DNA from: Promethearchaeia archaeon
GTDB taxonomy: Archaea; Asgardarchaeota; Lokiarchaeia; Sigyniarchaeales; SOKP01
Length of the DNA stretch: 64,000 nt
Direction: 5' to 3'
Assembly (NCBI GenBank): GCA_049671145.1
Contig: JBATUM010000185.1
Coordinates: 1,828 to 65,827, forward strand
In this document: in pieces, positions 1-64,000 of the stretch
Numbering within the stretch: the stretch's first letter is position 1
How the letters are laid out: every line of letters begins with the position of its first letter
Position numbers and translations under genes: made by a program
Notes under the pieces: generated by a model
Databases searched by the model: none
What the model was told of the DNA's origin: nothing
The model's input: only the letters and a program-made list of their open reading frames with translations

Positions 1-60
1 ATTAATAACTCTCAATACGAGATGCCAAATTTAATCTCTGAGAGTGTTATTACTCATTAA

Positions 61-70
61 TTTTATAAAT
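61..70 (+). promoter_or_regulatory. Candidate archaeal TATA box for the giant ORF
   Basis: TTTTATAAAT lies 31-40 nt upstream of the ATG at 101. A second A/T box, ATATAAAAA, lies at about 82-90. No experimental support. Confidence 0.3.
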
Positions 71-100
71 TAAGAATTTAGATATAAAAAAGTGTAAAAT

Positions 101-3100
101 ATGTTCGAAAAAAAAGAATCTGATATAAAAAAGAGTGAGAAACAGAGAAAAAAAGACATTGATGACGGATTACATAAATATGGAAATTATTTATATAGTA
201 AAGTGTATGGCGCCCCAGAAACGCTTCTAACTGATCATGAAGGTAAGATTGGGTTTTATAAATCCCAAACCATGTTTTGTCCTAAAACCGAATGTCCATA
301 CCATAGAGTCTCTGATCTGAGTTTAAATATTGATTACAATCTTGAAGAATTTGAATCTGAAATCGATTATCAAGAACTTATCGGACATAAAATCAAGCAA
401 GAAGTACAAAATATTACTCCAATTGAAAAAGAACCAGTTAAAACACTTAGAGGACAGTTTCAAGAATTTCTTAAGACCTATAAAATTTCAAATGTCACTC
501 CTGATGAGTACTTTGGTATTGCTATGTTCTTTAATAAATATTATAGAAAATCTGAATCTCCAGATAGTCAAAAATGGGTACTTAAAAAATTAAAATATAC
601 ATCTGATCTGTGTTCCGTAGAGGAAGTGGAGGATACAAAACAGAAGTCCAAGCCACTACCCCATTCTAATGTAAAGCTAATAGGAAAATATGAACGATAC
701 TTAGAATCTCAGAAACGATCCATAAGAAGATCACGATATAATAAGAAAGTCATGAAAAGACGAACAAAAAACCTTAAAAGCTACAAGCCTATTCAAATCC
801 AAGAACCTTCCTTAAAAAAAGAGATTTATAACAGAAATGTTACTCGCCAGCAACTTCACAATGTAAATAAGAATCGTCCATTTAAAGAGAAGCAGATCCC
901 AGACCCCATCTATGATAGAAAAAGCAAGATATATTATGATAGTTCTCTCACTGAAAATTATTGCCTTAAAAAAGTTTTAGAACAGTCCCATGTTCATGAA
1001 TTAACACATAATTATACAGATGAAAGTTTACTTCGGAAAGAAATTGAATTCTTTTATTTAAAAGATTTTCTGGGCTTCTTCTTACGTAATCCTAATTTGC
1101 AAAAGAGTTTTCATTTTAAAGATAGTGATGAAATAGTCCATTTTGCTAAACTAATTAAGGGTTATTGCTATGACTCATTCATTTCTAATATAGTTGAAAA
1201 ATATCTCAAAGAATCCCCTCTTTATAGGTTAATTTCAAATATTTCTCTACTTTCTTCTCAAATCGAAAAGCAAATTATTCCTGCCTTTGAAGATATCATA
1301 TCAAAGAGCAAAAAAATAAGACAAATTATCAATTATGCTGAATGGACTAACTTATTTACTCTTAGTAGGAATATTGAGCATATTCAGAATCAGTTGATTC
1401 AGCACCAAGTAAAACAAAAGCATCACGCTTTACTTATTGGTTTATTACAGCAAGTAAATGCGTTATGTAAAGACGATCAAGTTTTAACTCATTTAAGAGA
1501 CGTATGTAGGTTTATTAAGGTACAAGTTACCTCGATCACTCCTTATATTTATTCCTCAATCAAACTTAAAAATCGTAAACGAGCCCAACTCCTCCTTACT
1601 CACACCCCTGTATCTGATTTAGTTTCATTTGTTAAACGAATGATTGCATATGATATAATAATGCAACGTTTAGAAATGAAGGAAAGCTTGAGCCTTAACA
1701 ATAAGGACGATAAACCTGTAGAAACAACTTTCTCAAAGATAAAAAATATATTTCGAAAAGAAAAAACTCAAAACAATATGAGAAAGAAGAGACTTATTAG
1801 TAGAATAAAATTACCAAAGTCAAAAAAATTACATATCAAATTAAATATATTTAATAAATTTAGGAAAAAGAGAAGGATTACTAAAAAAATTAGAAAAATT
1901 AGAAAGTTAAAAGAATCTGATTATCGTACCAAACATCCAGATGAATCTTTATATAAAAGAATTAGGCGCCGTTCAAAAGAAAAGTTTGGAAAGGTAAGAA
2001 AGAGGTCAATCCTAAATCTTGCAGGAAAAGGACTTGCTTCCTTTGGAGTAATCCTTCTATGCATATATTTAATTATTTCTTTAGACAATTCATTCTTCCC
2101 ATTTCACATTTTTATGGGTTTTCTTATCTTTCAAGTCCTTATTTATGGAATATTATTATTCTTTTCTATTGATAGGTATGTTTTGTCTAAAAGCCGGTTG
2201 TGGTATCTAATACTAAGCCCATTTATAGGTTTTACCTTATTATGGCTATGTGTAAAGCTTGGATTTTCTTTAGGTGCTACCTTAGTGATTCCAATCTTTA
2301 TGGTTGTTTCCCAACTATTAACTAGAAATCGACCTCATATAAGTGTAGAGGAATTAGTGCGCAGATCAACGAGTAAAATACGACATTCTACCTTACGTCT
2401 CTTTTATCACACCCATAAGTTTGGATTTCTAACTTTTTTACTAACTATAGTACTTATCATTTTCTTGTATTTCTATTTCTTTGTCCCCCATCTCAACTAT
2501 ATTCCGCCAATGCTAGCGACACTTGTCATATTTATATTTACTTTTAAGAGCAAGTCAGCACTAAAACGAGTTATAAGAGAAGTAAGGCGAAAACGTGCTA
2601 AGGTAGAAGAGTCAGAAATAAAAGCAAATAAATGCCTGTTAGTACTTCAAGATTCTAATAAAAGGAAAGCATTAATTGTTTTGGTGTTCCTTGTATTATT
2701 TCCGGTTTCCTTTATCGTAAATTCAGCAAAAACTGTTCATTGTCCTCCGGTTGAATTTGCCTATATTTCTCAAGAAGATCGGTTGTCTTCAAGTTCACTA
2801 GATTTTGAAACATTAGAATACCAACCTGATACTACATACTTGGAAGATATCTCCATTAAAGATATGTTTATTATGAAAAGTGAAATCTCTCCTGAATTTG
2901 CACAATCTGCAGCAATGCGGATTCAGCTAATTCCTGAGGATGTGCCGTATATAGAAGGATATCATATTCGTGATCATTATGATTTTAGATCTGGATATGT
3001 AAATGGACCATTAGAGGATTATGCCCTCATTACCAAGGTAGAACTAAATAGGTTTGATATCCTTCCTGGTCAGTATCAAATGCACGTGTATTATACTGAA

Positions 3101-6100
3101 TTAACCGGATTTTCATTTGCCACTTCAACTCCTGAAGAATATGAGATTACTCTTGAAAAAGATGCCATGCAAGTACTTTCCAATGAACGCTTCGAGGATT
3201 TACCAGTAGAATATTATGGAGCAGTTTGGACAGTAGAAAATGTGGTAGATAATTGCTGGACAATTCATTTTGATGGAACATTAACGAATTCTATTCATGA
3301 ACCATTAGCCAATTATGAACTAGATCTCTTTATTGAAGATCATGATACGTGGCAAAAAGTTACCACAGTTACTACTGATCTTGAAGGCAAATTTTCCTAT
3401 GAGTATACTATTTATGGTTCAATAGAAATGAATATGATGATCAAGATTTCCCATGAGGGAAACGGTTTATATAAACCCTTGGAATATATTGAATATGCAG
3501 GTCTAGAAATAAATACTGAACTTGGAAGATTTTTTATTGATGAAGATGGTGATGGGAAAATAGATTGGGGCCTGAGTTTAGAGGATTTATTAAATGCTCT
3601 ACTGGGAATGTCATACGCACCACCTAGTTCCCTTGATTTCCTTTCTCATTTCTCCGAAAGTTCAGGTACAAATACGTATGATGCTGTCCACAATTATCAA
3701 GGGATATTGAAAGGCGATACCCAATGGACAGTGGGAAAGGAAGGTTATGGACTTTATTTTGATGGGGAGGGAACTGTAAGCGAGGGTTCAGAAACCATCG
3801 GAACTACAATTTATAATGCATATGCGAATGTCTCCTATCAATATTCTGATACAGGATGGAATTCTCCTCAAACAACATCAAGCGTGGATAGAAGCGGAAG
3901 TGTGAATTGGTCTAATCCAAACAACGCACAATCTCAGGATGATAGCTACACCTCTTCCAATTTGGAGATAAGTGGAGGGAGTGGAGTGAGCAGTTGGCAT
4001 GCTGAATCCGATTCAGAACAATCAATAACCAGTTCAAGTTATGTTGAAAAACATACCTTAGATTTTACAGCTCCAGCACAAGGGGATTATTTAATTATAG
4101 TAAGTTGTGAGGTAGCTTCGACTTCAACCAGTTATTCGGTGGGAGTGAGAGTGCAGTTAGATGACACTACTACAATCATGGAAGCACTTACTGAAGCATG
4201 TGACTCCAATAGAAATTATGAGTATAAATGCGAATCAACTGCTTATCTAGCTGAAGATTTAGGAAGTGGTTCACACTCTATTGATATCGATGCGAAAAGA
4301 GAAGGGGGAACAAGTTATATTAGATATGCTCGGATTATAGTATTGCGTCTTGATGACTGGCTTTCCACTACAGGAATGTATGCTTATACTTCCACAGAAG
4401 GAAGTACCACTCCGGCGTCAAATCAATGGGTAGATCTTGAAACATTAACCTTTACGCCAGATCAAGCAGGAGATTATCTAGTCTTAGGAAGTGTTGAGGT
4501 GAAAGACTATCATACAGGATATTCGGCAGCAGTGAGATTAGATTATGATAATGGAAGCGAATATCTTCCTGTCATTCAAGGGGAGGAATCAGGACAAAGT
4601 TATATCACATATGAAGCAAAAGATACTACTGATTATCATGCCTTTGTCTTTGGAGGTATAATCAACATAACAGCGTCCCAAAAATCAATCAAATTACAAT
4701 CTTATATGGCTCATACAGGATTTTACAGGGAAGTGAGACGACGTAGAATCATTGCTATTAGATTAGACGCTATGAGTTCTGATACACAATCCACAGAGAA
4801 TGCCTCGAACACATCAACAACCAGCCAGTGGGCTGATAAATCCTCTCTACAGTTTACACCATCCTCTCAACAAGATTACTTTATTATTGGGGGAATGGTG
4901 ATAAAACCGGACCGTACTTGGAAACCTTCTCATGGAGAATTAACTCATACCACTGGAACTGGGACTGGTACAATAAGTTTGGCTAATGTTGATTCTAAAG
5001 ATCATGACAATCCTGCCGATTGCTTTCCTCTCATAGGTATAGCAATTAAACAGTTAAATGCAGAACAGCAGGTTTTTAAGACCAGATACGGGTATGCAGG
5101 AAGCTCAGGGACTACCTATGGTAAGGGTAGTTTTATCATTGCTGTTCCCCTTGGTGGTGGAGGTGGAGGCGGTAGTGCAGAATCAGATAATTTACGCTGT
5201 ACGAATTTTGGATTTAATATTCCCACTGGAGCAACAATAGAGGGTATCGAAGTAGGTATGGACAGATATGCTACTAATATAACTGAAAATTCAATTCGAG
5301 ATGATTCAATACGCTTAAGAAAAACCTCTGGGCCAGTAGGGACTGATAACGCTACTACGGACTGGTGGGACACTATGGATGATGATACATATAATACATA
5401 TGGGGGTTCAACAAATTTATGGGGTACTTCATGGACTCCCGCTGATATTAACAGTATTAATTTTGGAATTGATATTGCCGCAGAAAATATAGGGTCTACA
5501 AATACTGCCTATATAGACCATGTTCGTGTAAAAATTTATTATACAAAACAAGATAGTGGTATCATCCGCCCAGATGGAGATGTATCGGCTCAATGGGAAG
5601 CATCTTCGGACGGAAATCATTATTCGTTGATTAATGAAGAAACCTTAAACACGAGTGATTATATCTATACCTCTTCTAATACCACAGGGAGTGTAATTGA
5701 TGAGTTTACTATGGAAACTTTGAATATACAAAGTGGAACTGTTACCGAAATTACAGTGAAAGTCTATGGGAATGAAACATCGATTGATTCCACAGTTAAT
5801 GTATATTGTGGTAGTTGGATAGGAGCAAAGCAGTTAAATATGGAATCTGGTCAAACTTGGTATACTTATACGTGGTCAGGATTGAATCTATCCCAATCGG
5901 ATCTAGACGGATTAAAGATCAAGTTTGAATCAGTCCAACCACCTTCTGAAGGATCAACTACATATGATTATGTGGATTTTGGAGATATTTTAGACTCTGC
6001 TCTGGGCACTACCAATAATGAGTTTGTAATTACAGGATGGGTATATCCCACTGTGTTAACTTCAAATCAAAGTGATAATGGGATAAAGAACTGTTTTTTC

Positions 6101-9100
6101 TCCAAAGAGGGAATTTTAGAGATCGGTATTAATGAATCTGGCTATCTCCAATTATATATTAATACCAGCTCAATAGAAGCTACTGCCATATATGGATTCC
6201 AAAATGCAATTTCAACTAATAAATGGATATATATTGCAATACGCTACAATAATGGTAATATTGACGTGCTCATTGGCGATACATGGTGTACTTCAGCTTT
6301 GGGAAGCACCGCAGAGCCATGGAGTGGTGGAGGTAATCTGCAGTCTGGTGGTAAATTCACTATAGGGGCTGAGACTACTTCCTATAGCTGTTTTACAGGC
6401 AAAATTGATGAAGTATCGGTATTTAATACCTCTCTTACTAATGCAGAAATTGAAGAGCATAGCTTCCAAATTACTGCTACTGTTGCAAAAGAGGATGGCC
6501 AAGGCGGGTGGACACTTATCACTACAAATGGAGAGGTTATTGAGGGATACCTTAACTTTCAATGTGCAGTAGCAGGAAGAGAGGCAGACACCGTAGAGTA
6601 TTACCTTTCCAATGAAGTACCCGATATGGAAAGTCCAGATACGAATGATTGGTATTTCCTAACTTCTTACTCTTATGATTCATCTTCTTATAATTTTGTG
6701 TATAATTCATGGGATTTGCCAGATAATGACTCGTGGTACTTTATTATTAAAGCAACCGATGTTTATAATGATACGGTTTATACTTATTATGAGACCTATT
6801 TTGGCATTGATCATTTTGATGAGCTAATTAATTTTACTTATCTTGATAAAGATGGCAGAATTAACCAAAATTCTCAAATTGGAGTAATTCCTTATGAGGG
6901 ATGTGAAGGCTATATCTCTCAACTAAATCTTTATGTAAATTATTCGAATGATATTGATTACCTTACAACTGTTAATTATAGTGATTTATATTCAAACTAT
7001 TGGTTATTTAATCTTGATTCCCTTTCAGATTGGATTTCCCAAAAAGGACTGACTCCTGATAATTATGATATTAATTTTTTAATTGAGGCCAATTTATCTT
7101 ATTCAGTTGGAGAGGCTTTCTATCTTTATAATTATACACTTGAAACTATTACGTTAGATATTGAACCCCCCGAACTTGAACTGCTTACTAGTGGCAACTA
7201 CTCTTTTGACTTAGAGGATACTTATGATATTATTGAGGACAATGTACTTACTATGGCGACAAATTCTTCCGATGCTTATTTTGACCGTGTTATTTTGGAA
7301 TATAAATATACCACTCCTAGCACAGCAGGTTGGATTGAATATGGCGAATATTTAGCAGATAATACCTCACTAGCAGATGTCTCCTTTGATATTATCAACC
7401 TTCGAGATGACAACATAACAATTAGATTTATTGGCTATGATGATCTGGATAATTCTAAGATTCTATATTCCTCTGATTATTGGTTTATTAAGAATTTTAA
7501 CAATCACGAAGAGTTTGTAGTAGAAGGGTTAGAAGCGACAGCTTTATACGGGCTTGATGATACAGATAAGATTGACTTAGAGCTTAAAATCTTACCTGTA
7601 GATAATGATATTACCGAAGTGATTGTAAGAACTAATTATGAAGAGTTTAAATTAGATAATATTATATCGGAACAAGAACATATTTATTTTACAGATGATG
7701 GCAGCTCTGACCCCGATATTAAGCTAAATTCGGTATTTTATAATGTATTTGGGGCTAAATTTACCTTTATTCCGGTAAAAGTTATATTGTATCAAGGAAC
7801 TGATATAGTAAATTCTAAAGAGGTAGTAATTACAGTCATATCAGCAGTATTTAATGACACCGTACAAATGTCTAATCTTGAGATCAATGTATCCAGCACC
7901 ACAGATAATATTTATATGAGCTTTGTGAATGAAACTAATGCCTATAATAACTCTCATTCCATTCCATTTGTAGTTCGCAATCAATATCCAGTGGTTAATG
8001 TATATAATTCTCTCAACGAGCTGGTTGAGAGTATCCCCTTATATGCCAATAATGATAGCTGGGGAAGTAAGGTTTATGATACTGAGACTATAGAAATTTC
8101 TAGCAATAAGTTCAATGTATCGCTTCCAACCCCTCCATCGGGAGAGGTATGTTCCATTGATGAAGTATTGCTCAATGGATCTGCATATCCCTTTTCTTAT
8201 TTTATAAGTATGAATACTGGACAAGTATACATCACTTTACTTTCAGGCAATGATCTAGATGGAATTTATAATAGTTCTAACCCCATTTCAATCATTTATG
8301 GCGTATCTACTTCTCCCCATCCCACTGAACAATTTGTGGGGAGCTTTGATTTTTCTAACCTACATCAAGATAATTATACCTTTATAGGCAAATTTTATGA
8401 TATTTCTGGTGAAGTCTCGACATATTCCATTTCACAACCCACTATTATCGATTTTGATGGGCCAGAAATCTATCAACAATTTATGCAAGAAACTGCAGTA
8501 AATCCCGAAACTGGAACCATTTCATTTGTGATTGAAGACTTTTCAGGTGTATCCCATTATTACTTTAACACTACCATTGAAGGATATTGGGATATTGCGG
8601 GTGATATATATACTTTTTATTTCAATGATACTTCTATCAGTGAGGGAACTACCCATATCATCCTTTCTTGTAATGATACGTTAGGGTATGAATCCCAACA
8701 AACATTTGTTCTGTTTTTAGATAAAACAACTCCTTCTTTTGACGGTGTAGAAAGCAGTACTGATGTATGGAATGGATTATTTGAAATTTATGCAAATATT
8801 AGTGATAATTCAGGGTATACAGTAGATATCGAGCTATTACATATTTCTTCAAATACTATTTCCTCCAGTTTTGAGCATACGTATATTGAAATTGCTCCGG
8901 ATCAATGGCAGATTTTACTCGATAGTACTCGATTGCAAAGTGGCTATTATAACATTTCGATCATTGCAACTGATGCTGCCGAGAATATCCAAACCTATGT
9001 CATTGATAATGTGTATTTTGACAATACTATTTCGGTTATCGAGGAGTTAAAGGAAGAGGTATTTATCGATAGCGAAAGCATGTATAATAATACGATCCAT

Positions 9101-12100
9101 GACGAGCTATATTTCAGTGATGAAAAATATATCACGTTTACTGCATTTGATGAGATGTTTGATAATTTTAACTGGAGTAGCATTGATCAGGCTGTGTATG
9201 AGCAGCTAGGAGTGAAAAATGTAACCTTTTATTATACGAGCCAACTTGCTTGGTATCCGCTTCAAATTTATGGAACCCTCGATTATGAAACATTTGTGTA
9301 TAAAATCACTGGCTATGATGATCCACTTAATACTAACGTACAAAATATAAAAAGTATCCAGAAGTTAAGGATTGCAAATATTACCGTAGATAAATTTACT
9401 GTATTGCTGGATGGGACTTCTATATCTATACGAATCGATGAGCAATACCGTTACCTACTTTCTTCAGAATACAGTGATCAGATTGAAGCGCAATTTTATG
9501 AATTTGTGGATGATAATGTTCTACTAGCATTTGATCAAGTTTCTGAAAAGTGGAAATTAAAATCTACCGGTGAAAATTATTTCAATATTTCACAATATTT
9601 AACCTTAAATGAAGGAGATGAGTTCCTGTTCTGGTTTGAAATTGAAGATGGATTAGGAAATCTTATCCATTCGCACAAATATCATGGGGTATATGATAAT
9701 TCCATGACTAAGGATGGCTCAGATTCCTTTTTTAAATGGAGCTTAGGAACTAACTCCACTGGGGCAGGGATCGTTCTGTTTGGTTCTGATACTTATGCCG
9801 ATAGCACCATTCAGCTTAATTCTTCATCTATAGAAAATACTATCTTCGATGAATCCGATGTACAGCGTATCTATATTTATGGGTCGTCTGACCAGTCTAC
9901 ATGGGAGTTTATAGGTAGAGCCTATTATTCAGGAGAAGAAAGTATATGGAACTATTATTGGGACGGAGATATTATGGAACAATTACCTCCCGATCATTAT
10001 AACTTAAGGGTGTATTTATTTGATAGAGCAGGTAATTATCTTTCAGAGACTCATGTTATCCGCACGTTTGATTATACCCAGATTGCCTTAATTACTGATC
10101 TTATCTTTGGAGAGATTTTTGACTATAATTCTACCGCAAATTCCAATGAACAAGAGCTAAAAGGAATTATAGAAAATTATTTATCAGGTTCTTCAACGAG
10201 TTTATGGGATGTAATTGCTGAGTATTATAATCCTAATACAAAAGAGTGGATTCCTCTCGCCACTGATCCTGCTACCATTGTGGCAAATGGAAATTCAGCA
10301 AACTATACTATTACATGGGATATTAATCAAGATACCGCATTTATGGACACCATGTATAATTTAACCTATAATTATCTACCTTTACAAATCGCTTCTCCTA
10401 CCCAACAGAGTTTATGGGGTTCATGGGGCACATTTGGTATTGCCAGTGAATGGCAACCGATTATTATTTCGGAAGTCTCTTCAAATCTCGATATTTCGGT
10501 ATATAAATTCAATAGTACGACTGGGTGGGAACTTGATACCTCGTTAAGCAGTGAGGCTACCATTTCTTCAATTGAAGGGCAAGTGTTCAAATTATTCGAT
10601 ATTAATAAGGATGGAGTTTATGAAATTATTCGAGTATCCAGCTCGAAAATTGATGTTATATATTTAGACGGAAGTTCAGATTGGACAATTAAAGAGGATG
10701 TGACTGGTCTTTCTGGATATGAATATTCTGCCTTTGATATAGAGTATGATGGTACTTCCTCAAATTCCGTTATGGTAATTACCCAGAAAGATAGTTCACA
10801 ATTACTCTCATTGTGGTATTATCGGTTTGATTCTGAGTTTAATCTTACAAAAGTGGAAAGTGTTGAATGTCCTATAAATTTTGAACCATATGCCATTAAG
10901 ATAGAAAATTATTTCTCTGGCTCTGATAGAAAGGCCATTTTAGTAGGGGGATTAATTTCAAATTCTTATATTTCTCAGGTATTTGAATATGATTTCAACT
11001 TAAACCTCAAATATGTTATTGCTGACGAAATTATAGGTAAAGTTTCAGTTATCGAATATGATCAGATTAATGGGATCGATTCTATCATTCTAGGAGTTGA
11101 GCGCCTTGCTATCGGCAAGATGGATGCGGTTATTACTTTAAAACGGACTACTGGTACAGAAGAATGGGTTGAGTTTGAGCTTTCGGGTTTTGACGATCTT
11201 AAATTTCAGATTATTGATTTAATTACCATCCAAGAAAATAATATGAAACACCTTATTATCTCCTCTAAAACAGGGTTATTTCAGACAAGAATTATAACTT
11301 TACAGGATAAGACTTCAATTACTAGTCCGATATGTTTTATATCCGAGACTTATGCTAAAGGGGAGCTATCTCCTACGAACTATCCGGTTGTCACTCCTAA
11401 TAACCTACCCATTTATAATATTCAAAAAGCATCTTATAAAACAAGTGGAAGTAATCAATGGCAGACTTTAAATCCGGAAAAGTACCGCTATTCTCGAAAT
11501 GAGATTAGACTAGACCTACAATCCATCTGGTCTTCGTTAACGTACATCAAAATCGCTTATTCATTTGAATCGTTTGTGGCAGAGGCTCGAAGTTCTGTAG
11601 ATCCATCTTTTCAATCCTATTCAGGTACGTCTGATACCCAGAGTGTTTCTGCTTCGGGAATGTTTTTCAATGATTTCTCCTTACCGTTTGCCTGGCTCAA
11701 CCCTACCTCGAATTATTATGCTCCAAATGCCCATTGGAATACTTTACCCAACAGTCTGACCTATCAATATACCCCTGTCATTTCGGGGTTAGGCAATAAG
11801 GTTGTATATCCCACTATTAAATCTGATTGGGCAGAGAATTGGGGTTCCGAATATCTTAATATGCCAGAATTAGAAAATTCACTTATTTATTACGGAGATG
11901 GATATGACACGGGACAATTAACGCAGTATTTGAACTCCAAAGATCCTGATTTAGCAGATACCATGTATCTCAATAATTATGTAGATGGGATGTATATTTC
12001 CAACCCTTATATCTCAGAAAATTACAATTTTTCTGATATGTACTATTCCGATATACACAATATCAATAACCAGAACGGACTGTATAATTACTACGACGGT

Positions 12101-15100
12101 TCCCAGAAGGTAATTGCAAGAAATTCATTAGAAGACTGTCAGGTGTACGGTTCCAGTAACTCAAAAGTATTTGAAGAAGAGACGTTTCCTACCAAAGGTG
12201 AGGATCATTACTTACATTCAGTAACTTACATTTATGGCTCTCCATCATCAGGGAGCATTGCAAATACTAAAAGAGATGATAGTAATTACTTTGAGATGAA
12301 AAGCCAATTTTTCCATGATCCCTATGGTGATGATTATCAGGAATTTAATGTCGACCTCAATATTGATGGAGGGTATGGAGGAGATGATTATTATGTTTCT
12401 GTCCGGGTTACAGCGCCAATAAGTGTCCGTTTAATTATCAACGGCGTTTATGCCCAAGGAACAAGCATCGATGTAAATCTTGATTACATTGGAGATATTA
12501 CTCAGATAAAGTTAACTGCTGGCCGACCCGCCTCACAAGGTCAATTTAAAGTAAAGCTTTATTATTTTAAAGTAGCAAAATCTCTTTCTGCAGATTCCCC
12601 GCTCTATCAAAATCCTTCGGCACAAGAGGCCGAATATGTATTAGCAAACAGAAGTCAATATCTTGCTACAGACACGAGCGATTTTGCCGTATTCGGACTG
12701 GGATTTACTTATAAATTACCAGTGATCGATAGAGATGGCATAGAGGGCATTCATATAATGTTTGATGCGGCAATTTCTGCAGTGACCGCTGATAAGCATT
12801 ACCCTCTTTCTATTCAATTATGGAACTATGAACAGAATCGGTGGGAGTCGATTAATGTATCTAAACTAGATAGTTCTGATACTTACGATGATAATTATCT
12901 GGATAAGGACTTTTGGGCATGGGATCCAGGAGCTAGTTCGTATAAGGATGATAAATTCAGATCATCATGGCTTACCCAAGATGATACTAGCATTAATACT
13001 ATCTGCTTTGGAGATTGTGTTCCCCATTCAATAGATGCTTCTGGCTATATAGATTTTGATTCTTCGGTTGAAAACGGTGGTAACTTATTCAATACCAGTA
13101 AAACTGGATATTCTCGAAATAATGAGTATATTAGTCATTATCGAGTGTTATTTAACAATACAGCCTATGCAAATAAACTACAGGCTAACAGTTTGGTTAT
13201 TGACCCTAATAACTTTTTCACCAGCACTAGCACATTTCCCGCATATACTGATTCCTCTCTATTTTATTCTGCCAACTTTTATACTGATTTTCTTAACGAT
13301 CTGCATGAATTTAAAGTACGGATCGTTACTGAGAAAGAATCAGGGCAAGGTACTAATATTAATGCGTATCTATGCATTGGGGATTGTAATACCTATGTCC
13401 ATACTGATTCTTCTTACTTAAACTATGACGAGTTTGAATCTAATGCCCTTGATGGTAGACATATAAGCGATGATTTGGAGTTTACAGATCAAGGCATGAA
13501 ACTATATGGCTATAGTGGATTTAATCTTAAGGGAGTTCCTGAGGTTCAGAAATTCCGCGACGCCTTTAATTCATATCAATGGCAATTCGAAGGAACAGAT
13601 GATTCTACTATTTACTTTACAAAAGACATCCTTCAGGGAACTGTTGTTCGTTCATTGCATCCCAGTACAAATTACGATACTAATAACTTTACCAGTTATA
13701 GGAGACAGGATGCAGTTATAGATTATCCATTTTATAAATCGGCTCTTAAAGGAAATTATAAGGCAGGAAGTCTTCTGAGCATTGAGACCAATAATGGAAT
13801 ATATCTAAGCTATACCTCAGAAAAAGATACCTATCACGAGGCCGAAGTAAAAATATATAATTACTTCGATCAGATGTCGGGTAATGCTGCGAAGACATAC
13901 ACTATCTATTATGATATTGAAAGTGAAGGAACGGTTGATTTTATGTCTCTCTATAATGAAGATGAGACAATCGCCCAATGGGATGGGGGTGAGCTATCGG
14001 GAATGGATAGGGTAGAAGATCCAAGTACCTATAACCTCTATGTCTATGCCCGTTCTAACAGTAATTTTACCTTAAATATAGACCAGCTTGTTGTGGAAAC
14101 CACTCCAGAAGAGTGGGAGACGTTCATGGAGTTGGATACATTAGAGGAGTATTTAACATTCGGATCCAATGATAAGTTTAACCTAACTGTATCACGTGAT
14201 TCTTATCTTTATATTCCCACCCCTAGCCCTATAGCTAAACTGTATTCCACGTATCTATTTGACGAAGATACGATTACTTGGAACAATAAGCCTGCTGATA
14301 GAGGATTGATAACTCAAAACACCCTTCCTCAGAGTTCAACTTCCGAGATATTTGATTTGGGAACGATACATCCTACAAAACAGTATATAAAGGTTGATAT
14401 TTCCGCTACGGGCGGGTTTAACTTTTGGAGCCCCATTGTGAATTATCAATTTGCAAAGTCATATCAAGAAGGCGGCATGTTATACATGCAAACTAATACT
14501 ACGGAATTTTTAACATTGAAAAGCCCTGTGTATGCGAAAAATACTACCATGACACTAAATGACCACATCGTGGTAGAATGTAAGACTACCTCTTCAAATC
14601 AAATTAACCTTGCTTTACTTAGTGGGGATGTAGTAGTCAAAAACTATACGCTAATCCCTCAGAATAATACTGACTTTACCTCTCAGTTTATTGCATTAGA
14701 TACAAATTCCACCATAAAATTTGATCAAATCATTATTTCAGGACAATTAGACGAGGCTGAATATTTTATAGCGAATTCCATCACTGTTTTCGAAGGAGAA
14801 AGTATTGTGGACGTAAAGCTTTCTGCTTATGATTTTACTATAAAAAAGAATCAATGGCCGAATGTGCTCCCAGAAGGAGCAAAAGATCAAGAGCTCTCTG
14901 ATCCGATCTATGGTCAAGAAAAAGATGGACTCTACTATAACTTAAGTTCAGGAACATTTATAGATTATCAACAATTAATTGTGGAATTTGAATTTCCATT
15001 ATCTGCTGAAGAAATAACTAATGCTCATAAAGTTCAAGTTCGATTAAACGGCTATGCTCAAGGCGCCTCATTAGATGATGCCATATTCAAATATTTTAAT

Positions 15101-18100
15101 TTTGATAATGGAAATGAAGAGGAGATTTCATATGTGAAAAATAATGGTGAGTATAGATTTTCTATTCCAAAATCTGATTTTGCCACGTTAAAATACGATA
15201 ATGATAATTATTATGTCAATTTTAAAATGATTTTAACAAACACATCTATGGGTCCAGATGATGAATTTACTTTGCATATCGATAGCATAGATGCTATAGT
15301 ATTTAAGGATTGGAGTGTTGATCATGATCTTTATCGTGTAAGCTATGTGTTTAAGCGGTTAGGTGATTCACAGACTGGCGGGAATGTTACCCTTGCGGTA
15401 AATGATGATATTTTGCTCACTATTGACGATAATGATTTATATACTTCTGGATATGAGAATGTGGTAAATTTCTATTATGATACCCAAACTCAAGAATGGA
15501 GCGCATTTATTAATGAGGATCCTGAAGATAAAACTAATGCAACAGACACAGAATTATCCTTAAAGCTTCGGGTAGAATCTCACTATAATAATGTTAACCA
15601 TGGTATCTTACTTAAATCAGTAGATCATCATTTCTATAAGAAAATTGAAAATAGCTTAAATTTTGAAGAATATAAGTCGATCCTCTATAGTTATGAAAAT
15701 AGGTTAGGTAACGCGGAAAGCGTTATTATAGGCAATAGTAGCGATCTTATAACCCCCGAAAATCTATTCACTCAAGTGTGTGCAGATATTGATGTAATTT
15801 ATAGCTTTCATGATGAGATGGTTCCAGATAACATATTGAGCTATTCGTTGAACCCTACATTGGAAAGTACTTATCAAGATACTTTAGCTGCATTTAACTA
15901 TACAGAAACAGGATTCATTCCAAAGAGCTCTACCTCTTCTGAGATTGAGGTATATAATGACGAGAAGATTGCTGTAGAAAATACTACTTCCCATACCCAG
16001 AACGGATTGCCGTATCGATGTTCAGGATTTTTCGATGATCAATATCTGAGCAATAACACTCTCCGTTTTACAATAAAGAACTCTATTCAGACACCGCTTT
16101 TTGGAAGAAGCAATGAGACGCTTTATGCTAATCTTAAATTAACAGATGTAGATTTAGAGTTTAATGTTATCATTAGCCCTACATATACCGGCTTTCCACT
16201 GGAAAACACCAATGTAGAAGGAAATGATGAGACTGTATATAATCCTTCCGTATTATGTAATTATTCTGCGTATTCACAGAGCAGATTCCGTAATTCTGCA
16301 ATAGATGATGTCCAAATTCCTTTAATTAGCCCTATAGAATTAGATTTTAGTTCAATAAATCTAGATGATTTTGGCACCGCGAATTTGGAACTAGCATTAG
16401 GATTGGATATTTTCAGGAATAATATATTATACAATCGTAGTTGGAGTCTCCGCTTTAGGTTGTTATATTATAATTATAGTTCAGATAGTTGGGTGGATTT
16501 TCAAGGAATGCTTCGCGTAAAGAATAATGGAGTTGATAAAGCAGTATGGAATCCTGACTCGACGGATAATTTTATTGATTATCTCCAAGATCCAAACGCT
16601 AATAATTTTATTCCTATTTATAATGAGAATAATATTGTTATTAAAAATCCGATCACGATTAATAATATTAATACTGACACTATACAAGGCGGAATTATGA
16701 AATTAATGTTTATTTCCTATATCCTTCCTGGTAATTTTTCTGGTGATGGTAATAATAATTATTTTTTCTACGAGAGAGCTGATCCTGATGTACCTATAGA
16801 GATTTCACAGAGCTTAACTATTCAGGAATGCATAATGATTGGTGAATCAAAACAAATTATGTATCCTGAGCCTTCGCTTAAGGCTACTCTGGGCTTGGAT
16901 GAGAATTTCAGAGCTAATTTGAGCTTAATTGAGAATCTTGGCGATATAATTGCAATCCGCGGGTTATACGAAGATGGTGACGGTATTTTATATCAATACC
17001 CAATTGACTATTACTGGACCACCTCTGGTAATGAACTTGCTTTTAATTCTCCGATGAAATATTTATTTACCAATGTTTCTATTGAATATGTTCCTCAAGC
17101 TTCTCTTTCATACAATGCTACTGATGGATTATGGTATCTCCCTAATTTGATTACTATAAATGGAAAGAATTATACCCAACCCTTCTTTGTAAGCAATCTC
17201 TATGTAAATGATACTCTATATGGCACCTATGTTCATCCAAGTGTGGATGTTGGATATGTGCTTGGTTTTGATGATAAGAATGTGTATGCTAACTTTTCAA
17301 CTCCAATTCATCCAGATTCCAATGTTTACGGAGCAATTTACTTTGGGAAGGTAGATAGCAAATATCTATACCAGATTAAACTTAAAGATGAACTATTGTA
17401 TAAGTATAATGTATTAAATGATGAGGATGACCTAATTGGCGGAATTATCAAGTTGGGACTGAATGTTGGCTTTACTAATGTAATCTATTCTGAACTATCC
17501 CAAGTTTCTTGTTCAGATTACTTATTAGATATTACTTTATATAGTTTGTCCGAAAATAACGATGAAGAGCTTGAAAGAGAAAAGATCGGAACAATCCATA
17601 TAGATTTGGATAAAAATTGGGTTGGCTATCATTATTATGATTTGGAAATTAATCTGGATCAGTGCGAATTTGTTAATGAAAGTAAAGGAATTAAACGCTT
17701 AGCTGAAGCTCTTACTCGTGGAAGTGCTGCAGATCTCTATATCGAAGTAGAAAGCGTTATTACTAATTGTTTTGTGAACGGACCTTTGTTTAAAGGATTA
17801 TATGCCCAAGACATTATTTCTGCCGAATTTGAAATCGAGTCAGACACTTCAGAAATACAATATAATGGCGCAGAGGTAGATAATGCATATATCGAGATAC
17901 CACAGAAGAGTATTATGCTTACCAAGATCGGTACGAACATTTATAAGTTTGGTAACCTAAAATATAATTTTGGTTTTGTTGTTGATGAGCTTCGCGCAGA
18001 AGGATCTGTTGTTTTAGCGGAAAATACGCATTATGAGTTTGATGCAGGAAGCCGTACTATTACTCTTATCGGTGATGATTACAAAGGTTATTCAGGTCTT

Positions 18101-21100
18101 TTGTCCGCAGACATTACATATTACGCATTTAAATGGAATGCGGGACAAGTCTCAACTTTAGATCCTATTACCCTTACATTTACTCAGGATTATGTACAAA
18201 ATATTACGAAATTTATGGAATTTATTATTCAATATGATACCATACCTGGAATCGATATAGAAAAAATTGATTTTATCTCAGGCAGAATAGTATTAAGTGA
18301 TGAGGAAAAAAGTTCTGCATTACTCAATATTTACCTCTATAACTTTGTTGAAGATAAATGGGAACTTACTCCGTTTGTACCCTATGATGACTACAGTGGC
18401 TCACTGATCTATTCTTACGTGGCTGATCGGAACTTCGTAGTATTTGAAGACTACTTTAATCAGACTGGTTCAGATACATTTGAAATAAAAGCAATCTTCA
18501 CTGTGGAGCAAGAATCAGGAGAATGTTTTGCTTCTAAGATTGGTTTTGGTATTACGTCCATTGGTGCTAAATTATATTACAATACTCCTAGTGTTCAACA
18601 TAAGCTTAATCCTGCTGTTGAGTTTGATATTGATATTACGGATTACATCACTGATCCGAATATCTATTTAGAAGAACTCACAGTTGATTTAATGTATGAG
18701 GCAGAGATTGAGTTTGATGCCGCATTTATCTATTCCCAATATGCGTTATTAGAGGAAAATTTTAATTTCTACATTAGAAATAACTATTTAGAATTTGACG
18801 AGTTTGAGTTAAACCATAATTCGATTACACTCTCCAGAGAGGAGGTTTACTGTTTCCTGTATCATGATATAGTAAACGAGAAGTATTATTTACGAGCAAA
18901 ATTAGAATATGACTGGAACTGTATTTTAGAGATAAATTTAGGAAGTAGTTCTAAATTAGAAATTATCTCTGAATTGACCTTGCTTAAATATGATCTTACG
19001 GTAGATTATACTTATTATGAGACGACACGCATTTCTGCCAATGAAATTACTGTACCCCATGAGATCGTGCCCATTTATGCTCCAAATTATATTGAGACTC
19101 AATCAGGAATTAACAATTTAGCTGATGACGAAGAATTAGACCTTGGAATTTTTGGAGGGTTTTTACGAAATGTAGACACTCGACAAAGGCTGATGATAAG
19201 GCAAAAGTTACTGTATAATTTTACAGAGTCGCAACAGGATTGGACGCAAATTATTCTTGACCATGAATACACTGATTCTACATTGCGTTTTGTAGTTCCT
19301 TACGGTTATATGGAAATCCCAGAAACTTATATTATTAATTCTACATATTTTGGTTTTATAGCTGACCATGAAGTGGTTCATGTCGAGTTATATTATAAGG
19401 ATGGTCAGACAGATACTAAAGTTGCCAATATGACACAAAATGAAGAGGAACCTACCCTATTTAAATATACGTGGAATGACGTGAAGGGAGATACAGGAGC
19501 TTCCACAAATGATACTATTGAGGTAATGTTTAATGTAACTGATATTTTAGGAAATAATGCAAAATATCGATATAATCTCACAGCAGATTTTGATCCACCA
19601 ACTCCAACCATCGAGTTAGGTGACGGGGTCCAAGATTTCGAGTCAGCAAATACAGCGACTCCCCTTACCGAGATTGATTTTATTTGTGGAGAGCAGTCAT
19701 CTTGCACCGAGGAATATAGAATAGTTGATCTGGTGTCTGGATTTGTATCAAGTTGGAATGAGATAAACCATAGTGAAATTTCAATTTTGCATGATTTAGG
19801 TGATCTTTCTGCAAATTTTTCCATTGAATATAGGGTAATTGATATCGCGGGTAATGAAAATATCACCTCAATTTACAACGGAAACTATCAATATATCCAA
19901 TTTTCGAAAGAAAAATCTATAACGCTAAATGATGATACAATAGATCTAAATTCGTATACAAATCGCGAAATTTCATTTGCAGATGGTAATGAATTTAACC
20001 ATTCCTCACAATTAGATGTTTTCATTAACGGTTTTAGATATGGTACTGCATACTTAGATAGCGGTTATTACAAACTTTCCTTTGGCAATGAGAATTCTGA
20101 GAAGACGTTAATCGGTTATTCTGAATCTTTAATTAGTAATAATATTTTTAGTAATATTAACCCCCTTGACCATGTCAGCTGGGAAGTTCGAGAGGACGAA
20201 TATTTTGCAGTAGTAAAGCATGTATTACTTAATGATAATATTGAAATCTATAACTACCTTTCATTTAATACGACTGCTCAATTTGAACTGGATCATCTAT
20301 ATGATCGTGGCTTTAGTTTACATGATTTTATGTATCTTAACCGCGTGTATTATTATAACGAGACTGATGGCAATGTGTATACATTGATCTCAGAATTAGA
20401 TTATAGCATTACCGAGAATGGTTTTGTAGAATTTCCAGAAAATTCCACTATTTATGACCTCTATCAGAATTCTGATGTACAAGATGGTGTAGTCTACTTT
20501 AACTATTGCTATTCACCATACCAGGAACAATTATTATTAACTAACGCCGATGGATTCTTTGTAAATGTGTCGATCCCTGATGTTTATTATCATCATACTA
20601 CAATCCAAAAATTAGTAGTCAGCTTTAATGATATAGATGGTAATACGTTTACTAAAATTTATTATGATTTGGACTTACGTAAATATTTTATGGAGGACGT
20701 AAAAGCTCAATATGAAAATTATATGTTCAAATTGGGTAAAATGATGAGCATTCCCCTCTATATAGATTTTAGTGATATTGCTTTATCTAATCCTGGCAAA
20801 AATTTTGCATTACATTTATTAGAGTCTATCAGCTTCAGAATTACTGATTCTGAGAAATGGCCCGGTTCTTATATCCAAAATTTTAGTGATTATACGGTTA
20901 TGAATTTACCCTATCAGCGTTTTGCAATAACAGATCTTAAACTATATAACTTGATTAGCGATACTATTGATGCTGATGAACAGGGCTATGTTACTGCTAA
21001 TATAACATTTACTGCTCCAGAGTATTATGGCTTCTATGCTGAAGAGGAGTTTAAAATTAAGCGGTTAGATATTGTATTTACTGATGTGAAAGCCTATGTG

Positions 21101-24100
21101 TATCACGAAGAAATTCTTGATGGTTCTACTGTGGCAATTGAATATTCGGATCAAATCATATTGAATTATCGCTGGAACAATACTTTTAGCCCAGTTATTA
21201 TGGATGATGTTGTAAATCTTCCTATCACATTAGAAAATGCCAGTAATGGTGATATTCTTGGCTTTAGTGTGGCAAATTGGATTACCAAACTGGATATGGA
21301 TTCGGAGTCTGGCTATTATACTAGATACTACTACTCCCAATTTTTGGCTCCGTCGTTGCTTGGAGAGTTCAATATATCTTTTGGATCATTAGGTACACCG
21401 ATTTTTAATATGACATTTATTAGTCCTCCGATCTTCATCTTAAATATTACCCAAGAAACTTTATCTGCTACTGAACCAATATATCTTGCTGATGATATGT
21501 ATGAGCTAAAGTATGGTGAAACACTGCTCTTAGATGGATGTATAGCGGATAATGATGAGTACTTAATTGAAGATGAGGTGTATGAATATAAATATGAAGA
21601 GGCAGTGGATGGAAAAACTACTCATGCTCTTAAAATCCTCTCTCCTTTTGGTGATGATGAGTTTATAGACAAAGAAGAATTTTCCATTTACTTTATTAAT
21701 GATAAACTCAATGTTAAATGTTTATATTCCACGCTCAATGGACTGCATTTTGTAAATACTTCCTACTTGGATGGGAAAAGGGAGCCTACAATTAGCTATG
21801 TAGATAATTCCTTCATCCTTAATATTAATTGGTACAAGAAATCAGATCATTTTATTGAGTATGATACACTATTACTTATTTCTTATAAGGTTTTAAAAGG
21901 AAAACCAATTTCTCCCACATCCTTTAGCTCTCTCGATTCCTATGGAAATGATATGCAGCAAAACCTTATAGAAATCCCATTTGCAAAATACGATATACTA
22001 AGTAGAAGTTGGATTACGGAGGATGACTTTGAAAAACAACTTTTTGTTGACAAACAGTTATTATATAAAGATGTAGAAAGCACTCAGGCAACTATTCAAG
22101 GACCTCAATATGATGAAGGCAGTTTAATTCAAACTGGCATTATTGATATCCATGCAGTTTATGTGAATAAGAGTTACTCAGACAAATTTTGTCATGTAGC
22201 ACCAACCGAATATACTTGGTCAATCAATGCGAATGGTGAATTAGTAGTTGAAGATTTGAACTATTCGTCTGGTGACGTATTTAAAGTAATATATTATGCT
22301 GTTGAGCCTGTTGCCCTTAGCCATTCAGTCGCAAACCCCCAATATCAGATTTCTCATATCACAGTGACTAATGATACAGGGTATAGTTATGAATTTGTGG
22401 AAGGGAATGATTATAAAGTTTCTGAAGATGGTTATACGCTGTATTTCCTTGATTTATACAATGAATTCCTTAAGAACAATGTTTTTACTATTTATGACTA
22501 CTTTAATATCACATATCATGCTCCTCTTTCCAGAAAGGTAGATTTATCGCAAAATGTCTTACTTATGTTACAAGATACGGAGGGCAATGATATTCCTATT
22601 GATAATATTCCAATTGATAGTTTAGGCTTTTTCCAGTATAAAAAACAACTTAAAGTAGACAGCGATCTTTCACTTCCCTTAGGAGGTGGGAAACAGCTTG
22701 TTCATTTAACGCTTAAATACTTGCCTTTAAGTGTATATAATAAATCTGCTGATCAATCAATCACTATTGATTATGAAGATCAGAATGTCGGTAAGTTTTA
22801 TCCATATGTTGAGAGTAATGCTTGGGCTAAACCGTTTACAGTTATAACAATCCCTCATAGAGTCAAATTGAAGATGGTAGAAGATCCTACTCAGGACATG
22901 GTGATCACTCAAGAATTCTATGAGGAACGAGAATATAAATTTAATTATAATCCGGTCGAGGCTTTAGAGAATGGAGAAGAATATACAAAAATAATGATTG
23001 ATGCCTTAGCAAAGGAAGAATATCAGTTCACTTTTAGGTTAAGTGATTTTGATGATAAACCAATAGAAAATTCTGTAGTATGGCTACATATTGGACTAAT
23101 GCCCAAAAGTAAAACTGGATTTTTGAACGAACGCGCAGTAATTGATGAGTATAATATTCACCCTTATTTTGAATCATTAGGTACTGAGGAATTTACTTCA
23201 CGAGGTCCAGGTATTGGTACAAATAAAATGTTTGGAAGACCCCTCACGTATGAGCTTAATTATTATAATACTAACTACTCTGCTTATGGTCCTTATGTTT
23301 GGCTATATGGTATCACCAACGCCCACGGAGAAGTGATTTTCGATGTATCATTTGATAATGACTTTATTGAGGATTTTACTGACATCTTTGGACTTATGGA
23401 AGGATTTAGCTCAGTAGAGGACATTGTGTTGTATATTAGAGCATTTAGCACTGATTTTGACTGGGATGAGTTTACAATTGATTCTCCCGATCAATATCTT
23501 TGTTCCAAAGATGGAGATGTATATAATGGAATAACAGAAGAGCATTATAGCTATATTTGCTCAATTAATAACACTATAAGCTATAATTTAGCTTTACAGG
23601 ATAGTACCTATGTTGAAGGTTTAATCCACCTATATAAGAACCATATTGCACTTGGGGTTCATGATCATGTATCTTATGACTTACCTGATGCAAAAGTAAG
23701 GTCTCGTTATGATCCATTAAAATTACATCTCGATGTGACTGAAGCAGATCCTATTCCTACTACAGAAATGTATACCCTTCAATCATTAACCAAACTGCAT
23801 GCTAGTTCAGAATTAGAACCTTCAGGTAATCCTATTCTCTCTGATGATTATACCTATTATGCCTATGTCAATTTTATTACACCTTCTGGAAGTGTTGCTG
23901 AATCGACTTATCGAGCAATTTTAGATGGAGGGAATAATGGATATATTACTTTTGATAATCAGACCATCAAAGACATTTTAATTGATTTAGGTCCGGGAAT
24001 CTCGACCATCCAAATTCAGGTGGCTGAGTCGGAGTATTATCAGGCTTCACCAGTGGTCATGGTTCCTCTTGAAATAAAGCCAGCAAACTGGACAAAATTT

Positions 24101-27100
24101 GGGGAAAAGAATCTTGAAATCGATTTAATTGATCCATTTATCAATGCTTATGGCAATGCGTTTGATAATGACAACTACATACCATTTGAGAGCAATTATC
24201 CTCATCTTATTGGTACGCTATGGATTGATCCAGATTACCTAGGGACTGGGGATAATAGATCTGCTAAAGAGCGTTCTGCCTTGGATTGTATGGAACTGAA
24301 CTTAATATTTAATCCAGATAATACCGATCCAATCCCATTAAGAAAAGGAGTCATGCTTAGCCCTGGAAATCAAGACGGTATAATGTTATTTGATATCGGA
24401 TTTGGTCCAGAAGATAGTTTCTTAATGGACATATCCGGCGTTCTTAATTTCAGTTTTAGTATTGAAGATACAAAATATGGTATTTATGAAGATAATAGAA
24501 CTTTTGAGGCATATCTATTAGATCTAAGACTAGAGGAGAATCCTTCCTGCTCTACCCCAACCACTCTCTGGTCAGTATATGAAAATGGTTTCGACACTTC
24601 TGGAGTTGATCATTTATCAGTGAAAGTAATTGATCCCTCTATCATCAGTACCGAGACAGGAAGCTTATCTTTAGGAGGTTTTGAAAATGGAGTAAATTAT
24701 GGATTTGAAATTGAATTTGAATATGATCCTGAGGTTGAGGAATATGCAATTGATGCTCAAAGTGAACTGTTAAGCTTATTCTGCCTTGAATCGATTACCT
24801 CCTTAGAAATTATTAATGAAACTGGTCAAGAAGTGACTGGGTGGTCTCAATATTATCCAAGCCCTTCTAATCTAAGAGAGCAGTCAGCAATCAAATTCGG
24901 TAGTTCCACTCCTAAAAATTATACGAAGTTTATCATCATATATAAGTTTGAATTTGAGTTTGGCACGAATAATTATGTAAACATGATATTTGGTCCGAGT
25001 AATAATATGAACAAAACTTCTATTTTGTTCTATTTTGAAGATGGATTCCTACCACCTAGCGAGGATAGCAAGTCATTTATGTTTATACGATATAACCAAA
25101 CAATTGCTGGAACAGGAGCGAGCTCCTATAAGTTGGATTACAGTATTTATGGAGCTACTTCCGGAGATGAAGATAAATTTATTATCTACAATGAACAGGA
25201 GTTAGAAGAGGAACTGAATAAAGAGGTATCCCTTTCTATTAATGGCGTTGATCACCATGCCTATATTGAGTTTAATGAGACTATTGGAAGCGGTACAAGC
25301 TTTAACGTAATCTATGGAGTCTCTTCGCAGTATATGTTAGGATATGGATTCCAAAAGGAAGATAAATCCTATAGCGATTCAGTACGATTAATGTATAATA
25401 ATAATTCGGCAGCTTCTATCATTGATAGTTCCAGTAATACGGTAGGAACAGTAGTTTTAGATGATCCTTCACTATATATCAGCCTTGATAATTCTCCAAA
25501 TGAGACCGTGTTAGAGTTTTACAATGTACCTATGCTTTATGCCCCTGAAATCATTATGACTTTTAAGTTAGATCCTATGAATACTAAATTAATTAATGAA
25601 AATTATCAAAATGAAGAAAATACACTTAAAATCAAGTTCTATTATGTTGCCCAAGGTGGATATGGATCCTATTATACTGATGCCCTTGAAATTCCTCTAA
25701 ATTATACCAAGATTCAATCAGACTTGATAAATGATATATATACCCTTCAATATTCAAAAGATTTACAAGGTATTTATGAGGCATTTGGAGTTGGATCCCT
25801 TGATATTTACATTTCGATCTCTCAGACCGGAAACAATTCCAATTATATCCCTTATATTATCTTAGAACAGTTCGATTACTTATGCGATGAGCATTTGGTA
25901 GAGATGTATGCCCGTATGCCTTTAACTAAAGAGGGTGAGATGGATGTAGAGGCAATTATTAATACTCCGCATTATTTCCAAGTATTCTCTCAGCCTTTTA
26001 TTGACTGTGAATGGGGTGAGTCTCCATTTGATTTGATGAATGGTTCGGAGATCACCGTCGCGCTTGAAGATTTGATCCATTCCAGTTTAGTCTCTTTAGA
26101 TGTGGAAGATGGAAATTACGGCTTCACCTATTTAGGCACCATGGAAACATTACCAATTAATTCTGAAAACTATTACATGATCCCTAATTTGGGGGTATTT
26201 ACTGATGCCTATTCAGTAGATGAAGTGACCTATAATGAAGGATTTTTGAACCTCTTTTATGGAGCAGGAGCACAGGTTTCAGGTGAATATGAATATTATA
26301 ATAGACACTATATGGTGCATGAAAGTTCTCCAGTAGATGATTATTATTCTGTAATAGGTAGCGGAGTACCTACTTCTTGGGAAGATATGTTTAATATCAC
26401 TAACCAATTCTTAACTACCCAAGAGATTGATGTATCTGGGACTGTGCTTTATCATCAATTATTCGATTTAACCACTGATACAATTGACATGGGAGATTTA
26501 GAGGATGTACTGGGTAATATTACAAATGCTTACTTTGCTTTACAGTTGCCAGATGAGGTGAGTATCGCCCATATACGAGCCATCGGAACTCCATATGAAT
26601 ATGATTTATCAGTACAAGGATTCCCAGTGGGTGATTATGTGGATGGTACGTATTGCAAGGTGAAGACTTCAGGTACCACTCAAGCTTTTGATACCCGAAT
26701 AATTGATCTAGATCTTTTGAATGCTAGTACCGATTTTGACCTCAAATTCGCGACAAATGGATCGAAATATATTGTTTTCTATAAGCCCACAAGTTTTGTT
26801 CAAAATTTAGCCGAAAATGATATGATAATGGTCGATTTTTGGGCATATTATACATTTGCTGAAGGATTTGATTATGAAATTGAAGAAGATCCAATTAATC
26901 CCTATGTATCAATAATCGATTGGGATTATAATATTGAAAGCTTACAATCGTATACCATGCATCCTGATTTTGCCAATGGTTCCAGCTTTAGTATTGAATT
27001 TTCTGCATTAGATTGGAATTCTATTAATAATCAATATATCTATGATGGAGAGGATGAGTTTACCTTCCATCCATCCATCTCAACTAACATTACCGTTCCT

Positions 27101-30100
27101 TATTATGGTGATGCGACTGAAGACTTTTCCCTATTAAATATTGTTCCTGAGGAACAATGGAATGATACTGAGATCTTTTATTATGTGTACGTATATATTT
27201 GGGACGGAGAAAACGAAAGCTCTACAGAACTATATGAGCTACGAGAAGCCTTTTATAATGGATATATTACTCAGGATGAAAATTGTAGCTTTTATTTTAC
27301 GTTAAATTTCACCGCAATGGAAGACTACATCAAAATCATGGAAGGTAATAATTATGAGATCATATCAGATACCTATGCGTTTGTACAAGTTAGTTTTATT
27401 TCTGATCAACTCAAGTATCCACTATCCCATACACCATTTAATTACGATTATGTGGGCACGGAGCATACCAGTTATCATATAAAACTTACGATTAGCAATA
27501 ATGATCCTATTTATAGTTATCAAACTTCAGAATTCAGTAAGTATGTGCTCAAAATTGAAGATAATTATATCCATTTCCAGAATAGAAACTACTCTGAAGA
27601 GGGATATATTGCTAATAAGACAAATATTAAGATTGAATATAAATTCAAATTACAACCAGGGTTATTAGAGCAGAAGCATGTATTAATGACAATTTATCCA
27701 TGGAGCAATACCTTTGATTCTATATTTGATGGCCTGACCGCTGCGGATGGCTCAATGATGAGTTATCGAGAGAAGTACCGAAAATTATCGGGAGGATCGA
27801 TTATTTCGCCATTTGAATATTCCTTATCCATCAATGAGACTTATTCTCTCTTGCTTAGTTATCGTCTCAACCAACGAGAATATTTTGAGGAGCATTTTGA
27901 AATTGATCATCGCACAGGAGAAAATGAGTTTTATTATATGCAAGAGGGGCTTGATCTTTATGTTTCTGAGTTAGTAGAGGATGGAATCCCAGCAGTATAC
28001 GTATATTATCATGATGAAGAAGGTCGGCTTAACTTTTTGGACAGGGAAAGCTATCTTGTCGATACCAATATACATAAATTAACCATATTATCAGATAGTA
28101 ATCCCATCATAACCTATATTAAGGATTTCTATGTATCGTTCCTTGTGACTCCCCATGACTTTATCAGCACAGGATATAAGTTTACCTATAACCCTTCCAT
28201 TAAAAATATTACCGAAACGCTTACTTTAACCAGTTGGAATGTACTAAATGGAGAATCGTTTGATGTGTATCCAAATTTTGATGCCTATTATTATTTAAAT
28301 GAGGATACGTTAACCCCCACCTTCTGTGAATCATTTGCCACTCAAATTGGAGCTGTTTTAGAAGAGGAAGAGCGGCTGGTGCTCAACTTTACTGACGCAT
28401 TAGATTCACAAATGTTAACTGATATTAGGGATGGAAAATATCTCTCACTTTATATCAATACGGCATTTAGTAATTATGAAAGCCTTGACCATATTACCAT
28501 TGAATTGAATGATACATCAGGGATAATGAGCGAATTTACTCAAGTATATACTCGTAGCGATCTAGAATATTGGGATTTCAAAATTAAGGTGAGGTTGCCC
28601 TCCACTGCTAATACATTACAAAATATGACTATTATTCCAGAATTTAGAAGTGATGATGAATATTCACCTAATAATTCTTTAGGAGTTCCTCGTTTTGATA
28701 TGATAGAATGGGATTCTCAAGCCTTAGTTGAAGATATAAACGGTCAATATATGCTCCATAATCTTGAATATCCTCTCTATACGGATGAAAGCTCCTTAGA
28801 CTTAGCATATCTCTTTACTGATAAGCTGGAGTACTTAGGATTACCAACTGGAATTGCATTTAATTGGTCAATTGAAAAAGATGCTTTAGGTAAGGATATA
28901 TCCATACTCCACATCCCAAGTATTTATGTAGATCCAATAACCTCTGTAAATTGTACTTTTGAAGATGGAGATACCATTTTCTTACGCTATAATTCTCCTG
29001 TTGAAAAAGAGATAGGCATTGGAATCGAGTCGATGTACTTCCATAAGGAACCTTACGGATATGATTCACTTTCCACTTTAGCGGAGTGTATGCTCATTAA
29101 TGCCAGTAGTTCAGAGTCGTTCGTGGAGTTTATTGCGCCTTATAGCTATAACTTTAGTTTGTCGTTGACTCCATTTGATACAGAGTATATGGGTTCCTAT
29201 AAGAACATAGAAATTGAATTTAATGTAAGCTCTTTAGCTCAGTTTGCCGATGGAGATGGGTATGTTGACTTTTCTGATCTAGTATTTTCAGTTCCAAACC
29301 CAGCTTATGAATTAACTATTCAAGAAGTTGCCCTAATTGAACATTCACTTGCTCCATCTGAGTATGTAGACGAATTTTACAGTAGAATATGGCAATATAC
29401 TGAGCTTGAGGAATTTACCTCTAGTGCTGATCCTGAAAGTGATCAATACCATCTTTTACTAGAAGAAGGTCCTATATTCTATTATGATGCTGATGAAGGT
29501 AAGTGGTTAGAACATTTGAAAATCTATGATGAAAATTATAATTATTATTCTGCATGCGTACAAGGAGATGCGGATGCTAAAAATTACCAGCTTCTGTATG
29601 ATTCGACATCTGGTAATTTCACATGGAATAACAATTTTGATAAAACCCAAGAGTATTGGGGTATGGAAATTGAATTGCCTTCAATAATTGATGCCAATAC
29701 TTCATTTTATTTTGAGTATTGTACCAATAGTTCTTGGGTTCACCCCATCACTCTATATTATACCCATATCGATTTTGATTCCGTTGATATCATCTATAAT
29801 TATGAATATTTATTGACACCTCGATTTGAAGAATGGTATGGTGAGATAGTAGAAAATAGTAATTATGACTATGAATTAGTGCAGTATTATGGCGAGACCT
29901 TTACTGTATATACAGATGAGAGCGTATATTCTCATATTTTTAACGTAGAATATAGCTTTACTAAAGATTTTGTAAATATGTCCTTATACAAGATTGTAGG
30001 GATGTATGCAAACTATACTGAGTTGATGATTGAAGATGATGATGTCAATTTCGATATTACGTTCGATGTAGAAGATAAAAACGTGACCATCACTGATCTC

Positions 30101-33100
30101 AATTCTGGGGATGGATTGTTAAATGTATTTGATTCCATTACCATCTTCTTAAATTATTCTTTTGGACCTATTTCTATGCTTACTGAGGTATATCTCTCAG
30201 ACGAGTTTAACCAGACTTATCTTACCGACATGGAAGAAACTTTTTACGATTATGTATCATGCTCCTTCTCCTATCATGCCAATTCACCCAATTATTTATT
30301 TGCCGAGCCTTATCAATATATAATATCGGGTTCCAGCTCATTTTCACCCATAAATTTCAGCAGAAACGAGGATTTAACCACCGGATATCATTTAGAAAGC
30401 TATGATACCACCACATTGTATACCAAATTTGAGATTTTTGAGGATCCGTTTAATGTTATTTATGAGGCAGATATTGATTCGAATGGAGAAGTGGATTATA
30501 AACAAGAAGTTGATGTCGATAAAGACGGAAAAGTGGATATCACCAGATATGGTGTCGAAGATCCTGAATATGCAGGACAGATCATTTGGTATAGAGTTAT
30601 TCAAGAATTTGAATCTACCGAAAGGACCATAGAGCTTTTTGAAAATCCAGAAAAACGTACTGAATGGTTTGATCTAGACGAGAGTCATGTAGGTACTCTC
30701 CTCGATGCAGAGTATAGGGAAGGTGTACTTGAGATGTTTGGGATTGATTCTTTAGAAGGATTTCCTCTTTGGAATCCTACCTATTGGAATATGTGGTGCC
30801 AGCGCTCGACCAAGCAAAGCTCAAGCAAAGAACAAGTGGTGACCACCAAGTTTTATAGTATCCGCTCCGATGAGAACAGAGATGGTTATGCAGAAACGCA
30901 AGTAAATTATCTTAAGACTATTGCCACCACCTATACCAACCTTACTACTATTGAAGAAACATATGTTGCGGGGCAAACTACCTGTATAACATCTCATAAA
31001 TTAGACTATTCAAAGATGAGCGCAATTTTTTCAATTGTAACTGTAGAACATCTTGAGAGCGGAGAATTCCCTGATAAATTTAAAAAGTTTACCGGGATTA
31101 TAGAACAACTTAAAGAAAGCTTTACCAAATATGTAAGGACTACTTGTGTATATTATAAAGACACCCAGATTTCTGAACAGATCAAATATATTGAATTTGA
31201 AGAGGGAGAAATAAAAGAGACTCGTGTATATTCTGATAATTTTGTTGATGAATTTTCGGCTTTTGACTGCGAATCGACCATCCAGACGTTAACCATTACT
31301 ATTAATGATACGGAACAGGCTCAAGAAGTTGTATCACCCGCAGCTTTTATCGCTGAAATCTCCACGTTAAACTGGACAACTCCAACATGGGGAATCGATG
31401 ATGTTCCCTTAAAATTTGATTCACTTACGACCATTTCCAGTGAGGGAGATATTGTAGCTGAAAATTATTATGAGAGAACAATCATAATTAGCGTTCCTTC
31501 TATCTATAGTCTTTATCATGAATATTTGTCAGATGAGCGTGCAGGTATGTTGCCAGTTGCCACTAGTAATACATTGTTTAGTGTAAAAGGTGTATTTATC
31601 ACACCTCCCGACGGTCAAGTGTTTTACTCTTCAGATAAACTAGATTATCTTTCGGGTAGACTTGTGGAAGACGGAGATGGTTCGGGAGGATTTAGTGTTA
31701 AGGCAAAAACTGAGGGTCATTATCTTTATTATGATAGCGATGGAAATGGTTATTACGAAACTATTTTTATTTTATATCCTGATCATGTAGGCGATGGAAT
31801 TTATACCGTAATGTCTGTTGGATTTAATTATGATGGAAGACAAGTTTTTGATCCATATGAGGTTTTGGATTATGAGATTCTTCAAGGTAACGTTAAGAGC
31901 GAAACTGAGCAGAGCGCTAAAGTAGTTGGTGCAGTTTGTCATCGAACCTTGCTAGCACAAATCGATGAAGTCTATCCTAATGATTTTGATGGAGTTATCG
32001 CAAAGGATCATATTTTTGAGATTATTAAATTAGTCCGCAGAGGTGATATCAATAAATATTGGCCAGAATTGTATTATGAGGTATATCATGACCAGTATGC
32101 CAGGAGTTGGGAATTATATAGCCAAGGATTTCAGGATGATCTGTGGGATCAGACCAGAAACCAATTAATTGCGGGAATTGTAGGCGGCTCTCTCGGTATT
32201 TTTAATGTTGCTCTTGGAGGTCTTGCTTATGCCTTCATATACTGGGGCTACTCCATGATGGAATCAGAGGAGAAGAAGCAGTTAGCCGAGAATCATATGC
32301 GTTCCGCCACGTTTTACTCAATTGAAACTGAGCGAAAGGATCCTATTAAGGTTAGCCAGAAACATCCAGCAGATGGTCCAGAGGATATGTGGGAGAATAT
32401 TAACGGACATCCTAGTGCTTTCTACACTGAAGTAAGTGGTGGAGAGCCGGGTAATTTATATACTGGTCAGGCAGTTATTATTCCACCAAGAAGCTTTTCC
32501 ACGTGGAGTGAAAGTATGTATCATGTAAACCCTCACGACTATCCAGACTTAGCAATTGGATATCTGAATCTAGATTATTTCTTTTTAAGCAGTGAACTTT
32601 CCGCATATAATGATAGACCACATTATTCATTTTATTTTGACAATTTAGGCAATATGGATGACCTTTCTGAGGTTTTCTCTGCCCTCTCGGAATTAGGAGC
32701 TAGACCGACTGATCCAAGTTCTTTCTTTGCTAAAGCATTATTATACCATCAATATCGCCATAATACTTTAGCATACTTGGAGGATCACGTAGAAGTAATT
32801 TCTGATAAGGAGTTTAATGCTATCCGTCCCATTTGTATTAATGGAAGACCACGCTATGAATTTATTAATGCTAATGATGAACTTAATCAATTAACTTTAC
32901 CAAGATCTCCTCTATATCAACCTATCGTAGTTGATCAGGAGAGGTATGACGCACTTGTGGAGGAGTTTGGCGTTCCTATCGGAGTTATTTCAGTAGAGGT
33001 AGCAAGTGATCTACTCGAAGAGGATTATACTTTAGGTATTTCCTCTTCAGATATGAACCTAGCAGAAAGAGAGAGCTATAATGCTAAAATCCCGTTAACC

Positions 33101-36100
33101 GCCACTAAATTTGACTATCCTATTACTAAAGTTACAATTGAAGGGTTTTCACCTACTTATGGTCCTTATGGTCTGCTTGTAGTTGATGAAGAACCCTTAT
33201 TTGAGGTAGAGCTTGATACATATGACTACAAGTTGATAGGAGGTAATTTGTATTTCCTTCAAAGTATTAATACCATAGCGGCACAGAAGGATCCAGACTT
33301 CAATAATAAAATTTCCACCATCCAAAGTATGGACAGAGAGTTCTATTACAGAGTTAATATATTTTTCAATACCATTGTGCCCTATGACAGTTCCCGTGTG
33401 TATGATGATGAATTTACTCAATCTAGCAGACCAGCTCAGGTGTTATATGAATATGTGGATACTGAAGCCGATGATTTAGGCAAGTTAGCACTAGCTCAAT
33501 TGATTTCCTTGAGTATTGGCAATTATCTTGAAGTATTTACGTTAGCAACAGCAACCGCAGAATATCATACCGAGCAAAGATATACGACTGATATCACCTT
33601 ACAATCTACTCTTATCACTTCACTTGCACTTGCCCCCATGACCATAGCTAATTTGTACGGATCATTCTCGAGCTCAGTTTTGGCTGAGCTTTCCGAGGAG
33701 GCTGGAGAGGAGATTACAAAATTGACAACCCAACAAGCGTTAATATGTTTGGCTAAAGCTTCTGCTGTTGTGTTAGCGAGCATTCCCACTTCAGTTCTTA
33801 AGGAAGTCTATGAAGAATTATATATCGATACGTGGATTGAGCATACTACTGATAGAATTGTTACTGCACTTGGCGGAGATGAGGGAGCTGCATCATGGTG
33901 GTCAACTTTTATCTGTTCTTTTAGAGAGGCATTTCTCGGATGGTTTAGTGATGTAAATATTGGTTCTGGAGCTGATTCCCAAGTTACCACCGAAACTACT
34001 CAAACCACAGGCACTCCTACCTATGCTGATATGGGATTGAATGCCGCGTGGGATTTAATTCAAAACACAGAGCAGGCCCTTCAAAATATTGAAGTTGCTA
34101 TACAACAAGGACGGAAAGTAGCTTCTAAAGGAATTTTAAGCTCTTTAGTCGATACTGATTCTATTCTGGCTCTTCTCTTATCTATACCAGGATTAATAGT
34201 AGGCGGTTTTGGGTTAGGAGCTCTTTCACTGCTAGGTTCTGCTAGTATGGATATGATTCATGCCCAGATCCAGAAGAATGTAGCAAGAAAATGGGTTAGC
34301 GCATATGAAAGTATACAAGAGAATATGCAGCAGAGTTTGGATGGGTTAATAGAACAAGAGATTGCCCGACCGAAGATCAAAACTTTAGATCTTGAAGTTT
34401 TCAACTATCCAACGGTAGGATATACCCCAGAAATTGGGAGGCAATTAACCCAAAACTATCTTACTCCTGCACAAATCATTGATCAAACTAATACACTTAT
34501 AGCAGATACAGAAAAGACATTAGCAGAGATAGAGTCTCGGTATGAAATTCAGAAAGAAAATATTGAACAACAATTAGAAGTTTTAAAAGAAATGGTAAAT
34601 TCAGAGTCCGTTTCCAATGAAAATCCCTTTGAAATTTTTGTAGCAGAAGCTGCTGTGAAAGCTGATCCTGTTTATGAAGTAAATGGCATGAGAATATGGA
34701 TTCAACCGCTTCCTGCTGAGCATTATAACTTAGATCATGATATGACATTGAATGAATTTTTAGCTTTAATAGACATCTTAAATGATCCTTCAAAACAAGC
34801 GGTATTCAATGGTTTTATTCTCCAACATGGGACAGAAATTCTCACCGCACAAGGGATCATTCGATTAGATGGAAATATGCCCCTTTCTCAAGCATTAGAC
34901 CTTATTGGATATGATCGAAATAATTTGGAAGATCAATTTAATAGGTTAGCTCCTTGTATTCAAATAATTGACACAACTACACTCCTACAATTACAAGATG
35001 ATATATCGAATCTATTCAATCCTGATGCAAGAGAAGCAATTTTTTATCGAAATAGTATTTCTGACTATCAACGAAGTTATTTTTATTATAAATTTTTAAA
35101 AGTTTATCAAATACAACAATCTGAAATAAAAAACACATTTAATAAACCGATATATGAAGTAATCTATAGTAGGCTAGTGAATAGCTTACCAACGGATATT
35201 GAATTTACACTAGAGGCGTGGAAGCAAGAAGTTGATGATAAAGCAAAACAAGAAGGAAAAATTACAGATGAATTTAGATATATTGTTGACCTATGCCTTA
35301 AAGAAGTAATTTTACTTAATTTGATCGAACTCTCAGGTGCGAACGAAATTGACATAAATGAAATATTTAACTCATTGGATAACTACTTAGAAAATAATTT
35401 GGATGCCCTTATTGAAAAGTTATCTGATCCCAAAAATTTCGCATTACTCTTAGCTGAAGTCAAAAACAAGATCATTGACAACCTCGCACAAGATGACTTA
35501 TCAGTGTTTTTAGCCCTTACTCACCGATACTTTGATTCCATAAACCCGAATCCAAGTCAACTAAATCTGTTGGATGAGCAATTTCAAAATATCCTAATAT
35601 TAAAAGATTTATCTACTATAGCTGAAGATAATAATGTTCGTAATGAAATTAATTTTCTGTCCGATTTTATCTACCGATTACTCAATATTTACTCTGAAAC
35701 TGCTATTTTAGAGGGTTTAAATGATTTACCTGTACCAGGAGATAAAAGAGAAGGAAATGATTTTATAAATAAATTCTTAAATATGCAGGGTCCTAATAGT
35801 GAAATCCAGTACTCCATAAATCACCTCAGAAATATGTTCACAGCATTAGGATTAAATAATGACCTTTTGAAAGAGATGCTTTTAGATCAAAAATCTTTCT
35901 TTAGGGTTTTACGTCAAAAAATTCAACAAGCTAGCCAAAATCAAGATTTAGATCAAGAAGTTAGAAATATATTCAATAATATTGAAACAAACTTAGGAGA
36001 TTTAGATTTCAATGGAAATGATGGATTCACGAGTGATGAAGAGATGCTTTTAAAGATTTTAGATGAAGAACTTAATAATCTTTTTGGATATGTTGGTTAT

Positions 36101-36973
36101 TCACTTTTACAATTAGGTTTAATATCAATTGACAATAATTGGAATTTAGAATTTAAAGCCCCAAAAGATATAGGAACTCTAATAGATATTATTAGAAATC
36201 TTAATATTCATGCCAATTTTGAAATTAATTTGGATGGTGCGAATAATATAGAGAATGTGGCAAATCTAATACTTTCAATATTATTATCAGGGCACTATAA
36301 AACGTATACAATTGTTGACGAGACAGGAAAAGTAATAAAACAGAAACAAAAATATACTCATCCCGGAAGAGATTTCTTAGGTAATTTATTCGAAAATTAT
36401 CAAGTAGGTATTAAAAATCCTCTTTATCACATCAATATCAATGATATTTTTACAAAACAATTTATTTACACTCGACATTTTGTTAATTTCTTTAGATTGT
36501 CTCAATTATATGATGAAAAATTATTCTTTCAATTACCACCAGGTACTCAATTCACTAAAGCAAAAACCATTGGAATTGTTGAATCTGTGGGTGGTGAACG
36601 AATAATCGATGAAATTAATAATATTCGAGTAAAAGATAATAGACGTGTATTTTGGCTCGAATTAGGAAACCAATTTAGTGGATTTGAACATATTCTGTAT
36701 GACAGGAACATATTCGGTACATTTGAATTGAATAAAGAGAAAAATCCTTATGGGCATATGAGAGACTTTGCAGAGTGGGGTGGTTTTTATACTAGAGAGG
36801 ATATAGCGACATTAATTTTGAATACAATTAAAACACAAGAATACACAAGTAGTATAAATGAAAATGGAATAGAAGAGTTAAGATTCGAAGTAATGACAAA
36901 TTTTGGAATTATTAAGGAATTTGTTATCATAGTTGCGAGTAATGGATATATAATTTCTGCTTATCCGCAATAA
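101..36973 (+). CDS. Giant (12,290 aa) membrane-anchored surface/adhesin-like protein with a C-terminal toxin-like domain
   Basis: A single 36,873-nt reading frame is open in AT-rich DNA, while all other frames carry only short ORFs. Order of parts: soluble N-terminus, Lys/Arg-rich stretch, hydrophobic cluster, long N/S/T/Y/D-rich region with Ig-like, LamG-like and DxDxDG motifs, second hydrophobic cluster. The C-terminal region recurs as orphan copies downstream. Confidence 0.9.
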   Translation: MFEKKESDIKKSEKQRKKDIDDGLHKYGNYLYSKVYGAPETLLTDHEGKIGFYKSQTMFCPKTECPYHRVSDLSLNIDYNLEEFESEIDYQELIGHKIKQEVQNITPIEKEPVKTLRGQFQEFLKTYKISNVTPDEYFGIAMFFNKYYRKSESPDSQKWVLKKLKYTSDLCSVEEVEDTKQKSKPLPHSNVKLIGKYERYLESQKRSIRRSRYNKKVMKRRTKNLKSYKPIQIQEPSLKKEIYNRNVTRQQLHNVNKNRPFKEKQIPDPIYDRKSKIYYDSSLTENYCLKKVLEQSHVHELTHNYTDESLLRKEIEFFYLKDFLGFFLRNPNLQKSFHFKDSDEIVHFAKLIKGYCYDSFISNIVEKYLKESPLYRLISNISLLSSQIEKQIIPAFEDIISKSKKIRQIINYAEWTNLFTLSRNIEHIQNQLIQHQVKQKHHALLIGLLQQVNALCKDDQVLTHLRDVCRFIKVQVTSITPYIYSSIKLKNRKRAQLLLTHTPVSDLVSFVKRMIAYDIIMQRLEMKESLSLNNKDDKPVETTFSKIKNIFRKEKTQNNMRKKRLISRIKLPKSKKLHIKLNIFNKFRKKRRITKKIRKIRKLKESDYRTKHPDESLYKRIRRRSKEKFGKVRKRSILNLAGKGLASFGVILLCIYLIISLDNSFFPFHIFMGFLIFQVLIYGILLFFSIDRYVLSKSRLWYLILSPFIGFTLLWLCVKLGFSLGATLVIPIFMVVSQLLTRNRPHISVEELVRRSTSKIRHSTLRLFYHTHKFGFLTFLLTIVLIIFLYFYFFVPHLNYIPPMLATLVIFIFTFKSKSALKRVIREVRRKRAKVEESEIKANKCLLVLQDSNKRKALIVLVFLVLFPVSFIVNSAKTVHCPPVEFAYISQEDRLSSSSLDFETLEYQPDTTYLEDISIKDMFIMKSEISPEFAQSAAMRIQLIPEDVPYIEGYHIRDHYDFRSGYVNGPLEDYALITKVELNRFDILPGQYQMHVYYTELTGFSFATSTPEEYEITLEKDAMQVLSNERFEDLPVEYYGAVWTVENVVDNCWTIHFDGTLTNSIHEPLANYELDLFIEDHDTWQKVTTVTTDLEGKFSYEYTIYGSIEMNMMIKISHEGNGLYKPLEYIEYAGLEINTELGRFFIDEDGDGKIDWGLSLEDLLNALLGMSYAPPSSLDFLSHFSESSGTNTYDAVHNYQGILKGDTQWTVGKEGYGLYFDGEGTVSEGSETIGTTIYNAYANVSYQYSDTGWNSPQTTSSVDRSGSVNWSNPNNAQSQDDSYTSSNLEISGGSGVSSWHAESDSEQSITSSSYVEKHTLDFTAPAQGDYLIIVSCEVASTSTSYSVGVRVQLDDTTTIMEALTEACDSNRNYEYKCESTAYLAEDLGSGSHSIDIDAKREGGTSYIRYARIIVLRLDDWLSTTGMYAYTSTEGSTTPASNQWVDLETLTFTPDQAGDYLVLGSVEVKDYHTGYSAAVRLDYDNGSEYLPVIQGEESGQSYITYEAKDTTDYHAFVFGGIINITASQKSIKLQSYMAHTGFYREVRRRRIIAIRLDAMSSDTQSTENASNTSTTSQWADKSSLQFTPSSQQDYFIIGGMVIKPDRTWKPSHGELTHTTGTGTGTISLANVDSKDHDNPADCFPLIGIAIKQLNAEQQVFKTRYGYAGSSGTTYGKGSFIIAVPLGGGGGGGSAESDNLRCTNFGFNIPTGATIEGIEVGMDRYATNITENSIRDDSIRLRKTSGPVGTDNATTDWWDTMDDDTYNTYGGSTNLWGTSWTPADINSINFGIDIAAENIGSTNTAYIDHVRVKIYYTKQDSGIIRPDGDVSAQWEASSDGNHYSLINEETLNTSDYIYTSSNTTGSVIDEFTMETLNIQSGTVTEITVKVYGNETSIDSTVNVYCGSWIGAKQLNMESGQTWYTYTWSGLNLSQSDLDGLKIKFESVQPPSEGSTTYDYVDFGDILDSALGTTNNEFVITGWVYPTVLTSNQSDNGIKNCFFSKEGILEIGINESGYLQLYINTSSIEATAIYGFQNAISTNKWIYIAIRYNNGNIDVLIGDTWCTSALGSTAEPWSGGGNLQSGGKFTIGAETTSYSCFTGKIDEVSVFNTSLTNAEIEEHSFQITATVAKEDGQGGWTLITTNGEVIEGYLNFQCAVAGREADTVEYYLSNEVPDMESPDTNDWYFLTSYSYDSSSYNFVYNSWDLPDNDSWYFIIKATDVYNDTVYTYYETYFGIDHFDELINFTYLDKDGRINQNSQIGVIPYEGCEGYISQLNLYVNYSNDIDYLTTVNYSDLYSNYWLFNLDSLSDWISQKGLTPDNYDINFLIEANLSYSVGEAFYLYNYTLETITLDIEPPELELLTSGNYSFDLEDTYDIIEDNVLTMATNSSDAYFDRVILEYKYTTPSTAGWIEYGEYLADNTSLADVSFDIINLRDDNITIRFIGYDDLDNSKILYSSDYWFIKNFNNHEEFVVEGLEATALYGLDDTDKIDLELKILPVDNDITEVIVRTNYEEFKLDNIISEQEHIYFTDDGSSDPDIKLNSVFYNVFGAKFTFIPVKVILYQGTDIVNSKEVVITVISAVFNDTVQMSNLEINVSSTTDNIYMSFVNETNAYNNSHSIPFVVRNQYPVVNVYNSLNELVESIPLYANNDSWGSKVYDTETIEISSNKFNVSLPTPPSGEVCSIDEVLLNGSAYPFSYFISMNTGQVYITLLSGNDLDGIYNSSNPISIIYGVSTSPHPTEQFVGSFDFSNLHQDNYTFIGKFYDISGEVSTYSISQPTIIDFDGPEIYQQFMQETAVNPETGTISFVIEDFSGVSHYYFNTTIEGYWDIAGDIYTFYFNDTSISEGTTHIILSCNDTLGYESQQTFVLFLDKTTPSFDGVESSTDVWNGLFEIYANISDNSGYTVDIELLHISSNTISSSFEHTYIEIAPDQWQILLDSTRLQSGYYNISIIATDAAENIQTYVIDNVYFDNTISVIEELKEEVFIDSESMYNNTIHDELYFSDEKYITFTAFDEMFDNFNWSSIDQAVYEQLGVKNVTFYYTSQLAWYPLQIYGTLDYETFVYKITGYDDPLNTNVQNIKSIQKLRIANITVDKFTVLLDGTSISIRIDEQYRYLLSSEYSDQIEAQFYEFVDDNVLLAFDQVSEKWKLKSTGENYFNISQYLTLNEGDEFLFWFEIEDGLGNLIHSHKYHGVYDNSMTKDGSDSFFKWSLGTNSTGAGIVLFGSDTYADSTIQLNSSSIENTIFDESDVQRIYIYGSSDQSTWEFIGRAYYSGEESIWNYYWDGDIMEQLPPDHYNLRVYLFDRAGNYLSETHVIRTFDYTQIALITDLIFGEIFDYNSTANSNEQELKGIIENYLSGSSTSLWDVIAEYYNPNTKEWIPLATDPATIVANGNSANYTITWDINQDTAFMDTMYNLTYNYLPLQIASPTQQSLWGSWGTFGIASEWQPIIISEVSSNLDISVYKFNSTTGWELDTSLSSEATISSIEGQVFKLFDINKDGVYEIIRVSSSKIDVIYLDGSSDWTIKEDVTGLSGYEYSAFDIEYDGTSSNSVMVITQKDSSQLLSLWYYRFDSEFNLTKVESVECPINFEPYAIKIENYFSGSDRKAILVGGLISNSYISQVFEYDFNLNLKYVIADEIIGKVSVIEYDQINGIDSIILGVERLAIGKMDAVITLKRTTGTEEWVEFELSGFDDLKFQIIDLITIQENNMKHLIISSKTGLFQTRIITLQDKTSITSPICFISETYAKGELSPTNYPVVTPNNLPIYNIQKASYKTSGSNQWQTLNPEKYRYSRNEIRLDLQSIWSSLTYIKIAYSFESFVAEARSSVDPSFQSYSGTSDTQSVSASGMFFNDFSLPFAWLNPTSNYYAPNAHWNTLPNSLTYQYTPVISGLGNKVVYPTIKSDWAENWGSEYLNMPELENSLIYYGDGYDTGQLTQYLNSKDPDLADTMYLNNYVDGMYISNPYISENYNFSDMYYSDIHNINNQNGLYNYYDGSQKVIARNSLEDCQVYGSSNSKVFEEETFPTKGEDHYLHSVTYIYGSPSSGSIANTKRDDSNYFEMKSQFFHDPYGDDYQEFNVDLNIDGGYGGDDYYVSVRVTAPISVRLIINGVYAQGTSIDVNLDYIGDITQIKLTAGRPASQGQFKVKLYYFKVAKSLSADSPLYQNPSAQEAEYVLANRSQYLATDTSDFAVFGLGFTYKLPVIDRDGIEGIHIMFDAAISAVTADKHYPLSIQLWNYEQNRWESINVSKLDSSDTYDDNYLDKDFWAWDPGASSYKDDKFRSSWLTQDDTSINTICFGDCVPHSIDASGYIDFDSSVENGGNLFNTSKTGYSRNNEYISHYRVLFNNTAYANKLQANSLVIDPNNFFTSTSTFPAYTDSSLFYSANFYTDFLNDLHEFKVRIVTEKESGQGTNINAYLCIGDCNTYVHTDSSYLNYDEFESNALDGRHISDDLEFTDQGMKLYGYSGFNLKGVPEVQKFRDAFNSYQWQFEGTDDSTIYFTKDILQGTVVRSLHPSTNYDTNNFTSYRRQDAVIDYPFYKSALKGNYKAGSLLSIETNNGIYLSYTSEKDTYHEAEVKIYNYFDQMSGNAAKTYTIYYDIESEGTVDFMSLYNEDETIAQWDGGELSGMDRVEDPSTYNLYVYARSNSNFTLNIDQLVVETTPEEWETFMELDTLEEYLTFGSNDKFNLTVSRDSYLYIPTPSPIAKLYSTYLFDEDTITWNNKPADRGLITQNTLPQSSTSEIFDLGTIHPTKQYIKVDISATGGFNFWSPIVNYQFAKSYQEGGMLYMQTNTTEFLTLKSPVYAKNTTMTLNDHIVVECKTTSSNQINLALLSGDVVVKNYTLIPQNNTDFTSQFIALDTNSTIKFDQIIISGQLDEAEYFIANSITVFEGESIVDVKLSAYDFTIKKNQWPNVLPEGAKDQELSDPIYGQEKDGLYYNLSSGTFIDYQQLIVEFEFPLSAEEITNAHKVQVRLNGYAQGASLDDAIFKYFNFDNGNEEEISYVKNNGEYRFSIPKSDFATLKYDNDNYYVNFKMILTNTSMGPDDEFTLHIDSIDAIVFKDWSVDHDLYRVSYVFKRLGDSQTGGNVTLAVNDDILLTIDDNDLYTSGYENVVNFYYDTQTQEWSAFINEDPEDKTNATDTELSLKLRVESHYNNVNHGILLKSVDHHFYKKIENSLNFEEYKSILYSYENRLGNAESVIIGNSSDLITPENLFTQVCADIDVIYSFHDEMVPDNILSYSLNPTLESTYQDTLAAFNYTETGFIPKSSTSSEIEVYNDEKIAVENTTSHTQNGLPYRCSGFFDDQYLSNNTLRFTIKNSIQTPLFGRSNETLYANLKLTDVDLEFNVIISPTYTGFPLENTNVEGNDETVYNPSVLCNYSAYSQSRFRNSAIDDVQIPLISPIELDFSSINLDDFGTANLELALGLDIFRNNILYNRSWSLRFRLLYYNYSSDSWVDFQGMLRVKNNGVDKAVWNPDSTDNFIDYLQDPNANNFIPIYNENNIVIKNPITINNINTDTIQGGIMKLMFISYILPGNFSGDGNNNYFFYERADPDVPIEISQSLTIQECIMIGESKQIMYPEPSLKATLGLDENFRANLSLIENLGDIIAIRGLYEDGDGILYQYPIDYYWTTSGNELAFNSPMKYLFTNVSIEYVPQASLSYNATDGLWYLPNLITINGKNYTQPFFVSNLYVNDTLYGTYVHPSVDVGYVLGFDDKNVYANFSTPIHPDSNVYGAIYFGKVDSKYLYQIKLKDELLYKYNVLNDEDDLIGGIIKLGLNVGFTNVIYSELSQVSCSDYLLDITLYSLSENNDEELEREKIGTIHIDLDKNWVGYHYYDLEINLDQCEFVNESKGIKRLAEALTRGSAADLYIEVESVITNCFVNGPLFKGLYAQDIISAEFEIESDTSEIQYNGAEVDNAYIEIPQKSIMLTKIGTNIYKFGNLKYNFGFVVDELRAEGSVVLAENTHYEFDAGSRTITLIGDDYKGYSGLLSADITYYAFKWNAGQVSTLDPITLTFTQDYVQNITKFMEFIIQYDTIPGIDIEKIDFISGRIVLSDEEKSSALLNIYLYNFVEDKWELTPFVPYDDYSGSLIYSYVADRNFVVFEDYFNQTGSDTFEIKAIFTVEQESGECFASKIGFGITSIGAKLYYNTPSVQHKLNPAVEFDIDITDYITDPNIYLEELTVDLMYEAEIEFDAAFIYSQYALLEENFNFYIRNNYLEFDEFELNHNSITLSREEVYCFLYHDIVNEKYYLRAKLEYDWNCILEINLGSSSKLEIISELTLLKYDLTVDYTYYETTRISANEITVPHEIVPIYAPNYIETQSGINNLADDEELDLGIFGGFLRNVDTRQRLMIRQKLLYNFTESQQDWTQIILDHEYTDSTLRFVVPYGYMEIPETYIINSTYFGFIADHEVVHVELYYKDGQTDTKVANMTQNEEEPTLFKYTWNDVKGDTGASTNDTIEVMFNVTDILGNNAKYRYNLTADFDPPTPTIELGDGVQDFESANTATPLTEIDFICGEQSSCTEEYRIVDLVSGFVSSWNEINHSEISILHDLGDLSANFSIEYRVIDIAGNENITSIYNGNYQYIQFSKEKSITLNDDTIDLNSYTNREISFADGNEFNHSSQLDVFINGFRYGTAYLDSGYYKLSFGNENSEKTLIGYSESLISNNIFSNINPLDHVSWEVREDEYFAVVKHVLLNDNIEIYNYLSFNTTAQFELDHLYDRGFSLHDFMYLNRVYYYNETDGNVYTLISELDYSITENGFVEFPENSTIYDLYQNSDVQDGVVYFNYCYSPYQEQLLLTNADGFFVNVSIPDVYYHHTTIQKLVVSFNDIDGNTFTKIYYDLDLRKYFMEDVKAQYENYMFKLGKMMSIPLYIDFSDIALSNPGKNFALHLLESISFRITDSEKWPGSYIQNFSDYTVMNLPYQRFAITDLKLYNLISDTIDADEQGYVTANITFTAPEYYGFYAEEEFKIKRLDIVFTDVKAYVYHEEILDGSTVAIEYSDQIILNYRWNNTFSPVIMDDVVNLPITLENASNGDILGFSVANWITKLDMDSESGYYTRYYYSQFLAPSLLGEFNISFGSLGTPIFNMTFISPPIFILNITQETLSATEPIYLADDMYELKYGETLLLDGCIADNDEYLIEDEVYEYKYEEAVDGKTTHALKILSPFGDDEFIDKEEFSIYFINDKLNVKCLYSTLNGLHFVNTSYLDGKREPTISYVDNSFILNINWYKKSDHFIEYDTLLLISYKVLKGKPISPTSFSSLDSYGNDMQQNLIEIPFAKYDILSRSWITEDDFEKQLFVDKQLLYKDVESTQATIQGPQYDEGSLIQTGIIDIHAVYVNKSYSDKFCHVAPTEYTWSINANGELVVEDLNYSSGDVFKVIYYAVEPVALSHSVANPQYQISHITVTNDTGYSYEFVEGNDYKVSEDGYTLYFLDLYNEFLKNNVFTIYDYFNITYHAPLSRKVDLSQNVLLMLQDTEGNDIPIDNIPIDSLGFFQYKKQLKVDSDLSLPLGGGKQLVHLTLKYLPLSVYNKSADQSITIDYEDQNVGKFYPYVESNAWAKPFTVITIPHRVKLKMVEDPTQDMVITQEFYEEREYKFNYNPVEALENGEEYTKIMIDALAKEEYQFTFRLSDFDDKPIENSVVWLHIGLMPKSKTGFLNERAVIDEYNIHPYFESLGTEEFTSRGPGIGTNKMFGRPLTYELNYYNTNYSAYGPYVWLYGITNAHGEVIFDVSFDNDFIEDFTDIFGLMEGFSSVEDIVLYIRAFSTDFDWDEFTIDSPDQYLCSKDGDVYNGITEEHYSYICSINNTISYNLALQDSTYVEGLIHLYKNHIALGVHDHVSYDLPDAKVRSRYDPLKLHLDVTEADPIPTTEMYTLQSLTKLHASSELEPSGNPILSDDYTYYAYVNFITPSGSVAESTYRAILDGGNNGYITFDNQTIKDILIDLGPGISTIQIQVAESEYYQASPVVMVPLEIKPANWTKFGEKNLEIDLIDPFINAYGNAFDNDNYIPFESNYPHLIGTLWIDPDYLGTGDNRSAKERSALDCMELNLIFNPDNTDPIPLRKGVMLSPGNQDGIMLFDIGFGPEDSFLMDISGVLNFSFSIEDTKYGIYEDNRTFEAYLLDLRLEENPSCSTPTTLWSVYENGFDTSGVDHLSVKVIDPSIISTETGSLSLGGFENGVNYGFEIEFEYDPEVEEYAIDAQSELLSLFCLESITSLEIINETGQEVTGWSQYYPSPSNLREQSAIKFGSSTPKNYTKFIIIYKFEFEFGTNNYVNMIFGPSNNMNKTSILFYFEDGFLPPSEDSKSFMFIRYNQTIAGTGASSYKLDYSIYGATSGDEDKFIIYNEQELEEELNKEVSLSINGVDHHAYIEFNETIGSGTSFNVIYGVSSQYMLGYGFQKEDKSYSDSVRLMYNNNSAASIIDSSSNTVGTVVLDDPSLYISLDNSPNETVLEFYNVPMLYAPEIIMTFKLDPMNTKLINENYQNEENTLKIKFYYVAQGGYGSYYTDALEIPLNYTKIQSDLINDIYTLQYSKDLQGIYEAFGVGSLDIYISISQTGNNSNYIPYIILEQFDYLCDEHLVEMYARMPLTKEGEMDVEAIINTPHYFQVFSQPFIDCEWGESPFDLMNGSEITVALEDLIHSSLVSLDVEDGNYGFTYLGTMETLPINSENYYMIPNLGVFTDAYSVDEVTYNEGFLNLFYGAGAQVSGEYEYYNRHYMVHESSPVDDYYSVIGSGVPTSWEDMFNITNQFLTTQEIDVSGTVLYHQLFDLTTDTIDMGDLEDVLGNITNAYFALQLPDEVSIAHIRAIGTPYEYDLSVQGFPVGDYVDGTYCKVKTSGTTQAFDTRIIDLDLLNASTDFDLKFATNGSKYIVFYKPTSFVQNLAENDMIMVDFWAYYTFAEGFDYEIEEDPINPYVSIIDWDYNIESLQSYTMHPDFANGSSFSIEFSALDWNSINNQYIYDGEDEFTFHPSISTNITVPYYGDATEDFSLLNIVPEEQWNDTEIFYYVYVYIWDGENESSTELYELREAFYNGYITQDENCSFYFTLNFTAMEDYIKIMEGNNYEIISDTYAFVQVSFISDQLKYPLSHTPFNYDYVGTEHTSYHIKLTISNNDPIYSYQTSEFSKYVLKIEDNYIHFQNRNYSEEGYIANKTNIKIEYKFKLQPGLLEQKHVLMTIYPWSNTFDSIFDGLTAADGSMMSYREKYRKLSGGSIISPFEYSLSINETYSLLLSYRLNQREYFEEHFEIDHRTGENEFYYMQEGLDLYVSELVEDGIPAVYVYYHDEEGRLNFLDRESYLVDTNIHKLTILSDSNPIITYIKDFYVSFLVTPHDFISTGYKFTYNPSIKNITETLTLTSWNVLNGESFDVYPNFDAYYYLNEDTLTPTFCESFATQIGAVLEEEERLVLNFTDALDSQMLTDIRDGKYLSLYINTAFSNYESLDHITIELNDTSGIMSEFTQVYTRSDLEYWDFKIKVRLPSTANTLQNMTIIPEFRSDDEYSPNNSLGVPRFDMIEWDSQALVEDINGQYMLHNLEYPLYTDESSLDLAYLFTDKLEYLGLPTGIAFNWSIEKDALGKDISILHIPSIYVDPITSVNCTFEDGDTIFLRYNSPVEKEIGIGIESMYFHKEPYGYDSLSTLAECMLINASSSESFVEFIAPYSYNFSLSLTPFDTEYMGSYKNIEIEFNVSSLAQFADGDGYVDFSDLVFSVPNPAYELTIQEVALIEHSLAPSEYVDEFYSRIWQYTELEEFTSSADPESDQYHLLLEEGPIFYYDADEGKWLEHLKIYDENYNYYSACVQGDADAKNYQLLYDSTSGNFTWNNNFDKTQEYWGMEIELPSIIDANTSFYFEYCTNSSWVHPITLYYTHIDFDSVDIIYNYEYLLTPRFEEWYGEIVENSNYDYELVQYYGETFTVYTDESVYSHIFNVEYSFTKDFVNMSLYKIVGMYANYTELMIEDDDVNFDITFDVEDKNVTITDLNSGDGLLNVFDSITIFLNYSFGPISMLTEVYLSDEFNQTYLTDMEETFYDYVSCSFSYHANSPNYLFAEPYQYIISGSSSFSPINFSRNEDLTTGYHLESYDTTTLYTKFEIFEDPFNVIYEADIDSNGEVDYKQEVDVDKDGKVDITRYGVEDPEYAGQIIWYRVIQEFESTERTIELFENPEKRTEWFDLDESHVGTLLDAEYREGVLEMFGIDSLEGFPLWNPTYWNMWCQRSTKQSSSKEQVVTTKFYSIRSDENRDGYAETQVNYLKTIATTYTNLTTIEETYVAGQTTCITSHKLDYSKMSAIFSIVTVEHLESGEFPDKFKKFTGIIEQLKESFTKYVRTTCVYYKDTQISEQIKYIEFEEGEIKETRVYSDNFVDEFSAFDCESTIQTLTITINDTEQAQEVVSPAAFIAEISTLNWTTPTWGIDDVPLKFDSLTTISSEGDIVAENYYERTIIISVPSIYSLYHEYLSDERAGMLPVATSNTLFSVKGVFITPPDGQVFYSSDKLDYLSGRLVEDGDGSGGFSVKAKTEGHYLYYDSDGNGYYETIFILYPDHVGDGIYTVMSVGFNYDGRQVFDPYEVLDYEILQGNVKSETEQSAKVVGAVCHRTLLAQIDEVYPNDFDGVIAKDHIFEIIKLVRRGDINKYWPELYYEVYHDQYARSWELYSQGFQDDLWDQTRNQLIAGIVGGSLGIFNVALGGLAYAFIYWGYSMMESEEKKQLAENHMRSATFYSIETERKDPIKVSQKHPADGPEDMWENINGHPSAFYTEVSGGEPGNLYTGQAVIIPPRSFSTWSESMYHVNPHDYPDLAIGYLNLDYFFLSSELSAYNDRPHYSFYFDNLGNMDDLSEVFSALSELGARPTDPSSFFAKALLYHQYRHNTLAYLEDHVEVISDKEFNAIRPICINGRPRYEFINANDELNQLTLPRSPLYQPIVVDQERYDALVEEFGVPIGVISVEVASDLLEEDYTLGISSSDMNLAERESYNAKIPLTATKFDYPITKVTIEGFSPTYGPYGLLVVDEEPLFEVELDTYDYKLIGGNLYFLQSINTIAAQKDPDFNNKISTIQSMDREFYYRVNIFFNTIVPYDSSRVYDDEFTQSSRPAQVLYEYVDTEADDLGKLALAQLISLSIGNYLEVFTLATATAEYHTEQRYTTDITLQSTLITSLALAPMTIANLYGSFSSSVLAELSEEAGEEITKLTTQQALICLAKASAVVLASIPTSVLKEVYEELYIDTWIEHTTDRIVTALGGDEGAASWWSTFICSFREAFLGWFSDVNIGSGADSQVTTETTQTTGTPTYADMGLNAAWDLIQNTEQALQNIEVAIQQGRKVASKGILSSLVDTDSILALLLSIPGLIVGGFGLGALSLLGSASMDMIHAQIQKNVARKWVSAYESIQENMQQSLDGLIEQEIARPKIKTLDLEVFNYPTVGYTPEIGRQLTQNYLTPAQIIDQTNTLIADTEKTLAEIESRYEIQKENIEQQLEVLKEMVNSESVSNENPFEIFVAEAAVKADPVYEVNGMRIWIQPLPAEHYNLDHDMTLNEFLALIDILNDPSKQAVFNGFILQHGTEILTAQGIIRLDGNMPLSQALDLIGYDRNNLEDQFNRLAPCIQIIDTTTLLQLQDDISNLFNPDAREAIFYRNSISDYQRSYFYYKFLKVYQIQQSEIKNTFNKPIYEVIYSRLVNSLPTDIEFTLEAWKQEVDDKAKQEGKITDEFRYIVDLCLKEVILLNLIELSGANEIDINEIFNSLDNYLENNLDALIEKLSDPKNFALLLAEVKNKIIDNLAQDDLSVFLALTHRYFDSINPNPSQLNLLDEQFQNILILKDLSTIAEDNNVRNEINFLSDFIYRLLNIYSETAILEGLNDLPVPGDKREGNDFINKFLNMQGPNSEIQYSINHLRNMFTALGLNNDLLKEMLLDQKSFFRVLRQKIQQASQNQDLDQEVRNIFNNIETNLGDLDFNGNDGFTSDEEMLLKILDEELNNLFGYVGYSLLQLGLISIDNNWNLEFKAPKDIGTLIDIIRNLNIHANFEINLDGANNIENVANLILSILLSGHYKTYTIVDETGKVIKQKQKYTHPGRDFLGNLFENYQVGIKNPLYHININDIFTKQFIYTRHFVNFFRLSQLYDEKLFFQLPPGTQFTKAKTIGIVESVGGERIIDEINNIRVKDNRRVFWLELGNQFSGFEHILYDRNIFGTFELNKEKNPYGHMRDFAEWGGFYTREDIATLILNTIKTQEYTSSINENGIEELRFEVMTNFGIIKEFVIIVASNGYIISAYPQ
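2030..2725 (+). other. Cluster of about 6-7 predicted transmembrane helices (N-terminal anchor of the giant protein)
   Basis: Hydrophobic runs include LASFGVILLCIYLIISL, FHIFMGFLIFQVLIYGILLFFSI, LWYLILSPFIGFTLLWLCV, LGATLVIPIFMVVSQLL, FGFLTFLLTIVLIIFLYFYFFV, MLATLVIFIFTF and ALIVLVFLVLFPVSFIV. A K/R-rich stretch (about 1780-2010) precedes them. Confidence 0.7.
4051..5150 (+). repeat. Three tandem protein repeats of about 120-130 aa inside the giant ORF
   Basis: The units start HTLDFTAPAQGDYLIIVSCEV, ETLTFTPDQAGDYLVLGSVEV and SSLQFTPSSQQDYFIIGGMVI. They end RIIVLRLDDW, RIIAIRLDAM and SFIIAVPLGGGGGGG. Confidence 0.7.
5969..6465 (+). other. LamG / concanavalin-A-like lectin domain (main part)
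   Basis: The sequence ...NEFVITGWVYP...WIYIAIRYNNGNIDVLIGD...GGKFTIGAE...FTGKIDEVSVFNTSLTNAEIEEH matches the Laminin_G_3-type pattern (hydrophobic core strands, then F-x-G-x-I-D-E-V-x-h-h-N-x-x-L). Confidence 0.6.
10480..11300 (+). other. Possible FG-GAP/VCBS-like beta-propeller region
   Basis: Blades of about 50-60 aa recur, with motifs such as FDINKDGVYEIIRV, FDIEYDGTSSNSVMVIT, KAILVGG and DSIILGV. Judged by eye only. Confidence 0.3.
14160..14420 (+). other. Possible DNRLRE/CBM-like module
   Basis: DKFNLTVSRDSYLYI...LFDEDTITWNNKPA resembles the TWNNxP signature of DNRLRE-type carbohydrate-binding modules. Confidence 0.3.
30470..30539 (+). other. Two adjacent DxDxDG-type calcium-binding loops
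   Basis: DIDSNGEVD and DVDKDGKVD lie 8 aa apart. Similar loops occur at about 3540 (DEDGDGKID), 10600 (DINKDGVYE) and 31735 (DSDGNGYYE). Confidence 0.5.
32520..34290 (+). other. Conserved pre-toxin module shared with the orphan ORF at 41867
   Basis: The two copies are collinear. Giant gene: LNLDYFFLSSELSAYNDRPHYS, FNAIRPICINGRPRYEF, LYQPIVVDQERY, YNAKIPLTATKFDYPITKV. Orphan: LNLDYFLMTSELPAYNFRPGYS, FDTIRPVCKDGRPQYEF, LYQPIVLDQYRF, YKAKIPLFQHEFDYPVQNV. Both continue into matching hydrophobic segments. Confidence 0.8.
36482..36970 (+). other. C-terminal cassette CT1 (putative toxin domain plus junction)
   Basis: From VNFFR onward it is collinear with orphan CT2. CT1 reads VNFFRLSQ...AKTIG...RVFWLELGNQFSGFEHILYD...ASNGYIISAYPQ. 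CT2 reads VNFFRSSH...AKTIG...RVTWLELGNQFGGMEHILYD...SSNGYIINAHPW. Confidence 0.6.
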
Positions 36974-37033
36974 AATTTTATTATAATTATAATTTTGTAT
37001 TATTAAAAACATGAAAAAATAGGAGCGAAATAA

Positions 37034-37504
37034 ATGGAAATAATAGTAAAAAAGGTAAGAACAGGAGCAGAATATGAAGGCAAAATTGCAAATTTTTGGA
37101 TTTTAGGGCAATTAAAAGATTCCTCATGTATATGGATCTTTGACAGTAAGGCATATGATTTAAGGAAACACATAAACAACAATGTTGAATGTTTAATTTT
37201 AGCTTTTTTAGTGAATCTTACTCAAAAAGATTATAAGCAAGATAACAAAGAATCAATAACTAATATAATTAGTGGAAATTTTATTAAATCTGCTCTAATA
37301 ACATCAGACTGGAAGTTGCCATGGAATTATAAAGAAAAGCACTTTGCGGCATTAAACACAAATAATGGTTTGGTTTTATTGGATTGGGCAGATCTTGAGA
37401 CAATACCTATTCGAGAAAACATCGAAATTAAATTTCAAGAGCTAGATGAATTAAAATTATATGTACAACGATTCGATTTGGTAGCTTGGCATCCAATTGA
37501 ATAA
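37034..37504 (+). CDS. Putative immunity protein 1 (AWHPIE family, 156 aa)
   Basis: It starts 60 nt after the giant ORF stop and is preceded by a TAGGAGCG Shine-Dalgarno-like sequence. No TM segment or signal peptide is visible. It is paralogous to 38503-38985 and to the remnant at 41297-41536, and its C-terminus reads VQRFDLVAWHPIE. Confidence 0.6.
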   Translation: MEIIVKKVRTGAEYEGKIANFWILGQLKDSSCIWIFDSKAYDLRKHINNNVECLILAFLVNLTQKDYKQDNKESITNIISGNFIKSALITSDWKLPWNYKEKHFAALNTNNGLVLLDWADLETIPIRENIEIKFQELDELKLYVQRFDLVAWHPIE

Positions 37505-37590
37505 TTTTTATTCTATTTTCTTTAATTCCTCTACTTATTAAATATAATTAAAAGATAATCTAAAAATAGTAAAAAATTGGAATAAAAAAT

Positions 37591-37941
37591 GTGGATCTAA
37601 TGGTAAGATTAAATCAAGAATTTGATGAGCCAATAAGTGAAAGTATGTCAGGATTTTTAGTAGATATAATTGACAAAATAGATGAAATTACTGAACAAAA
37701 CCCTGATCAAATAATAAATGATTATCTGGCAAAATATTATGAAAGAAGGAAGCCAGTAGAACATTCTTTTAGTGATGATTTAATTGAAATTGTCAAAAAT
37801 GATATTATACTCAATATAATAGAAGTGAATACAGAAAAATTTGAAAATGTTAGTCAACCTGTAATGAATAAATTAATTGTGTTTTTCAAAGATTTTTTTA
37901 TAGATGAATTCCATAAATACAAAAACATTGAAATAAGTTAA
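37591..37941 (+). CDS. Hypothetical acidic protein; possibly a decayed pre-toxin linker of the orphan cassette
   Basis: GTG start, 116 aa. Its end overlaps, in another frame, the point where CT2 homology begins (37937). KNDIILNIIEVNTEKF weakly resembles KNPLYHININDIFTKQF in the giant protein. Confidence 0.35.
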   Translation: MDLMVRLNQEFDEPISESMSGFLVDIIDKIDEITEQNPDQIINDYLAKYYERRKPVEHSFSDDLIEIVKNDIILNIIEVNTEKFENVSQPVMNKLIVFFKDFFIDEFHKYKNIEIS

Positions 37942-38494
37942 TTTCTTTAGATCATCTCATTCATGGAATTTAGAATTAATTTATGAATTAAGAGGAAATG
38001 GTGTAACTTTTGATATTGCAAAAACAATAGGTCTAGCAAGAGAAGGTCGAGAAATCATAGAATTACCTGATGGCTCCTTTGCAATTAGTGGAAGGGAAAG
38101 TAGGGTTACATGGCTAGAATTAGGAAATCAATTTGGTGGTATGGAACATATTCTGTATGATACATTTATATTTGGCTCTTACGCTCCACACCCTACGCAT
38201 TTAGGCCATCTTGGGGATTTTGCAAAGTATGGTTATGATACAAAAGAAGAAATTGCTGAATTAATATTAAAAACAATCCATGAAAATGATTATTATATGT
38301 ATCTTGGTAGACATACTTATAGAATTGAGACTAAATCAGGTGAAACTATATATATAGGAATTATTATATCATCAAATGGATATATAATTAATGCCCATCC
38401 TTGGGATCGGGATCAGGATGATATTGATAATTTAAATAAAATCTTTCAGGAGATTGATGATTATTTCAATTTTAAATTATTTAATAATTGGTGA
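37937..38494 (+). pseudogene. Orphan CT2 cassette (start-less copy of the giant protein's C-terminal about 185 aa)
   Basis: The frame opens right after a stop at 37934-37936 and translates to VNFFRSSHSWNLELIYELRGNGVTFDIAKTIGLAREGREIIELPDGSFAISGRESRVTWLELGNQFGGMEHILYD..., collinear with giant residues VNFFRLSQ...EHILYD. The first ATG is internal, at 38141. Confidence 0.75.
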
Positions 38495-38502
38495 ATATTT
38501 TT

Positions 38503-38985
38503 ATGAAAGTTTTCTTAGAAAAAGTAAATATTGGGACTGAATCAGAGGGAGTAATATATGAATTCCTAATTCATGGTCGATTAAATAGTAATCAAATTAT
38601 ATATATTCATGATGACGCTGCGAAATTTGATCTTCGAAATTTTGAGAATCAGGTAGTTGAAATTCTTTTAGTAGCACATAATATTTCCCTTAAAACCACT
38701 TCAAGGAGACCTGATACTCAATTAATAGATAGGGAACTTAGAGTTATTAAAGGCAACTATCTTGGAAGATATGTTCTCCCTAATGAATGGCATGATTCGA
38801 AATATTTTCATAATGAGAGATCCTATAAGTATTGGCATCATCTTGATCTTCATGCGATTAAAGCGGAAAATGGAATATTTATAATTACGAATGAGAATGC
38901 TGAAAAGTTACCCATTGAAAAAGGAGAAAAAAGCTATTTCTATGTTGATAGTTTTTATATGATTGCATGGCATCCAATTGAATAA
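38503..38985 (+). CDS. Putative immunity protein 2 (AWHPIE family)
   Basis: An ATG at 38503 lies 8 nt after the CT2 stop (the track's TTG at 38488 is less likely). The N-terminus MKVFLEKVNIGTESEG parallels MEIIVKKVRTGAEYEG, and the C-terminus reads VDSFYMIAWHPIE. Confidence 0.6.
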   Translation: MKVFLEKVNIGTESEGVIYEFLIHGRLNSNQIIYIHDDAAKFDLRNFENQVVEILLVAHNISLKTTSRRPDTQLIDRELRVIKGNYLGRYVLPNEWHDSKYFHNERSYKYWHHLDLHAIKAENGIFIITNENAEKLPIEKGEKSYFYVDSFYMIAWHPIE

Positions 38986-39024
38986 TTTTGACTCTATTTT
39001 TTATTTAAAATTCCTCTACTTTTT

Positions 39025-39078
39025 AAATAATTTCTATAGACATTTTCTCCCTCCCCCATGGTGCCCCTGTTGAAAAAG
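39025..39078 (+). repeat. GC-rich direct repeat, copy A
   Basis: AAATAATTTCTA...CTCCCTCCCCCATGGTGCCCCTGTTGAAAAAG. Its partner at 46563-46628 shares the AAATA(A/G)TTTCTA, CTCCCTCCCC, TGGTGCCCC and TGAAAAAG blocks. Confidence 0.6.
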
Positions 39079-39328
39079 AAGATTAAAGATTTTCTTCACA
39101 TCTAAAGATGAAAACATACGAAATAATAATCATTTTGAAGACACTATCTGTTGAAAAGACCAATTTCTCCCTAATATGATCCCACTTCGTGTGGGATGAA
39201 AACTTTCTATTCGTGAGGAAAGTTGTTGTCTCCACTATGTGCGTTAATATCTTCCACCCAAATTCTAATAATCATTCTAAATTTTACATATCAAAATATT
39301 TAAATACTCTATTTTATCTAATATAGTA

Positions 39329-39353
39329 AAGAGATATATTTTTTATATCTCTT
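39329..39353 (+). promoter_or_regulatory. Perfect 10-bp inverted repeat immediately upstream of the ORF at 39359
   Basis: AAGAGATATA-TTTTT-TATATCTCTT ends 5 nt before the ATG at 39359. It could be an operator or a 5' hairpin. Confidence 0.3.
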
Positions 39354-39358
39354 CAAAA

Positions 39359-39634
39359 ATGAAAGAAAATTTTAATTGTCAACGGAAAAATAATGTAAAT
39401 CAAGGCGTATTGCATAATTACAGATTAATTTTAGAAGGGATTATACGCTTTGAACATGAGAAATCTATTCTTTTTGAACTTAGAAAGAATAAAGAATCCT
39501 ATATTTCTTTTAAGATTAAAAAAATAGTAGCAGATATTAAATCAATCACCTTTAATGAGTGGCAGATCAAGAAAGAAAACTTCTATAACAAATTAAAAAT
39601 CAATGAAATAGGGAGAGTGCCATGGAGATCTTAA
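39359..39634 (+). CDS. Hypothetical small protein (91 aa), translationally coupled to the helicase-like gene
   Basis: The ORF overlaps the next start by 13 nt. No recognisable motif. Confidence 0.4.
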   Translation: MKENFNCQRKNNVNQGVLHNYRLILEGIIRFEHEKSILFELRKNKESYISFKIKKIVADIKSITFNEWQIKKENFYNKLKINEIGRVPWRS

Positions 39635-41094
39635 AAGTTAATTCAGAAGAATTAGTTAGATATCCTGTTAAAAATTTCATTGGAAAGGGAACTTTTAATA
39701 ATAAAAGTTCTGGAACGGGTAAAACTTGGAAGAGTTATGAAATTATAGACTATGGAATAGAACATCAAATGCTCATGATGATTTGCTTACCGACTCATGA
39801 TAATATAAAGGAATTTATAAAGAGAATGAATAACCATAGGGATAATGCAATTCAGTTAAAGGGTAAAATGAAATATTGCAAGTTAAGAAATAAAGTCAAT
39901 GCTTACTTGATCGGATGTACAACATGTAAACATCAAAGAAAATGTCGATATATAAAGCAATTTTCAATAGCAAAAGATAAACAGATTATATTCATAGTTC
40001 CACATCATCTACATTTGGTTCGTGAATTTAATCCAGACATTCTTATAATCGATGAAAGTATAGAAAAACAAGCTCATAAAGGAATAAAAATTCCAGAAAG
40101 GGTAAATCCGAATAATTATTTAGTACAAGCGAATTGTAATACCTGTCCATTTAGTAATAAGTGTTCAGATCAGCGTAAGAGGTTTAAAAGAAACCACGGT
40201 TGTTATTTTACGTTATACAAAACCCTTAATTTGGATGATTTTGAACCAGAATCTTTAGAAGAATATTTTTTCAAATATAATTATGAAAATTTAGACAATA
40301 TATTTGCTGTTGAAGATAATAGTAGAAATCACGTTATTATCGGAGATACACCTCTAGATTTCTTAAATCAAGTCAATACTCTTATTTTCAATTGTGCTAC
40401 AACAAGAATTTCAATTGCAGAGAAAATATTTCAACGGAAGTTCGATATTGTAATATTAGATGAAGAAAAATTAGAGAATAGGATATTTTTACTAGATGAT
40501 CTAATGACAAAGAAGAAAACTAAAGTAGAATTAACTAATGCTGAGAAATATTTTGAAGTACTGAATATCCCATTAGGAGATAAGACGTTGATCTATACTA
40601 AAAAAGAATTTGAAGAATATTTTAAAAAGAAATTTCCTAAAGTAAAAACAGGTCATTATGGTGATAGCAGGGGTTATAACAAGTTTGAAGAATGTGAAAA
40701 TGTTATTATATTTGGAAGATACGGACTAACACCAGCAGTTCAAATGTTATTGGAATTAAGAGGGTATAAATCAAGAGAAATACACTGGTTTGAAAAAGCA
40801 GAGGAACTTCAAGCTATGCATAGAATTCGACCGATAAGAGATAAAAATAAAATGATTTATTTATTATCAAATTCTCTTAAAGAAGTTGTTGAACCAACAG
40901 ATTACATTAATTTGAATAGTTTAAAAATTGGTTTCGAAATCCTTAACGGAGATTATGAAGGTATGACGAAAACTGAGATATATGAAAAAGTTAAGGGAAA
41001 CATAAAAGATAAAATAAGAGCTATCGATACATTACAAAACACAGGCAAAATAGGAGATATGACAGGGAGGGGCAAGAAATTACAGAAGATATAA
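39622..41094 (+). CDS. P-loop NTPase, divergent XPD/DinG-like SF2 helicase with Cys clusters
   Basis: Walker A is SSGTGKTW and the Walker B/DExx-like motif is ILIIDESIE. A CATT motif-III-like element and QAMHRIRPIR (motif VI-like) are present. The cluster C-x12-C-x2-C-x5-C (CKLRN...CTTCKHQRKC) sits between motifs Ia and II, as in XPD Fe-S helicases. A second cluster reads CNTCPFSNKC. Confidence 0.45.
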   Translation: MEILKVNSEELVRYPVKNFIGKGTFNNKSSGTGKTWKSYEIIDYGIEHQMLMMICLPTHDNIKEFIKRMNNHRDNAIQLKGKMKYCKLRNKVNAYLIGCTTCKHQRKCRYIKQFSIAKDKQIIFIVPHHLHLVREFNPDILIIDESIEKQAHKGIKIPERVNPNNYLVQANCNTCPFSNKCSDQRKRFKRNHGCYFTLYKTLNLDDFEPESLEEYFFKYNYENLDNIFAVEDNSRNHVIIGDTPLDFLNQVNTLIFNCATTRISIAEKIFQRKFDIVILDEEKLENRIFLLDDLMTKKKTKVELTNAEKYFEVLNIPLGDKTLIYTKKEFEEYFKKKFPKVKTGHYGDSRGYNKFEECENVIIFGRYGLTPAVQMLLELRGYKSREIHWFEKAEELQAMHRIRPIRDKNKMIYLLSNSLKEVVEPTDYINLNSLKIGFEILNGDYEGMTKTEIYEKVKGNIKDKIRAIDTLQNTGKIGDMTGRGKKLQKI

Positions 41095-41250
41095 TCGAGC
41101 TTTCGTAATTACTGCTATTTTCCAAATCCTCTTCTTTATTATATATAGGGGGAAAAATAACAGATGTCCAAGCCCTTTTTTCTTTTTTTGTTCAAAATAT
41201 TAACAAAAAACTATTAAACTCTTTTTTAAAAGCAGTTTTCATCAAAAAAG

Positions 41251-41294
41251 TATCATCAATTCACAGACCAACATATCATCAATTCACAGACCAA
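41251..41294 (+). repeat. Tandem duplication (two 21-nt copies, 23-nt period)
   Basis: TATCATCAATTCACAGACCAA occurs at 41251-41271 and again at 41274-41294. The duplication lies exactly at the 5' break of the immunity-gene remnant. Confidence 0.85.
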
Positions 41295-41296
41295 AT

Positions 41297-41536
41297 GTAA
41301 TTCAAGGTATTTACATAAATAATTATGAAATACCAATAAAATGGAAAGACTACGATAAATTTTATTCAGAAAGATCTATTGCAATAAAAACTAATGAGGG
41401 TTTTTTTTTATTAGACGCATCTGATGTTAAAAAAATGTCAATTCGGGGAAAAAAAGAAATTAAATTAAAGGAAGGTCAAAAAATTACTCTTTATGTTGGG
41501 AGGTTTGATCTACATGCTTGGTATCCACTAGAATAA
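41297..41536 (+). pseudogene. 5'-truncated remnant of a third AWHPIE-family immunity gene
   Basis: It translates to VIQGIYINNYEIPIKWKDYDKFYSERSIAIKTNEGFFLLDASDVKKMSIRGKKEIKLKEGQKITLYVGRFDLHAWYPLE*. This is collinear with the C-terminal halves of the two intact paralogs. No in-frame start lies upstream. Confidence 0.7.
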
Positions 41537-41866
41537 TTATTAATTTTTAATTCAATTCCATTCACATTATAATCTCTCTATTTAAAGGTAAACTAATTTA
41601 GCCAAGCCGGCTTAATAGGGTAATATCTTAGAAGCTAGTTGTATAAAAAATATCTATGTTTCTGATCTTAATGTAGAGTAGTTAAACCAACTCCTGGTTA
41701 AATACGAGTTTCATAATGATTTGAATGAACTCTTAACCATCAATGCAGAGCGTCAAATCCTGCATAATATCCAAGATTTTTCCAGAGCATTTTTACACAT
41801 GTATGAGTTGTAACCTTAATATTAATTTTAAGTCCGCAGGGAGATAACCTTGATGGATTCTTAGAT

Positions 41867-44800
41867 TTGCTATGGGACAATTTATTGAGCATGGGAGCCT
41901 CTGATCCTGACGTATTTGTTGCTCTTGATTTTGATGACCTAAACTTAGATTATTTCTTAATGACTAGTGAGCTACCTGCTTATAATTTTAGACCGGGATA
42001 TTCATACCCAAATACCAATAATCTCGATAACGTATATCATACATATGCGGTTAATACATTAGGTTACGTGGAATATCTAGTACAACACTCCTCAAATAAT
42101 CAATTTGACACAATTCGCCCAGTATGTAAAGATGGAAGACCTCAATATGAATTTGTGGAGCGCGATAGCTACGATAAAGTGCTCCCGCAATCAGTTCTTT
42201 ACCAACCAATCGTATTAGATCAATATCGATTTAGCCAGCTCAGACCTCAGCTTGGTCATCTTATCGTAAATGTACAGTGTAGACCTCATGATTATAATAA
42301 TTCTATTGGTATTAACCCTTATGTGATGAATGCAGTCGAGGCAGATGTATATAAAGCCAAAATTCCACTCTTTCAGCATGAGTTTGATTATCCCGTGCAG
42401 AATGTTTACATCGATATTGTAAAAAGTAATCCTGAATATGAAAACGGAATACTCTCAAATTTGAATTTGAAATATCTTGCCCAAGACATTTATGTAAATG
42501 AATCATATTATGCATTTGAGCAAGGACAGCTCTACTTCACTGCCCCAATTGAGACCTTAATTACTCAAAAATATCCCCATTATAGGACCGCACTAAAGGA
42601 TATATGGCGGATAGAAGGTATGAATTCCAAGGTATACTATCGCCTCCATGTCTATTTTGATGTTTTTGTTCCTGATCTTACAGAAGAGACTCATAGATTA
42701 GCACTAGCCCAAGCATCTTCCTATGCAATTATGGATTATTTCAATCAATACACTTACGCTGAAGTCACAGCGAATATGATTTCTGAAATTGCTTATACTG
42801 AGACAGTAACCTTCTGGTCCACTATTATTAGCGCTCCTATGATGATGTTTGGTTCATACCTCGTAGAGGGTTTAGAAGAGGGGATAGCACGAGCAGGAGT
42901 GCAAATGGCGTTGACCACGCTTACCGCTCCGATAAAGGAAGTATTCCAAGAAATTATTATGGATGGATTTATAGAGGCATTCGCCGAGAATTTTGCGGAT
43001 ATAATGGGCTGGTCTGACGATGTTGGATATTGGCTCTCTGCTTTAGCAACCTCAGGTCGAGAAACTTTGTTGGGTCCCTTAGGAAAATTAACTTGGGGAA
43101 AGATTCGAGAAATGACTAAGTTGGACCTTGAGATAAAAAACACCGTTAAATTAATGCAGCAGGCAACTCAATCTCAAGATACCGATACTGCCAATAAACT
43201 TCGTCAGACATTAGAAGATCTATACCGACAACAAAGTGAAGCTAGACAACAGAAAGAACAGGAGAAAAAGACATGGAAAAAATTACTTGCCTCTGACTTT
43301 TTCAAGGGAGTTCTAATGACTATTCCATCTGCCTTTATTGGTGGATTTAACATATTTTCTTTCATGGGAATGCAAAATATGCTCTCAGGTACGTTGAGCC
43401 ATATTAATATAAAGACATTTTCTAAGATACGAGCGGTACAACAAGCGTCCAGAAGAGGAAAATTACAGCACATTCTTGATGAATACGGAATTGAGGGTGA
43501 TGTCCTTTCCAGAAATATCGAAAGCAACTTGAAACAGCCTACCGATATTGATGGAGAAGCGCTACATAATTTATTTAAAGAACAGAATGAAGAAGACCTT
43601 CCGGGAGTAAAGAATACTATAGTGTTTAACCCCAATCCTAAGGCTGCTAAAACTGTGGAAAAAATTAATATACCGAATAAGTTTGAGGAGATCCGATTAG
43701 CAAATTGGGTTGATGAATTAACAAAAGATTATAAATTTGAGGATAAGAAGAAAATCTCTGACCAAGTAAGTAAGACGACAAATAATGTTGAAGAGACTGA
43801 ACTTAAGTCTGACATCATGATCGGGGATCTATATGAAGGCTTATTTTACCAATTTAATAAAATTCGAATAGGGAATCTCTATCATGAATTTTATGCCACT
43901 GGAACTTTGCAAACCGATGGTAAGAAAGTCTCGAAATTACTCTATTCTAAGCAATTGATAACCGATGCGATTATTATGCTCAGTTCCACTAAATATAAAG
44001 GAGTCCCAATTATCATAGACCAAGAAATCAACTTCATAGTTCTAGAAGCTATTATAGCTAAAATAAAAGAAGGACACACGATCACCCAGCTTGAGAGAAT
44101 AATAATGGACATTGGCATCTTTATTGAAGGAAGATACGATATTATTGGAAAGGTAAATTCAGCGTCTGATTTCAATGAAAAATTCTTTGAAAAAACGAAG
44201 CGGAATGTAAAGAAACTTGGAATTCTAAAAGTAATAGGGAGATCGATGTTTGGCAAATTAAAACCAGGTGCTAAAGTTGCTTATGAGATTAAGAACGAGG
44301 GAGAAGTGTATAATGTAGATGATATTATTGTATTTTATCGGGATGGAGTGAAAATTGTCCATCGGGTTGAATATATATTCGAATCCAATGGTGAAATCTT
44401 CTATGTAACCGAGGGTGTGAATTCCGATACTAATCCATATGTAGATAGTGATCTTGTTTCCAACGATCAAGTTATTGGAAGAGTCACTGAGATGTCTGAA
44501 CAAGATTTATCCGCTCTTATAGAAATGGCAGAACAAGGGAAGGTCCCCTCTATTGAGGGTTTAGGAATGTCGAATGCTTTAGAAAAAGTCTATCAATCAC
44601 TATACAAAACAAGCAAAAGCCTTAGAAATATGAGGGATAATCCTATAGGCTTAACTAGGGAACAACTATTAGATTTTGTCATAAATAAAATTTCTGAGAT
44701 AAATGTAGAAGCTTTTACAGATATAGATAAAGTAAAGGAAGCAAGAATAAGAATATTAACTACATGTTATGAAATGATTGAAAGGAATATCTATTCTTGG

Positions 44801-45658
44801 TTTAGTAAAGACTTAAGTAAAAAAATGATTACTTATCTGTATAAAGAATTTATTTACCCTAGTGGCAAATCTACACATCCAGTTAGTTCAGATTATTTTA
44901 TAGACCAAGTACTCATCTTGGGTGAAGTTCTCAAAAGCTTGAATAATTATTACGAGCCAGAGACATTTAAGGAAAATCTAAAAGCTCTTCTCAATAGCAG
45001 AGAGTTTCGTTCTTATAATAATTTAGGTGGTTCTCAAAAGCAAGAATTCATTAATAACCTAATTAAAAATGTATGGAAAAATTCATATGAAAGTTTATGT
45101 TTAGAATTACTTTACAAAGAATTCACATACCAAGGTAAGGAAGCATTATATTACAAACCAGAAGATGTGCTTATTGAGAAAACGACTTGTACAACTGTTT
45201 TAAAAAGTCCTGGAGATAACTTTTTCCAACCTACTGAAATTTATCTAACTTTTGGTGAACATGAATTTAAATTTGATAAACGTGCTGGAAATGGTATAAT
45301 ACATATTTTTGCAGGACATTGGGCTGATTTCGCTAGATTACATCCTGATCTTAATACTCCTGAAGCCATAGCAAAATTCATATTTGAACTAATTAAGTCT
45401 CAGAAGGGAGTCGTTATGGAAGATGGAGGTAAAATAGTATATGCATTCCGATTTAAAGGGGAACAAAAAGTCCGTTATGTAGAACTTTTAGTTGATGATG
45501 GAGGACCAATGGGTCCAGAAGGTAGATTACATACAGCATATCCAGTAGATCTTACAAAATCCAAATATAAAGATAAATATATAGAATACAGAAATTATTT
45601 TATAAGACATTCAAATCTAATTCAAAATGATATAGACTTAAAAAATATACTAGTATAA
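41867..45658 (+). CDS. 5'-truncated paralog (orphan module) of the giant gene's 3' end, with a distinct CT3 domain
   Basis: The 1,263-codon ORF has only a TTG start. Its first about 500 aa are collinear with giant residues encoded at about 32520-34290. Decayed, frame-broken homology continues upstream (41700-41866). The C-terminus carries a third variant of the CT domain. Confidence 0.7.
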   Translation: MLWDNLLSMGASDPDVFVALDFDDLNLDYFLMTSELPAYNFRPGYSYPNTNNLDNVYHTYAVNTLGYVEYLVQHSSNNQFDTIRPVCKDGRPQYEFVERDSYDKVLPQSVLYQPIVLDQYRFSQLRPQLGHLIVNVQCRPHDYNNSIGINPYVMNAVEADVYKAKIPLFQHEFDYPVQNVYIDIVKSNPEYENGILSNLNLKYLAQDIYVNESYYAFEQGQLYFTAPIETLITQKYPHYRTALKDIWRIEGMNSKVYYRLHVYFDVFVPDLTEETHRLALAQASSYAIMDYFNQYTYAEVTANMISEIAYTETVTFWSTIISAPMMMFGSYLVEGLEEGIARAGVQMALTTLTAPIKEVFQEIIMDGFIEAFAENFADIMGWSDDVGYWLSALATSGRETLLGPLGKLTWGKIREMTKLDLEIKNTVKLMQQATQSQDTDTANKLRQTLEDLYRQQSEARQQKEQEKKTWKKLLASDFFKGVLMTIPSAFIGGFNIFSFMGMQNMLSGTLSHINIKTFSKIRAVQQASRRGKLQHILDEYGIEGDVLSRNIESNLKQPTDIDGEALHNLFKEQNEEDLPGVKNTIVFNPNPKAAKTVEKINIPNKFEEIRLANWVDELTKDYKFEDKKKISDQVSKTTNNVEETELKSDIMIGDLYEGLFYQFNKIRIGNLYHEFYATGTLQTDGKKVSKLLYSKQLITDAIIMLSSTKYKGVPIIIDQEINFIVLEAIIAKIKEGHTITQLERIIMDIGIFIEGRYDIIGKVNSASDFNEKFFEKTKRNVKKLGILKVIGRSMFGKLKPGAKVAYEIKNEGEVYNVDDIIVFYRDGVKIVHRVEYIFESNGEIFYVTEGVNSDTNPYVDSDLVSNDQVIGRVTEMSEQDLSALIEMAEQGKVPSIEGLGMSNALEKVYQSLYKTSKSLRNMRDNPIGLTREQLLDFVINKISEINVEAFTDIDKVKEARIRILTTCYEMIERNIYSWFSKDLSKKMITYLYKEFIYPSGKSTHPVSSDYFIDQVLILGEVLKSLNNYYEPETFKENLKALLNSREFRSYNNLGGSQKQEFINNLIKNVWKNSYESLCLELLYKEFTYQGKEALYYKPEDVLIEKTTCTTVLKSPGDNFFQPTEIYLTFGEHEFKFDKRAGNGIIHIFAGHWADFARLHPDLNTPEAIAKFIFELIKSQKGVVMEDGGKIVYAFRFKGEQKVRYVELLVDDGGPMGPEGRLHTAYPVDLTKSKYKDKYIEYRNYFIRHSNLIQNDIDLKNILV
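44237..44494 (+). other. Sec11/S26B signal-peptidase-like (S24/S26 fold) domain embedded in the orphan module
   Basis: The boxes occur in the canonical order: GRSMFG (box B, Ser), DDIIVF (box C), KIVHRV (box D, His), VTEGVNSDTNPYVD (box E, diverged from TKGDNNxxxD), then QVIGRV. Confidence 0.55.
45265..45655 (+). other. CT3 putative toxin domain (divergent member of the CT1/CT2 family)
   Basis: FKFDKRAGNGIIHIFAGHW...PEAIAKFIFELIKSQ...EGRLHTAYPVD aligns with CT1 FWLELGNQFSGFEHILYD...REDIATLILNTIKTQ...SNGYIISAYPQ. Confidence 0.5.
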
Positions 45659-45728
45659 AACTAAAATTAATAAACTATTATCTCTATCTATTTTTTTAAT
45701 TAGGATCAAAAATCAATCTGATGTTATT

Positions 45729-46568
45729 ATGGGTTTTTATAAAATAGACGGAAAAAAATATGAGGTAAAAAAAGATTATATCAATCTATATGAATGTGGA
45801 TTAAATTTAATTCGTGATATTATTGGTTTAGACCAACTGGTAAATTTAAGAGCTTTATTGTTAGAACGTAACAATATTAGTGATATCGAAGGATTGGAAA
45901 ACCTTATAAATTTAAAAATTTTAAACTTAGAGGATAATCATATTAATGAGATTAAGGGATTAGAGAAACTTACAAATTTAGAGACATTGAAATTGAATAT
46001 TAATTCAATAAGTAAAATAGAACAAATTGAAAATTTAACGAATTTAATAGAATTAAACTTAAGTTCAAACAATATTAAAATAATAGAAGGACTTACGAAA
46101 TTGATAAAATTAGAAAAATTATCTTTGGCAAATAATCAAATTTCCAAAATTTCTGGTTTAAATTCGTTAAAAAATCTCTCTCTATTAACTTTAGATTCTA
46201 ATAAAATCACAAAAATAGAGAATCTACCCATATCAAAAAAATTAGAATCTTTAAGTTTAGGTGATAATAAAATCACTGAAATTTCTGGCTTAGATAATTA
46301 CAGGAATTTGATACTTTTATATTTAAGAAATAATAAGATTAGTGAAATTACGGGTTTAAAATCTCAGAATAATTTGGAATATCTTGATTTAAGCAATAAT
46401 AATATTAAAGAGTTAAAGGGATTAGAGAGGATGACAAAATTAACTCAATTAGAATTTGGTGGAAATTTAATAGATCCTAATTTGATTGAAAAATTAGGTG
46501 GTTTAGATAGAAGTGGATGTGCATTACAACCTCAAAAGTTTGTTGAATATTGTAGAAAAAATAAATAG
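45729..46568 (+). CDS. Leucine-rich repeat protein (about ten 22-aa LRRs, SDS22/internalin-like)
   Basis: The unit LxxLxxLxLxxNxIxxIxGLxx repeats regularly, for example LENLINLKILNLEDNHINEIKG and LEKLTNLETLKLNINSISKIEQ. No TM segment or signal peptide is visible. Confidence 0.85.
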   Translation: MGFYKIDGKKYEVKKDYINLYECGLNLIRDIIGLDQLVNLRALLLERNNISDIEGLENLINLKILNLEDNHINEIKGLEKLTNLETLKLNINSISKIEQIENLTNLIELNLSSNNIKIIEGLTKLIKLEKLSLANNQISKISGLNSLKNLSLLTLDSNKITKIENLPISKKLESLSLGDNKITEISGLDNYRNLILLYLRNNKISEITGLKSQNNLEYLDLSNNNIKELKGLERMTKLTQLEFGGNLIDPNLIEKLGGLDRSGCALQPQKFVEYCRKNK

Positions 46569-46628
46569 TTTCTAATTAAACTTTCTTTCCTTTACCTCCC
46601 TCCCCTGTGGTGCCCCCTCCTGAAAAAG
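46563..46628 (+). repeat. GC-rich direct repeat, copy B
   Basis: AAATAGTTTCTA...CTCCCTCCCCTGTGGTGCCCCCTCCTGAAAAAG. It is the partner of copy A at 39025-39078. Confidence 0.6.
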
Positions 46629-46725
46629 TAAGCGAAAAAAATTATTTTGAATTAGAACCTCTATTTTAAGAAATTTGAAACACACTAAATTTTTATTAAT
46701 CGGTTAATTCTATAAAAATGAAGAT

Positions 46726-47316
46726 ATGACTAAAAATATTGATTTACATACCCAACTTGTATTGAAGTTATTAAATGGGTTAAATTCTAAACCGATAGAT
46801 GGAAAAATAAAATTCCAAAAGATAGCTTTCTTGGTTTTAAGGAATTTTGAAGAGATATTTGAGTTTTTTGATTTCAAAGCTCATAGATTTGGTCCTTATA
46901 GTGAATCTTTGAATTATACTTTAGAAGAAGTTAAGAACAAGGAAGAAGCACAAATAGAGAAAGATACAATAAAAATTACTGAAAATGGGAGAAAAAAATT
47001 AAATGAATTAGAATCCATTACAGAGTTAAGCGAGAAAGAGAAGAAAAATAAGGAATTAATTGAAAAAGCAATTGAAAATATAAAGGAAGACTTTATCAAT
47101 TTCACCAGTGATGAGATGTTAGCTTTTATTTATAAAAGTTATCCTAACTACATAAGTGATTCTATTGTAGCCGATAAAATGGACTATGAGAAAATATTTC
47201 TTGAGTTATATGATAAAGGTGAATTAGGAATATCAAAAATTGCTGAGTTAATGGACTGGGAGTTTCAAGATGCATACGATTTTATAAAAAAGAACACCAA
47301 GTTACAAATCTTATGA
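46726..47316 (+). CDS. Putative antitoxin (C-terminal UPF0175-like HTH; N-terminal Panacea/DUF4065-like region)
   Basis: The C-terminus GELGISKIAELMDWEFQDAYDFIKKN resembles the UPF0175 HTH that partners with PIN toxins. The N-terminus KFQKIAFLVL...FKAHRFGPYSESL resembles the Panacea pattern. The stop overlaps the PIN gene start (ATGA). Confidence 0.45.
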   Translation: MTKNIDLHTQLVLKLLNGLNSKPIDGKIKFQKIAFLVLRNFEEIFEFFDFKAHRFGPYSESLNYTLEEVKNKEEAQIEKDTIKITENGRKKLNELESITELSEKEKKNKELIEKAIENIKEDFINFTSDEMLAFIYKSYPNYISDSIVADKMDYEKIFLELYDKGELGISKIAELMDWEFQDAYDFIKKNTKLQIL

Positions 47317-47804
47317 TAGTAACAAAACTCTTTGATACAGTCGTTTTAATAAATATTCTCCAAGATATTGATATTGAAGATATATTACTCAACTGGGGTG
47401 AAAATCCTAGCTATGACCAATGGACTTCTTATGAGGTAAACCTAGAAGTTCAGAAGAAAGCAAGAATCAAGCTTGATAAATTGATTACTGATAATGTTAT
47501 AAGAATCTTCAATCAAGCACCTCAGAATAATCTTAAACAAATTCAAGGTTTTAACCCTAAATTATCAATAGCTGACTGTTCTCTAATATATCACTATACA
47601 AGGGTAAATAACGTTATATGTTTAACAAATGATTTAGACCTTAGAAAGTATTTCATTAAAAACAATTTTAGGTTATCAGGGACTAATGGGATTTATTTAA
47701 AAGTACTAAAAGATGGTAATTTTCCCAAAGATATCATTGAAGAAAAATTTAAAGATTTAAAAAACGACTCTCGGGTGTTTCCGCAACCTGAAATTAATAA
47801 CTAA
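47313..47804 (+). CDS. PIN-domain toxin (VapC/DUF3368-like)
   Basis: An N-terminal Asp is present in LFDTVVLINIL. Later acidic positions occur in IADCSLIYHY and ICLTNDLDLRKY (the T-x-D motif). The 4-nt start/stop overlap with the upstream gene is typical of TA pairs. Confidence 0.6.
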   Translation: MIVTKLFDTVVLINILQDIDIEDILLNWGENPSYDQWTSYEVNLEVQKKARIKLDKLITDNVIRIFNQAPQNNLKQIQGFNPKLSIADCSLIYHYTRVNNVICLTNDLDLRKYFIKNNFRLSGTNGIYLKVLKDGNFPKDIIEEKFKDLKNDSRVFPQPEINN

Positions 47805-49009
47805 AAATCATAAAGAGATTTTGTTTTTATAAAATTATCTAACCAATTTACCTTATTTCTTATCTGGTCTTTAATACCAATTTTATTTACTAAGATCTTA
47901 AGTGTAGGCTCGTTATTTTTAATTTTCTGATGTAAAGTATTCATTTCTAAATTTAAATTAGCATAATTGAATTTCTTTTGGAAAGTATTTCTTTTTATGT
48001 ATGTTGCAGTGGTAAAGTTTTGAAAACTTGGTTGGATTAACGGATTTGGAAAAATATTATTGAATTCAACTCTATTAGAAATCCTATAGTAATTATACTC
48101 ATCTGTATTTAACAAATTAGTGTTAACTTTAATAATGGTTTTAGCAGGTCTTTTTGTTTTTTTCTTTTTTGGAATTTTTGTTGTAGCACTTCCTCCTGAT
48201 AAATGATTAATTCCTAAGATATCTGTTCCAACTGAGGGAGTTAGTAGATCTTCTGCCGGAAAAGGATTATATCTATTTCTGTTTGAAGGAATTCTTAAAT
48301 TTATTACATATTTAATAGTTTCTTCTAATTTTGTTTTATCAATATCATAAAGTGTTCTAAAAACTTGCGAATAATGAGGATAATATGCACTTAAACTGGA
48401 TCCATTAAAATCAAAACAAAACATCATTAAATCTAAGGATACAAACTTTTCAACAATTTTACGAATAAAAGCTTGAGGTATGGGAGGAATTATACCCATT
48501 ATAGGTTTGTTATTTAAAGTATCGGCAATTTTATGGCATTTATCAATGAAAACTAAATAATCTTGTAAGATTGAATTGCTATTAACAACTTCTCTCACAC
48601 CGTGAATGATTGGAAAAGTTACAATATCAGTATATAAATAACTAGCATCCATCATAAATTCAAGCAGTTTATCATCAAAAACTTTAAAAGGATTTCCCTC
48701 AATTTTCTTGTAGGAAGTTAAAAAGATTTTAGGTTTGTTTTTGACATTTCTAGTGTTTTTATTACGAAATCGATTTATTATTTTATCTCCAACTTTATTA
48801 TTAATAGGAGCATTTAAAACATCCTTTATGTTAAAAGTGCTCCAAAATTCATACAATTCATTAGAAAGAGAGGAAGGCATCGTTTCTTGAGAGATAGTAG
48901 GGTTTTTCACAGGAAAGGGTGTCTGAAATCTACGATTATTTATCTCTATTTCCTTTGCAAAGGAATAAATTTCATTATCTTTAGAAACACTTTTTATTCT
49001 TAAGGTCAT
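47801..49009 (-). CDS. Hypothetical protein (402 aa)
   Basis: A long ORF convergent with the PIN gene. It contains a basic patch, KKKKTKRPAKT. The N-terminal RRFQTPFPV faintly recalls the TGT/DpdA TP-x-F-x-P strand, but that is not sufficient for a call. Confidence 0.5.
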   Translation of the reverse strand: MTLRIKSVSKDNEIYSFAKEIEINNRRFQTPFPVKNPTISQETMPSSLSNELYEFWSTFNIKDVLNAPINNKVGDKIINRFRNKNTRNVKNKPKIFLTSYKKIEGNPFKVFDDKLLEFMMDASYLYTDIVTFPIIHGVREVVNSNSILQDYLVFIDKCHKIADTLNNKPIMGIIPPIPQAFIRKIVEKFVSLDLMMFCFDFNGSSLSAYYPHYSQVFRTLYDIDKTKLEETIKYVINLRIPSNRNRYNPFPAEDLLTPSVGTDILGINHLSGGSATTKIPKKKKTKRPAKTIIKVNTNLLNTDEYNYYRISNRVEFNNIFPNPLIQPSFQNFTTATYIKRNTFQKKFNYANLNLEMNTLHQKIKNNEPTLKILVNKIGIKDQIRNKVNWLDNFIKTKSLYDF

Positions 49010-49394
49010 TTAATTCTACTTTATTGATTTTATATAATAAAGTTAGTTAATATCACAATACTATATCAAAAACCTATAAAATTTATCATTGAGATTAATT
49101 ATTTTATGAATTTAATTTGTATAATGTTTGATATAAGTTTGTTGTTTTTAAAAAAAAAAAATGTGATTCTCTTCATTTTATTTTTAGTCTTAAATTTTAG
49201 AAGAAAGCACCGAAGCTTTTTAAATGATACTTTATCTCCCACTAAGATGAGTGAAAAATTATTAAAAGATGATTAGTTAACAAAAAAAAAGGAAAAGAAA
49301 ATCATTTTAGATGGAAATATAATTGATTTTTCTTTGAATAATCCTTAACTTTTGTTTATAGGGCAAAAACCAAAAGAGGAGTGTATGAAGACAT

Positions 49395-49523
49395 ATGGAA
49401 ATAGTAAAAGTCAATTCTGAAGAATTAGAAAATTATCCGATTGAAAATTTTATTGGCCATAGTAAACCCGGAACAGGTAAAACATCTTATGGCCTTTCCG
49501 CCATTTTTTTTATCTTTATTTAA
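49395..49523 (+). pseudogene. Truncated second copy of the helicase-like gene (N-terminal 42 codons)
   Basis: MEIVKVNSEELENYPIENFIGHSKPGTGKTSYG matches MEILKVNSEELVRYPVKNFIGKGTFNNKSSGTGKTWKSY of 39622-41094, then runs into a stop. Confidence 0.7.
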
Positions 49524-50077
49524 TATTGAATTAGAGATTATAATTGAAATTCTTTTATCTACTATTATCTCTGGCCAATTTTGATGTATAATTTTGATTA
49601 GCTGTTTTTGATACCATAAATTAAATTTACTAGAATGTTTTTTTATTTGTATAAAATAAGCGTTTCTTTTATCAAAACGTAATAAAAGCACAGGTCCTAA
49701 ACTCTTTATAAAGCCATCAGATTCTACTGTTATATTTAAATGAAGGTGATAAATTCCCCAGTCATTCAGAAATAGATCATTATAATCAAACTTTTTTAAT
49801 AATCGGCTTAAAAATGCAGTGGATCTTCACCATTTTTAATTTTTTGCTCAATTAATTGGATGGCACTTTTTTTATCAGGAGGACATAAGAATTCCTTTGA
49901 ATTTAAAATATTCCTTGGTATATTTTGAATTAAACGATTTTGAAGATTTAGATATTTAATACATATTTCAGTAGAATTGTTTAAATCTTTAATTTGATTT
50001 TTATAGTTAATCGAGGGCTGAAAACACTTTAATATTTTTAATCGTTTTTTAATAATCCTAACAAAGTCACTTTTCAT
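49425..50077 (-). pseudogene. Frameshifted and 3'-disrupted gene of unknown function
   Basis: Two consecutive minus-strand frames overlap at about 49808. The first is 50077-49808 and ends ...KNGEDPLHF*. The second opens at about 49830 and reads ...FDYNDLFLNDWGIYHLHLNITVESDG.... Its tail runs antisense through the helicase fragment. Confidence 0.45.
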
Positions 50078-50133
50078 CTATAGGTTTTTGGAACTTTTTC
50101 TTTAAATACTTTGATGATTTGATAGAGTCAATA

Positions 50134-50358
50134 ATGAATTACATTTTTATCAATGGTTATAAATTGAAGGGCATAAATGATTTAGTGTTTGAGTGTTTAA
50201 AACCCGAACTGGAATATATTTGAGGAAAAATTCAGAGTAGTTTAGAGAATGTTACAGATGAGACAAAAGAATATCAATCTGACATTATAGAGTCCTATAC
50301 TAAAGTGATTCATGAAATGCTGAAATACACTGAAGGTAAAGATTTTTTTAAGAGATAA
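50134..50358 (+). pseudogene. Small ORF interrupted by an in-frame TGA (50221-50223)
   Basis: MNYIFINGYKLKGINDLVFECLKPELEYI-TGA-GKIQSSLENVTDETKEYQSDIIESYTKVIHEMLKYTEGKDFFKR* ends 8 nt before the ATG at 50366. Confidence 0.25.
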
Positions 50359-50365
50359 ACCCATC

Positions 50366-50707
50366 ATGTCTGAAATAAAAATTTTTGAAAGAGCATTAGA
50401 AGATGTGTTATTAAATAAAACAGAACTTAATAATCTTAAATCTATTATTAAGGATGTAGCATCTGGAAAAGGCAGCGATAAATTTTTACGAGAGCAAATC
50501 ATAAAAAATCGTATAAACATTATAAAGGATCTTTTAAAGCTTTTTCCCTTTTTTACAACATCGGTAAGAGATACAAACAAGATTTCCATGCCAATTAATA
50601 CTTTACAAGAAGAGTTGCAGGAAAAAAATGCATTTTTAGAACAAGTTGGGCAAAGAATAAATAATATTTATAATAGACTTAAAAAACAAGACCACACTGC
50701 CCCCTAA
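50366..50707 (+). CDS. Small predicted coiled-coil protein (113 aa)
   Basis: ATG-initiated ORF with heptad-like charged sequence (LQEELQEKNAFLEQVGQRINNIYNRLKK). It lies upstream of the ATPase pair on the same strand. Confidence 0.45.
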   Translation: MSEIKIFERALEDVLLNKTELNNLKSIIKDVASGKGSDKFLREQIIKNRINIIKDLLKLFPFFTTSVRDTNKISMPINTLQEELQEKNAFLEQVGQRINNIYNRLKKQDHTAP

Positions 50708-50892
50708 ATAATGATTACTCAAAACACCAATTTTTAGAATTTTATTCAAAAACCTTCACATTACTTAGTTCTTCTTTTGGCCAATGATTTGTTTCAATCC
50801 AATTATCATCAACAAACTAACAGGTTGGAAATATCAAAACAATTTTTCATTTAAATATAATCAAAATTAATGAATTAAAAATAAGAATATAG

Positions 50893-53800
50893 TTGTTTAA
50901 TATGAGTTTAAAATATAGCGATTATCTGAAAAACAAAAAAAACGATAAAAAATATAATGAATCTCGTTTTGAAGATGAGGGTGATAATTCTGATTATTTA
51001 GATATTTGGACGGTAAATCCTTTTTATAAAGATATTAATACTAAAAAGTTAAGAGCCAAAATAGGCTTTTTTGCAATTTTAATCTTAGCAACATCGTTTC
51101 TAATTCTATCTCTCTTTTCTAAAATTAATTACTTAATAGGAGCAATAGCTTTCCTTCTAGTATTGCTATTTTATGAAAATATCTTTAACTTTTTCAACAA
51201 CCTCTTTACAAGCGTTCAGGGATTGAAGTGGATCAATCCATATAAAGATTTGATATTCTGGACAAATGATCCTGAAACCCTTGTAATGGTAAATAAGAAA
51301 AATTCGTTGGTATTTGCAATTCAAATATTTGAAGTTAAAACCTTGCCTGAGAATGTCCATCCTACTTTAAATCATTTTCTTAAAGCACTAAACAATGCAA
51401 ATATTAAATACTCGTATCAGGTCGTACAAACTCCATTGATGTATCAAAAACTCAAAATAAAGAAAATTAGTAATAATGAAACTTCAATTTATTTTAGTGT
51501 ATTTGATCAGAGAAAAGGCATTTTAACTAAAAGCAAAATTGATAATTTAGTTCAAACTGTACGGTTTAACTCAAAAATATTCAAGTCTCATCTTAGTTCG
51601 AATTTTCATCATACACAAATCTCCTTATTAAGCGGGCTTAATTTAATTAACGCGATTAGAGCAATTTTTTGTGGAATTAATCTTGATAAAATAGAGTTTA
51701 GAGACCTTAACAATGAGCATTCTAAAAACAATGTTCGTTACATAGTAAAATTAATAGTTATAGCTCTTTTTATAGGATTAGTATCTTATTTTTCAACGTA
51801 TTTTTCACTTCCTTGGATATTCATACTCTTATTAGATATTATAATCATAATGGCGCTCATTTTCATTTGGTGGGAAGATTTGTTATATTCTATTTCAAGG
51901 GTTTGTTTTCTTAATAATATAAACGTAAAATCTGTTGATCCCTTCATAGATATTAATTTTTATCGAATGAAAGGGTGTAGAGATACGCTTTTTCTTCTCT
52001 TAGATGATCACTTATTAATTGGACTCAAACAATTTAGCTTAAAACATGCGATTCAGAAATGCTTTATATATTCCGAGAAACTTTTCCGAGAGCTGAATAA
52101 TCAGAAAATAACTTTTATTTATACTCTTCAGGCTATACCTTTATTACCTAGCGATTTTAGCAAAAAATGTTCTAAATTTCTAAATGAAAAAGGATATTCA
52201 GATATGAAAAGAATATTTGGGGAAACAGTGCTTGGTGGAACATCTACTCCTCCAGCTAAAAATGCCCCCCTAGTGTTTAAAAATTGGTTAAACATGAGAT
52301 CAGGGATTTGGAACACAATTTTAACAGTGTCAGTATTATCATATCATTTTATTAATCCAAGAGATATTAGCCATTTTGAGGATGTAGAGGAAGACCTAAT
52401 AAGTAAGTCTGAAATTATGCTAAGGGCATTTGAGGACAATTTTCTCAATCTTAAATTAACTCAATTGAGAAATCATAAACTAATTAATGGATATCGATTT
52501 GTGTCTCTTAAAAATAGTTTATTCAAGGCAAAGAACACAGGTTTACCTTGTGTATATTTCCAAGGAAAGACCTTAATATATCTAAATGCTATTTCAAATG
52601 AATTTAAAAAAGGATTAGAAACCAAAATCGCTGCAGAATTTAATACTCCCCTCCATTTGAAAAATGATATTATTATAGGAGAAACCATCAATACTGAGTT
52701 CTTAGAAAAAGAAGGTGAATTAGGCTTTAAACTTGAGCAGGTAAAGCAACTACTAATTACTAATGGGCTTTCTGAGCAAAGAGAACACACAATGATGAAG
52801 ATTGTAACGGAACTTATAAAGATAGGAATACCATGTGTGATATTTGATTATTCAGGAAAGTGGTCGAAACTAATCAGTAATTTTAAAAATACGTACTTAG
52901 AAGAGACCTTTTTATATTTCAAATTAGGACGCTCATTTAGCCTGTATTTAATAGATTCAGAAGAAGATTATGATAAACATAACTTAGAATATTTAAACTT
53001 ATTTTACGATGTATTTGCGTTAGCCTTTAAGGAACAAAGAAAAAGTGTTGATCTTCTCAAAGAATCTGTAACAAAAAATAAGGAAATTGATATAAGCACA
53101 CTTGCTTTAGAGCATGAAATGGAAGAACAACTCTTTAAAAAAAATAATTATAATAGTTTGCTTGAGCTTTTACAGGGATTTATTGATTGGAGAGCTTTAT
53201 TTTCATCTAGATCGTTAAAATTTGAACAAGAAATTAAACCTATTGATTTTCTTAAAATTGATAAAACGATCATCATTGATTTATCTTTATTAGAAGAATT
53301 GAAACAAAAAAATTTCAGTACCTTTGTTCTCTTATCCAAATTCATACATCATCTTAGAAATGTAAATGATTTTCACAGAAAAGTTATTATTATTCCTCAT
53401 ATCGATCTTTTTTTTGATGCATATTACATTGATAATTACAATATGGTTGATTATGGTACAATCGAAAAGTTTTTAGATCCATTTCTTGACAATGGATTTG
53501 GGCTAATTTGTTCAGCAAATCAAATACGATATCTGCATTCTCATGTGTTTACCTACTTTCCAAATATCATTACATTTAAAGCTACGGATCCTCGAGATAT
53601 TGCGGTGTTAAAAAACACAATAAATTTGCAAGAATTACAAGGAACAGGTTATTATAGTTCAAAACGAAATAATACATACCAAATTGATTATCTTATGAAT
53701 TTGCGAAAAAATGAAGTCATTGTAAAAAGATCTGATATTAATCAACCATTTCCGGGAGAAATTAATTACGATCAACTCCAATTAACCCCTCTCCTTTCAC

Positions 53801-54717
53801 AGGATACAATAGCGGTTTATATGGAAAGGCAAGGATATGCTTATAAAGATCATGAGAGACGTATCTTAGAAAGAGCTAAAGAGACACTTTTTGAAAAAGA
53901 TTTTGGAATCTATTCGGAATTTATTGATGATATAATTAAGTTTTTGGCTAATATAAGTGCCGTTGATAAGATTGGGGGGAATTATGAGCATAAACTTAAA
54001 GAAGAACTTCTAAAATATATTCATTCAAACGCAATACATAAAACGAAAGATAAGAAGAAAATTAAGCAATTAAGAGATGCCCTTTTCCGCATTCTTAAGC
54101 AACAAAGTTATTTAGTTGAGAGTCACCCACTTCAAGCGAGTGGAGGGCAAACTACACGCACTTGCTATAAAGTCGGACAAAAATATCATAACGCACTTAA
54201 GGATTATTATAGCTCAAAAAAAAGGTTAGCCCCTAATATTTCTGTTGATGTAATTGAAAAGAATATAAAGAATAATTCTAAGGGGCTTAATATGTTAAAA
54301 GGGGTATCTTCAAATGATACAATCAGAAGTGATAAATTTAAAGATATAGTATTTAGAGAATTGGGAAGTTTTATATGGCAATTATTTAAATTGCATGACG
54401 CAAATGAGAATAAACACTACGAAACATCATTAAAAGTTGGTAAAGATTTGATCTTTAATTATCTTACATCATTATACAAGATATTTCTTAAAATGAACGG
54501 AGGTCAAACTCCTGAAAGCATAAAACTTCCCTCATTTATTACGGCTCTGACTTCTTATAAAGTTATTCCATTTACTATGAATATGATTAAAGATTATTGT
54601 CAAAAATCAAAGCAATTATCCCAAAATGCAGAAAATCCCGAAAAGAATGCTCATGAATTAGAAGATTTAATCATGGAATTCTACAAGACTACTAGAATGC
54701 ATTTTATAACAAATTGA
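50893..54717 (+). CDS. Membrane-anchored HerA/VirB4-like protein with degenerate Walker A and B (pseudo-ATPase)
   Basis: There are two TM hairpins (about 51058-51175 and 51733-51875). The C-terminal half is collinear with the next gene, but its P-loop reads TNGLSEQREHT against MSGLTGVGKTT, and its Walker B reads VIIIPHIDLF against VIMMDEVGSI. Shared blocks are IIIDLSLL/VYIDLSGF and NIITFKATDPRDI/IKILFRTDKEDL. The ATG at 50902 may be the true start. Confidence 0.6.
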   Translation: MFNMSLKYSDYLKNKKNDKKYNESRFEDEGDNSDYLDIWTVNPFYKDINTKKLRAKIGFFAILILATSFLILSLFSKINYLIGAIAFLLVLLFYENIFNFFNNLFTSVQGLKWINPYKDLIFWTNDPETLVMVNKKNSLVFAIQIFEVKTLPENVHPTLNHFLKALNNANIKYSYQVVQTPLMYQKLKIKKISNNETSIYFSVFDQRKGILTKSKIDNLVQTVRFNSKIFKSHLSSNFHHTQISLLSGLNLINAIRAIFCGINLDKIEFRDLNNEHSKNNVRYIVKLIVIALFIGLVSYFSTYFSLPWIFILLLDIIIIMALIFIWWEDLLYSISRVCFLNNINVKSVDPFIDINFYRMKGCRDTLFLLLDDHLLIGLKQFSLKHAIQKCFIYSEKLFRELNNQKITFIYTLQAIPLLPSDFSKKCSKFLNEKGYSDMKRIFGETVLGGTSTPPAKNAPLVFKNWLNMRSGIWNTILTVSVLSYHFINPRDISHFEDVEEDLISKSEIMLRAFEDNFLNLKLTQLRNHKLINGYRFVSLKNSLFKAKNTGLPCVYFQGKTLIYLNAISNEFKKGLETKIAAEFNTPLHLKNDIIIGETINTEFLEKEGELGFKLEQVKQLLITNGLSEQREHTMMKIVTELIKIGIPCVIFDYSGKWSKLISNFKNTYLEETFLYFKLGRSFSLYLIDSEEDYDKHNLEYLNLFYDVFALAFKEQRKSVDLLKESVTKNKEIDISTLALEHEMEEQLFKKNNYNSLLELLQGFIDWRALFSSRSLKFEQEIKPIDFLKIDKTIIIDLSLLEELKQKNFSTFVLLSKFIHHLRNVNDFHRKVIIIPHIDLFFDAYYIDNYNMVDYGTIEKFLDPFLDNGFGLICSANQIRYLHSHVFTYFPNIITFKATDPRDIAVLKNTINLQELQGTGYYSSKRNNTYQIDYLMNLRKNEVIVKRSDINQPFPGEINYDQLQLTPLLSQDTIAVYMERQGYAYKDHERRILERAKETLFEKDFGIYSEFIDDIIKFLANISAVDKIGGNYEHKLKEELLKYIHSNAIHKTKDKKKIKQLRDALFRILKQQSYLVESHPLQASGGQTTRTCYKVGQKYHNALKDYYSSKKRLAPNISVDVIEKNIKNNSKGLNMLKGVSSNDTIRSDKFKDIVFRELGSFIWQLFKLHDANENKHYETSLKVGKDLIFNYLTSLYKIFLKMNGGQTPESIKLPSFITALTSYKVIPFTMNMIKDYCQKSKQLSQNAENPEKNAHELEDLIMEFYKTTRMHFITN

Positions 54718-54825
54718 AATCAAGTTTTTTATTTAAATATCCCTAAAATATTAACTTTTAAAACAAAATTCGAGGTGGTTTAGATCGAACCAGAATTTTG
54801 GCATGGAGTAGTAAAAATTACTCAA

Positions 54826-56772
54826 GTGCCTAATATGAAGAACAGTAGTGAAAATAATAACTCATGGCTCTGTAATCCTTTTGGAGATGCCAGAGTTTAT
54901 ACTACAAGGATTACGCTAGACGAGGAATTTTCGTGGGAATTCTTTTTTAAAGAAGATTCTAAAAAGGAAGCTTATCAAAGTGCTGAGTCGTTTCTCCTTT
55001 ATTTAAAAGAGGTTTATCCAGGGTTAGCAGGACAAGTGAAAGTCAGAGGAATAAATTATATGGACTTACAAACAAAGAAGCAGATCTTTGAACTTATTTT
55101 ACCCAATCCTGTATTTGCGAAAAAAATCAACTTAATCAAAAAAATAATGAATTTATTTCCAGTGAGCAAAGAGTTTAAAAAGAGTTTTTTTATCTCATGG
55201 CAGGAAGATGATTCTGTCATTAAAGAACTGGAAAATTTTGCGAAACTAAAGCAACATATTACTTTAGATGAGAATTATAAAGCAAAAGTATTCTTTCTAA
55301 TTGAGCCAAAATTCAATAATAATTCAGAAATAAGTAACCAGGTAATTGAAGAAATAAAAGAATATATGGCGATGGATATACGCAATGCGGATAATGAAAA
55401 TGCATCTATAAGCGACGCACCTCCGGATACATGGAGATATATCTTAGAGGAGATGGTGTTTTGGAAGAATATTTTAGATTGCGATACAGGCAGGTTTTAT
55501 CGACGCGTGGAAGGAGGAATCCCTCCAGAAATGATACCTGCTTTTATTAGTCCTAAAGTAGTTGATTTTAGTTTTAATCATGATATTCCTTTAGATAAAG
55601 CATTTACTATTAAAAATGAGAAGATTGGGTTTAATTCTGACTTTAGAAACAATAGTTCTCGAATTCTTTTAGGATATTATATCAAACATGGGGTTATTAC
55701 TGAGAATCCTGTTTATCTACACTTAGAAGATTTAGTCCAACATATATTTATGTCAGGATTAACTGGTGTAGGGAAAACTACTATAGAATCCCAATTAAAA
55801 CAACGTATAAAGAAGACAGGTAATCCCTGTGGAGTGTTAACGATCAAATTGTTGAAAGGAAATGAATCTTTTATGTTTAGCTCAGAGATTATGCTCAAAA
55901 AAGGAGATCCCAAATTACGAGTACCTTATATCATGGAAGGAGAAGAAATTGACCAAATTATAGAACAAGTTGCTGGATACTCTGTTGCTTCAGTGGGATT
56001 AAAAAACGTTGTTGTTTCAATTATGGAAATCGTATTAACCCATGAATATGAAAATAAAGGTAAATTTCCAGCAAAAATCAAGCAAGCTTTTGCACGCGTT
56101 CATTTACATCTGGAGGAGAATCCTTACCATAAAAAATTTCAAACTAACATTTTGAAAGCTTTAGAAAATCGGGTAATGAAACTTTTATCAAATCCAATTC
56201 TGGAGAAAATTTTGGAAACGGGACCAATCCCAGAGTGGTTTATTGAATGGCAAAATGGTAAAGATGTGTATATAGATTTATCAGGATTTAAGAAAAGTGC
56301 GCAAAGACTGCTGGTTCACGCGATCTTCCAATTAATTCGTACTTGTTCCCCTGAATTAGATGCAAAAAAACTGATGCATAGTAAAGATCCTTCTCAGAAG
56401 CTTAAAAATGTCATAATGATGGATGAAGTAGGCTCTATTTTAGGAAAACCAAAGTATCAAAGTTATGATGATGACGAAACTATAACGAAGCATTACTTAG
56501 AAATTGTGTTTGAAGAATTTTTATCCGCCTTCAGAAGTAGAGGAATTGGTATAATCCTTGGGGATCATATGCCTTCCAGATTATTTGAAGGAGTTTATAA
56601 ACTTCCTAGCATAAAAATATTGTTTAGAACAGATAAAGAGGATTTACAAAAGTTTGGGTTAGATGTAGAGGATATCATGGTTATTGACACTCTAAAAAAT
56701 CGGTTTGCATTCATTAAAGATGGTGTTAATTCAAGAAGATTTCTATTCTATACGACTGACTACGAATTATAA
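54826..56772 (+). CDS. HerA/FtsK/VirB4-superfamily ATPase (intact Walker A/B)
   Basis: Walker A is GLTGVGKTT and Walker B is NVIMMDEVGS. The family-typical YIDLSGF block and the C-terminal GIGIILGDHMPS...IKILFRTD block are present. The ATG at 54835 is a possible alternative to the GTG start. Confidence 0.7.
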   Translation: MPNMKNSSENNNSWLCNPFGDARVYTTRITLDEEFSWEFFFKEDSKKEAYQSAESFLLYLKEVYPGLAGQVKVRGINYMDLQTKKQIFELILPNPVFAKKINLIKKIMNLFPVSKEFKKSFFISWQEDDSVIKELENFAKLKQHITLDENYKAKVFFLIEPKFNNNSEISNQVIEEIKEYMAMDIRNADNENASISDAPPDTWRYILEEMVFWKNILDCDTGRFYRRVEGGIPPEMIPAFISPKVVDFSFNHDIPLDKAFTIKNEKIGFNSDFRNNSSRILLGYYIKHGVITENPVYLHLEDLVQHIFMSGLTGVGKTTIESQLKQRIKKTGNPCGVLTIKLLKGNESFMFSSEIMLKKGDPKLRVPYIMEGEEIDQIIEQVAGYSVASVGLKNVVVSIMEIVLTHEYENKGKFPAKIKQAFARVHLHLEENPYHKKFQTNILKALENRVMKLLSNPILEKILETGPIPEWFIEWQNGKDVYIDLSGFKKSAQRLLVHAIFQLIRTCSPELDAKKLMHSKDPSQKLKNVIMMDEVGSILGKPKYQSYDDDETITKHYLEIVFEEFLSAFRSRGIGIILGDHMPSRLFEGVYKLPSIKILFRTDKEDLQKFGLDVEDIMVIDTLKNRFAFIKDGVNSRRFLFYTTDYEL

Positions 56773-56803
56773 TTATAGGAGGGAGGGAATCTGAATTAGT
56801 GAA

Positions 56804-59800
56804 GTGGGGGATGAGTGGGATGAATATGAAAAAGATGAAGACACGAATCCTGAGAAAGAAAAGGATTTAGACGAGTTAGAGGAAGGATATGACCCATTTT
56901 CGTTGAAATCAAAGGTTATGGAAAATGAAGAAGAACAAGAGTATGATCCCTTTTCTTTGCATAGAGATGAGTGTGATACAGAAACAACTGAAGATTACGA
57001 TCCTTTTTCCTTAACTGAGGGCGATTCTGCGAATGAAATGGATGAAGATTATGATCCATTTTCTTTACATAGAGATGAAGTAAGTGAGGAACAAACTGGA
57101 GAAGAAGACATTACTCAAAAAGAAGAACGAGAGGAAATATGTGAAAATATTGATTCCCAATCTACTCTATTAGTGCAAAGAGAGTCTAATAAAGATGGAG
57201 AAACTTGTGATGAACGAGCAGAGGAAAATAGTGAGCAAGAGAAAAATCAAACTGAAGATACTGAAGAAATAATAATGCCTGATCCAGAAAAATATGAACA
57301 AGACCAAGAGACAATTTATGATCCAGCTGAGATTGATTTTATTAGAGATATGGAAGAACTAGGGAGTATTTTAAAAGAATCTGAAGAAAGTAGAGGCATT
57401 TCTGAAGAGGAATTAGAGGAATATGATAATACAGGTTTTAATGCAGAGCAAGCATATCAAGAAATAAAAGAAAAAAATAGAGAAAAAGAATTAGAGCAAA
57501 AGGAATTGCCTTTAGAGGAACATGATCTCCAAAATACGGTTGAGAAGGCGGAGGAGCAACATAATGAAAATTTAAAAGAGAGAGAATGCAAGGAAGAAGA
57601 TGAATTACCAAAGGAAATAACCGATTCGGAGGAATTTCAATACCTTTGGGAAGAATATGATAGACTTGAACAAGAAGGAACGAACCTCGAAGAGATTTCT
57701 GAATTAATGCATGAAGCGGAAGAGACGTATCAAATGTTAAAAAATTATGAGGAAGAATTAGAAGAAATCTATGAACGACAAGAAAAGCAAGGTTTAGAAT
57801 CAATTGACCATAAGAACGAGGAAAAACCAGAAGATTATAGAATAGAAGTTGAGAGTGTATATGAAGCAGAATATTTTATTGATGCTGAAATACAATTACA
57901 AACAGAAGGTAAATCATCAGAAGAAATAACCAATGAAATGCAAAAAGTTGAAGAAAAATATGATTTTGAGGAAAAAGTGGAAAAACTTCATGAAAAACAG
58001 AGAAAGGATAAATATAATTCAGTTGATCATGAGAATGAAGAGGATGAAGATGACCAAAGGGAGGAGATTGACAGAGTAGATGTGATAGAAGGTGTTGTAG
58101 AAGCTGAAGAAGAATTCCATAAGCAAGGAAAATCTCAAAAAGAAATAGATGAGAAGACTGAAAGAATTGCCAATAAATTTTATAAAAATGAAATAGAAGA
58201 ACAGCTACAAAATAGACCAGAACAAGAGGTTAATAAGGAACTTGGAACTGAAGTTACTGAACCTGAATTTGCTTTAGAAGAACGAGATCAGATCAACCAC
58301 ACCTCTTTTGATAATAATGATCAAAAAATTGAAATTTATCCAGAGATGGAAAATAGAGAAATATTAGAAGAAATCGATATAGAAGTAGATGACTCCACAA
58401 ATGATAGAGGATCGTATCAAGAAAGTATGGAAAAAGCTATTGAAAAAGAAAACAAACCAGAAACCGAAGAATCACAGGAAAAAGAATATGAACTCCTCCA
58501 ACAATTATATCACCAAGATACAGGGAGAAGACCTCAATATAGAGGAAGAGAAACAAAAGAGTATAGTCAATGGTTAGAACATCAAAAGTTAAAAACTAAG
58601 AAAGCCAAAGAAAAAGAAGTGAAAGAACAAGAAGAGGAGAGATGGAAAGAGATACTTAAAGATTGGATAGAAGAATCTAAAGATGAAATGCCCAGCTCTG
58701 AACTTAAATTAGTTTTAAAAGAGATAATTCAAAAGTTCGAAATATTAGAAGAGTTATATAGAGAAGGTGTAAATTTAACTGAAATCGAAAGAGATCATTG
58801 GCTCTCTAAATTAATAAAGCTTCAAAACAAATATCCAATTCATTTACATTTATATCAAAATATCTACGGATTTAAAGTATATGTTCAAGAGAGTCATCCT
58901 TGGGATATTAATCGAATAAAAAACAAATTTCTTAGACATTTGGTTAAAAAATATAAAATTTTAAAACAAAACTTAAAAAATATTAATTTCGGCAATATAA
59001 AAAGTTCAGAATTAAGAAGCATTATTAAAAAATATCATAAATTTACGTTAAATAAATATTTAAAAGTTAAATATCCAAATAGAGGCTTTCAAATAACCAA
59101 ACAATTTTTCAAATGGTTAAAGACTGACGGAAACGCTGCTAAGATGGATAAAATAACTAATATTTGTAAAGAAATTAATACTAATCAAGAACTATATAAC
59201 TTTTTTATTTATCTGGTTATAAATTCATTATTATCTCTTAAAAAAATCTCTGAAAAATTTAAATTTCTCGGTTTTAATATCCACTCATCCGCTTTGGGAA
59301 AATATGCTAAAAAAATTTTAGGAGCAGAATATAAAATTCGATTTCCAAGTGGCAAGAAGAGAATTCAATCATTTAATAACAAAAATTTATGTTTTCACAA
59401 TCTCTTAAATAAAGTTTTATTACAGAAATTTTATGAATTTCGGGAAGAATTTCCTAAAAGTTATCCAAATACAGGTAGGATTATAGGTGATAAGTTTATT
59501 TTATGGATTAAGAAAAATTTGAAAAATTTTGATGAAAAGAGATATTTACTTAAATTGATTGAAAGAGTTAATGGAAATAGAGAGATTACTCAATATATAA
59601 TAAGTTTAATTTACCATTCCGAATTAACTCAATTGGATATTGTAAATGAGCTTTGGAAGAAAAACTTAAAAATTTCCCGAGAAGCAATAAGAAATATTGC
59701 GGAACAGAATTTGTCTTATGATAAATACAAAGAAAGATTTTCAAGATATAAAAAATCTTATAATTATGATGAGCAATTATCATCAAATAGCTCTCTTTAT

Positions 59801-61603
59801 CAAAGTTTATTAAATCCAGTATTACATACCTCATTTAAAAATTATTACCAAACTATTGGGAAGTACGCTAATATAGGAAGAAAAATTTCTAATTCCTTTA
59901 AATCATGGATTAAAAGATCAAAATATAAACTTAATAAGCGTCAAAGAATCCTTAATTTAATTGAAAACATCAATAAAAATAATGAAGTTGAAAGATTTAT
60001 CATCAATATTATTCGAAATTCAATAGATAATTCAAAAGAAAGAACTTCTTTAGGCGAAATTTCGAGAATGTTTAAAAACTTTGGCTTAGATGTCTCTCGA
60101 ATGACTGTAACTAGAATCGCATTGGAAAAAGTATTTAATAATGATCTAGAGATATTCCAAAAATATTTTAAACCTGGACAAGATGAAGAATTTAAAGATA
60201 TTGATCTTCAAAACTTATTCTTTGACGATATAACTAATTTTGGAGTAGTAAGTAAATTTAAAAGCTTTAGAAGAATAACGAGAGAGGAAGGAAGAGAGTT
60301 ATATCCGAATATAGGTACAAAGATTTCACCATATTTTATTGAATGGATAAAAAAAAATATTAAAAATGATGATGAAGAGAAGCAAAAATTAATTCAATTA
60401 TGCGAAAAAATAGACGAAGAGTCGCAAATTTTACAACTAATCCTTCACAGAACATTATCTTCAGATTTAAATATATCTGAAATCGCGCTTGAAATGGAAA
60501 ATCTAGGACTTAATGGTCAACGGGGTACCATTTCAAAAAACGTATTAAAGTATATATATAATAATGATAAAGAAAATCTAAACTTAAGATTTCCATCAGA
60601 TTTAAGTTCAGAATTGGGAACTTGGACTCATATATGCATTAGAGATTTATTATCTAAGCATTTTATATCCATTAATTATAAATATTATTCAGAAGTACAA
60701 ATATTTCCTCCTAGTAATAAAAAGGCAGATGGGATTTTACTAAATATTAGACAAAATAGATATTTGCATGAAAAGTTAAATCTTTCTAAAGATGGAAATA
60801 GATTTAAAAACAAAATGGGAATTAAAAATAATATCATTCAAAAAATTAAAGCTATTCAATTTGATTTTACAAGTGATATTTCTGATGAAAATATTATAGA
60901 CAAATGCATAAAATATCAAAATCCAAATATTTTATTGATTATCGTATGTACAAACTGGAAAAATAAAAAGGCTAATAGAAGTTTGCCTCCTCTCTCGAAT
61001 AAAGTTAAGAATAAAGATAATCTTTGTATTATTAGTGCTAAATTATTCACTGAATTTATAGGATTGAATCAAACTTTAAAACAAGAATTCCTCAATATTA
61101 TTTCTAAAAGCAATAAATCAAATTTAACTTTCTTAAAACAATATCATAAGAAAAATTATCCAAATCTTACTAATTCTGGAACTATAGAATTGAAAAATGA
61201 TATTGGCTCCAAATTATTTAATAGAGTTTTTAAAGATCTTGAAATAAGCGAGGTAAATGAACTCATTGATACCTCAAAACTTGCATCTAAATTTGTTTCA
61301 TTTTGTTTGGAAAATATAAATTCCCAATCGAATCAGCATGAATTAAAATCTCATATAATATCAAAAGGTGGATATAAAGGAGGATACTTCAAATTTACAA
61401 CTAAAAATTTATATGAATTTAAGAAATTTGTAAAAACAAAAAATCTAAATTTAAACTATTTGTCTAAGATTTTGGCAAATATACATGGAATTCGTAATAT
61501 TTTTTATAAAAAGATATTAAGATATAATTCAACACTTAAGAGAAGGACAGAACAAAGAGTAATTTTGATTAAGAAATCTTTTTTAGAAAGTCAAATACAC
61601 TGA
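56804..61603 (+). CDS. Large (1,599 aa) acidic/coiled-coil protein with four HTH-like modules and a possible nuclease-like end
   Basis: The GTG start is preceded by TAGGAGGGAGGG. The N-terminus has four (E/D)YDPFSL motifs, followed by a long E/K-rich region with about 70-aa repeats, four about 125-aa repeats each ending ...RFPS/KPG, and a C-terminal alpha/beta region. Confidence 0.75.
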   Translation: MGDEWDEYEKDEDTNPEKEKDLDELEEGYDPFSLKSKVMENEEEQEYDPFSLHRDECDTETTEDYDPFSLTEGDSANEMDEDYDPFSLHRDEVSEEQTGEEDITQKEEREEICENIDSQSTLLVQRESNKDGETCDERAEENSEQEKNQTEDTEEIIMPDPEKYEQDQETIYDPAEIDFIRDMEELGSILKESEESRGISEEELEEYDNTGFNAEQAYQEIKEKNREKELEQKELPLEEHDLQNTVEKAEEQHNENLKERECKEEDELPKEITDSEEFQYLWEEYDRLEQEGTNLEEISELMHEAEETYQMLKNYEEELEEIYERQEKQGLESIDHKNEEKPEDYRIEVESVYEAEYFIDAEIQLQTEGKSSEEITNEMQKVEEKYDFEEKVEKLHEKQRKDKYNSVDHENEEDEDDQREEIDRVDVIEGVVEAEEEFHKQGKSQKEIDEKTERIANKFYKNEIEEQLQNRPEQEVNKELGTEVTEPEFALEERDQINHTSFDNNDQKIEIYPEMENREILEEIDIEVDDSTNDRGSYQESMEKAIEKENKPETEESQEKEYELLQQLYHQDTGRRPQYRGRETKEYSQWLEHQKLKTKKAKEKEVKEQEEERWKEILKDWIEESKDEMPSSELKLVLKEIIQKFEILEELYREGVNLTEIERDHWLSKLIKLQNKYPIHLHLYQNIYGFKVYVQESHPWDINRIKNKFLRHLVKKYKILKQNLKNINFGNIKSSELRSIIKKYHKFTLNKYLKVKYPNRGFQITKQFFKWLKTDGNAAKMDKITNICKEINTNQELYNFFIYLVINSLLSLKKISEKFKFLGFNIHSSALGKYAKKILGAEYKIRFPSGKKRIQSFNNKNLCFHNLLNKVLLQKFYEFREEFPKSYPNTGRIIGDKFILWIKKNLKNFDEKRYLLKLIERVNGNREITQYIISLIYHSELTQLDIVNELWKKNLKISREAIRNIAEQNLSYDKYKERFSRYKKSYNYDEQLSSNSSLYQSLLNPVLHTSFKNYYQTIGKYANIGRKISNSFKSWIKRSKYKLNKRQRILNLIENINKNNEVERFIINIIRNSIDNSKERTSLGEISRMFKNFGLDVSRMTVTRIALEKVFNNDLEIFQKYFKPGQDEEFKDIDLQNLFFDDITNFGVVSKFKSFRRITREEGRELYPNIGTKISPYFIEWIKKNIKNDDEEKQKLIQLCEKIDEESQILQLILHRTLSSDLNISEIALEMENLGLNGQRGTISKNVLKYIYNNDKENLNLRFPSDLSSELGTWTHICIRDLLSKHFISINYKYYSEVQIFPPSNKKADGILLNIRQNRYLHEKLNLSKDGNRFKNKMGIKNNIIQKIKAIQFDFTSDISDENIIDKCIKYQNPNILLIIVCTNWKNKKANRSLPPLSNKVKNKDNLCIISAKLFTEFIGLNQTLKQEFLNIISKSNKSNLTFLKQYHKKNYPNLTNSGTIELKNDIGSKLFNRVFKDLEISEVNELIDTSKLASKFVSFCLENINSQSNQHELKSHIISKGGYKGGYFKFTTKNLYEFKKFVKTKNLNLNYLSKILANIHGIRNIFYKKILRYNSTLKRRTEQRVILIKKSFLESQIH
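56887..57067 (+). repeat. Four YDPFSL short linear motifs in an acidic context
   Basis: GYDPFSL, EYDPFSL, DYDPFSL and DYDPFSL are spaced 12-13 aa apart. The second and fourth are followed by HRDE. Confidence 0.9.
59069..60600 (+). repeat. Four tandem modules of about 125 aa with a helix-turn-helix-like core
   Basis: Each module begins (K/S/L)Y(P/A)N-x-G-x-x-I-x-x-x-F-x-x-W(I/L)K and contains a segment such as LSLKKISEKFKFLGFNIHSSALGKYAKKIL, LTQLDIVNELWKKNLKISREAIRNIAEQNL, SLGEISRMFKNFGLDVSRMTVTRIALEKVF or NISEIALEMENLGLNGQRGTISKNVLKYIY. Confidence 0.6.
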
Positions 61604-61634
61604 ATTAGGTAAAGGTTTACCTTAAACTTATAGT

Positions 61635-61913
61635 TTATTTGTTAGATCTTCTATCCGCCTTTGCCCTCTGAGAAACAGTTCCAGCATGTACGCTACAACT
61701 AATACAATAGTATTTCGTCTTAGTGGGAGCTTGAATAATCGTTCCTGATTTTTTAAGCTCTGTATACATTCTTCCATCTACTAATGGAACTCTTCTTGTC
61801 ACAGCTTTAGCTTTACTCCGAGCAACAAAACGCCCACACTTAGCACACTGAACTTTTGAGTATTGGCCTTTACGTGAACCGCTTTTACCGCCACTTTTTC
61901 TCTTTTTGGGAAT
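61635..61913 (-). CDS. rps26e: Ribosomal protein eS26
   Basis: The minus-strand translation is (M)PKKRKSGGKSGSRKGQYSKVQCAKCGRFVARSKAKAV...KYYCISCSVHAGTVSQRAKADRRSNK*. It matches the eS26 pattern (PKKR..G, C-x2-C ... C-x2-C-x-H). It is absent from the ORF track because the only plausible start is ATT. Confidence 0.8.
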   Translation of the reverse strand: MPKKRKSGGKSGSRKGQYSKVQCAKCGRFVARSKAKAVTRRVPLVDGRMYTELKKSGTIIQAPTKTKYYCISCSVHAGTVSQRAKADRRSNK

Positions 61914-62055
61914 TAAAATCAGCCTTTTTAAAATAGTTTTAGATGAAGTTTTAGTTCTATTTATTTGAATAAGATAAACCTTAAAAAATTTATGCTTTCC
62001 CTTAGTTTTTTAACAATTTCGAGTGATTTCAATGTAATACTTTAGAAGAAATGCT

Positions 62056-62787
62056 TTATTTCGATTTTTCTTTATCAATTTTATGCAAAGATTTAAATGA
62101 ATATAAAATTCTCTGGAGGATGGTAAAAATAAGTAATCCCGTATATATTATAATGAAAATAGGAAAAAATAGTGTGAAATGAGAGCCATATATGAGTTTA
62201 GATAAATAATAGATCCAAGATTCAGTAATAAAAGCGAACCACAAAATTATAAGTCTTTCCGCTCTTTCCATGAATCCAATTCCTTTCATTTCAATTCCCT
62301 CATTTTCAGCACGCGCCCTTATATAAGAAATCATTATTACTAAAAAGAGAAGAATATAACCCCATAGATAATCGATCAATTTTCCAAATATCAGGCTTAA
62401 AATAATTACAGCATCAGATAATCTATCTAAATTTGAATCTAGGAATGCTCCTGCCCTTGAATTATGACCAGTTCTTCTAGCAACTTCTCCATCAAAAACA
62501 TCAAAAGTTCCAGCCCAGAACATTAGAAAAGGTACAATCCAAGCCGACCATATTGGAAAGTGGAGTCCTCCAATTGAAATAAAAAAAGCAGCAGCAATAG
62601 AAAATATAAAACCAATAAAAGAAAGAGAATTAGGAGAGACATTATGCTTAATTAAAAGCTTTACTGGACGATCAATAAATTTATCAAGTAGCTTTCTTTG
62701 ATTTTGTCTCTTTGTATTCGCTTTTTCTTTGTCACTCATTTTCATTGCCGTTTTCGAAATTAGAGATATTATAATTTTAACATTCAT
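62056..62787 (-). CDS. CDP-alcohol phosphatidyltransferase family (archaetidyl-inositol-phosphate/serine synthase-like)
   Basis: The full signature D-x2-D-G-x2-A-R-x8-G-x3-D-x3-D is present in DVFDGEVARRTGHNSRAGAFLDSNLDRLSD. The protein has multiple TM helices. The true start may be an internal Met (MKMSDKEK). Confidence 0.85.
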   Translation of the reverse strand: MNVKIIISLISKTAMKMSDKEKANTKRQNQRKLLDKFIDRPVKLLIKHNVSPNSLSFIGFIFSIAAAFFISIGGLHFPIWSAWIVPFLMFWAGTFDVFDGEVARRTGHNSRAGAFLDSNLDRLSDAVIILSLIFGKLIDYLWGYILLFLVIMISYIRARAENEGIEMKGIGFMERAERLIILWFAFITESWIYYLSKLIYGSHFTLFFPIFIIIYTGLLIFTILQRILYSFKSLHKIDKEKSK

Positions 62788-62803
62788 TAAAATAAAAAAT
62801 TTT

Positions 62804-63406
62804 TCATATTAATAACTCTAAATTTAATCTTATTAATCGAATTACAGAAGAAGCTAAATATGATTGAGTTCCTAAACTTAAATTTGGTAGTTTTAACTCA
62901 ATCAATTCTTTTGATTTTAATATTTCACCAGTTTGACTACCAATAACGAAAATAATGTGCTCTTGTGATGATATCTCCTTTATATATTTAAAGAAATCTT
63001 GTCCACTCTCATCTAGAACATATATCGTATATTTTTGCTTTTTATAGGCGTTTAACGTATTAAAGATATCTTGATTAATGTATTTAATATTTTTTAAAGG
63101 GTTTTTACTATACTTTAGCTGACCAGTTCTATTTTGGATTAAATCTACAAAATATTCTGTAAGTAGAATTTCATTTTTTGGAAATACCTCCTCATCCAAT
63201 GATTCAGGGTCAAATACAAAAGTACCATATTTTTCTAAAAACACCCAAATTTGGATATTATTATTAAATCCTTTTTGATTCAATAAGGCAGCTAGAATGC
63301 ATCTTGAAATTACATCTAATCTTCCCGTTGAACCAGGAATTTCTTTAATTGTATAATTTGTAATATCTACACTACTAGATTTAATGAAGAAAAGTATTTC
63401 CATCAA
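62804..63406 (-). CDS. trmY: tRNA (pseudouridine54-N1)-methyltransferase TrmY-like SPOUT protein
   Basis: IKEIPGSTGRLDVISRCILAAL matches the conserved TrmY/DUF358 N-terminal motif (LPGSxGRLDxxCRC). The length, about 200 aa, is typical. Confidence 0.65.
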   Translation of the reverse strand: MMEILFFIKSSSVDITNYTIKEIPGSTGRLDVISRCILAALLNQKGFNNNIQIWVFLEKYGTFVFDPESLDEEVFPKNEILLTEYFVDLIQNRTGQLKYSKNPLKNIKYINQDIFNTLNAYKKQKYTIYVLDESGQDFFKYIKEISSQEHIIFVIGSQTGEILKSKELIELKLPNLSLGTQSYLASSVIRLIRLNLELLI

Positions 63407-63598
63407 AAATTAAAAATGAATCCTATAAAAAAAATGTAGTAAAAATTTCTTAACTAAAAAAGTTCTAACTTTATACTATAAAATCCTGGTCACTTTTATT
63501 ATATTAACCTAAAAATTGGTCTAAAAAACCTTTTAATAAAGCAAACGGGTTACTTAAAATGAAAACCAAAAAAAATCTAATAAAAAGAGATATAAAAA

Positions 63599-64000
63599 AT
63601 GGAATCTGCAAAACTTAAAAAAGTAAATAACAATGATGTTGCAATTGAGGTTAAAGACTTAAAGAAATATTTTGAAGATGTAAAGGCAGTAGATGAGATT
63701 TCTTTTAAAATAAACAGGGGAGAATGCTTTGGATTCTTAGGACCAAATGGTGCCGGAAAAACAACAACCATTAATATTCTTTCTTGTTACCTAAAACCGA
63801 CAAGCGGAGAAGGTAGAGTAAATAATTTTGACGTTGTAAAAGAAGCAGCAGAAGTAAAAAAACTTATTGGAATAGTACCACAAGAAAACATTTTTTATGA
63901 AGAATTTACTGTATATGAAAACTTAATGTTCTTCGGAAAAATGTATACGGTAAATTCGTCAATTCTTAAGCAAAGAGCCAATGATCTAATTAACAAAGTT
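63599..64000 (+). CDS. ABC transporter ATP-binding protein (5' part; runs off the window)
   Basis: MESAKLKKVNNNDVAIEVKDLKKYFEDVKAVDEISFKINRGECFGFLGPNGAGKTTTINIL... carries Walker A GPNGAGKTT. The frame is open to the window end and is not in the track because it has no stop. Confidence 0.85.
   Translation, partial: MESAKLKKVNNNDVAIEVKDLKKYFEDVKAVDEISFKINRGECFGFLGPNGAGKTTTINILSCYLKPTSGEGRVNNFDVVKEAAEVKKLIGIVPQENIFYEEFTVYENLMFFGKMYTVNSSILKQRANDLINKV

What the first reader, a model, noticed from the sequence alone, without database searches (positions are those of the whole stretch)
101..36973. Uninterrupted 36.9-kb ORF encoding a 12,290-aa protein
In DNA this AT-rich, stop codons are frequent in every other frame, so a 12,290-codon open frame cannot be chance. 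The product has a clear architecture. A soluble N-terminus of about 640 aa is followed by a K/R-rich stretch and about 7 hydrophobic helices. Then come about 9,800 aa of N/S/T/Y/D-rich modules dense in N-x-S/T sequons, a second hydrophobic cluster, and a short C-terminal domain that recurs downstream. Proteins of this size are rare, and in archaea they are largely uncharacterised.
Basis: partly seen in the sequence, partly recalled or inferred. Interest (0 to 1): 0.8.

Follow-up and report, generated by a model that had tools for sequence, protein, structure and literature searches.

The report
Giant Asgard archaeal polymorphic toxin protein
The 12,290-residue open frame is real. It encodes a membrane-anchored surface protein of an Asgard archaeon that ends in a swappable RNase toxin, followed by immunity genes and spare toxin cassettes, so it looks like an archaeal counterpart of bacterial contact-dependent toxin systems.

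Summary
Window 101..36973 (+) is one 12,290-codon ORF, while the other five frames hold 756-1615 stops. It has no internal DNA or protein repeats. Independently assembled Asgard homologues match it colinearly over aa 429-11,611.

Architecture: a K/R-rich N-terminus, 7 TM helices, and a roughly 9,800-aa acidic ectodomain. Then come a hydrophobic hairpin, a conserved 'pre-tail' module, a helical tail body and a 160-aa C-terminal domain.

That C-terminal domain is a sequence and fold homologue of the CdiA-CT RNase toxin of Serratia marcescens BWH57 (PDB 7M5F). Profile E is 2.9e-16 and Foldseek probability is 1.0.

- Homologues keep the body but end in other toxin types: deaminase-like and PD-(D/E)xK-like.
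- The same toxin domain sits on WXG100, PKD/TSP3 and RHS-like carriers in other, higher-GC contigs.
- The small ORF right after the gene belongs to a family found directly downstream of this toxin in 12 of 25 metagenomic loci.
- A start-less second toxin copy with a second immunity paralogue follows, then a 1,263-aa spare cassette and an LRR gene.
- N-x-S/T sequons are enriched in the ectodomain, neutral in the N-terminus, and purged from the C-terminal roughly 1,600 aa (12 seen, 130 expected).

Verdict: a polymorphic toxin system on a new, giant archaeal scaffold. The delivery mechanism is inferred, not shown.

The parts
101..36973 (+). Giant ORF of 12,290 aa, including the stop codon
   Evidence: Colinear homologues cover aa 429-11,611.
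101..2005 (+). N-terminal region aa 1-635, K/R-rich and predicted cytoplasmic
   Evidence: Composition is. Sequon frequency is neutral here: 5 observed against 3.9 expected in this protein, and 20 against 20.9 across the family. The region is conserved from about aa 429 in P0092 and P0094.
2006..2740 (+). Cluster of 7 predicted TM helices (aa 636-880). The last helix would act as a signal-anchor for export of everything downstream.
   Evidence: Hydropathy is. Equivalent 5-7 TM clusters occur in homologues P0090-P0094. The topology follows from the positive-inside rule and is inferred.
2741..32164 (+). Ectodomain aa 881-10,688: acidic, N/S/T/Y/D-rich, sequon-enriched and non-repetitive
   Evidence: Pfam finds only a LamG domain.
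5960..6451 (+). Laminin_G_3 / ConA-like lectin domain (aa 1954-2117)
   Evidence: Pfam E 5.5e-13, 49.8 bits against a cutoff of 27.6.
19679..19756 (+). Position (about aa 6,527-6,552) where homologues carry insertions of about 300 to 2,270 aa. Several independent contigs begin just downstream of it.
   Evidence: BLASTP coordinates (P0003, P0010, P0011, P0014; P0001, P0002, P0005 and P0007 start at aa 6,647-6,676).
32165..32251 (+). Conserved hydrophobic segment aa 10,689-10,717. It may be a helical hairpin or re-entrant element, or a single TM helix.
   Evidence: Hydropathy in the giant and its homologues. AF2 models two helices with a turn, at pLDDT 56-71.
32252..34300 (+). Conserved 'pre-tail' module aa 10,718-11,400: an alpha/beta core plus long hydrophobic helices. 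It is shared with the 1,263-aa downstream ORF.
   Evidence: Alignment A1 has 31 invariant columns. It matches the 1,263-aa ORF at 29% identity, E 2e-52. AF2 gives mean pLDDT 59.6 and no PDB fold match.
34553..36490 (+). Helical 'tail body' aa about 11,485-12,130. It is shared with proteins that end in other toxin domains.
   Evidence: P0015-P0022 match query positions 101-770. P0015 and P0016 end in deaminase-like domains.
36482..36499 (+). Junction motif V-N-F-F-R-L (aa 12,128-12,133), after which the C-terminal domains of relatives diverge
   Evidence: Alignment. The downstream orphan open frame begins exactly at VNFFR.
36491..36970 (+). C-terminal toxin domain (aa about 12,131-12,290), a BECR-fold RNase of the CdiA-CT(BWH57) family. 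The candidate catalytic residues are His12197 and His12219.
   Evidence: Profile A3 against PDB sequences hits 7m5f_C 'Toxin CdiA' at E 2.9e-16. The AF2 model against PDB by Foldseek hits 7m5f_C at E 1.1e-4, probability 1.00, TM 0.73. Both His are invariant in A3.
37034..37504 (+). Putative cognate immunity gene I1 (156 aa)
   Evidence: It begins 61 nt after the toxin stop. Members of the same family lie directly downstream of CT homologues in 12 of 25 metagenomic loci and in L029 and L030.
37937..38494 (+). Orphan toxin cassette: an open frame of 185 codons plus stop with no start codon before codon 69, 40.6% identical to the main CT
38488..38985 (+). Putative immunity gene I2, a paralogue of I1 at 28% identity. 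The likely start is the ATG at 38503.
   Evidence: A copy 97% identical at protein level sits in a different genomic context in L008.
41867..45658 (+). 1,263-aa spare cassette: pre-tail module, a different tail with an S26 signal-peptidase-like stretch (aa 787-888), and a divergent BECR-type CT (aa about 1,100-1,263)
   Evidence: Its tail matches the tails of P0007 and P0002.
45729..46568 (+). LRR protein (279 aa), a candidate immunity or accessory protein for the spare cassette
   Evidence: Pfam LRR_4 E 2.7e-38. LRR genes follow the tails in L001, L027 and L028 as well.

Best explanation
The ORF is a genuine gene of a Promethearchaeia (Lokiarchaeia-type Asgard) archaeon. It encodes the effector of a polymorphic toxin system built on a new scaffold.

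Proposed working, with each step marked as shown or inferred:
1. The K/R-rich N-terminus stays in the cytoplasm, and seven TM helices anchor the protein. The last helix acts as a signal-anchor, so the remaining roughly 11,400 aa are exported. (Inferred from hydropathy and the positive-inside rule.)
2. About 9,800 aa of acidic, heavily N-glycosylated, non-repetitive ectodomain with a lectin-like LamG domain form a long surface stalk or adhesin. A hypervariable mid-region may carry target specificity. (Sequon enrichment is shown. Glycosylation and adhesion are inferred.)
3. Next come a hydrophobic hairpin, a conserved pre-tail module with long hydrophobic helices, and a helical tail body. These would insert into the membrane of a contacted cell and carry the toxin across. 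The whole region has been purged of N-glycosylation sequons. That argues it is exposed to the glycosylation machinery outside the cell but must stay glycan-free, as expected of a polypeptide that has to be threaded through a membrane. (The purge is shown.
4. The last 160 aa are a BECR-fold RNase homologous to CdiA-CT of S. marcescens BWH57, and would arrest the recipient by cleaving RNA. (Homology is shown. Activity is inferred.)
5. The 156-aa protein encoded immediately downstream neutralises the toxin in the producer and its kin. (Conserved gene pairing is shown. Binding is inferred.)
6. The start-less second CT/immunity pair and the 1,263-aa pre-tail+tail+CT cassette with its LRR gene are spare modules. 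They keep the junction sequences (VNFFR and the pre-tail module) and so can replace the expressed C-terminus by homologous recombination. (The sequence layout is shown. Recombination is inferred from the mosaic tails of the homologues.)
For: Reality of the gene:
- There are no repeats, and GC3 is uniform.
- Colinear homologues at 31-59% identity, from MAGs labelled Loki-, Hel-, Thor-, Odin- and Hod-archaeota and from the LCGC14 Loki's Castle sediment, cover aa 429-11,611.
- The TM-cluster architecture is conserved in P0090-P0094.

Toxin identity:
- The CT profile hits PDB 7m5f_C 'Toxin CdiA' at E 2.9e-16.
- The AF2 model has a core pLDDT of 83-97. Its only PDB fold match at E <= 0.001 is 7m5f_C, at probability 1.00; a second CDI toxin, 6cp9, appears far below significance (E about 0.9).
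- The depositors describe 7M5F as a BECR-fold nuclease with candidate active-site residues H47, E51, H52 and R89 (PMC8616854). The two His align with the invariant His12197 and His12219.

Polymorphism of the C-terminus:
- Homologues are conserved up to about aa 11,400 and have mosaic tails beyond that.
- P0015 and P0016 share the tail body but end in Toxin-deaminase-like domains, PF14424 E 6e-6 and 0.17.
- P0003 and P0004 end in PD-(D/E)xK-like domains, E 0.0012 and 0.025.
- Divergence starts at the conserved motif [VI]-x-F-[FY]-R.

The same CT on other carriers:
- WXG100 in P0053 and in L022, the latter at 29.8 bits against a cutoff of 27.3.
- PKD plus TSP3 in L023, and an RHS-core-like motif in L018 recognised by eye.
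- The CT always lies within 0-30 aa of the stop codon.

Immunity:
- I1/I2-family ORFs lie directly downstream of CT homologues in 12 of 25 metagenomic loci, with GC from 0.28 to 0.70.
- Single-sequence phmmer confirms this in L029 (E 8e-15) and L030 (E 3e-28).
- The other loci carry a second small family of about 108 aa in that position.

Orphan cassettes are shown. L030 repeats the layout CT-end / immunity / orphan CT.

Sequons, pooled over the giant and its homologues:
- N-terminal region: 20 observed, 20.9 expected.
- Ectodomain: 746 observed, 542 expected.
- C-terminal module: 12 observed, 130 expected, Poisson P 2e-40.
- The reversed-motif control for the C-terminal module gives 118 against 130.
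Against: - No experiment shows toxicity, immunity, export or contact dependence.
- The hydrophobic segment at aa 10,689-10,717 could be an ordinary stop-transfer helix. That would leave the toxin in the producer's cytoplasm, and AF2 confidence there is low.
- The pre-tail module has no recognisable fold or known translocation domain.
- No releasing peptidase was found in the giant itself. The only hit is a sub-threshold S26-like match in the spare cassette.
- The deaminase and PD-(D/E)xK assignments of homologue tails are below the Pfam gathering thresholds.
- The Poisson P for sequon depletion treats related proteins as independent, so it is overstated.
- Most homologues are contig-truncated. 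No second full-length copy was seen.
- Read-level support for the assembly could not be examined.
Confidence: 0.75

Rival explanations
1. The protein is a giant surface adhesin or sensor whose C-terminal 1,600 aa stay inside the producer. The hydrophobic segment at aa 10,689-10,717 would be a true TM helix. The RNase would then act in cis, for example as an abortive-infection or stress effector switched on by events at the cell surface, with I1 as its antitoxin.
For: - The hydrophobic segment is conserved and scores as TM-like in all homologues.
- I1, I2 and the 1,263-aa cassette have no signal peptide or TM segment.
- The locus lies among toxin-antitoxin and defence-like genes.
- L029 places a CT-I1 pair in an island rich in toxin-antitoxin genes.
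Against: - The predicted cytoplasmic N-terminal regions of the same protein family carry sequons at the neutral rate, 20 against 20.9. The C-terminal module is depleted ten-fold, 12 against 130. A cytoplasmic location does not explain that.
- The CT family is otherwise attached to export or delivery carriers: CdiA, WXG100, PKD/TSP3 and an RHS-like motif.
- C-terminal swapping with orphan cassettes is the signature of exported polymorphic toxins.
Confidence: 0.13
2. The protein is purely structural: a giant glycoprotein of the cell envelope or of the protrusions, serving as matrix, cell-cell adhesion or partner attachment. Its C-terminal 'toxin' would be a degenerate or repurposed domain, and the downstream copies would be decaying remnants.
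For: - About 80% of the protein is an acidic, sequon-rich ectodomain with a lectin-like domain.
- The orphan copy lacks a start codon.
Against: - Both candidate catalytic His residues and the W-L-E-x-G-N / G-x-E-H-I / S-N-G-Y-I motifs are intact in the main CT and in the orphan.
- Intact immunity-family ORFs follow each copy.
- Homologues carry alternative toxin types at the same position.
Confidence: 0.07
3. The ORF is an assembly artefact: a chimera of several genes or strains joined in frame, or a collapsed repeat.
For: - The sequence comes from a metagenome-assembled genome, and no reads were available.
- Many homologous contigs break near aa 6,530-6,680, which suggests a region that is hard to assemble.
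Against: - There are no internal repeats at DNA or protein level, and GC3 is uniform.
- Homologues from independent assemblies bridge every part from aa 429 to 11,611 in the same order. P0011 and P0089 bridge aa 2,097-9,106, and P0003, P0010 and P0014 cross the aa 6,530 region.
- The LamG domain is intact across the point at aa 2,097 where P0011's match to the giant begins.
Confidence: 0.04

Closest known systems
CdiA effectors of contact-dependent growth inhibition (CDI; type Vb secretion) in Gram-negative bacteria, specifically CdiA-CT/CdiI of Serratia marcescens BWH57 (PDB 7M5F)
   Same: - It is a very large surface-displayed protein whose extreme C-terminus is a variable toxin, set off from a conserved body by a short motif.
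- An immunity gene lies immediately downstream, followed by orphan CT/immunity pairs that keep the junction sequence.
- The toxin domain itself is homologous to CdiA-CT(BWH57) by sequence (E 2.9e-16) and by fold.
   Different: - It has no TPS domain, no FHA repeats, no VENN motif and no CdiB partner, and archaea have no outer membrane.
- It is anchored by its own 7-TM N-terminus.
- The body is non-repetitive and has no homology to CdiA.
- I1 (156 aa) shows no detected similarity to CdiI(BWH57).
Polymorphic toxin systems in general (Zhang, de Souza, Anantharaman, Iyer & Aravind 2012, Biol Direct 7:18; Ruhe, Low & Hayes 2020), including Rhs/YD, LXG/WXG100 (type VII) and MafB toxins. Archaeal examples were predicted by Makarova et al. 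2019 (mBio 10:e00715-19), which I could not read here and cite from memory and from PMC8416519.
   Same: - The logic is the same: carrier plus swappable C-terminal toxin plus cognate immunity plus orphan cassettes.
- The same CT occurs on WXG100 and RHS-like carriers elsewhere.
- Nuclease and deaminase toxins alternate at the same position.
   Different: - The carrier is new: no YD/RHS, LXG, DUF4157 peptidase or other known trafficking or pre-toxin domain was detected.
- At 12,290 aa it is much larger than the roughly 280-1,320-aa complete ORFs that carry this CT in the metagenomic loci fetched here.
- The swappable unit is nested: pre-tail, tail body and CT can each be exchanged.
VARTIG modules of Thermococcales (PMC8416519)
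   Same: It is an archaeal locus with a large surface protein, a hypervariable C-terminal part generated by recombination, and variable downstream genes. Its organisation has been compared with polymorphic toxin systems.
   Different: VARTIG varies an Ig domain and has no recognised toxin. Here the variable end is a recognisable RNase, deaminase or nuclease with a conserved immunity partner.
Giant genes noted in Asgard archaea (Wu et al. 2022, PMC8813620, 'aloposon' Otus/Ephialtes genes and 'many unrelated giant genes'; West-Roberts et al. 2023, bioRxiv 10.1101/2023.11.21.568195)
   Same: It is an Asgard gene of more than 10,000 codons of the kind those surveys counted. West-Roberts et al. state that, among archaea, proteins above 10,000 aa are most numerous in Asgard.
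   Different: - Aloposon genes are tandem pairs of 3,000-6,000 aa next to tRNA sites, with a MinD/ParA gene upstream. This window has one giant gene, no tRNA and no such ATPase upstream.
- Neither paper assigns a function of this kind in the passages I read.

Membership tests
Polymorphic toxin system (sensu Zhang et al. 2012) | A conserved body with a C-terminal domain that varies between otherwise homologous proteins | tested here: met
   Homologues are colinear up to about aa 11,400 and then have mosaic tails. Proteins sharing the same tail body end in BECR, deaminase-like or other domains.
Polymorphic toxin system (sensu Zhang et al. 2012) | The C-terminal domain belongs to a known toxin family | tested here: met
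   Profile against PDB hits 7m5f_C 'Toxin CdiA' at E 2.9e-16. Foldseek gives probability 1.00 and TM 0.73.
Polymorphic toxin system (sensu Zhang et al. 2012) | A small immunity gene immediately downstream that travels with the toxin type | tested here: met
   The I1/I2 family lies directly after CT homologues in 12 of 25 loci and in L029 and L030. Neutralisation itself was not tested.
Polymorphic toxin system (sensu Zhang et al. 2012) | Orphan toxin/immunity cassettes downstream of the main gene | tested here: met
   A start-less CT copy at 37937..38494 plus I2, and the 1,263-aa cassette plus LRR gene.
Polymorphic toxin system (sensu Zhang et al. 2012) | The same toxin domain fused to unrelated delivery domains in other organisms | tested here: met
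   WXG100 in L022 and P0053, PKD plus TSP3 in L023, and an RHS-core-like motif in L018 recognised by eye.
Polymorphic toxin system (sensu Zhang et al. 2012) | Export of the toxin and intoxication of neighbouring cells | not testable with these tools
   The evidence is indirect only: a signal-anchor topology and the sequon purge of the C-terminal module.
CdiA/CdiB contact-dependent inhibition (type Vb secretion) | An N-terminal TPS domain and FHA repeats in the effector | tested here: not met
   Pfam scans of all 12,290 aa find only Laminin_G_3.
CdiA/CdiB contact-dependent inhibition (type Vb secretion) | A VENN (or related) pre-toxin motif before the CT | tested here: not met
   There is no VENN, NEALV, DAMV, ELYN or QLYN. 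LYVN occurs twice (aa 2277, 5700) but far from the C-terminal domain. A different junction motif, VNFFR, is used.
CdiA/CdiB contact-dependent inhibition (type Vb secretion) | A CdiB outer-membrane transporter gene in the locus | tested here: not met
   No such domain occurs among the window ORFs of at least 150 aa and the small ORFs at 37.5-39.7 kb that were scanned. Only 100 nt upstream of the gene are visible.
BECR-fold RNase toxins, CdiA-CT(BWH57) family | Sequence and fold similarity, with conservation of the candidate catalytic His pair (H47/H52 of 7M5F) | tested here: met
   The residue roles are from PMC8616854. E51 and R89 are not strictly conserved.
BECR-fold RNase toxins, CdiA-CT(BWH57) family | Ribonuclease activity | not testable with these tools
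   In the passage read, the 7M5F depositors infer nuclease function from the fold and report no activity or substrate.
Rhs / YD-repeat toxins | YD repeats and an RHS core ending in PxxxxDPxGL | tested here: not met
   No motif and no Pfam hit.
LXG / WXG100 type VII toxins | An N-terminal WXG100/LXG helical domain | tested here: not met
   Pfam finds nothing in the N-terminus, which is followed by 7 TM helices.
Aloposon giant genes (Otus/Ephialtes; PMC8813620) | Tandem giant genes, an adjacent tRNA integration site, and an upstream MinD/ParA ATPase | tested here: not met
   There is a single giant gene and no tRNA in the 64 kb. The upstream region is outside the window. Sequence similarity to Otus/Ephialtes was not tested.
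Repetitive giant adhesins (halomucin-like, Ig/cadherin arrays) | Tandem arrays of a recognisable repeated domain | tested here: not met
   Self BLASTP and BLASTN find nothing. There are no Ig-like Pfam hits at E <= 0.1; the only Ig/PKD-type entry is K319L-like_PKD at E 0.15.

The most novel reading that the evidence does not exclude
Asgard archaea, the closest prokaryotic relatives of eukaryotes, would possess their own contact-dependent toxin-delivery machine, unrelated to any bacterial secretion system. It would be a self-anchored, Sec-exported stalk of about 10,000 aa, glycosylated and non-repetitive. The stalk would present a deliberately glycan-free membrane-translocation module with a recombination-swappable RNase, deaminase or nuclease warhead. 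It would be used for kin discrimination or antagonism within sediment communities. The three-way sequon pattern (neutral, enriched, purged) would then be a general sequence signature for finding delivered modules in archaeal surface proteins.
Probability: 0.45. Interest if true: 0.85.

Novelty: new variant of a known kind. Interest (0 to 1): 0.78.

Why it matters
Giant genes in Asgard archaea have been counted but not explained (PMC8813620; bioRxiv 10.1101/2023.11.21.568195). According to PMC8416519, polymorphic toxin systems predicted in archaea have not been characterised experimentally.

This locus gives one of the largest archaeal proteins a concrete, testable function. It identifies a toxin/immunity pair small enough to express and assay. 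It also points to a delivery scaffold with no known homologue.

Asgard archaea live in tight syntrophic consortia and form long protrusions. A contact-dependent weapon or recognition device on their surface therefore bears on how they choose and police partners, which is central to models of eukaryogenesis.

The sequon-purge observation is also a simple new criterion for predicting which parts of archaeal surface proteins must cross a membrane again.

Tried and rejected
1. Pfam, NCBIfam and PADLOC scans of the whole giant and its neighbours gave almost nothing for the giant: LamG only.
2. PDB sequence searches with the N-terminal 5,000 aa, the C-terminal 1,657 aa, I1 and the spare cassette's tail found nothing significant.
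3. The AF2 model of the pre-tail module was of low confidence (pLDDT 59.6), and Foldseek found no match at E <= 0.001. The function of this module remains unassigned.
4. The homologue search with aa 1-2,100 returned nothing. This was a sensitivity miss, because proteins found later (P0090-P0094) align to aa 429-2,100 by BLASTP.
5. The genome-contig scan with the pre-tail alignment found nothing, and the source genome is not among the GTDB representatives. The second scan, with the CT, found one locus, L001.
7. Exact look-ups of two window ORFs failed. The source was identified through cluster membership instead.
8. Makarova et al. 2019 could not be read. I therefore cannot rule out that members of this family were listed there.
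9. I considered an aloposon or mobile-element reading and a repetitive-adhesin reading. Both were rejected on the membership tests above.
10. I looked for an exact inverted repeat upstream of the start codon and found none of 8 nt or longer.
Full report
**1. The observation**

Window 101..36973 (+) is a single ATG-initiated ORF of 12,290 codons. Over the same span the other five frames contain 756-1,615 stop codons, so at about 34% GC the open frame cannot be chance.

- The N-terminus (aa 1-635) has 135 K+R against 75 D+E.
- Seven hydrophobic helices lie at aa 636-880. Their connecting loops are strongly basic on alternate sides, which fits an N-in/C-out arrangement (sequence).
- Residues aa 881-10,688 are 35-43% N/S/T/Y/D and strongly acidic, with 1,502 D+E against 548 K+R.
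- More hydrophobic segments lie at aa 10,689-10,717 and 11,213-11,384.
- The last 162 aa recur downstream at 37937..38401, at 40.6% identity and E 3e-22.

One detail needs correcting. There are no detectable repeated modules. Self-BLASTP and self-BLASTN find nothing. Pfam recognises only one Laminin_G_3 domain, at aa 1954-2117, in the whole protein.

**2. Source, and is the gene real?**

Neighbouring ORFs are exact matches to proteins of an NCBI MAG called 'Promethearchaeia archaeon' (WBH31_09075-09130, contig 66,415 bp). The archaeal call is therefore right, and the organism is an Asgard archaeon of the Loki lineage. Reads were not available.

Indirect support for the assembly is good.
- GC3 is uniform at 0.25-0.31.
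- There are no repeats that could collapse.
- About 20 homologous proteins come from independent assemblies. These are MAGs labelled Loki-, Hel-, Thor-, Odin- and Hod-archaeota, plus the LCGC14 Loki's Castle sediment metagenome.
- Those homologues align colinearly at 31-59% identity and jointly cover aa 429-11,611.
- Nearly all of them fill their contigs, so the family is giant wherever it is seen.
- Homologues that include the N-terminus (P0090-P0094) also have a 5-7-helix TM cluster after an N-terminal region that ranges from about 190 aa in the contig-truncated P0092 to about 740 aa. The anchor is therefore a family feature.

**3. What the C-terminus is**

Homology between the giant and its relatives stops at about aa 11,300-11,600. 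Beyond that the tails are mosaic.

An exhaustive HMMER search with the tail (aa 11,385-12,290) against 1.84 billion representative proteins found only 39 relatives, and it showed nested modules.
- The 'tail body' (aa about 11,485-12,130) is shared with P0015-P0022.
- The last 130-160 aa or so are shared with a different set of short proteins. They are also shared with P0053, whose N-terminus is WXG100-like.
- P0015 and P0016 have the same tail body but end in Toxin-deaminase-like domains instead, PF14424 at E 6e-6 and 0.17, with HxE...CxxC visible.
- P0003 and P0004 end in PD-(D/E)xK-like domains, and P0005 and P0010 show the same motif by eye.
- The switch-point is a conserved motif, [VI]-x-F-[FY]-R, which is VNFFRL at aa 12,128-12,133.

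An alignment of ten C-terminal domains (A3) used as a profile hits exactly one PDB sequence. That hit is 7m5f_C, 'Toxin CdiA', at E 2.9e-16, with shared motifs LE-GN---GL-HI, H--(D/Q)F and SNGY(I/V)V.

The AF2 model has mean pLDDT 76 and a core of 83-97. By Foldseek its only PDB match at E <= 0.001 is that same chain, at E 1.1e-4, probability 1.00 and TM 0.73 normalised on the target. A second CDI toxin, 6cp9, appears far below significance at E about 0.9.

The depositors describe 7M5F as the CdiA-CT/CdiI complex of Serratia marcescens BWH57. They call the toxin a BECR-fold (Barnase/EndoU/Colicin/RelE) nuclease and propose H47, E51, H52 and R89 as its active site (PMC8616854). H47 and H52 align with His12197 and His12219, which are invariant in A3. 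The giant protein therefore ends in a recognisable polymorphic-toxin RNase domain.

**4. Immunity and spare cassettes**

ORF 37034..37504 (I1, 156 aa) starts 61 nt after the stop codon. It is followed by three further elements.
- An open frame at 37937..38494 begins exactly at VNFFR. It encodes a second copy of the toxin domain with all motifs intact, but it has no start codon before codon 69.
- ORF 38488..38985 (I2) is 28% identical to I1.
- ORF 41867..45658 (1,263 aa) has an N-terminal 500 aa homologous to the giant's pre-tail module (aa 10,805-11,383; E 2e-52). Its tail is different and carries a sub-threshold signal-peptidase-I-like stretch (TIGR02228, E 6e-10). It ends in a divergent member of the same RNase profile, with G-I-I-H-I...G-H-W-A-D-F. 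An LRR protein follows it at 45729..46568.

A scan of metagenome contigs for relatives of the toxin domain returned 25 loci with GC 0.28-0.73.
- In every one, the domain sits 0-30 aa from the end of its open frame.
- Carriers include WXG100 (L022, above the Pfam cutoff), PKD plus TSP3 (L023) and an RHS-core-like motif (L018, by eye).
- In 12 of the 25, the next ORF belongs to the I1/I2 family. In 9 of those 12 the gap is -3 to +20 nt; in L016, L017 and L021 it is about 195-330 nt. The rest carry a second small family of about 108 aa.
- Single-sequence phmmer, with no iterated profile, confirms the pairing in two further low-GC loci. L029 reads CT then I1-like (E 8e-15). L030 reads CT-end, then I1-like (E 3e-28), then an orphan CT.
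- LRR genes also follow the deaminase-type tails of P0015 and P0016, and an S26-like tail fragment in L001.
- A 795-bp stretch covering the 3' half of the orphan CT plus I2 occurs at 98% identity in an unrelated context in L008. Orphan immunity genes are known to spread in this way.

Taken together, these are the defining genomic features of a polymorphic toxin system. All of those that could be tested here were met (see the membership table).

**5. Topology and the sequon pattern**

N-x-S/T sequons fall into three regimes along the protein.
- The pre-TM N-terminal regions of the family are neutral: 20 observed, 20.9 expected.
- The ectodomain is enriched. The giant has 167 against 109.5. The giant plus nine homologues have 746 against 542, and six further homologues have 281 against 221.
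- Everything after the hydrophobic segment at aa 10,689 is almost free of them. The giant has 0 against 14.1, and the pooled set has 12 against 130.
- The reversed motif [ST]-x-N is at expectation in both the ectodomain and the C-terminal module, 557 against 542 and 118 against 130.
- Other proteins in the window are near expectation.

Cytoplasmic proteins have no reason to avoid sequons. The purge therefore argues that the C-terminal roughly 1,600 aa meet the archaeal oligosaccharyltransferase outside the cell and are selected to stay unglycosylated. I read this as the mark of a module that must later be threaded through a membrane. This is an inference, and the P value (2e-40) is inflated because the proteins are related.

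The inference implies that the hydrophobic segment is a hairpin or a target-membrane insertion element rather than a stop-transfer helix. AF2 does model two helices with a turn there, but at pLDDT 56-71, so this remains open.

**6. How it most likely works**

The anchor and signal-anchor export are inferred. So is a long glycosylated stalk that reaches or binds another cell.

There is a hot spot at aa about 6,530-6,550. Homologues carry 300-2,270-aa insertions there, and several assemblies break there. It could be a specificity region, analogous to the variable receptor-binding region of CdiA (recalled from memory).

The hydrophobic pre-tail module and the tail body would then carry the RNase into the recipient. 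I1 protects the producer and its kin. Recombination at VNFFR or within the pre-tail module swaps warheads.

What is shown is the homology, the gene pairing, the cassette layout and the sequon statistics. Export, contact dependence, translocation and RNase activity are all inferred.

**7. Comparison with the known**

The system works like CDI, Rhs or LXG polymorphic toxins, and its warhead is a member of a CdiA-CT family. The carrier, however, is not CdiA, Rhs or LXG. There is no TPS/FHA, YD/RHS or WXG100/LXG domain, no VENN motif, and no CdiB gene among the ORFs scanned.

It is not an aloposon-type giant gene either: there is no tandem pair and no tRNA.

The papers I could search mention Asgard giant genes without a function. 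They say archaeal polymorphic toxin systems are predicted but uncharacterised. Searches for 'polymorphic toxin' with 'Asgard' or 'Lokiarchae' found nothing specific. The key survey, Makarova et al. 2019, was not readable, so prior listing of family members cannot be excluded.

I therefore rate this a new variant of a known kind: known logic and known warhead on a new, giant, archaeal delivery scaffold.

**8. Verdict**

- Confidence that this is a polymorphic toxin-type effector locus is about 0.75.
- Confidence in the specific delivery model is much lower, about 0.35.
- Interest is 0.78.

Noticed in passing
window 46726..47316 and 47313..47804 (+): This looks like a two-gene toxin-antitoxin-like pair. 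The 196-aa ORF has a SocA/Panacea, DarG-C-terminal-like antitoxin domain (Pfam E 0.0025; NCBIfam DarG 6e-7; PADLOC PDC-M19A 4e-11). It overlaps by 4 nt a 163-aa ORF with no hits. The 196-aa protein sits in a 40-member cluster at 90% identity that includes LCGC14 and Lokiarchaeota MAG proteins.
   Followed up: partly
window 50893..61603 (+): Three co-directional large genes lie here. The first encodes a 1,274-aa protein with 4 TM helices. The second is a 648-aa HerA/FtsK-like ATPase (DUF87 E 5e-5; PADLOC HerA 6e-11, mad8 2e-6; weak TraD). The third is a 1,599-aa protein with no hits. The last gene lies in DNA with unusually strong purine skew, GC skew up to 0.29 and AT skew 0.23 at 56-60 kb. 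It could be a DNA-translocation, conjugation-like or defence module. Any link to the giant gene is unknown.
   Followed up: partly
window 19679..19756 (giant aa about 6,527-6,552): Homologues carry insertions of about 300, 600, 1,140 and 2,270 aa at this point (P0011, P0003, P0010, P0014). Four independently assembled homologues begin within 30 residues of each other just downstream, at aa 6,647-6,676. This suggests a hypervariable, assembly-breaking region in the middle of the ectodomain.
   Followed up: partly
window 5174..5665 (giant aa about 1,692-1,855): This segment of about 125-160 aa is single-copy in the giant. It is present in three to four copies in homologues P0092 and P0094. Domain copy number in the ectodomain therefore varies within the family.
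   Followed up: no
L008 9731..10525 = window 38214..39008: A 795-bp stretch covering the 3' half of the orphan toxin plus I2 is 98.2% identical to a metagenome contig (SDBV01009948.1) whose flanks are unrelated to the window. The cassette appears to move or recombine as a unit.
   Followed up: partly
L001 6643..6960: The ORF after the stand-alone toxin copy in a Promethearchaeota MAG starts like I1 (MEIIIKSVGIGAKHEG...). After about 40 residues it continues as the end of a P0015-type tail body, including the NFYRM junction motif. This is a visible recombination scar between cassettes.
   Followed up: partly
window 39359..41094 (+): Two ORFs of 91 and 490 aa lie between the second immunity gene and the 1,263-aa cassette, with no hits in any library. 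The 490-aa protein is a singleton cluster in the 15-billion-protein collection.
   Followed up: no
window 37591..37941 (+): A 116-aa GTG ORF fills the gap between I1 and the orphan toxin frame and ends 4 nt inside it. It shows no similarity to the giant's tail. It may be a remnant of a tail body in another frame, or an unrelated small gene.
   Followed up: no
window 101..6400: The word-indexed homologue search with aa 1-2,100 returned no hit. Yet proteins retrieved by the next search align to aa 429-2,100 at 31-55% identity by BLASTP. A negative result from that tool on this low-complexity, K/R-rich query was therefore misleading.
   Followed up: yes
window 19405..19866 (-): This is the only antisense ORF of at least 150 aa inside the giant gene (153 aa, GTG start). 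It is probably a chance frame and was not examined.
   Followed up: no
window 62056..63406 (-): Two housekeeping-type genes lie at the far end of the window. One is a CDP-alcohol phosphatidyltransferase (PF01066, E 7e-14). The other is an archaeal-type SAM-dependent RNA methyltransferase (PF04013, E 5e-14). They suggest the locus is chromosomal rather than on a small mobile element.
   Followed up: no

Follow-up and report, generated by a model that had tools for sequence, protein, structure and literature searches.

The window analysed here, a stretch of 64,000 nucleotides from a Promethearchaeia archaeon, raises the question of what is done by a set of small genes, here called AWHPIE genes, that lie behind the toxin-like end of a giant gene and in the DNA downstream of it. 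We conclude, with a probability of about 85%, that their products are cytoplasmic immunity proteins of an Asgard (Promethearchaeia) polymorphic-toxin locus. This reading is well supported because the gene copies are related, the C-terminal toxin (CT) domains are homologous to the CdiA toxin of PDB entry 7M5F, the gene lies downstream of the toxin in other genomes as well, it is absent beside homologous giant proteins with other C-termini, and the two partners have diverged in a correlated way. The same evidence, together with the orphan cassettes, supports the prediction of the earlier note that AWHPIE proteins are cognate immunity proteins of the CT toxins.

AWHPIE genes in the window

The ORF listing and BLASTP identified two intact genes. 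The first, imm1 (37034..37504, plus strand), encodes 156 aa ending in VQRFDLVAWHPIE, is the putative cognate immunity gene of toxin domain CT1, and starts 60 nt past the stop of the giant ORF on the same strand. The second, imm2 (38503..38985, plus strand), ends in VDSFYMIAWHPIE and is putatively cognate to CT2, starting 8 nt past the CT2 stop on the same strand; its product has 160 aa with the ATG at 38503 and 165 aa with a TTG at 38488. The third copy, the imm3 remnant, comprises the C-terminal ~82 residues alone (about 41288..41536, plus strand) and was detected by BLASTP and by its match to positions 69-156 of the imm HMM (E 1e-31). Its closest intact relative is P0007. It is annotated as a 33-aa ORF (41435..41536) with the terminal residues VGRFDLHAWYPLE, and in-frame homology continues upstream to about 41288 in a reading frame open from 41204. 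Since this homology is limited to the C-terminal half of the family and starts further upstream, the ATG at 41435 is incidental.

A six-frame HMM scan of the window found exactly three AWHPIE copies, and the earlier note was right about the two intact paralogs, the truncated remnant and their positions. Pairwise alignment, which it had suggested as a check, gave significant BLASTP matches for all three pairs: imm1 with imm2 (E 5e-20, 28% identity, full length), imm1 with the remnant (E 6e-18, 40% identity over 90 aa) and imm2 with the remnant (E 2e-12). This similarity is far above chance and the three small genes are true relatives. As had also been claimed, imm1 and imm2 contain no transmembrane segment, the maximum 19-residue Kyte-Doolittle means being 0.91 and 0.61. 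The statement that the genes always lie 3' of a CT is true of imm1 and imm2 but fails for the remnant, upstream of which there is no CT, only an unrelated ORF of 490 aa and non-coding DNA. Nor does every CT have an AWHPIE gene: the gene after CT3 encodes an LRR protein.

The giant protein and its toxin domains

The giant ORF (101..36973, plus strand, from the ORF listing) encodes a presumed delivery protein of 12,290 aa, which has a Lys-rich region at its N-terminus followed by hydrophobic segments and has relatives in Promethearchaeota MAGs. Its last ~110 aa constitute CT1 (about 36641..36970, plus strand; CT HMM match at residues 12167-12291). CT2 (37943..38494, plus strand) is an orphan toxin cassette that matches the CT HMM with an E of 6e-41 and has 43% identity to CT1. 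The CT2 frame, open from 37943, has its first start codon (ATG) at 38141, and in a DNA alignment the homology of CT2 to the 3' end of the giant gene opens at the pre-toxin segment FFR(L/S)S...AKTIG. The divergent domain CT3 (about 45242..45655, plus strand, located by alignments) ends a long orphan piece from the C-terminal part of a giant protein (1,263 aa; 41867..45658, plus strand). By BLASTP this piece is closer to the giant protein of another Asgard locus (L001, in GCA_012974705.1; 41% identity, 907 aa aligned) than to the window's own (29%).

At the level of sequence, the CT domains are homologs of a CdiA-CT toxin with a solved structure, that of Serratia marcescens BWH57 (7M5F). The CT profile matches 7M5F chain C, 'Toxin CdiA', over 93 positions (hmmsearch E 2.4e-11), and BLASTP of this chain against the L001 CT gives 34% identity (E 8e-14). 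A His pair, an Arg and an SNGY motif are common to the CTs and the 7M5F toxin; the proposed catalytic His pair (H47, H52) is invariant between them, and H37 and H59 are invariant in A5 and A8. Both also match Pfam PBECR1 weakly, at sub-threshold E-values of 1e-3 to 7e-3. The available part of PMC8616854 assigns a BECR fold to the 7M5F toxin and derives its enzymatic activity from that fold. In the AF2 model of CT1 (pLDDT 73.6, with low confidence in the N-terminal third, residues 1-50, which are poorly predicted), the order of three helices and four strands fits the published description. A Foldseek search of the PDB with this model gave no significant match and did not retrieve 7M5F. With a pI of about 4.8, the CT domains of the archaea are acidic, an unusual property in an RNase.

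Gene order in other genomes

The earlier note had staked its proposal on whether homologs elsewhere are ever linked to CT genes, and linkage was found in both Asgard archaea and bacteria. In L001 the same CT ends a giant protein of 12,146 aa, and an AWHPIE gene comes next. In L002 (twice) and in L008 the gene lies behind an orphan CT or the remnant of one, a search from the CT side found members 20-40 nt downstream of the CT in L019, L020/21 and L022, and L023 likewise has the gene downstream of its CT. Among 42 metagenome loci (GC 0.27-0.73), 20 have a member downstream of the CT on the same strand and 11 have an unrelated CdiI-BWH57-type gene there instead; about half of CT homologs are followed by the AWHPIE family. 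In a Dehalobacterium (Firmicutes) MAG, the AWHPIE gene follows an Rhs-end motif (DPDGH) and CT, an Rhs-type orphan toxin, in an array that also contains CdiA_C and RHS/WapI cassettes, and one CT protein with an AWHPIE gene downstream bears a PT-HINT pre-toxin domain. Orphan CT/AWHPIE pairs occur in the window (CT2/imm2), L002, L008, L019, L020 and L022. Other AWHPIE copies have no adjoining CT: those in L004-7 are frameshifted, and those in L009-L012 stand in tandem near Tpt1 and NB-ARC/TPR genes. Toxin-less copies are usual for orphan immunity genes, without being specific to them.

Some of these arrangements would also suit intracellular toxin-antitoxin modules, serving addiction or abortive infection, in which case the pairs would not be exported weapons and the giant protein would be incidental. 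The L019 orphan pair sits within an island of MazE/PIN, ParE and RHH/PIN modules, RelE, MqsR and BrnT toxins also have the BECR fold (PMC8616854), and the internal ATG of CT2 at 38141 could yield a free-standing 117-aa toxin, with imm2 beginning a few bases after its stop. We nevertheless consider this improbable. In the window and in L001 the CT is encoded in frame at the C-terminal end of a protein longer than 12,000 aa, bacterial CT relatives are joined to surface or pre-toxin modules (Rhs-end, PT-HINT, PKD and TSP3), and the solved relative, 7M5F, is a CDI effector. Even in a toxin-antitoxin pair the small protein would be the partner that neutralises, so the two explanations differ solely in the biological role they give the system.

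Presence of an AWHPIE gene depends on the type of toxin and not on the delivery protein: in bacteria the gene accompanies the same CT on proteins of the Rhs-end, PT-HINT and TSP3/PKD kinds, and in Promethearchaeota MAGs the five informative giant proteins that are homologous but have a different C-terminus (L013-15, L017 and L018) have no AWHPIE gene beside them. Pairwise identities of the CTs and of the small proteins are correlated over 24 distinct pairs (Mantel Pearson 0.81, p 2e-4; Spearman 0.36, p 4e-4), a correlation that simple linkage without interaction could also explain. The RLEH..QRHMYE subtype of CT is paired with the ITSEDEFG subtype of small protein.

Extent and predicted fold of the family

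The family has at least 167 representative clusters at 50% identity (107 at E<=1e-10) among 1.84 billion representatives, occurs in bacteria and archaea, and spans GC contents of 0.27-0.66. Its members are soluble proteins of 140-165 residues with a median pI of 5.3 and no transmembrane segment, and some carry a fused LRR domain or DUF4240. The earlier note recognised no named immunity family, and Pfam and NCBIfam profile searches (Imm*, SUKH, SuFu) of the window copies and of 120 family members bear this out. For imm1, imm2 and the remnant there was no Pfam or NCBIfam match at E<=1 beyond noise, while Pfam gave no consistent match at E<=0.1 across the 120 members and no family common to more than one of them. 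PHROG contained no AWHPIE match, and a sequence search of the PDB with the family profile found none, CdiI included. The AWHPIE proteins are a protein family absent from the databases searched that occurs in a well-known toxin/antidote arrangement.

The AF2 model of imm1 is all-beta with a two-barrel look (pLDDT 81.8). Its best Foldseek neighbours, the di-Mop domains of ModE/ModG (tandem TOBE, OB-like), are weak matches (E 0.05, TM 0.45, ~10% identity) that likewise have two small tandem beta-barrels; AWHPIE genes differ in having no molybdate-binding context, and the resemblance is one of shape alone. The OB/TOBE-like double barrel of the model is a fold that often binds ligands, and could therefore point to an accessory factor of the toxin (a chaperone, a loading or export adaptor, or an activating partner) instead of an inhibitor; a specific chaperone or activator would be tightly linked to the CT and co-diverge with it too. 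We regard this as very unlikely, as the gene lies directly after the toxin tip and within spare CT cassettes, which is the position of immunity genes, and the orphan, tandem and decayed copies without a toxin are typical of immunity and have no evident use for a chaperone. Elsewhere, moreover, a CdiI-BWH57-type immunity gene fills that slot after the same toxin family (PMC8616854). Long ORFs come easily at the 25-30% GC of this region and one copy is clearly a remnant, but chance or decaying frames of no function are for practical purposes already refuted by the conservation data, namely pairwise E-values down to 5e-20, the 167 related clusters and their spread of GC, the confident AF2 model and an order of genes kept across two domains of life.

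Proposed mechanism

As immunity proteins, the AWHPIE products would act as follows. CT1, at the C-terminus of the giant protein, would be a BECR-fold, RNase-like toxin, presumably with RNase activity, which would be exported and delivered as part of the giant protein; the imm1 protein would bind the CT1 domain and block it in the producer cell and its kin. The spare cassettes downstream would be CT2/imm2, the immunity-gene remnant, and the long C-terminal piece with CT3 and its LRR partner. They would widen immunity and may allow the toxin tip to be swapped by recombination through the conserved pre-toxin segment. We offer only tentatively, and at somewhat under even odds, the fuller proposal that AWHPIE is a structurally new tandem beta-barrel immunity family that passed between bacteria and Asgard archaea in company with its toxin, RNase-like and of the BECR type, and that in the archaeon the cassette was grafted to the tip of a surface protein of 12,290 aa anchored in the membrane.

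Comparison with known systems

The CdiA-CT/CdiI system of BWH57 (7M5F) has a homologous toxin domain and, after the toxin tip, a small gene expected to encode the blocker. CdiI-BWH57 is, however, a 98-residue alpha/beta protein with no detectable similarity to the longer, all-beta AWHPIE proteins, and its toxin is delivered by a two-partner-secretion CdiA filament, not by a giant archaeal protein. Membership of the CdiI-BWH57 family (conserved K5, D9, Y10 and W16) was considered and rejected, as the profile search of the PDB finds no CdiI; 7M5F is not among the Foldseek matches of the AWHPIE model in the PDB. The IKLMxDYxxxPxW family, which follows other CT homologs, is unrelated to AWHPIE by hhalign (E 0.33).

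Catalogued immunity families (Pfam Imm1-74, SUKH/SMI1_KNR4, SuFu, Imm-LRR) have the same genomic role and size class as AWHPIE, and the fusions to LRR or DUF4240 recall their multi-domain members; Imm-LRR is a published immunity class (PMC3482391). Assignment to any of these families was rejected, given that there is no consistent Pfam match among the 120 members and no NCBIfam or PHROG match.

Orphan cassettes of bacterial loci are promoter-less and have a short pre-toxin homology segment in common with the main gene. The window resembles the orphan cdiA-CT/cdiI and rhs-CT/rhsI cassettes in having a main toxin gene followed by spare CT/immunity pairs of this kind (Zhang et al. 2012, PMC3482391), and again in its decayed immunity remnant and displaced C-terminal piece from another allele. 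It differs in its Asgard host and in its pre-toxin segment, FFR(L/S)S..AKTIG compared with the bacterial VENN or PxxxxDPxGL. No secretion system was recognisable in the 64-kb window. Among archaea, PMC8416519 describes a hypervariable module of Thermococcales, with a large Ig-domain protein at its centre and variable genes downstream, which is read as a conflict or self-recognition system. It shares with our locus a large surface-type protein followed by variable genes, but as described there it is set apart by other protein families and another archaeal phylum.

If the immunity reading is correct, a sizeable uncatalogued family of bacteria and archaea joins the toxin-immunity proteins, and the poorly characterised 7M5F toxin family gains a second, unrelated inhibitor. 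AWHPIE and CdiI-BWH57 would then make a convenient pair for studying how differing folds block one toxin, and the toxin/immunity pairs are small enough to be tested with ease in E. coli. Polymorphic-toxin systems are reported to be rare in archaea, with most immunity superfamilies absent there (PMC3482391), and an Asgard archaeon would have a classical locus of main gene, orphan tips and immunity genes, which is relevant to the relations of these organisms with the cells around them. Should the tentative grafted-cassette proposal also hold, the closest prokaryotic relatives of eukaryotes would own a CDI-like system, dependent on contact and with toxin tips that can be exchanged, for use as a weapon or in kin recognition.

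Other ORFs and repeats around the cassettes

The repeat search (families D1 and D7) found a conserved block covering the 3' end of imm1 and its downstream flank (37457..37544, plus strand), which recurs after imm2 at 38938..39029 with 78% identity over 63 nt; within the two blocks, AATTCCTCTACTTATTAAATA matches at 20/21 nt. The block is either a cassette boundary mark or a T-rich terminator region. Between cassettes 1 and 2, the ORF listing gives an acidic 116-aa ORF (37591..37941, plus strand; pI 4.4) with no match in Pfam, NCBIfam or PHROG. A 91-aa ORF and the 490-aa ORF, P-loop and Cys-rich (39359..41094, plus strand; from the ORF listing and homolog search), are outside the toxin/immunity family and are possibly an inserted element that parts cassette 2 from the remnant. 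The 490-aa ORF region has 17 homologs, one of which, from a Promethearchaeia MAG, is 100% identical; all the named ones are Asgard. Where the remnant homology starts, the repeat search (family D6) and translation revealed a perfect 21-nt tandem duplication, TATCATCAATTCACAGACCAA twice (41251..41294, plus strand). The immunity position after CT3 is held by a 279-aa LRR protein (45729..46568, plus strand; Pfam LRR_4, E 2.7e-38), a candidate Imm-LRR, and not an AWHPIE protein, for the CT3 subtype. In L069 a CT3-type orphan is likewise followed by a similar LRR protein.

AWHPIE genes and toxin domains in the window

The AWHPIE small proteins, called after their C-terminal motif, are probably (about 0.85) the cognate immunity proteins of the C-terminal toxin (CT) domains encoded around them. 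A six-frame HMM scan of the window found three copies and no more, all on the forward strand. imm1 (37034..37504) encodes 156 aa, and imm2 (38503..38985) has an ATG start at 38503 and an alternative TTG at 38488. imm3 is a remnant represented by a 33-aa ORF (41435..41536) in a frame that stays open from 41204; homology begins at about 41288, so imm3 is the C-terminal half of a gene that has lost its first ~70 codons. Pairwise BLASTP confirmed the earlier note's account of two intact paralogs and one truncated copy, with imm1 and imm2 28% identical over their full length (E 5e-20), imm1 and the remnant 40% identical over 90 aa (E 6e-18), and imm2 also matching the remnant (E 2e-12). The window's AWHPIE proteins are mildly acidic and have no hydrophobic segment. 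A pairing of acidic immunity protein with basic toxin was considered and dropped, as both proteins are acidic.

The toxin domains lie on the same strand. CT1 forms the C-terminal ~110 residues of the giant, the presumed delivery protein, which is encoded in one uninterrupted 12,290-codon frame (101..36973). CT2, an orphan cassette in the open frame 37943..38494, is 43% identical to CT1 and has its first start codon at 38141, while CT3, a more distant CT1 homologue, ends a 1,263-aa ORF (41867..45658). The claim that an AWHPIE gene always lies 3' of a CT stands for imm1, which starts 60 nt past the stop of the CT1-bearing giant ORF, but fails for the remnant, which has no CT before it; the preceding 2.3 kb is occupied by a 91-aa ORF and a 490-aa P-loop and Cys-rich ORF.

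A profile built from the window CTs and two relatives from other loci matched a single solved structure, PDB 7M5F chain C, 'Toxin CdiA' (E 2.4e-11, 93 positions). In BLASTP the chain C segment was 34% identical (E 8e-14) to the CT of the L001 giant, the 12,146-aa counterpart in GCA_012974705.1. The depositors' account describes 7M5F as the CdiA-CT/CdiI complex of Serratia marcescens BWH57 and proposes H47, E51, H52 and R89 as the toxin's active site (PMC8616854). All the archaeal CTs have the two histidines of the proposed active site, and they largely retain the arginine and an SNGY motif. Both Serratia and Asgard toxin sequences gave sub-threshold matches to Pfam PBECR1, and family-database scans (Pfam, NCBIfam, PHROG) of the CTs and neighbouring ORFs otherwise returned nothing meaningful. 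The AF2 model of CT1 (pLDDT 73.6) shows three helices and four strands in the same order as published. The prediction is poor over the first third, and a Foldseek search with the model missed 7M5F, so the assignment of the toxin domain to the 7M5F family is made on sequence, not on fold.

Linkage in other genomes and metagenomes

The same gene order recurs elsewhere. In GCA_012974705.1 (L001) an AWHPIE gene directly follows the giant, which has the same CT at its end. On a JGI contig (L002) one member lies behind a CT1-like remnant and another, divergent one behind a 302-aa orphan CT, and the L008 member comes after a truncated CT. Three further loci found by the CT profile (L019, L020/21 and L022) each have a member 20-40 nt downstream. 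A metagenome scan for the CT gave 42 loci with GC contents of 0.27-0.73, and in 20 of these an AWHPIE member is next on the same strand. A family of 104-120 aa beginning IKLMxDYxxxPxW takes this place in 11 loci; its start fits K5, D9, Y10 and W16, reported as conserved in CdiI-BWH57, the immunity protein of the 7M5F complex, which its depositors describe as a 98-residue alpha/beta protein (PMC8616854). By hhalign this family is unrelated to AWHPIE. Three loci have a 161-165 aa family downstream, for which hhalign against AWHPIE gave E 0.006 and a probability of 6%. No obvious ORF follows the CT in six near-identical loci and one more, and the last locus has a 123-aa ORF matching none of these families. 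Downstream of Asgard giant homologues with other C-termini the AWHPIE gene was absent in all five cases.

The CT subtypes and small-protein subtypes co-segregate. The identity matrices of 24 distinct HMM-aligned pairs are correlated (Mantel Pearson 0.81, p 2e-4; Spearman 0.36, p 4e-4); an earlier comparison of 8 pairs with local alignments had been unconvincing (Spearman about 0). Linkage by itself could yield co-divergence and the correlation is therefore supportive rather than decisive. Were toxin and small protein to act purely within the cell as a toxin-antitoxin pair, which we consider improbable, the small protein would still be the antidote. That it serves the toxin as an accessory chaperone or activator is slightly less probable again.

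As cognate immunity proteins, the AWHPIE proteins would act inside the producing cell by binding the giant's BECR RNase-like tip and spare tips. Binding would block the His/His/Arg face of the toxin, inhibiting its predicted RNase activity, while the giant would presumably be displayed at the surface and deliver the tip. Orphan copies may widen protection to the toxins of neighbours.

The AWHPIE family is not specific to archaea. An orphan cassette in the Dehalobacterium sp. MAG GCA_038562245.1 (L023 5345..6417) consists of an Rhs-end motif (DPDGH, ..NNPVRYTDPDGH), a CT of the same family as those in the window and an AWHPIE gene, and its neighbours in the array are CdiA_C and RHS/WapI cassettes. 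The CT is interrupted by an in-frame stop that an independent assembly (L024) shares. PT-HINT, TSP3, PKD or PEGA modules occur in other bacterial proteins that carry the CT.

The AWHPIE family

When 1.84 billion representative proteins were searched exhaustively with a profile, 167 clusters came out at E<=1e-3, 107 of them at E<=1e-10, and it is hardly credible that these ORFs are non-functional. A word-indexed protein search with imm1 returned 6 relatives only and badly underestimated the family size. No relatives came up when an alignment of the small proteins was run against GTDB species genomes. Members are mostly 135-165 aa and share an N-terminal motif, M-x-[IV]-x-I-K-x-V-x-x-G-A-x-Y...I-Y-D-F-W-I, and a C-terminal strand, G-R-F-D-L-x-A-W-x-P-I-E, which ends as GRFDL[VI]G in one subgroup.

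The earlier note recognised no named immunity family, and the database searches agree. No Pfam family was consistently matched among 120 members, NCBIfam, PHROG and PDB sequence searches gave no match, and members with a source annotation (from Thorarchaeota, Dehalobacterium and Bacteroidales MAGs) are all "hypothetical proteins". The AF2 model of imm1 (pLDDT 81.8, pTM 0.79, from an input of nine sequences only) is an all-beta fold made up of two barrel-like halves. In the PDB it comes closest to the tandem TOBE (di-Mop) domains of ModE/ModG, but not significantly (E 0.05, TM 0.45). The AWHPIE protein falls outside the CdiI-BWH57 family and every catalogued immunity family searched, and is thus a new family in a system of familiar type: like classical polymorphic-toxin systems, the locus combines a toxin, an immunity gene downstream of it and orphan cassettes. 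Polymorphic-toxin systems are reported to be scarce in archaea, as are most immunity superfamilies (PMC3482391). More unusual than the family is its setting, a complete polymorphic-toxin locus on a 12,290-aa Asgard protein. Within the incomplete coverage of the literature searched, no description of the family or of similar Asgard polymorphic or giant toxin loci was found.

A few members have C-terminal extensions, such as the LRR domain of P0030 (Thorarchaeota). In P0033, P0040, P0061, P0101 and P0114 the AWHPIE domain is followed by a helical domain of ~170 residues matching Pfam DUF4240 (P0033 scores 28.4 bits, the cutoff being 27), on which the searchable literature yielded nothing.

Some members lie apart from a CT. 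Four independent contigs (L004-L007; e.g. L004 2986..3463) carry an AWHPIE gene with the same frameshift, adjoining an HD-CE/HATPase gene; with this frameshift and no toxin domain nearby, it is apparently a decaying orphan immunity gene. L009-12 have tandem copies close to Tpt1 and NB-ARC/TPR genes. In L010 (365..1555 and 6001..6980) one copy follows a Tpt1/KptA-like (PTS_2-RNA) gene and two tandem copies are downstream of an NB-ARC/TPR STAND-type gene, a setting that suggests a conflict or defence island.

Locus architecture and neighbouring genes

The DNA of the giant ORF and the AWHPIE interval has a GC content of 25-39%. The giant is Lys-rich at its N-terminus, with several hydrophobic segments after that, and in Pfam scans of its first 1,000 and last 400 residues the first 1,000 gave no match. 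Relatives among GTDB species genomes are confined to six Promethearchaeota archaeon MAG contigs, and relatives of similar size in other Promethearchaeota MAGs have different C-terminal ends.

Orphan toxin modules of bacterial CDI/Rhs loci are exchangeable tip cassettes. In the window, homology between the 3' end of the giant and CT2 begins abruptly at AATTTCTTTAGAT (FFR..) and includes a near-identical block, WLELGNQF.G.EHILYD. The 3' ends of imm1 and imm2 and ~45 nt downstream are conserved at the DNA level. The 1,263-aa ORF has a TTG start in the middle of giant-protein homology and is 41% identical to the L001 giant over 907 aa against 29% to the window's giant, and it appears to be a C-terminal piece displaced from another allele. 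By analogy, the abrupt homology, the conserved 3' flanks and the C-terminal piece mark the toxin tips as exchangeable cassettes, presumably moved by recombination, as in bacterial CDI/Rhs loci (PMC3482391).

The 91-aa ORF overlaps the start of the 490-aa ORF (together 39359..41094, forward strand). The latter encodes a Walker-A-like GTGKT, an IIDES motif and two Cys clusters. It has 17 homologues, those with a source name all Asgard (Promethearchaeia, Lokiarchaeota, Thorarchaeota), one of them 100% identical and from a Promethearchaeia archaeon MAG. Taken with the distribution of the giant's relatives, this places the window in an Asgard archaeon. Pfam, PHROG, PDB and phage searches gave no match, and with this Asgard-only distribution a role as toxin or delivery component is unsupported. 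Lying between toxin cassettes, it may be a mobile insertion, and an insertion may plausibly have truncated imm3. A perfect 21-nt tandem duplication (41251..41294, forward strand; TATCATCAATTCACAGACCAA twice, 23 nt apart) at the start of the remnant homology could be a scar left when the 5' half of imm3 was lost.

CT3 is followed not by an AWHPIE gene but by a gene for a 279-aa LRR protein (45729..46568, forward strand). A similar LRR protein follows a CT3-type orphan in another sample (L069 605..934), and the giant C-termini of L015, L017 and L022 likewise have an LRR gene next to them downstream (13678..14607, 13872..14762 and 3253..3993, respectively). An Imm-LRR class of immunity proteins has been published (PMC3482391), and the CT3 subtype may therefore use an LRR inhibitor; the recurrent LRR proteins may be immunity proteins of this type or a conserved partner of the giants.

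Between imm1 and CT2 lies a very acidic (pI 4.4) 116-aa ORF (37591..37941) without a database match. The ORF after the immunity gene in L001 and L008 is a different one, conserved and 109 aa long. Further downstream in the window are three successive large ORFs of 1,274, 648 and 1,599 aa (50893..61603); the middle one alone has a weak HerA/DUF87 match, and the last opens with a long Glu/Asp-rich repeat region.

Follow-up and report, generated by a model that had tools for sequence, protein, structure and literature searches.

A start-less orphan toxin domain and a putative immunity gene, likely still active, at a probable polymorphic-toxin locus of an Asgard archaeon

Among bacteria, polymorphic toxins accompanied by orphan, ‘spare warhead’ cassettes typify warfare between cells. 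Proteobacteria carry orphan cdiA-CT/cdiI modules downstream of their CDI loci, as well as orphan rhs-CT/rhsI modules. Asgard archaea are the closest known archaeal relatives of eukaryotes. For archaea, the passages that cite Makarova et al. 2019 (mBio) in PMC8416519 and PMC6393860 present polymorphic toxins as computational predictions, not yet characterized by experiment, of large proteins whose C-terminal toxin domains vary and which have immunity genes beside them. Here we describe a locus of this general kind in a 64,000-nucleotide stretch of DNA (the window) from an Asgard archaeon (Table 1). A 12,290-residue protein, the giant, ends in a toxin domain, CT1, and downstream lies a second toxin domain, CT2, together with its neighbor Imm2. 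We consider it likely that the pair is a silent orphan toxin and an active immunity gene at an archaeal polymorphic-toxin locus, and that it arose by illegitimate recombination.

Table 1. Features of the locus, with positions counted from the first base of the window.
Feature	Position	Strand	Description
Source DNA			Window from a Promethearchaeia (Asgard) MAG
Giant ORF	101..36973	+	12,290 aa; carries armed toxin CT1
Pre-toxin module	34589..36481	+	Conserved, ~630 aa, giant aa 11497-12127; ends ...KQFIYTRHF
CT1	36482..36973	+	Toxin domain at the C-terminus of the giant (aa 12128-12290); BECR-like fold
Imm1	37034..37504	+	Putative cognate immunity gene, 156 aa; AGGAG 8 nt before ATG; ends AWHPIE
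3' flank repeat, copy 1	37457..37544	+	End of Imm1 and ~40 nt spacer, including AATTCCTCTACTT
P0159-like gene fragment	37607..37937	+	Within ORF116 (37591..37941)
Stop codon of CT2 frame	37934..37936	+	TAA directly 5' of VNFFR
CT2	37937..38494	+	Orphan toxin domain, 185 codons, intact, without start codon
First start-type codon in CT2 frame	38141..38143	+	ATG; internal Met of GGMEHILYD
Imm2	38503..38985	+	Orphan putative immunity gene, 160 aa from ATG; GGTGA 9 nt before ATG; ends AWHPIE
3' flank repeat, copy 2	38938..39029	+	
C-rich element	39049..39067	+	Cassette-end element, CCCTCCCCCATGGTGCCCC
Imm3	41264..41536	+	5'-truncated remnant of a third immunity gene
ORF1263	41867..45658	+	Second toxin gene, S24-like domain; paralogue of giant aa 10805-11383
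C-rich element, second copy	46598..46616	+	After the LRR gene that follows ORF1263

TM-like segments of the giant lie at aa 637-879 and 11349-11378, and Laminin_G_3 is its sole hit in a Pfam scan. Its C-terminal ~790 residues make up a module that stands alone in other Asgard MAGs, where homologues of the pre-toxin part are free-standing genes of 614-887 aa. We propose that these residues serve as a conserved delivery/pre-toxin module that terminates in CT1 and is followed by Imm1. Homologues of the last 600 residues of the giant align up to aa ~12118-12175, and their C-termini are unrelated thereafter. At least five types of C-terminus occur among seven module homologues, and they diverge within ~3 residues of the VNFFR motif, which indicates that the boundary between pre-toxin and toxin is real. 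Members with different C-termini are 32-37% identical upstream; the figure drops to 24-29% over the last 50 columns and to 12-13% past VNFFR. The conserved pre-toxin end, upstream of the motif, reads YTHP...F...NF...YH..I...I...F(I/L)..R.

An earlier note on this DNA, made from the sequence, had placed the start of CT2 exactly at a conserved junction, and that junction is indeed the family-wide boundary between conserved pre-toxin and variable C-terminal toxin. The CT2 frame opens directly after an in-frame stop with GTT AAT TTC TTT AGA, encoding VNFFR, as the note had read it. When the downstream DNA is compared with the giant by blastx, 37937-38401 matches aa 12128-12289 (40.6% identity over 165 aa, E 3e-22), and the match begins at the first codon of the frame. 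The blastx match and alignment also bear out the note’s observation that CT2 tracks the giant through AKTIG and WLELGNQF(S/G)G(F/M)EHILYD, both of which are aligned blocks. A tract of nucleotide homology is found at the junction as well: from 36482 in the giant and 37937 in CT2, 16 bases are identical (GTTAATTTCTTTAGAT) and 54 nt match at 74%. These 16 bases are the first of CT1 (junction repeat copy 1) and of CT2 (copy 2), they are identical in the related MAG locus L001, and the two copies in the window lie 1455 = 3 x 485 nucleotides apart, in frame with one another. Upstream of CT2 no pre-toxin remnant is kept, the homology to the giant beginning at the first CT codon; CT2 would have lost all sequence upstream of its first structured residue.

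Structure prediction gives an ordered CT1 from VNFFR onward (AF2 model, pLDDT 81.8, pTM 0.80). The top PDB match in Foldseek is 7M5F_C, a CdiA-CT (E 9.5e-4, prob 1.0, TM 0.53/0.72, the 0.72 being on the target), and an hmmsearch of the toxin profile against the 7M5F_C sequence matches across WLELGN..G.EHI..H..F at E 9.5e-6. PDB 7M5F is the CdiA-CT of Serratia marcescens BWH57, a BECR RNase with the candidate active site H47/E51/H52/R89 (PMC8616854). The Asgard stretch WLELGN...G.EHI...GH..F aligns to the core of this RNase, including candidate active-site histidines: the histidines of EHIL and GH..DF are both invariant in the toxin alignment and are aligned to the two histidines of LQHIVEEHGDQF in the 7M5F chain. 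By motif they appear to correspond to H47 and H52, the numbering of the chain differing from that in PMC8616854. We read CT1 as a BECR-fold toxin, probably an RNase, and CT2 as a diverged allele of the same fold. The family has 419 relatives at E<=1e-3, and among the longer matches listed the toxin match is mostly at or near the C-terminus. Pfam scans gave no significant match for CT1, CT2, Imm1, Imm2, ORF116, ORF91 or ORF490. The earlier note had also suggested that VNFFR...WLELGNQF might act as a demarcation motif like VENN or PxxxxDPxGL. We dropped this reading because the stretch is part of the toxin fold: its conservation is limited to modules with one toxin type, and it lies inside the confidently folded domain and aligns to the core of CdiA-CT(BWH57).

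Directly after the toxin, a homologous gene of ~150-220 aa occurs twice in the window and in L001, L002, L004, L006, L010, L011 and L012, and the small gene after the toxin ends in (A/S)W(H/Y/N)P(I/L) in nine cassettes. Identity to L001 is about 74-75% for CT2 and 58% for Imm2; between CT1/Imm1 and CT2/Imm2 the corresponding values are 44% and 33%. This pattern suggests that the gene following the toxin is an immunity gene that co-varies with it. Imm2 has kept an SD-like site and its ATG, signals from which we judge that it is most likely still expressed, and it may shield the cell from relatives armed with CT2-type toxins. Further downstream, the Imm3 remnant is near-identical, judged by eye from printed sequences, to the Imm gene of L011, which there comes after a CT1-type orphan, and the C-terminal domain of ORF1263 belongs to the same toxin superfamily (GNGIIHI...HTAYP). 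The locus holds at least three generations of displaced cassettes. At the first copy of the 3' flank repeat the C-rich element that usually follows is absent. Across the whole window there was no Rfam match at gathering thresholds and no ARAGORN match.

The DNA just upstream of CT2 has a different history. ORF116 is in another frame and its stop, TAA at 37939-41, overlaps GTTAAT, so that it ends where the CT2 homology starts, as the note had described; the note’s explanation, that it is a decayed pre-toxin linker, fails, as blastx finds no similarity between ORF116 and the giant. Instead, 37607..37937 is 95.5% identical at the nucleotide level (316/331) to positions 10170-10500 of L009, from another MAG, where the matched DNA is the 3' two-thirds of a separate 168-aa gene, P0159. 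The identity stops at the G of GTTAAT, and the S24-peptidase-like 5' part of P0159 is missing from the window. A diverged linker of an ORF1263-type toxin was likewise discarded as an identity for ORF116, since the hhalign match is confined to residues 1-63 of P0159, an S24-like segment absent here. The 5' edge of CT2 is thus a butt joint with a fragment of an unrelated gene, with 1-5 nt of possible microhomology, which argues that CT2 was orphaned by illegitimate recombination or deletion and not by way of a dedicated motif. The joint itself can be seen in the sequence; as to mechanism, it may have been made in a decaying cassette array. That the breakpoint falls exactly on the domain boundary we leave as chance, or as selection for loss of homology.

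Related loci speak to how particular this breakpoint is. L001, on a 6.7-kb contig, encodes a CT2-type toxin (~74% identity) in frame with 84 giant-type pre-toxin codons and is itself 5'-truncated. The idea that relatives might carry CT2 at the end of the giant gene therefore held in part: L001 has the toxin fused to pre-toxin sequence, but module-alignment scans of species-representative genomes and JGI metagenomes, which returned one locus each, both already known, turned up no complete giant gene with CT2 at its end. Relative to the boundary, the orphans are truncated at codons -84 (L001), -75 (L012), -47 (L013) and +7 (L011, a second start-less orphan toxin), other orphans of the toxin family keeping 47-84 pre-toxin codons. 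With orphans breaking at -75, -47 and +7, the breakpoint is not site-specific. P0009 had been considered as an orphan with 14 pre-toxin codons and was set aside because the gene is cut by the contig end. A 77-nt direct repeat lies upstream of the L001 orphan, and no other occurrence of it was found.

Could CT2 nevertheless be expressed, in whole or in part? An ORF listing that accepts ATG, GTG and TTG has none of the three in the CT2 frame before 38141, and the first ATG falls within the EHILYD core, as the M of GGMEHILYD. The note’s view that CT2 has no initiation codon of its own and that a full domain cannot be made from it is upheld: a product from this ATG misses the first ~68 residues of the fold, comprising ~4 strands and 2 short helices in the CT1 model. 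The NCBI source record nonetheless gives a 117-aa protein, WBH31_09085, beginning at 38141, and such a product, which keeps both invariant histidines and the C-terminal sheet and has GGTGG just 5' of its ATG, might function as a truncated toxin, a decoy or a regulator. We regard this as highly improbable. Full-length homologues (L001, P0009, P0012) have this Met as an unremarkable internal residue, in-frame homology to CT1 and L001 reaches 204 nt further upstream, and the missing N-terminal part includes the WLELGN strand aligned to the 7M5F core. Moreover, the SD-like bases (GGTGGT) abut the ATG with zero spacer; at Imm1 and Imm2, by contrast, the AGGAG or GGTGA stands 8-9 nt ahead of the start codon. 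The ‘hypothetical protein’ annotation is best understood as a gene call that covers only part of an orphan toxin module. A full-length product could also come about if ORF116 and CT2 were one gene joined by a +1 frameshift, whether a programmed one or an error of one base in the MAG, yielding a toxin of ~300 aa. The frames do overlap by 5 nt (ATA AGT TAA / GTT AAT), so skipping one base would join them; the CT2 frame is unbroken; and L004 (167 aa) and L006 (237 aa) have toxins that stand alone, each with an unrelated N-terminus and an ATG of its own. This too is very unlikely, as ORF116 is a 5'-truncated fragment itself, the overlap has no slippery sequence or homopolymer, and the GTT of GTTAAT is part of the CT2/pre-toxin homology in the giant and L001. 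The L009 homologue, P0159, ends within two codons of the same point at its own stop, followed by a spacer and a C-rich element, which makes the end of ORF116 a natural gene end. Lacking a start codon and a delivery module, and with an in-frame stop just before it, CT2 is presumably not made as it stands, a silence that we read from sequence signals. The frame has stayed open, with dN/dS at 0.21 for CT2 vs L001 and 0.35 for Imm2, whereas under neutrality 0.1 substitutions per site would already bring the probability of a frame without stops down to 0.04; the intact 185 codons may reflect some use of CT2 as yet unseen.

The position of the joint admits another account, in which VNFFR/GTTAAT or the adjoining pre-toxin end is a demarcation or site-specific recombination site, the C-rich element is the other end, and a tyrosine recombinase swaps CT-Imm cassettes in an integron-like manner. 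A conserved C-rich element does end nearly every cassette, always in one orientation, including those of a TA cassette array in L010; tyrosine recombinase genes adjoin free-standing modules in L001 and L004, and probably in L008; and integrons have been reported to be enriched in Asgard archaea (PMC9668308). CT2 starts within 0-2 residues of the family-wide boundary, the 16-nt tract is invariant in the giant, CT2 and L001, and the joint ...AAG|TTAAT superficially resembles the integron crossover G|TTRRRY. However, GTTAAT departs from GTTRRRY, the family’s other orphans are cut at codons -84, -75, -47 and +7, and VNFFR, which belongs to the folded toxin, does not occur in modules with other toxin types and is written in different codons in L012 and L013. 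Nor was an R''/R' pair or consensus hairpin found around the C-rich element: RNAalifold finds no consensus stem among 17 copies, single copies folding with AT-rich flanking stems that are out of register with each other, and no recombinase gene was detected within the window. We therefore think this account unlikely. Its broadest form, that Asgard TI/TA genes are mobile cassettes whose 3' ends are set by CCCTCCCCCRTGGTGCCCC(C)TCCTGAAAAAG and recognized by neighboring tyrosine recombinases, with the exact start of CT2 due to cassette exchange, is quite unlikely; if true, it would mean an integron-like system with a new kind of recombination site, supplying spare warheads for a giant surface protein.

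If CT2 is a silent orphan left by illegitimate recombination, the in-frame copies of GTTAATTTCTTTAGAT might still allow its use: recombination between them would excise 1,455 bp that include CT1-Imm1, leaving the giant armed with CT2. Sixteen identical nucleotides, or 54 nt at 74%, are short for homologous recombination, which counts against re-arming. A three-way relative-rate count gave 36 vs 30 sites (p = 0.54), no overall sign that CT1 and CT2 have undergone gene conversion; a cluster of 17 identical nt at EHILYD, including a CTG codon, was picked out post hoc and is not significant.

The giant falls outside both the CDI (CdiB/CdiA two-partner secretion) and the Rhs/YD-repeat classes: it contains no VENN, VDNN or VSNN, no FHA or RHS repeats by Pfam and no DPxGL, and its neighbors include no TpsB partner or Omp85-type match. 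Archaeal polymorphic toxins have a cited signature (DUF4157 protease, colicin D), which was not found at the Asgard locus. Small-cassette arrays such as that of L010 resemble integron arrays and CALINs (PMC9668308) in containing many toxin-antitoxin genes and a repeated element of constant orientation, and some related Asgard loci, like integrons, have tyrosine recombinases nearby. They differ from integrons in that the Asgard element is a C-rich linear core without detectable attC-type paired arms, no IntI was identified, and the 5' edge of the CT2 orphan does not lie beside a C-rich element. At the level of the domain, the Asgard toxin shares with CdiA-CT(BWH57) the core (L)E.GN...G..HI...H..F...NGY(I/V), at ~19% identity, but has an extra N-terminal ~45 residues (VNFFR...AKTIG). 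Its putative immunity protein has 150-220 aa and a WHPIE terminus, the CdiI of BWH57 98 aa, and its carrier protein is unrelated to CdiA.

The closest likeness is to the bacterial orphan modules, and the reading of CT2/Imm2 as an orphan toxin-immunity cassette is supported. Like CT2/Imm2, those modules consist of a 5'-truncated, start-less toxin followed by an intact immunity gene, lie downstream of a large armed gene and of that gene’s own CT-immunity pair, and have in common with the armed gene a short tract at the CT boundary through which toxin-swapping recombination is possible. CT2 differs in that its retained tract is only 16 nt, its upstream neighbor is a fragment of an unrelated gene and its host is an Asgard archaeon. 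The features that first drew attention to CT2 are normal for such orphans, so the value of the locus lies in its lineage and carrier and not in a new mechanism. It provides a concrete Asgard example, with a 12,290-aa carrier, a defined pre-toxin/toxin boundary and a toxin fold homologous to that of a bacterial CDI RNase of known structure, and it suggests that Asgard archaea engage in kin discrimination or interference competition. The arrangement of the orphan toxin cassette is already known from bacteria; the lineage is new.

The orphan toxin domain CT2 opens with VNFFR directly after a stop codon (TAA 37934-37936, then GTT AAT TTC TTT AGA from 37937), as an earlier note on this DNA had described, and it tracks the giant protein as described there. 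With all window DNA downstream of the giant as blastx query and the giant as target, the alignment took in the CT2 frame from its opening GTT onwards, pairing 37937-38401 with giant aa 12128-12289 over 165 residues (40.6% identical, E 3e-22). The homology is also visible in the nucleotides: the common stretch runs from 36482 and 37937; 16 bases in it match exactly, and over 54 nt the identity is 74%. The two copies of this junction repeat are offset by 1455 bp, which is divisible by three and keeps them in frame. When ATG, GTG and TTG were allowed in a scan of window ORFs, the first start-type codon of CT2 was indeed the ATG at 38141, the Met in GGMEHILYD.

Just before CT2 lies ORF116 (37591..37941), which is in another frame and ends where the homology starts, its TAA overlapping GTTAAT. 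Its interpretation as a decayed pre-toxin linker did not hold up: ORF116 has no similarity to the giant and instead matches P0159, the product of a 168-aa gene in another MAG (L009) and its sole homologue outside its own contig. Window 37607-37937 and the L009 DNA are 95.5% identical (316/331) up to ...TAAG, the final G being the first base of GTTAAT; in L009 the gene stops two codons further on at its own stop, with a spacer and a C-rich element next. Residues 1-63 of P0159 look like the S24-peptidase-like domain found in toxins like ORF1263, the second toxin gene of the window (hhalign probability 97%). This part is missing from the window, and the part corresponding to ORF116 gave no match. 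Because the P0159-like identity ends where homology to the giant and to the related locus L001 begins, the 5' edge of CT2 is a butt joint of two unrelated DNA pieces. They share 1 nt there, rising to no more than 5 nt when a 3-nt gap is permitted. So short an overlap would not be enough for a de Bruijn assembler to make the connection, and we therefore take the joint at 37937 as real.

The giant is a single 12,290-codon ORF (101..36973) followed by small plus-strand ORFs, with TM-like segments at aa 637-879 and 11349-11378 and Laminin_G_3 as its sole Pfam match. Genes downstream, such as those for a TrmY-type methyltransferase and a CDP-alcohol phosphatidyltransferase, are consistent with an archaeal host. 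The giant's final ~790 residues (window 34589-36973, aa 11497-12290) form a module found elsewhere as free-standing 614-887-aa genes, in Hermod-, Thor- and Promethearchaeota MAGs and metagenomes. These homologues match the giant from aa ~11499 to ~12118-12175, and their C-termini beyond are unrelated. Comparing members of different C-terminal type pair by pair gives 32-37% identity in the columns 200 to 50 before VNFFR, 24-29% in the 50 columns directly before it and 12-13% beyond it; the pre-toxin ends in the pattern ...YTHP...F...NF...YH..I...I...F(I/L)..R. Since the homologues share the pre-toxin and then diverge, the alignments place the CT2 start at a family-wide boundary where a conserved pre-toxin gives way to a polymorphic C-terminal domain; judged from sequence, this is how polymorphic toxin systems are built. 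The free-standing genes begin M(D/E)GKVNSES exactly where the giant has KEMVNSES. A tyrosine recombinase gene divergently adjoins the module in L004 and probably in L008, and in L002 the module is divided over two ORFs (167 + 614 aa).

The earlier note had proposed that VNFFR...WLELGNQF may function like a demarcation motif. We find instead that this stretch is the toxin's own conserved core, given the order of the modelled fold, its structural and profile match to a solved toxin and the aligned histidines. An AlphaFold model of CT1, the giant's C-terminal toxin domain, was made from alignment A2 (CT1, CT2, the L001 homologue, P0003, P0007 and the ORF1263 C-terminus; pLDDT 81.8, pTM 0.80). Disorder in it is limited to the six residues before VNFFR (IYTRHF), and VNFFR is therefore the first ordered element of the domain. 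The only significant Foldseek match in the PDB was 7M5F chain C, the CdiA-CT of Serratia marcescens BWH57 (E 9.5e-4, probability 1.0, TM 0.72 on the target), which a profile search also picks up by sequence (E 9.5e-6), aligning WLELGNQF.G.EHIL...GH..F to IIFLEKGNSKSGLQHIVEEHGDQF. Its depositors describe a BECR-fold RNase with candidate active-site residues H47, E51, H52 and R89 (PMC8616854). Two histidines invariant in A2 align to both histidines of that segment, and we infer that they correspond to H47 and H52, the chain numbering differing from that of PMC8616854. Against 1.84 billion representatives, the toxin profile found 419 relatives at E<=1e-3; among the matches listed, most of the longer hits carry it at or near the C-terminus (for example 434-536 of 538 aa, 1017-1116 of 1118 aa and 1671-1782 of 1784 aa).

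Each of the two window cassettes has a homologous small gene directly 3' of its toxin, and so do L001, L002, L004, L006, L010, L011 and L012. This putative immunity gene usually ends in (A/S)W(H/Y/N)P(I/L), and toxin and downstream gene diverge in step, with identities of 75% and 58% between CT2/Imm2 and L001, and 44% and 33% between CT1/Imm1 and CT2/Imm2. The DNA of a third, truncated immunity gene, Imm3, is near-identical, as judged by eye, to that of the L011 immunity gene, which sits after a start-less CT1-type orphan toxin. The 5' breakpoint of Imm3 carries a short tandem duplication (atcatcaattcacagaccaa twice).

L001, a 6.7-kb contig of a related MAG, encodes a 268-aa ORF whose residues 1-84 are 92.8% identical to the giant's pre-toxin; past VNFFRLSQ it is a CT2-type toxin (74-75% identity to CT2), and an Imm2-type gene is next. 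In a three-way nucleotide alignment, L001 tracks the giant up to GTTAATTTCTTTAGATTATCTCAATT and CT2 from there on, and the window orphan has no similarity immediately 5' of GTTAAT. By this switch the CT2 type exists joined in frame to the pre-toxin, but the L001 ORF is itself 5'-cut (stop at 516-518), and searches of species-representative genomes and JGI metagenomes with the module alignment found no complete giant gene ending in CT2. A 77-nt direct repeat immediately upstream of this orphan (L001 1-78 and 414-490), present in no other locus, could be the end of a mobile element or an artefact of assembly.

The 185 codons of CT2 are intact, and dN/dS against L001 is 0.21. There are 98 single-base changes that would give a stop, and with as little as 0.1 neutral substitutions per site the frame would stay open with a probability of 0.04. 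For these reasons CT2 seems either recently silenced or still selected for coding capacity, and the latter would be expected of a reservoir re-armed now and then. A three-way relative-rate count over the whole domain gave no evidence of general CT1-CT2 gene conversion (36 vs 30 sites). In the EHILYD block (36653-36717 vs 38111-38175), CT1 and CT2 have the same 17 nt, among them a CTG Leu codon where L001 has TTA. Gene conversion over a very short tract may explain this, but the three-way test is not significant over the domain as a whole.

We consider it probable that the locus holds a silent orphan toxin with an active immunity gene, produced by illegitimate recombination and re-armable by repeat deletion. 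CT2 would be untranslated here, and Imm2 would be expressed, guarding the cell from CT2-armed relatives. Deletion of the 1,455 bp between the in-frame repeats would fuse ...YTRHF to VNFFRSSHS..., switching the giant's warhead at the cost of Imm1. A dedicated cassette junction at the CT2 start would fit its position at the family-wide boundary, but other orphans of the family break elsewhere: 84 pre-toxin codons are kept in L001, ~75 in L012 (downstream of another CT-Imm pair) and ~47 in L013, and the L011 orphan begins 7 codons beyond the VNFFR valine and is start-less as CT2 is, its first start codon being a TTG inside WLELG. (P0009 was rejected as a further breakpoint, its gene being cut by a contig end.) VNFFR, moreover, is kept only with this CT1/CT2 toxin type (as VNFFR, LKFFR, VEFFR or IKFFR), and its codons differ in L012 and L013. 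We thus regard a dedicated junction as unlikely; because breakpoints vary, the DNA at the joint is foreign and the window holds pieces of other cassettes, the orphan would rather have formed through illegitimate recombination and deletion in a decaying cassette array.

Fusion of ORF116 to CT2 through a frameshift or sequencing error would draw on the overlap of their frames; the homologue of ORF116 stops at its own stop in L009, and we think this very unlikely. A functional 117-aa product from ATG 38141 is likewise very unlikely: GGTGGT abuts this codon with no spacer, and Imm1 and Imm2 have AGGAG or GGTGA 8-9 nt 5' of their ATG.

Several cassettes are followed by a G+C-rich element, CCCTCCCCCRTGGTGCCCC(C)TCCTGAAAAAG, with 20 copies in the ~202 kb of window and related loci, all oriented as the toxin genes, and zero chance occurrences expected in the window. 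Across several Asgard genomes it is found 30-65 nt past the final gene of toxin-immunity or toxin-antitoxin cassettes. Six small cassettes of L010, most of them toxin-antitoxin and one with its genes on the opposite strand, are set apart by it; after Imm1 it is absent, and the spacer there is duplicated only in its left part. The element may mark an integron-like cassette end, or it may serve as a terminator or in regulation. Integrons are reported enriched in Asgard archaea (PMC9668308), so an integron-like role is possible. A scan of the window gave no Rfam match to it, and no consensus hairpin or stem was found across copies.

ORF1263 has an S24/S26-peptidase-like middle segment common to P0010 and P0019 and a C-terminal domain of the same BECR-like superfamily (GNGIIHI...HTAYP), and is followed by an LRR protein (45729-46568) and not by a WHPIE-type immunity gene. 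ORF91 and ORF490 (window 39359-41094) gave no Pfam match; ORF490 is conserved next to toxin modules, matching L008 749-2218 at 72% identity and L004 1866-3344 at 41%. Near the toxin genes are a weak SocA/Panacea antitoxin-like ORF and a HerA/DUF87-like ATPase (window 46726-47316 and 54826-56772), and a DUF87 gene also adjoins the free-standing module of L002.

Positions of the C-rich element, the immunity gene remnant and the second toxin gene
Feature	Location	Strand	Remark
C-rich element	window 39049-39067, 46598-46616		
C-rich element	L001 1866, 2648; L002 12431; L004 8806		
C-rich element	L006 3508, 6880; L008 7607; L009 10551		
C-rich element	L010 1269, 2231, 3103, 3947, 5059, 5865		
C-rich element	L011 1-20; L013 3957		
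Imm3, 5'-truncated third immunity gene remnant	window 41264-41536	+	40% identical to Imm1 aa 69-156
ORF1263, second toxin gene	window 41867-45658		N-terminal 580 aa paralogous to giant aa 10805-11383 (29% identity, E 7e-51)

Proteobacteria have orphan cdiA-CT/cdiI and rhs-CT/rhsI modules, and the window locus may work in a similar way. It is neither a CDI nor an Rhs system, as the giant has no FHA or RHS repeats in a Pfam scan and no VENN or DPxGL, and the window has no TpsB-type neighbour gene. Typical orphan modules, moreover, keep a piece of pre-toxin homology, whereas CT2 has none. According to two reports, archaeal polymorphic toxin systems are predicted and uncharacterised (PMC8416519; PMC6393860). 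The interest of this locus lies in its lineage and its giant carrier rather than in the features first flagged.
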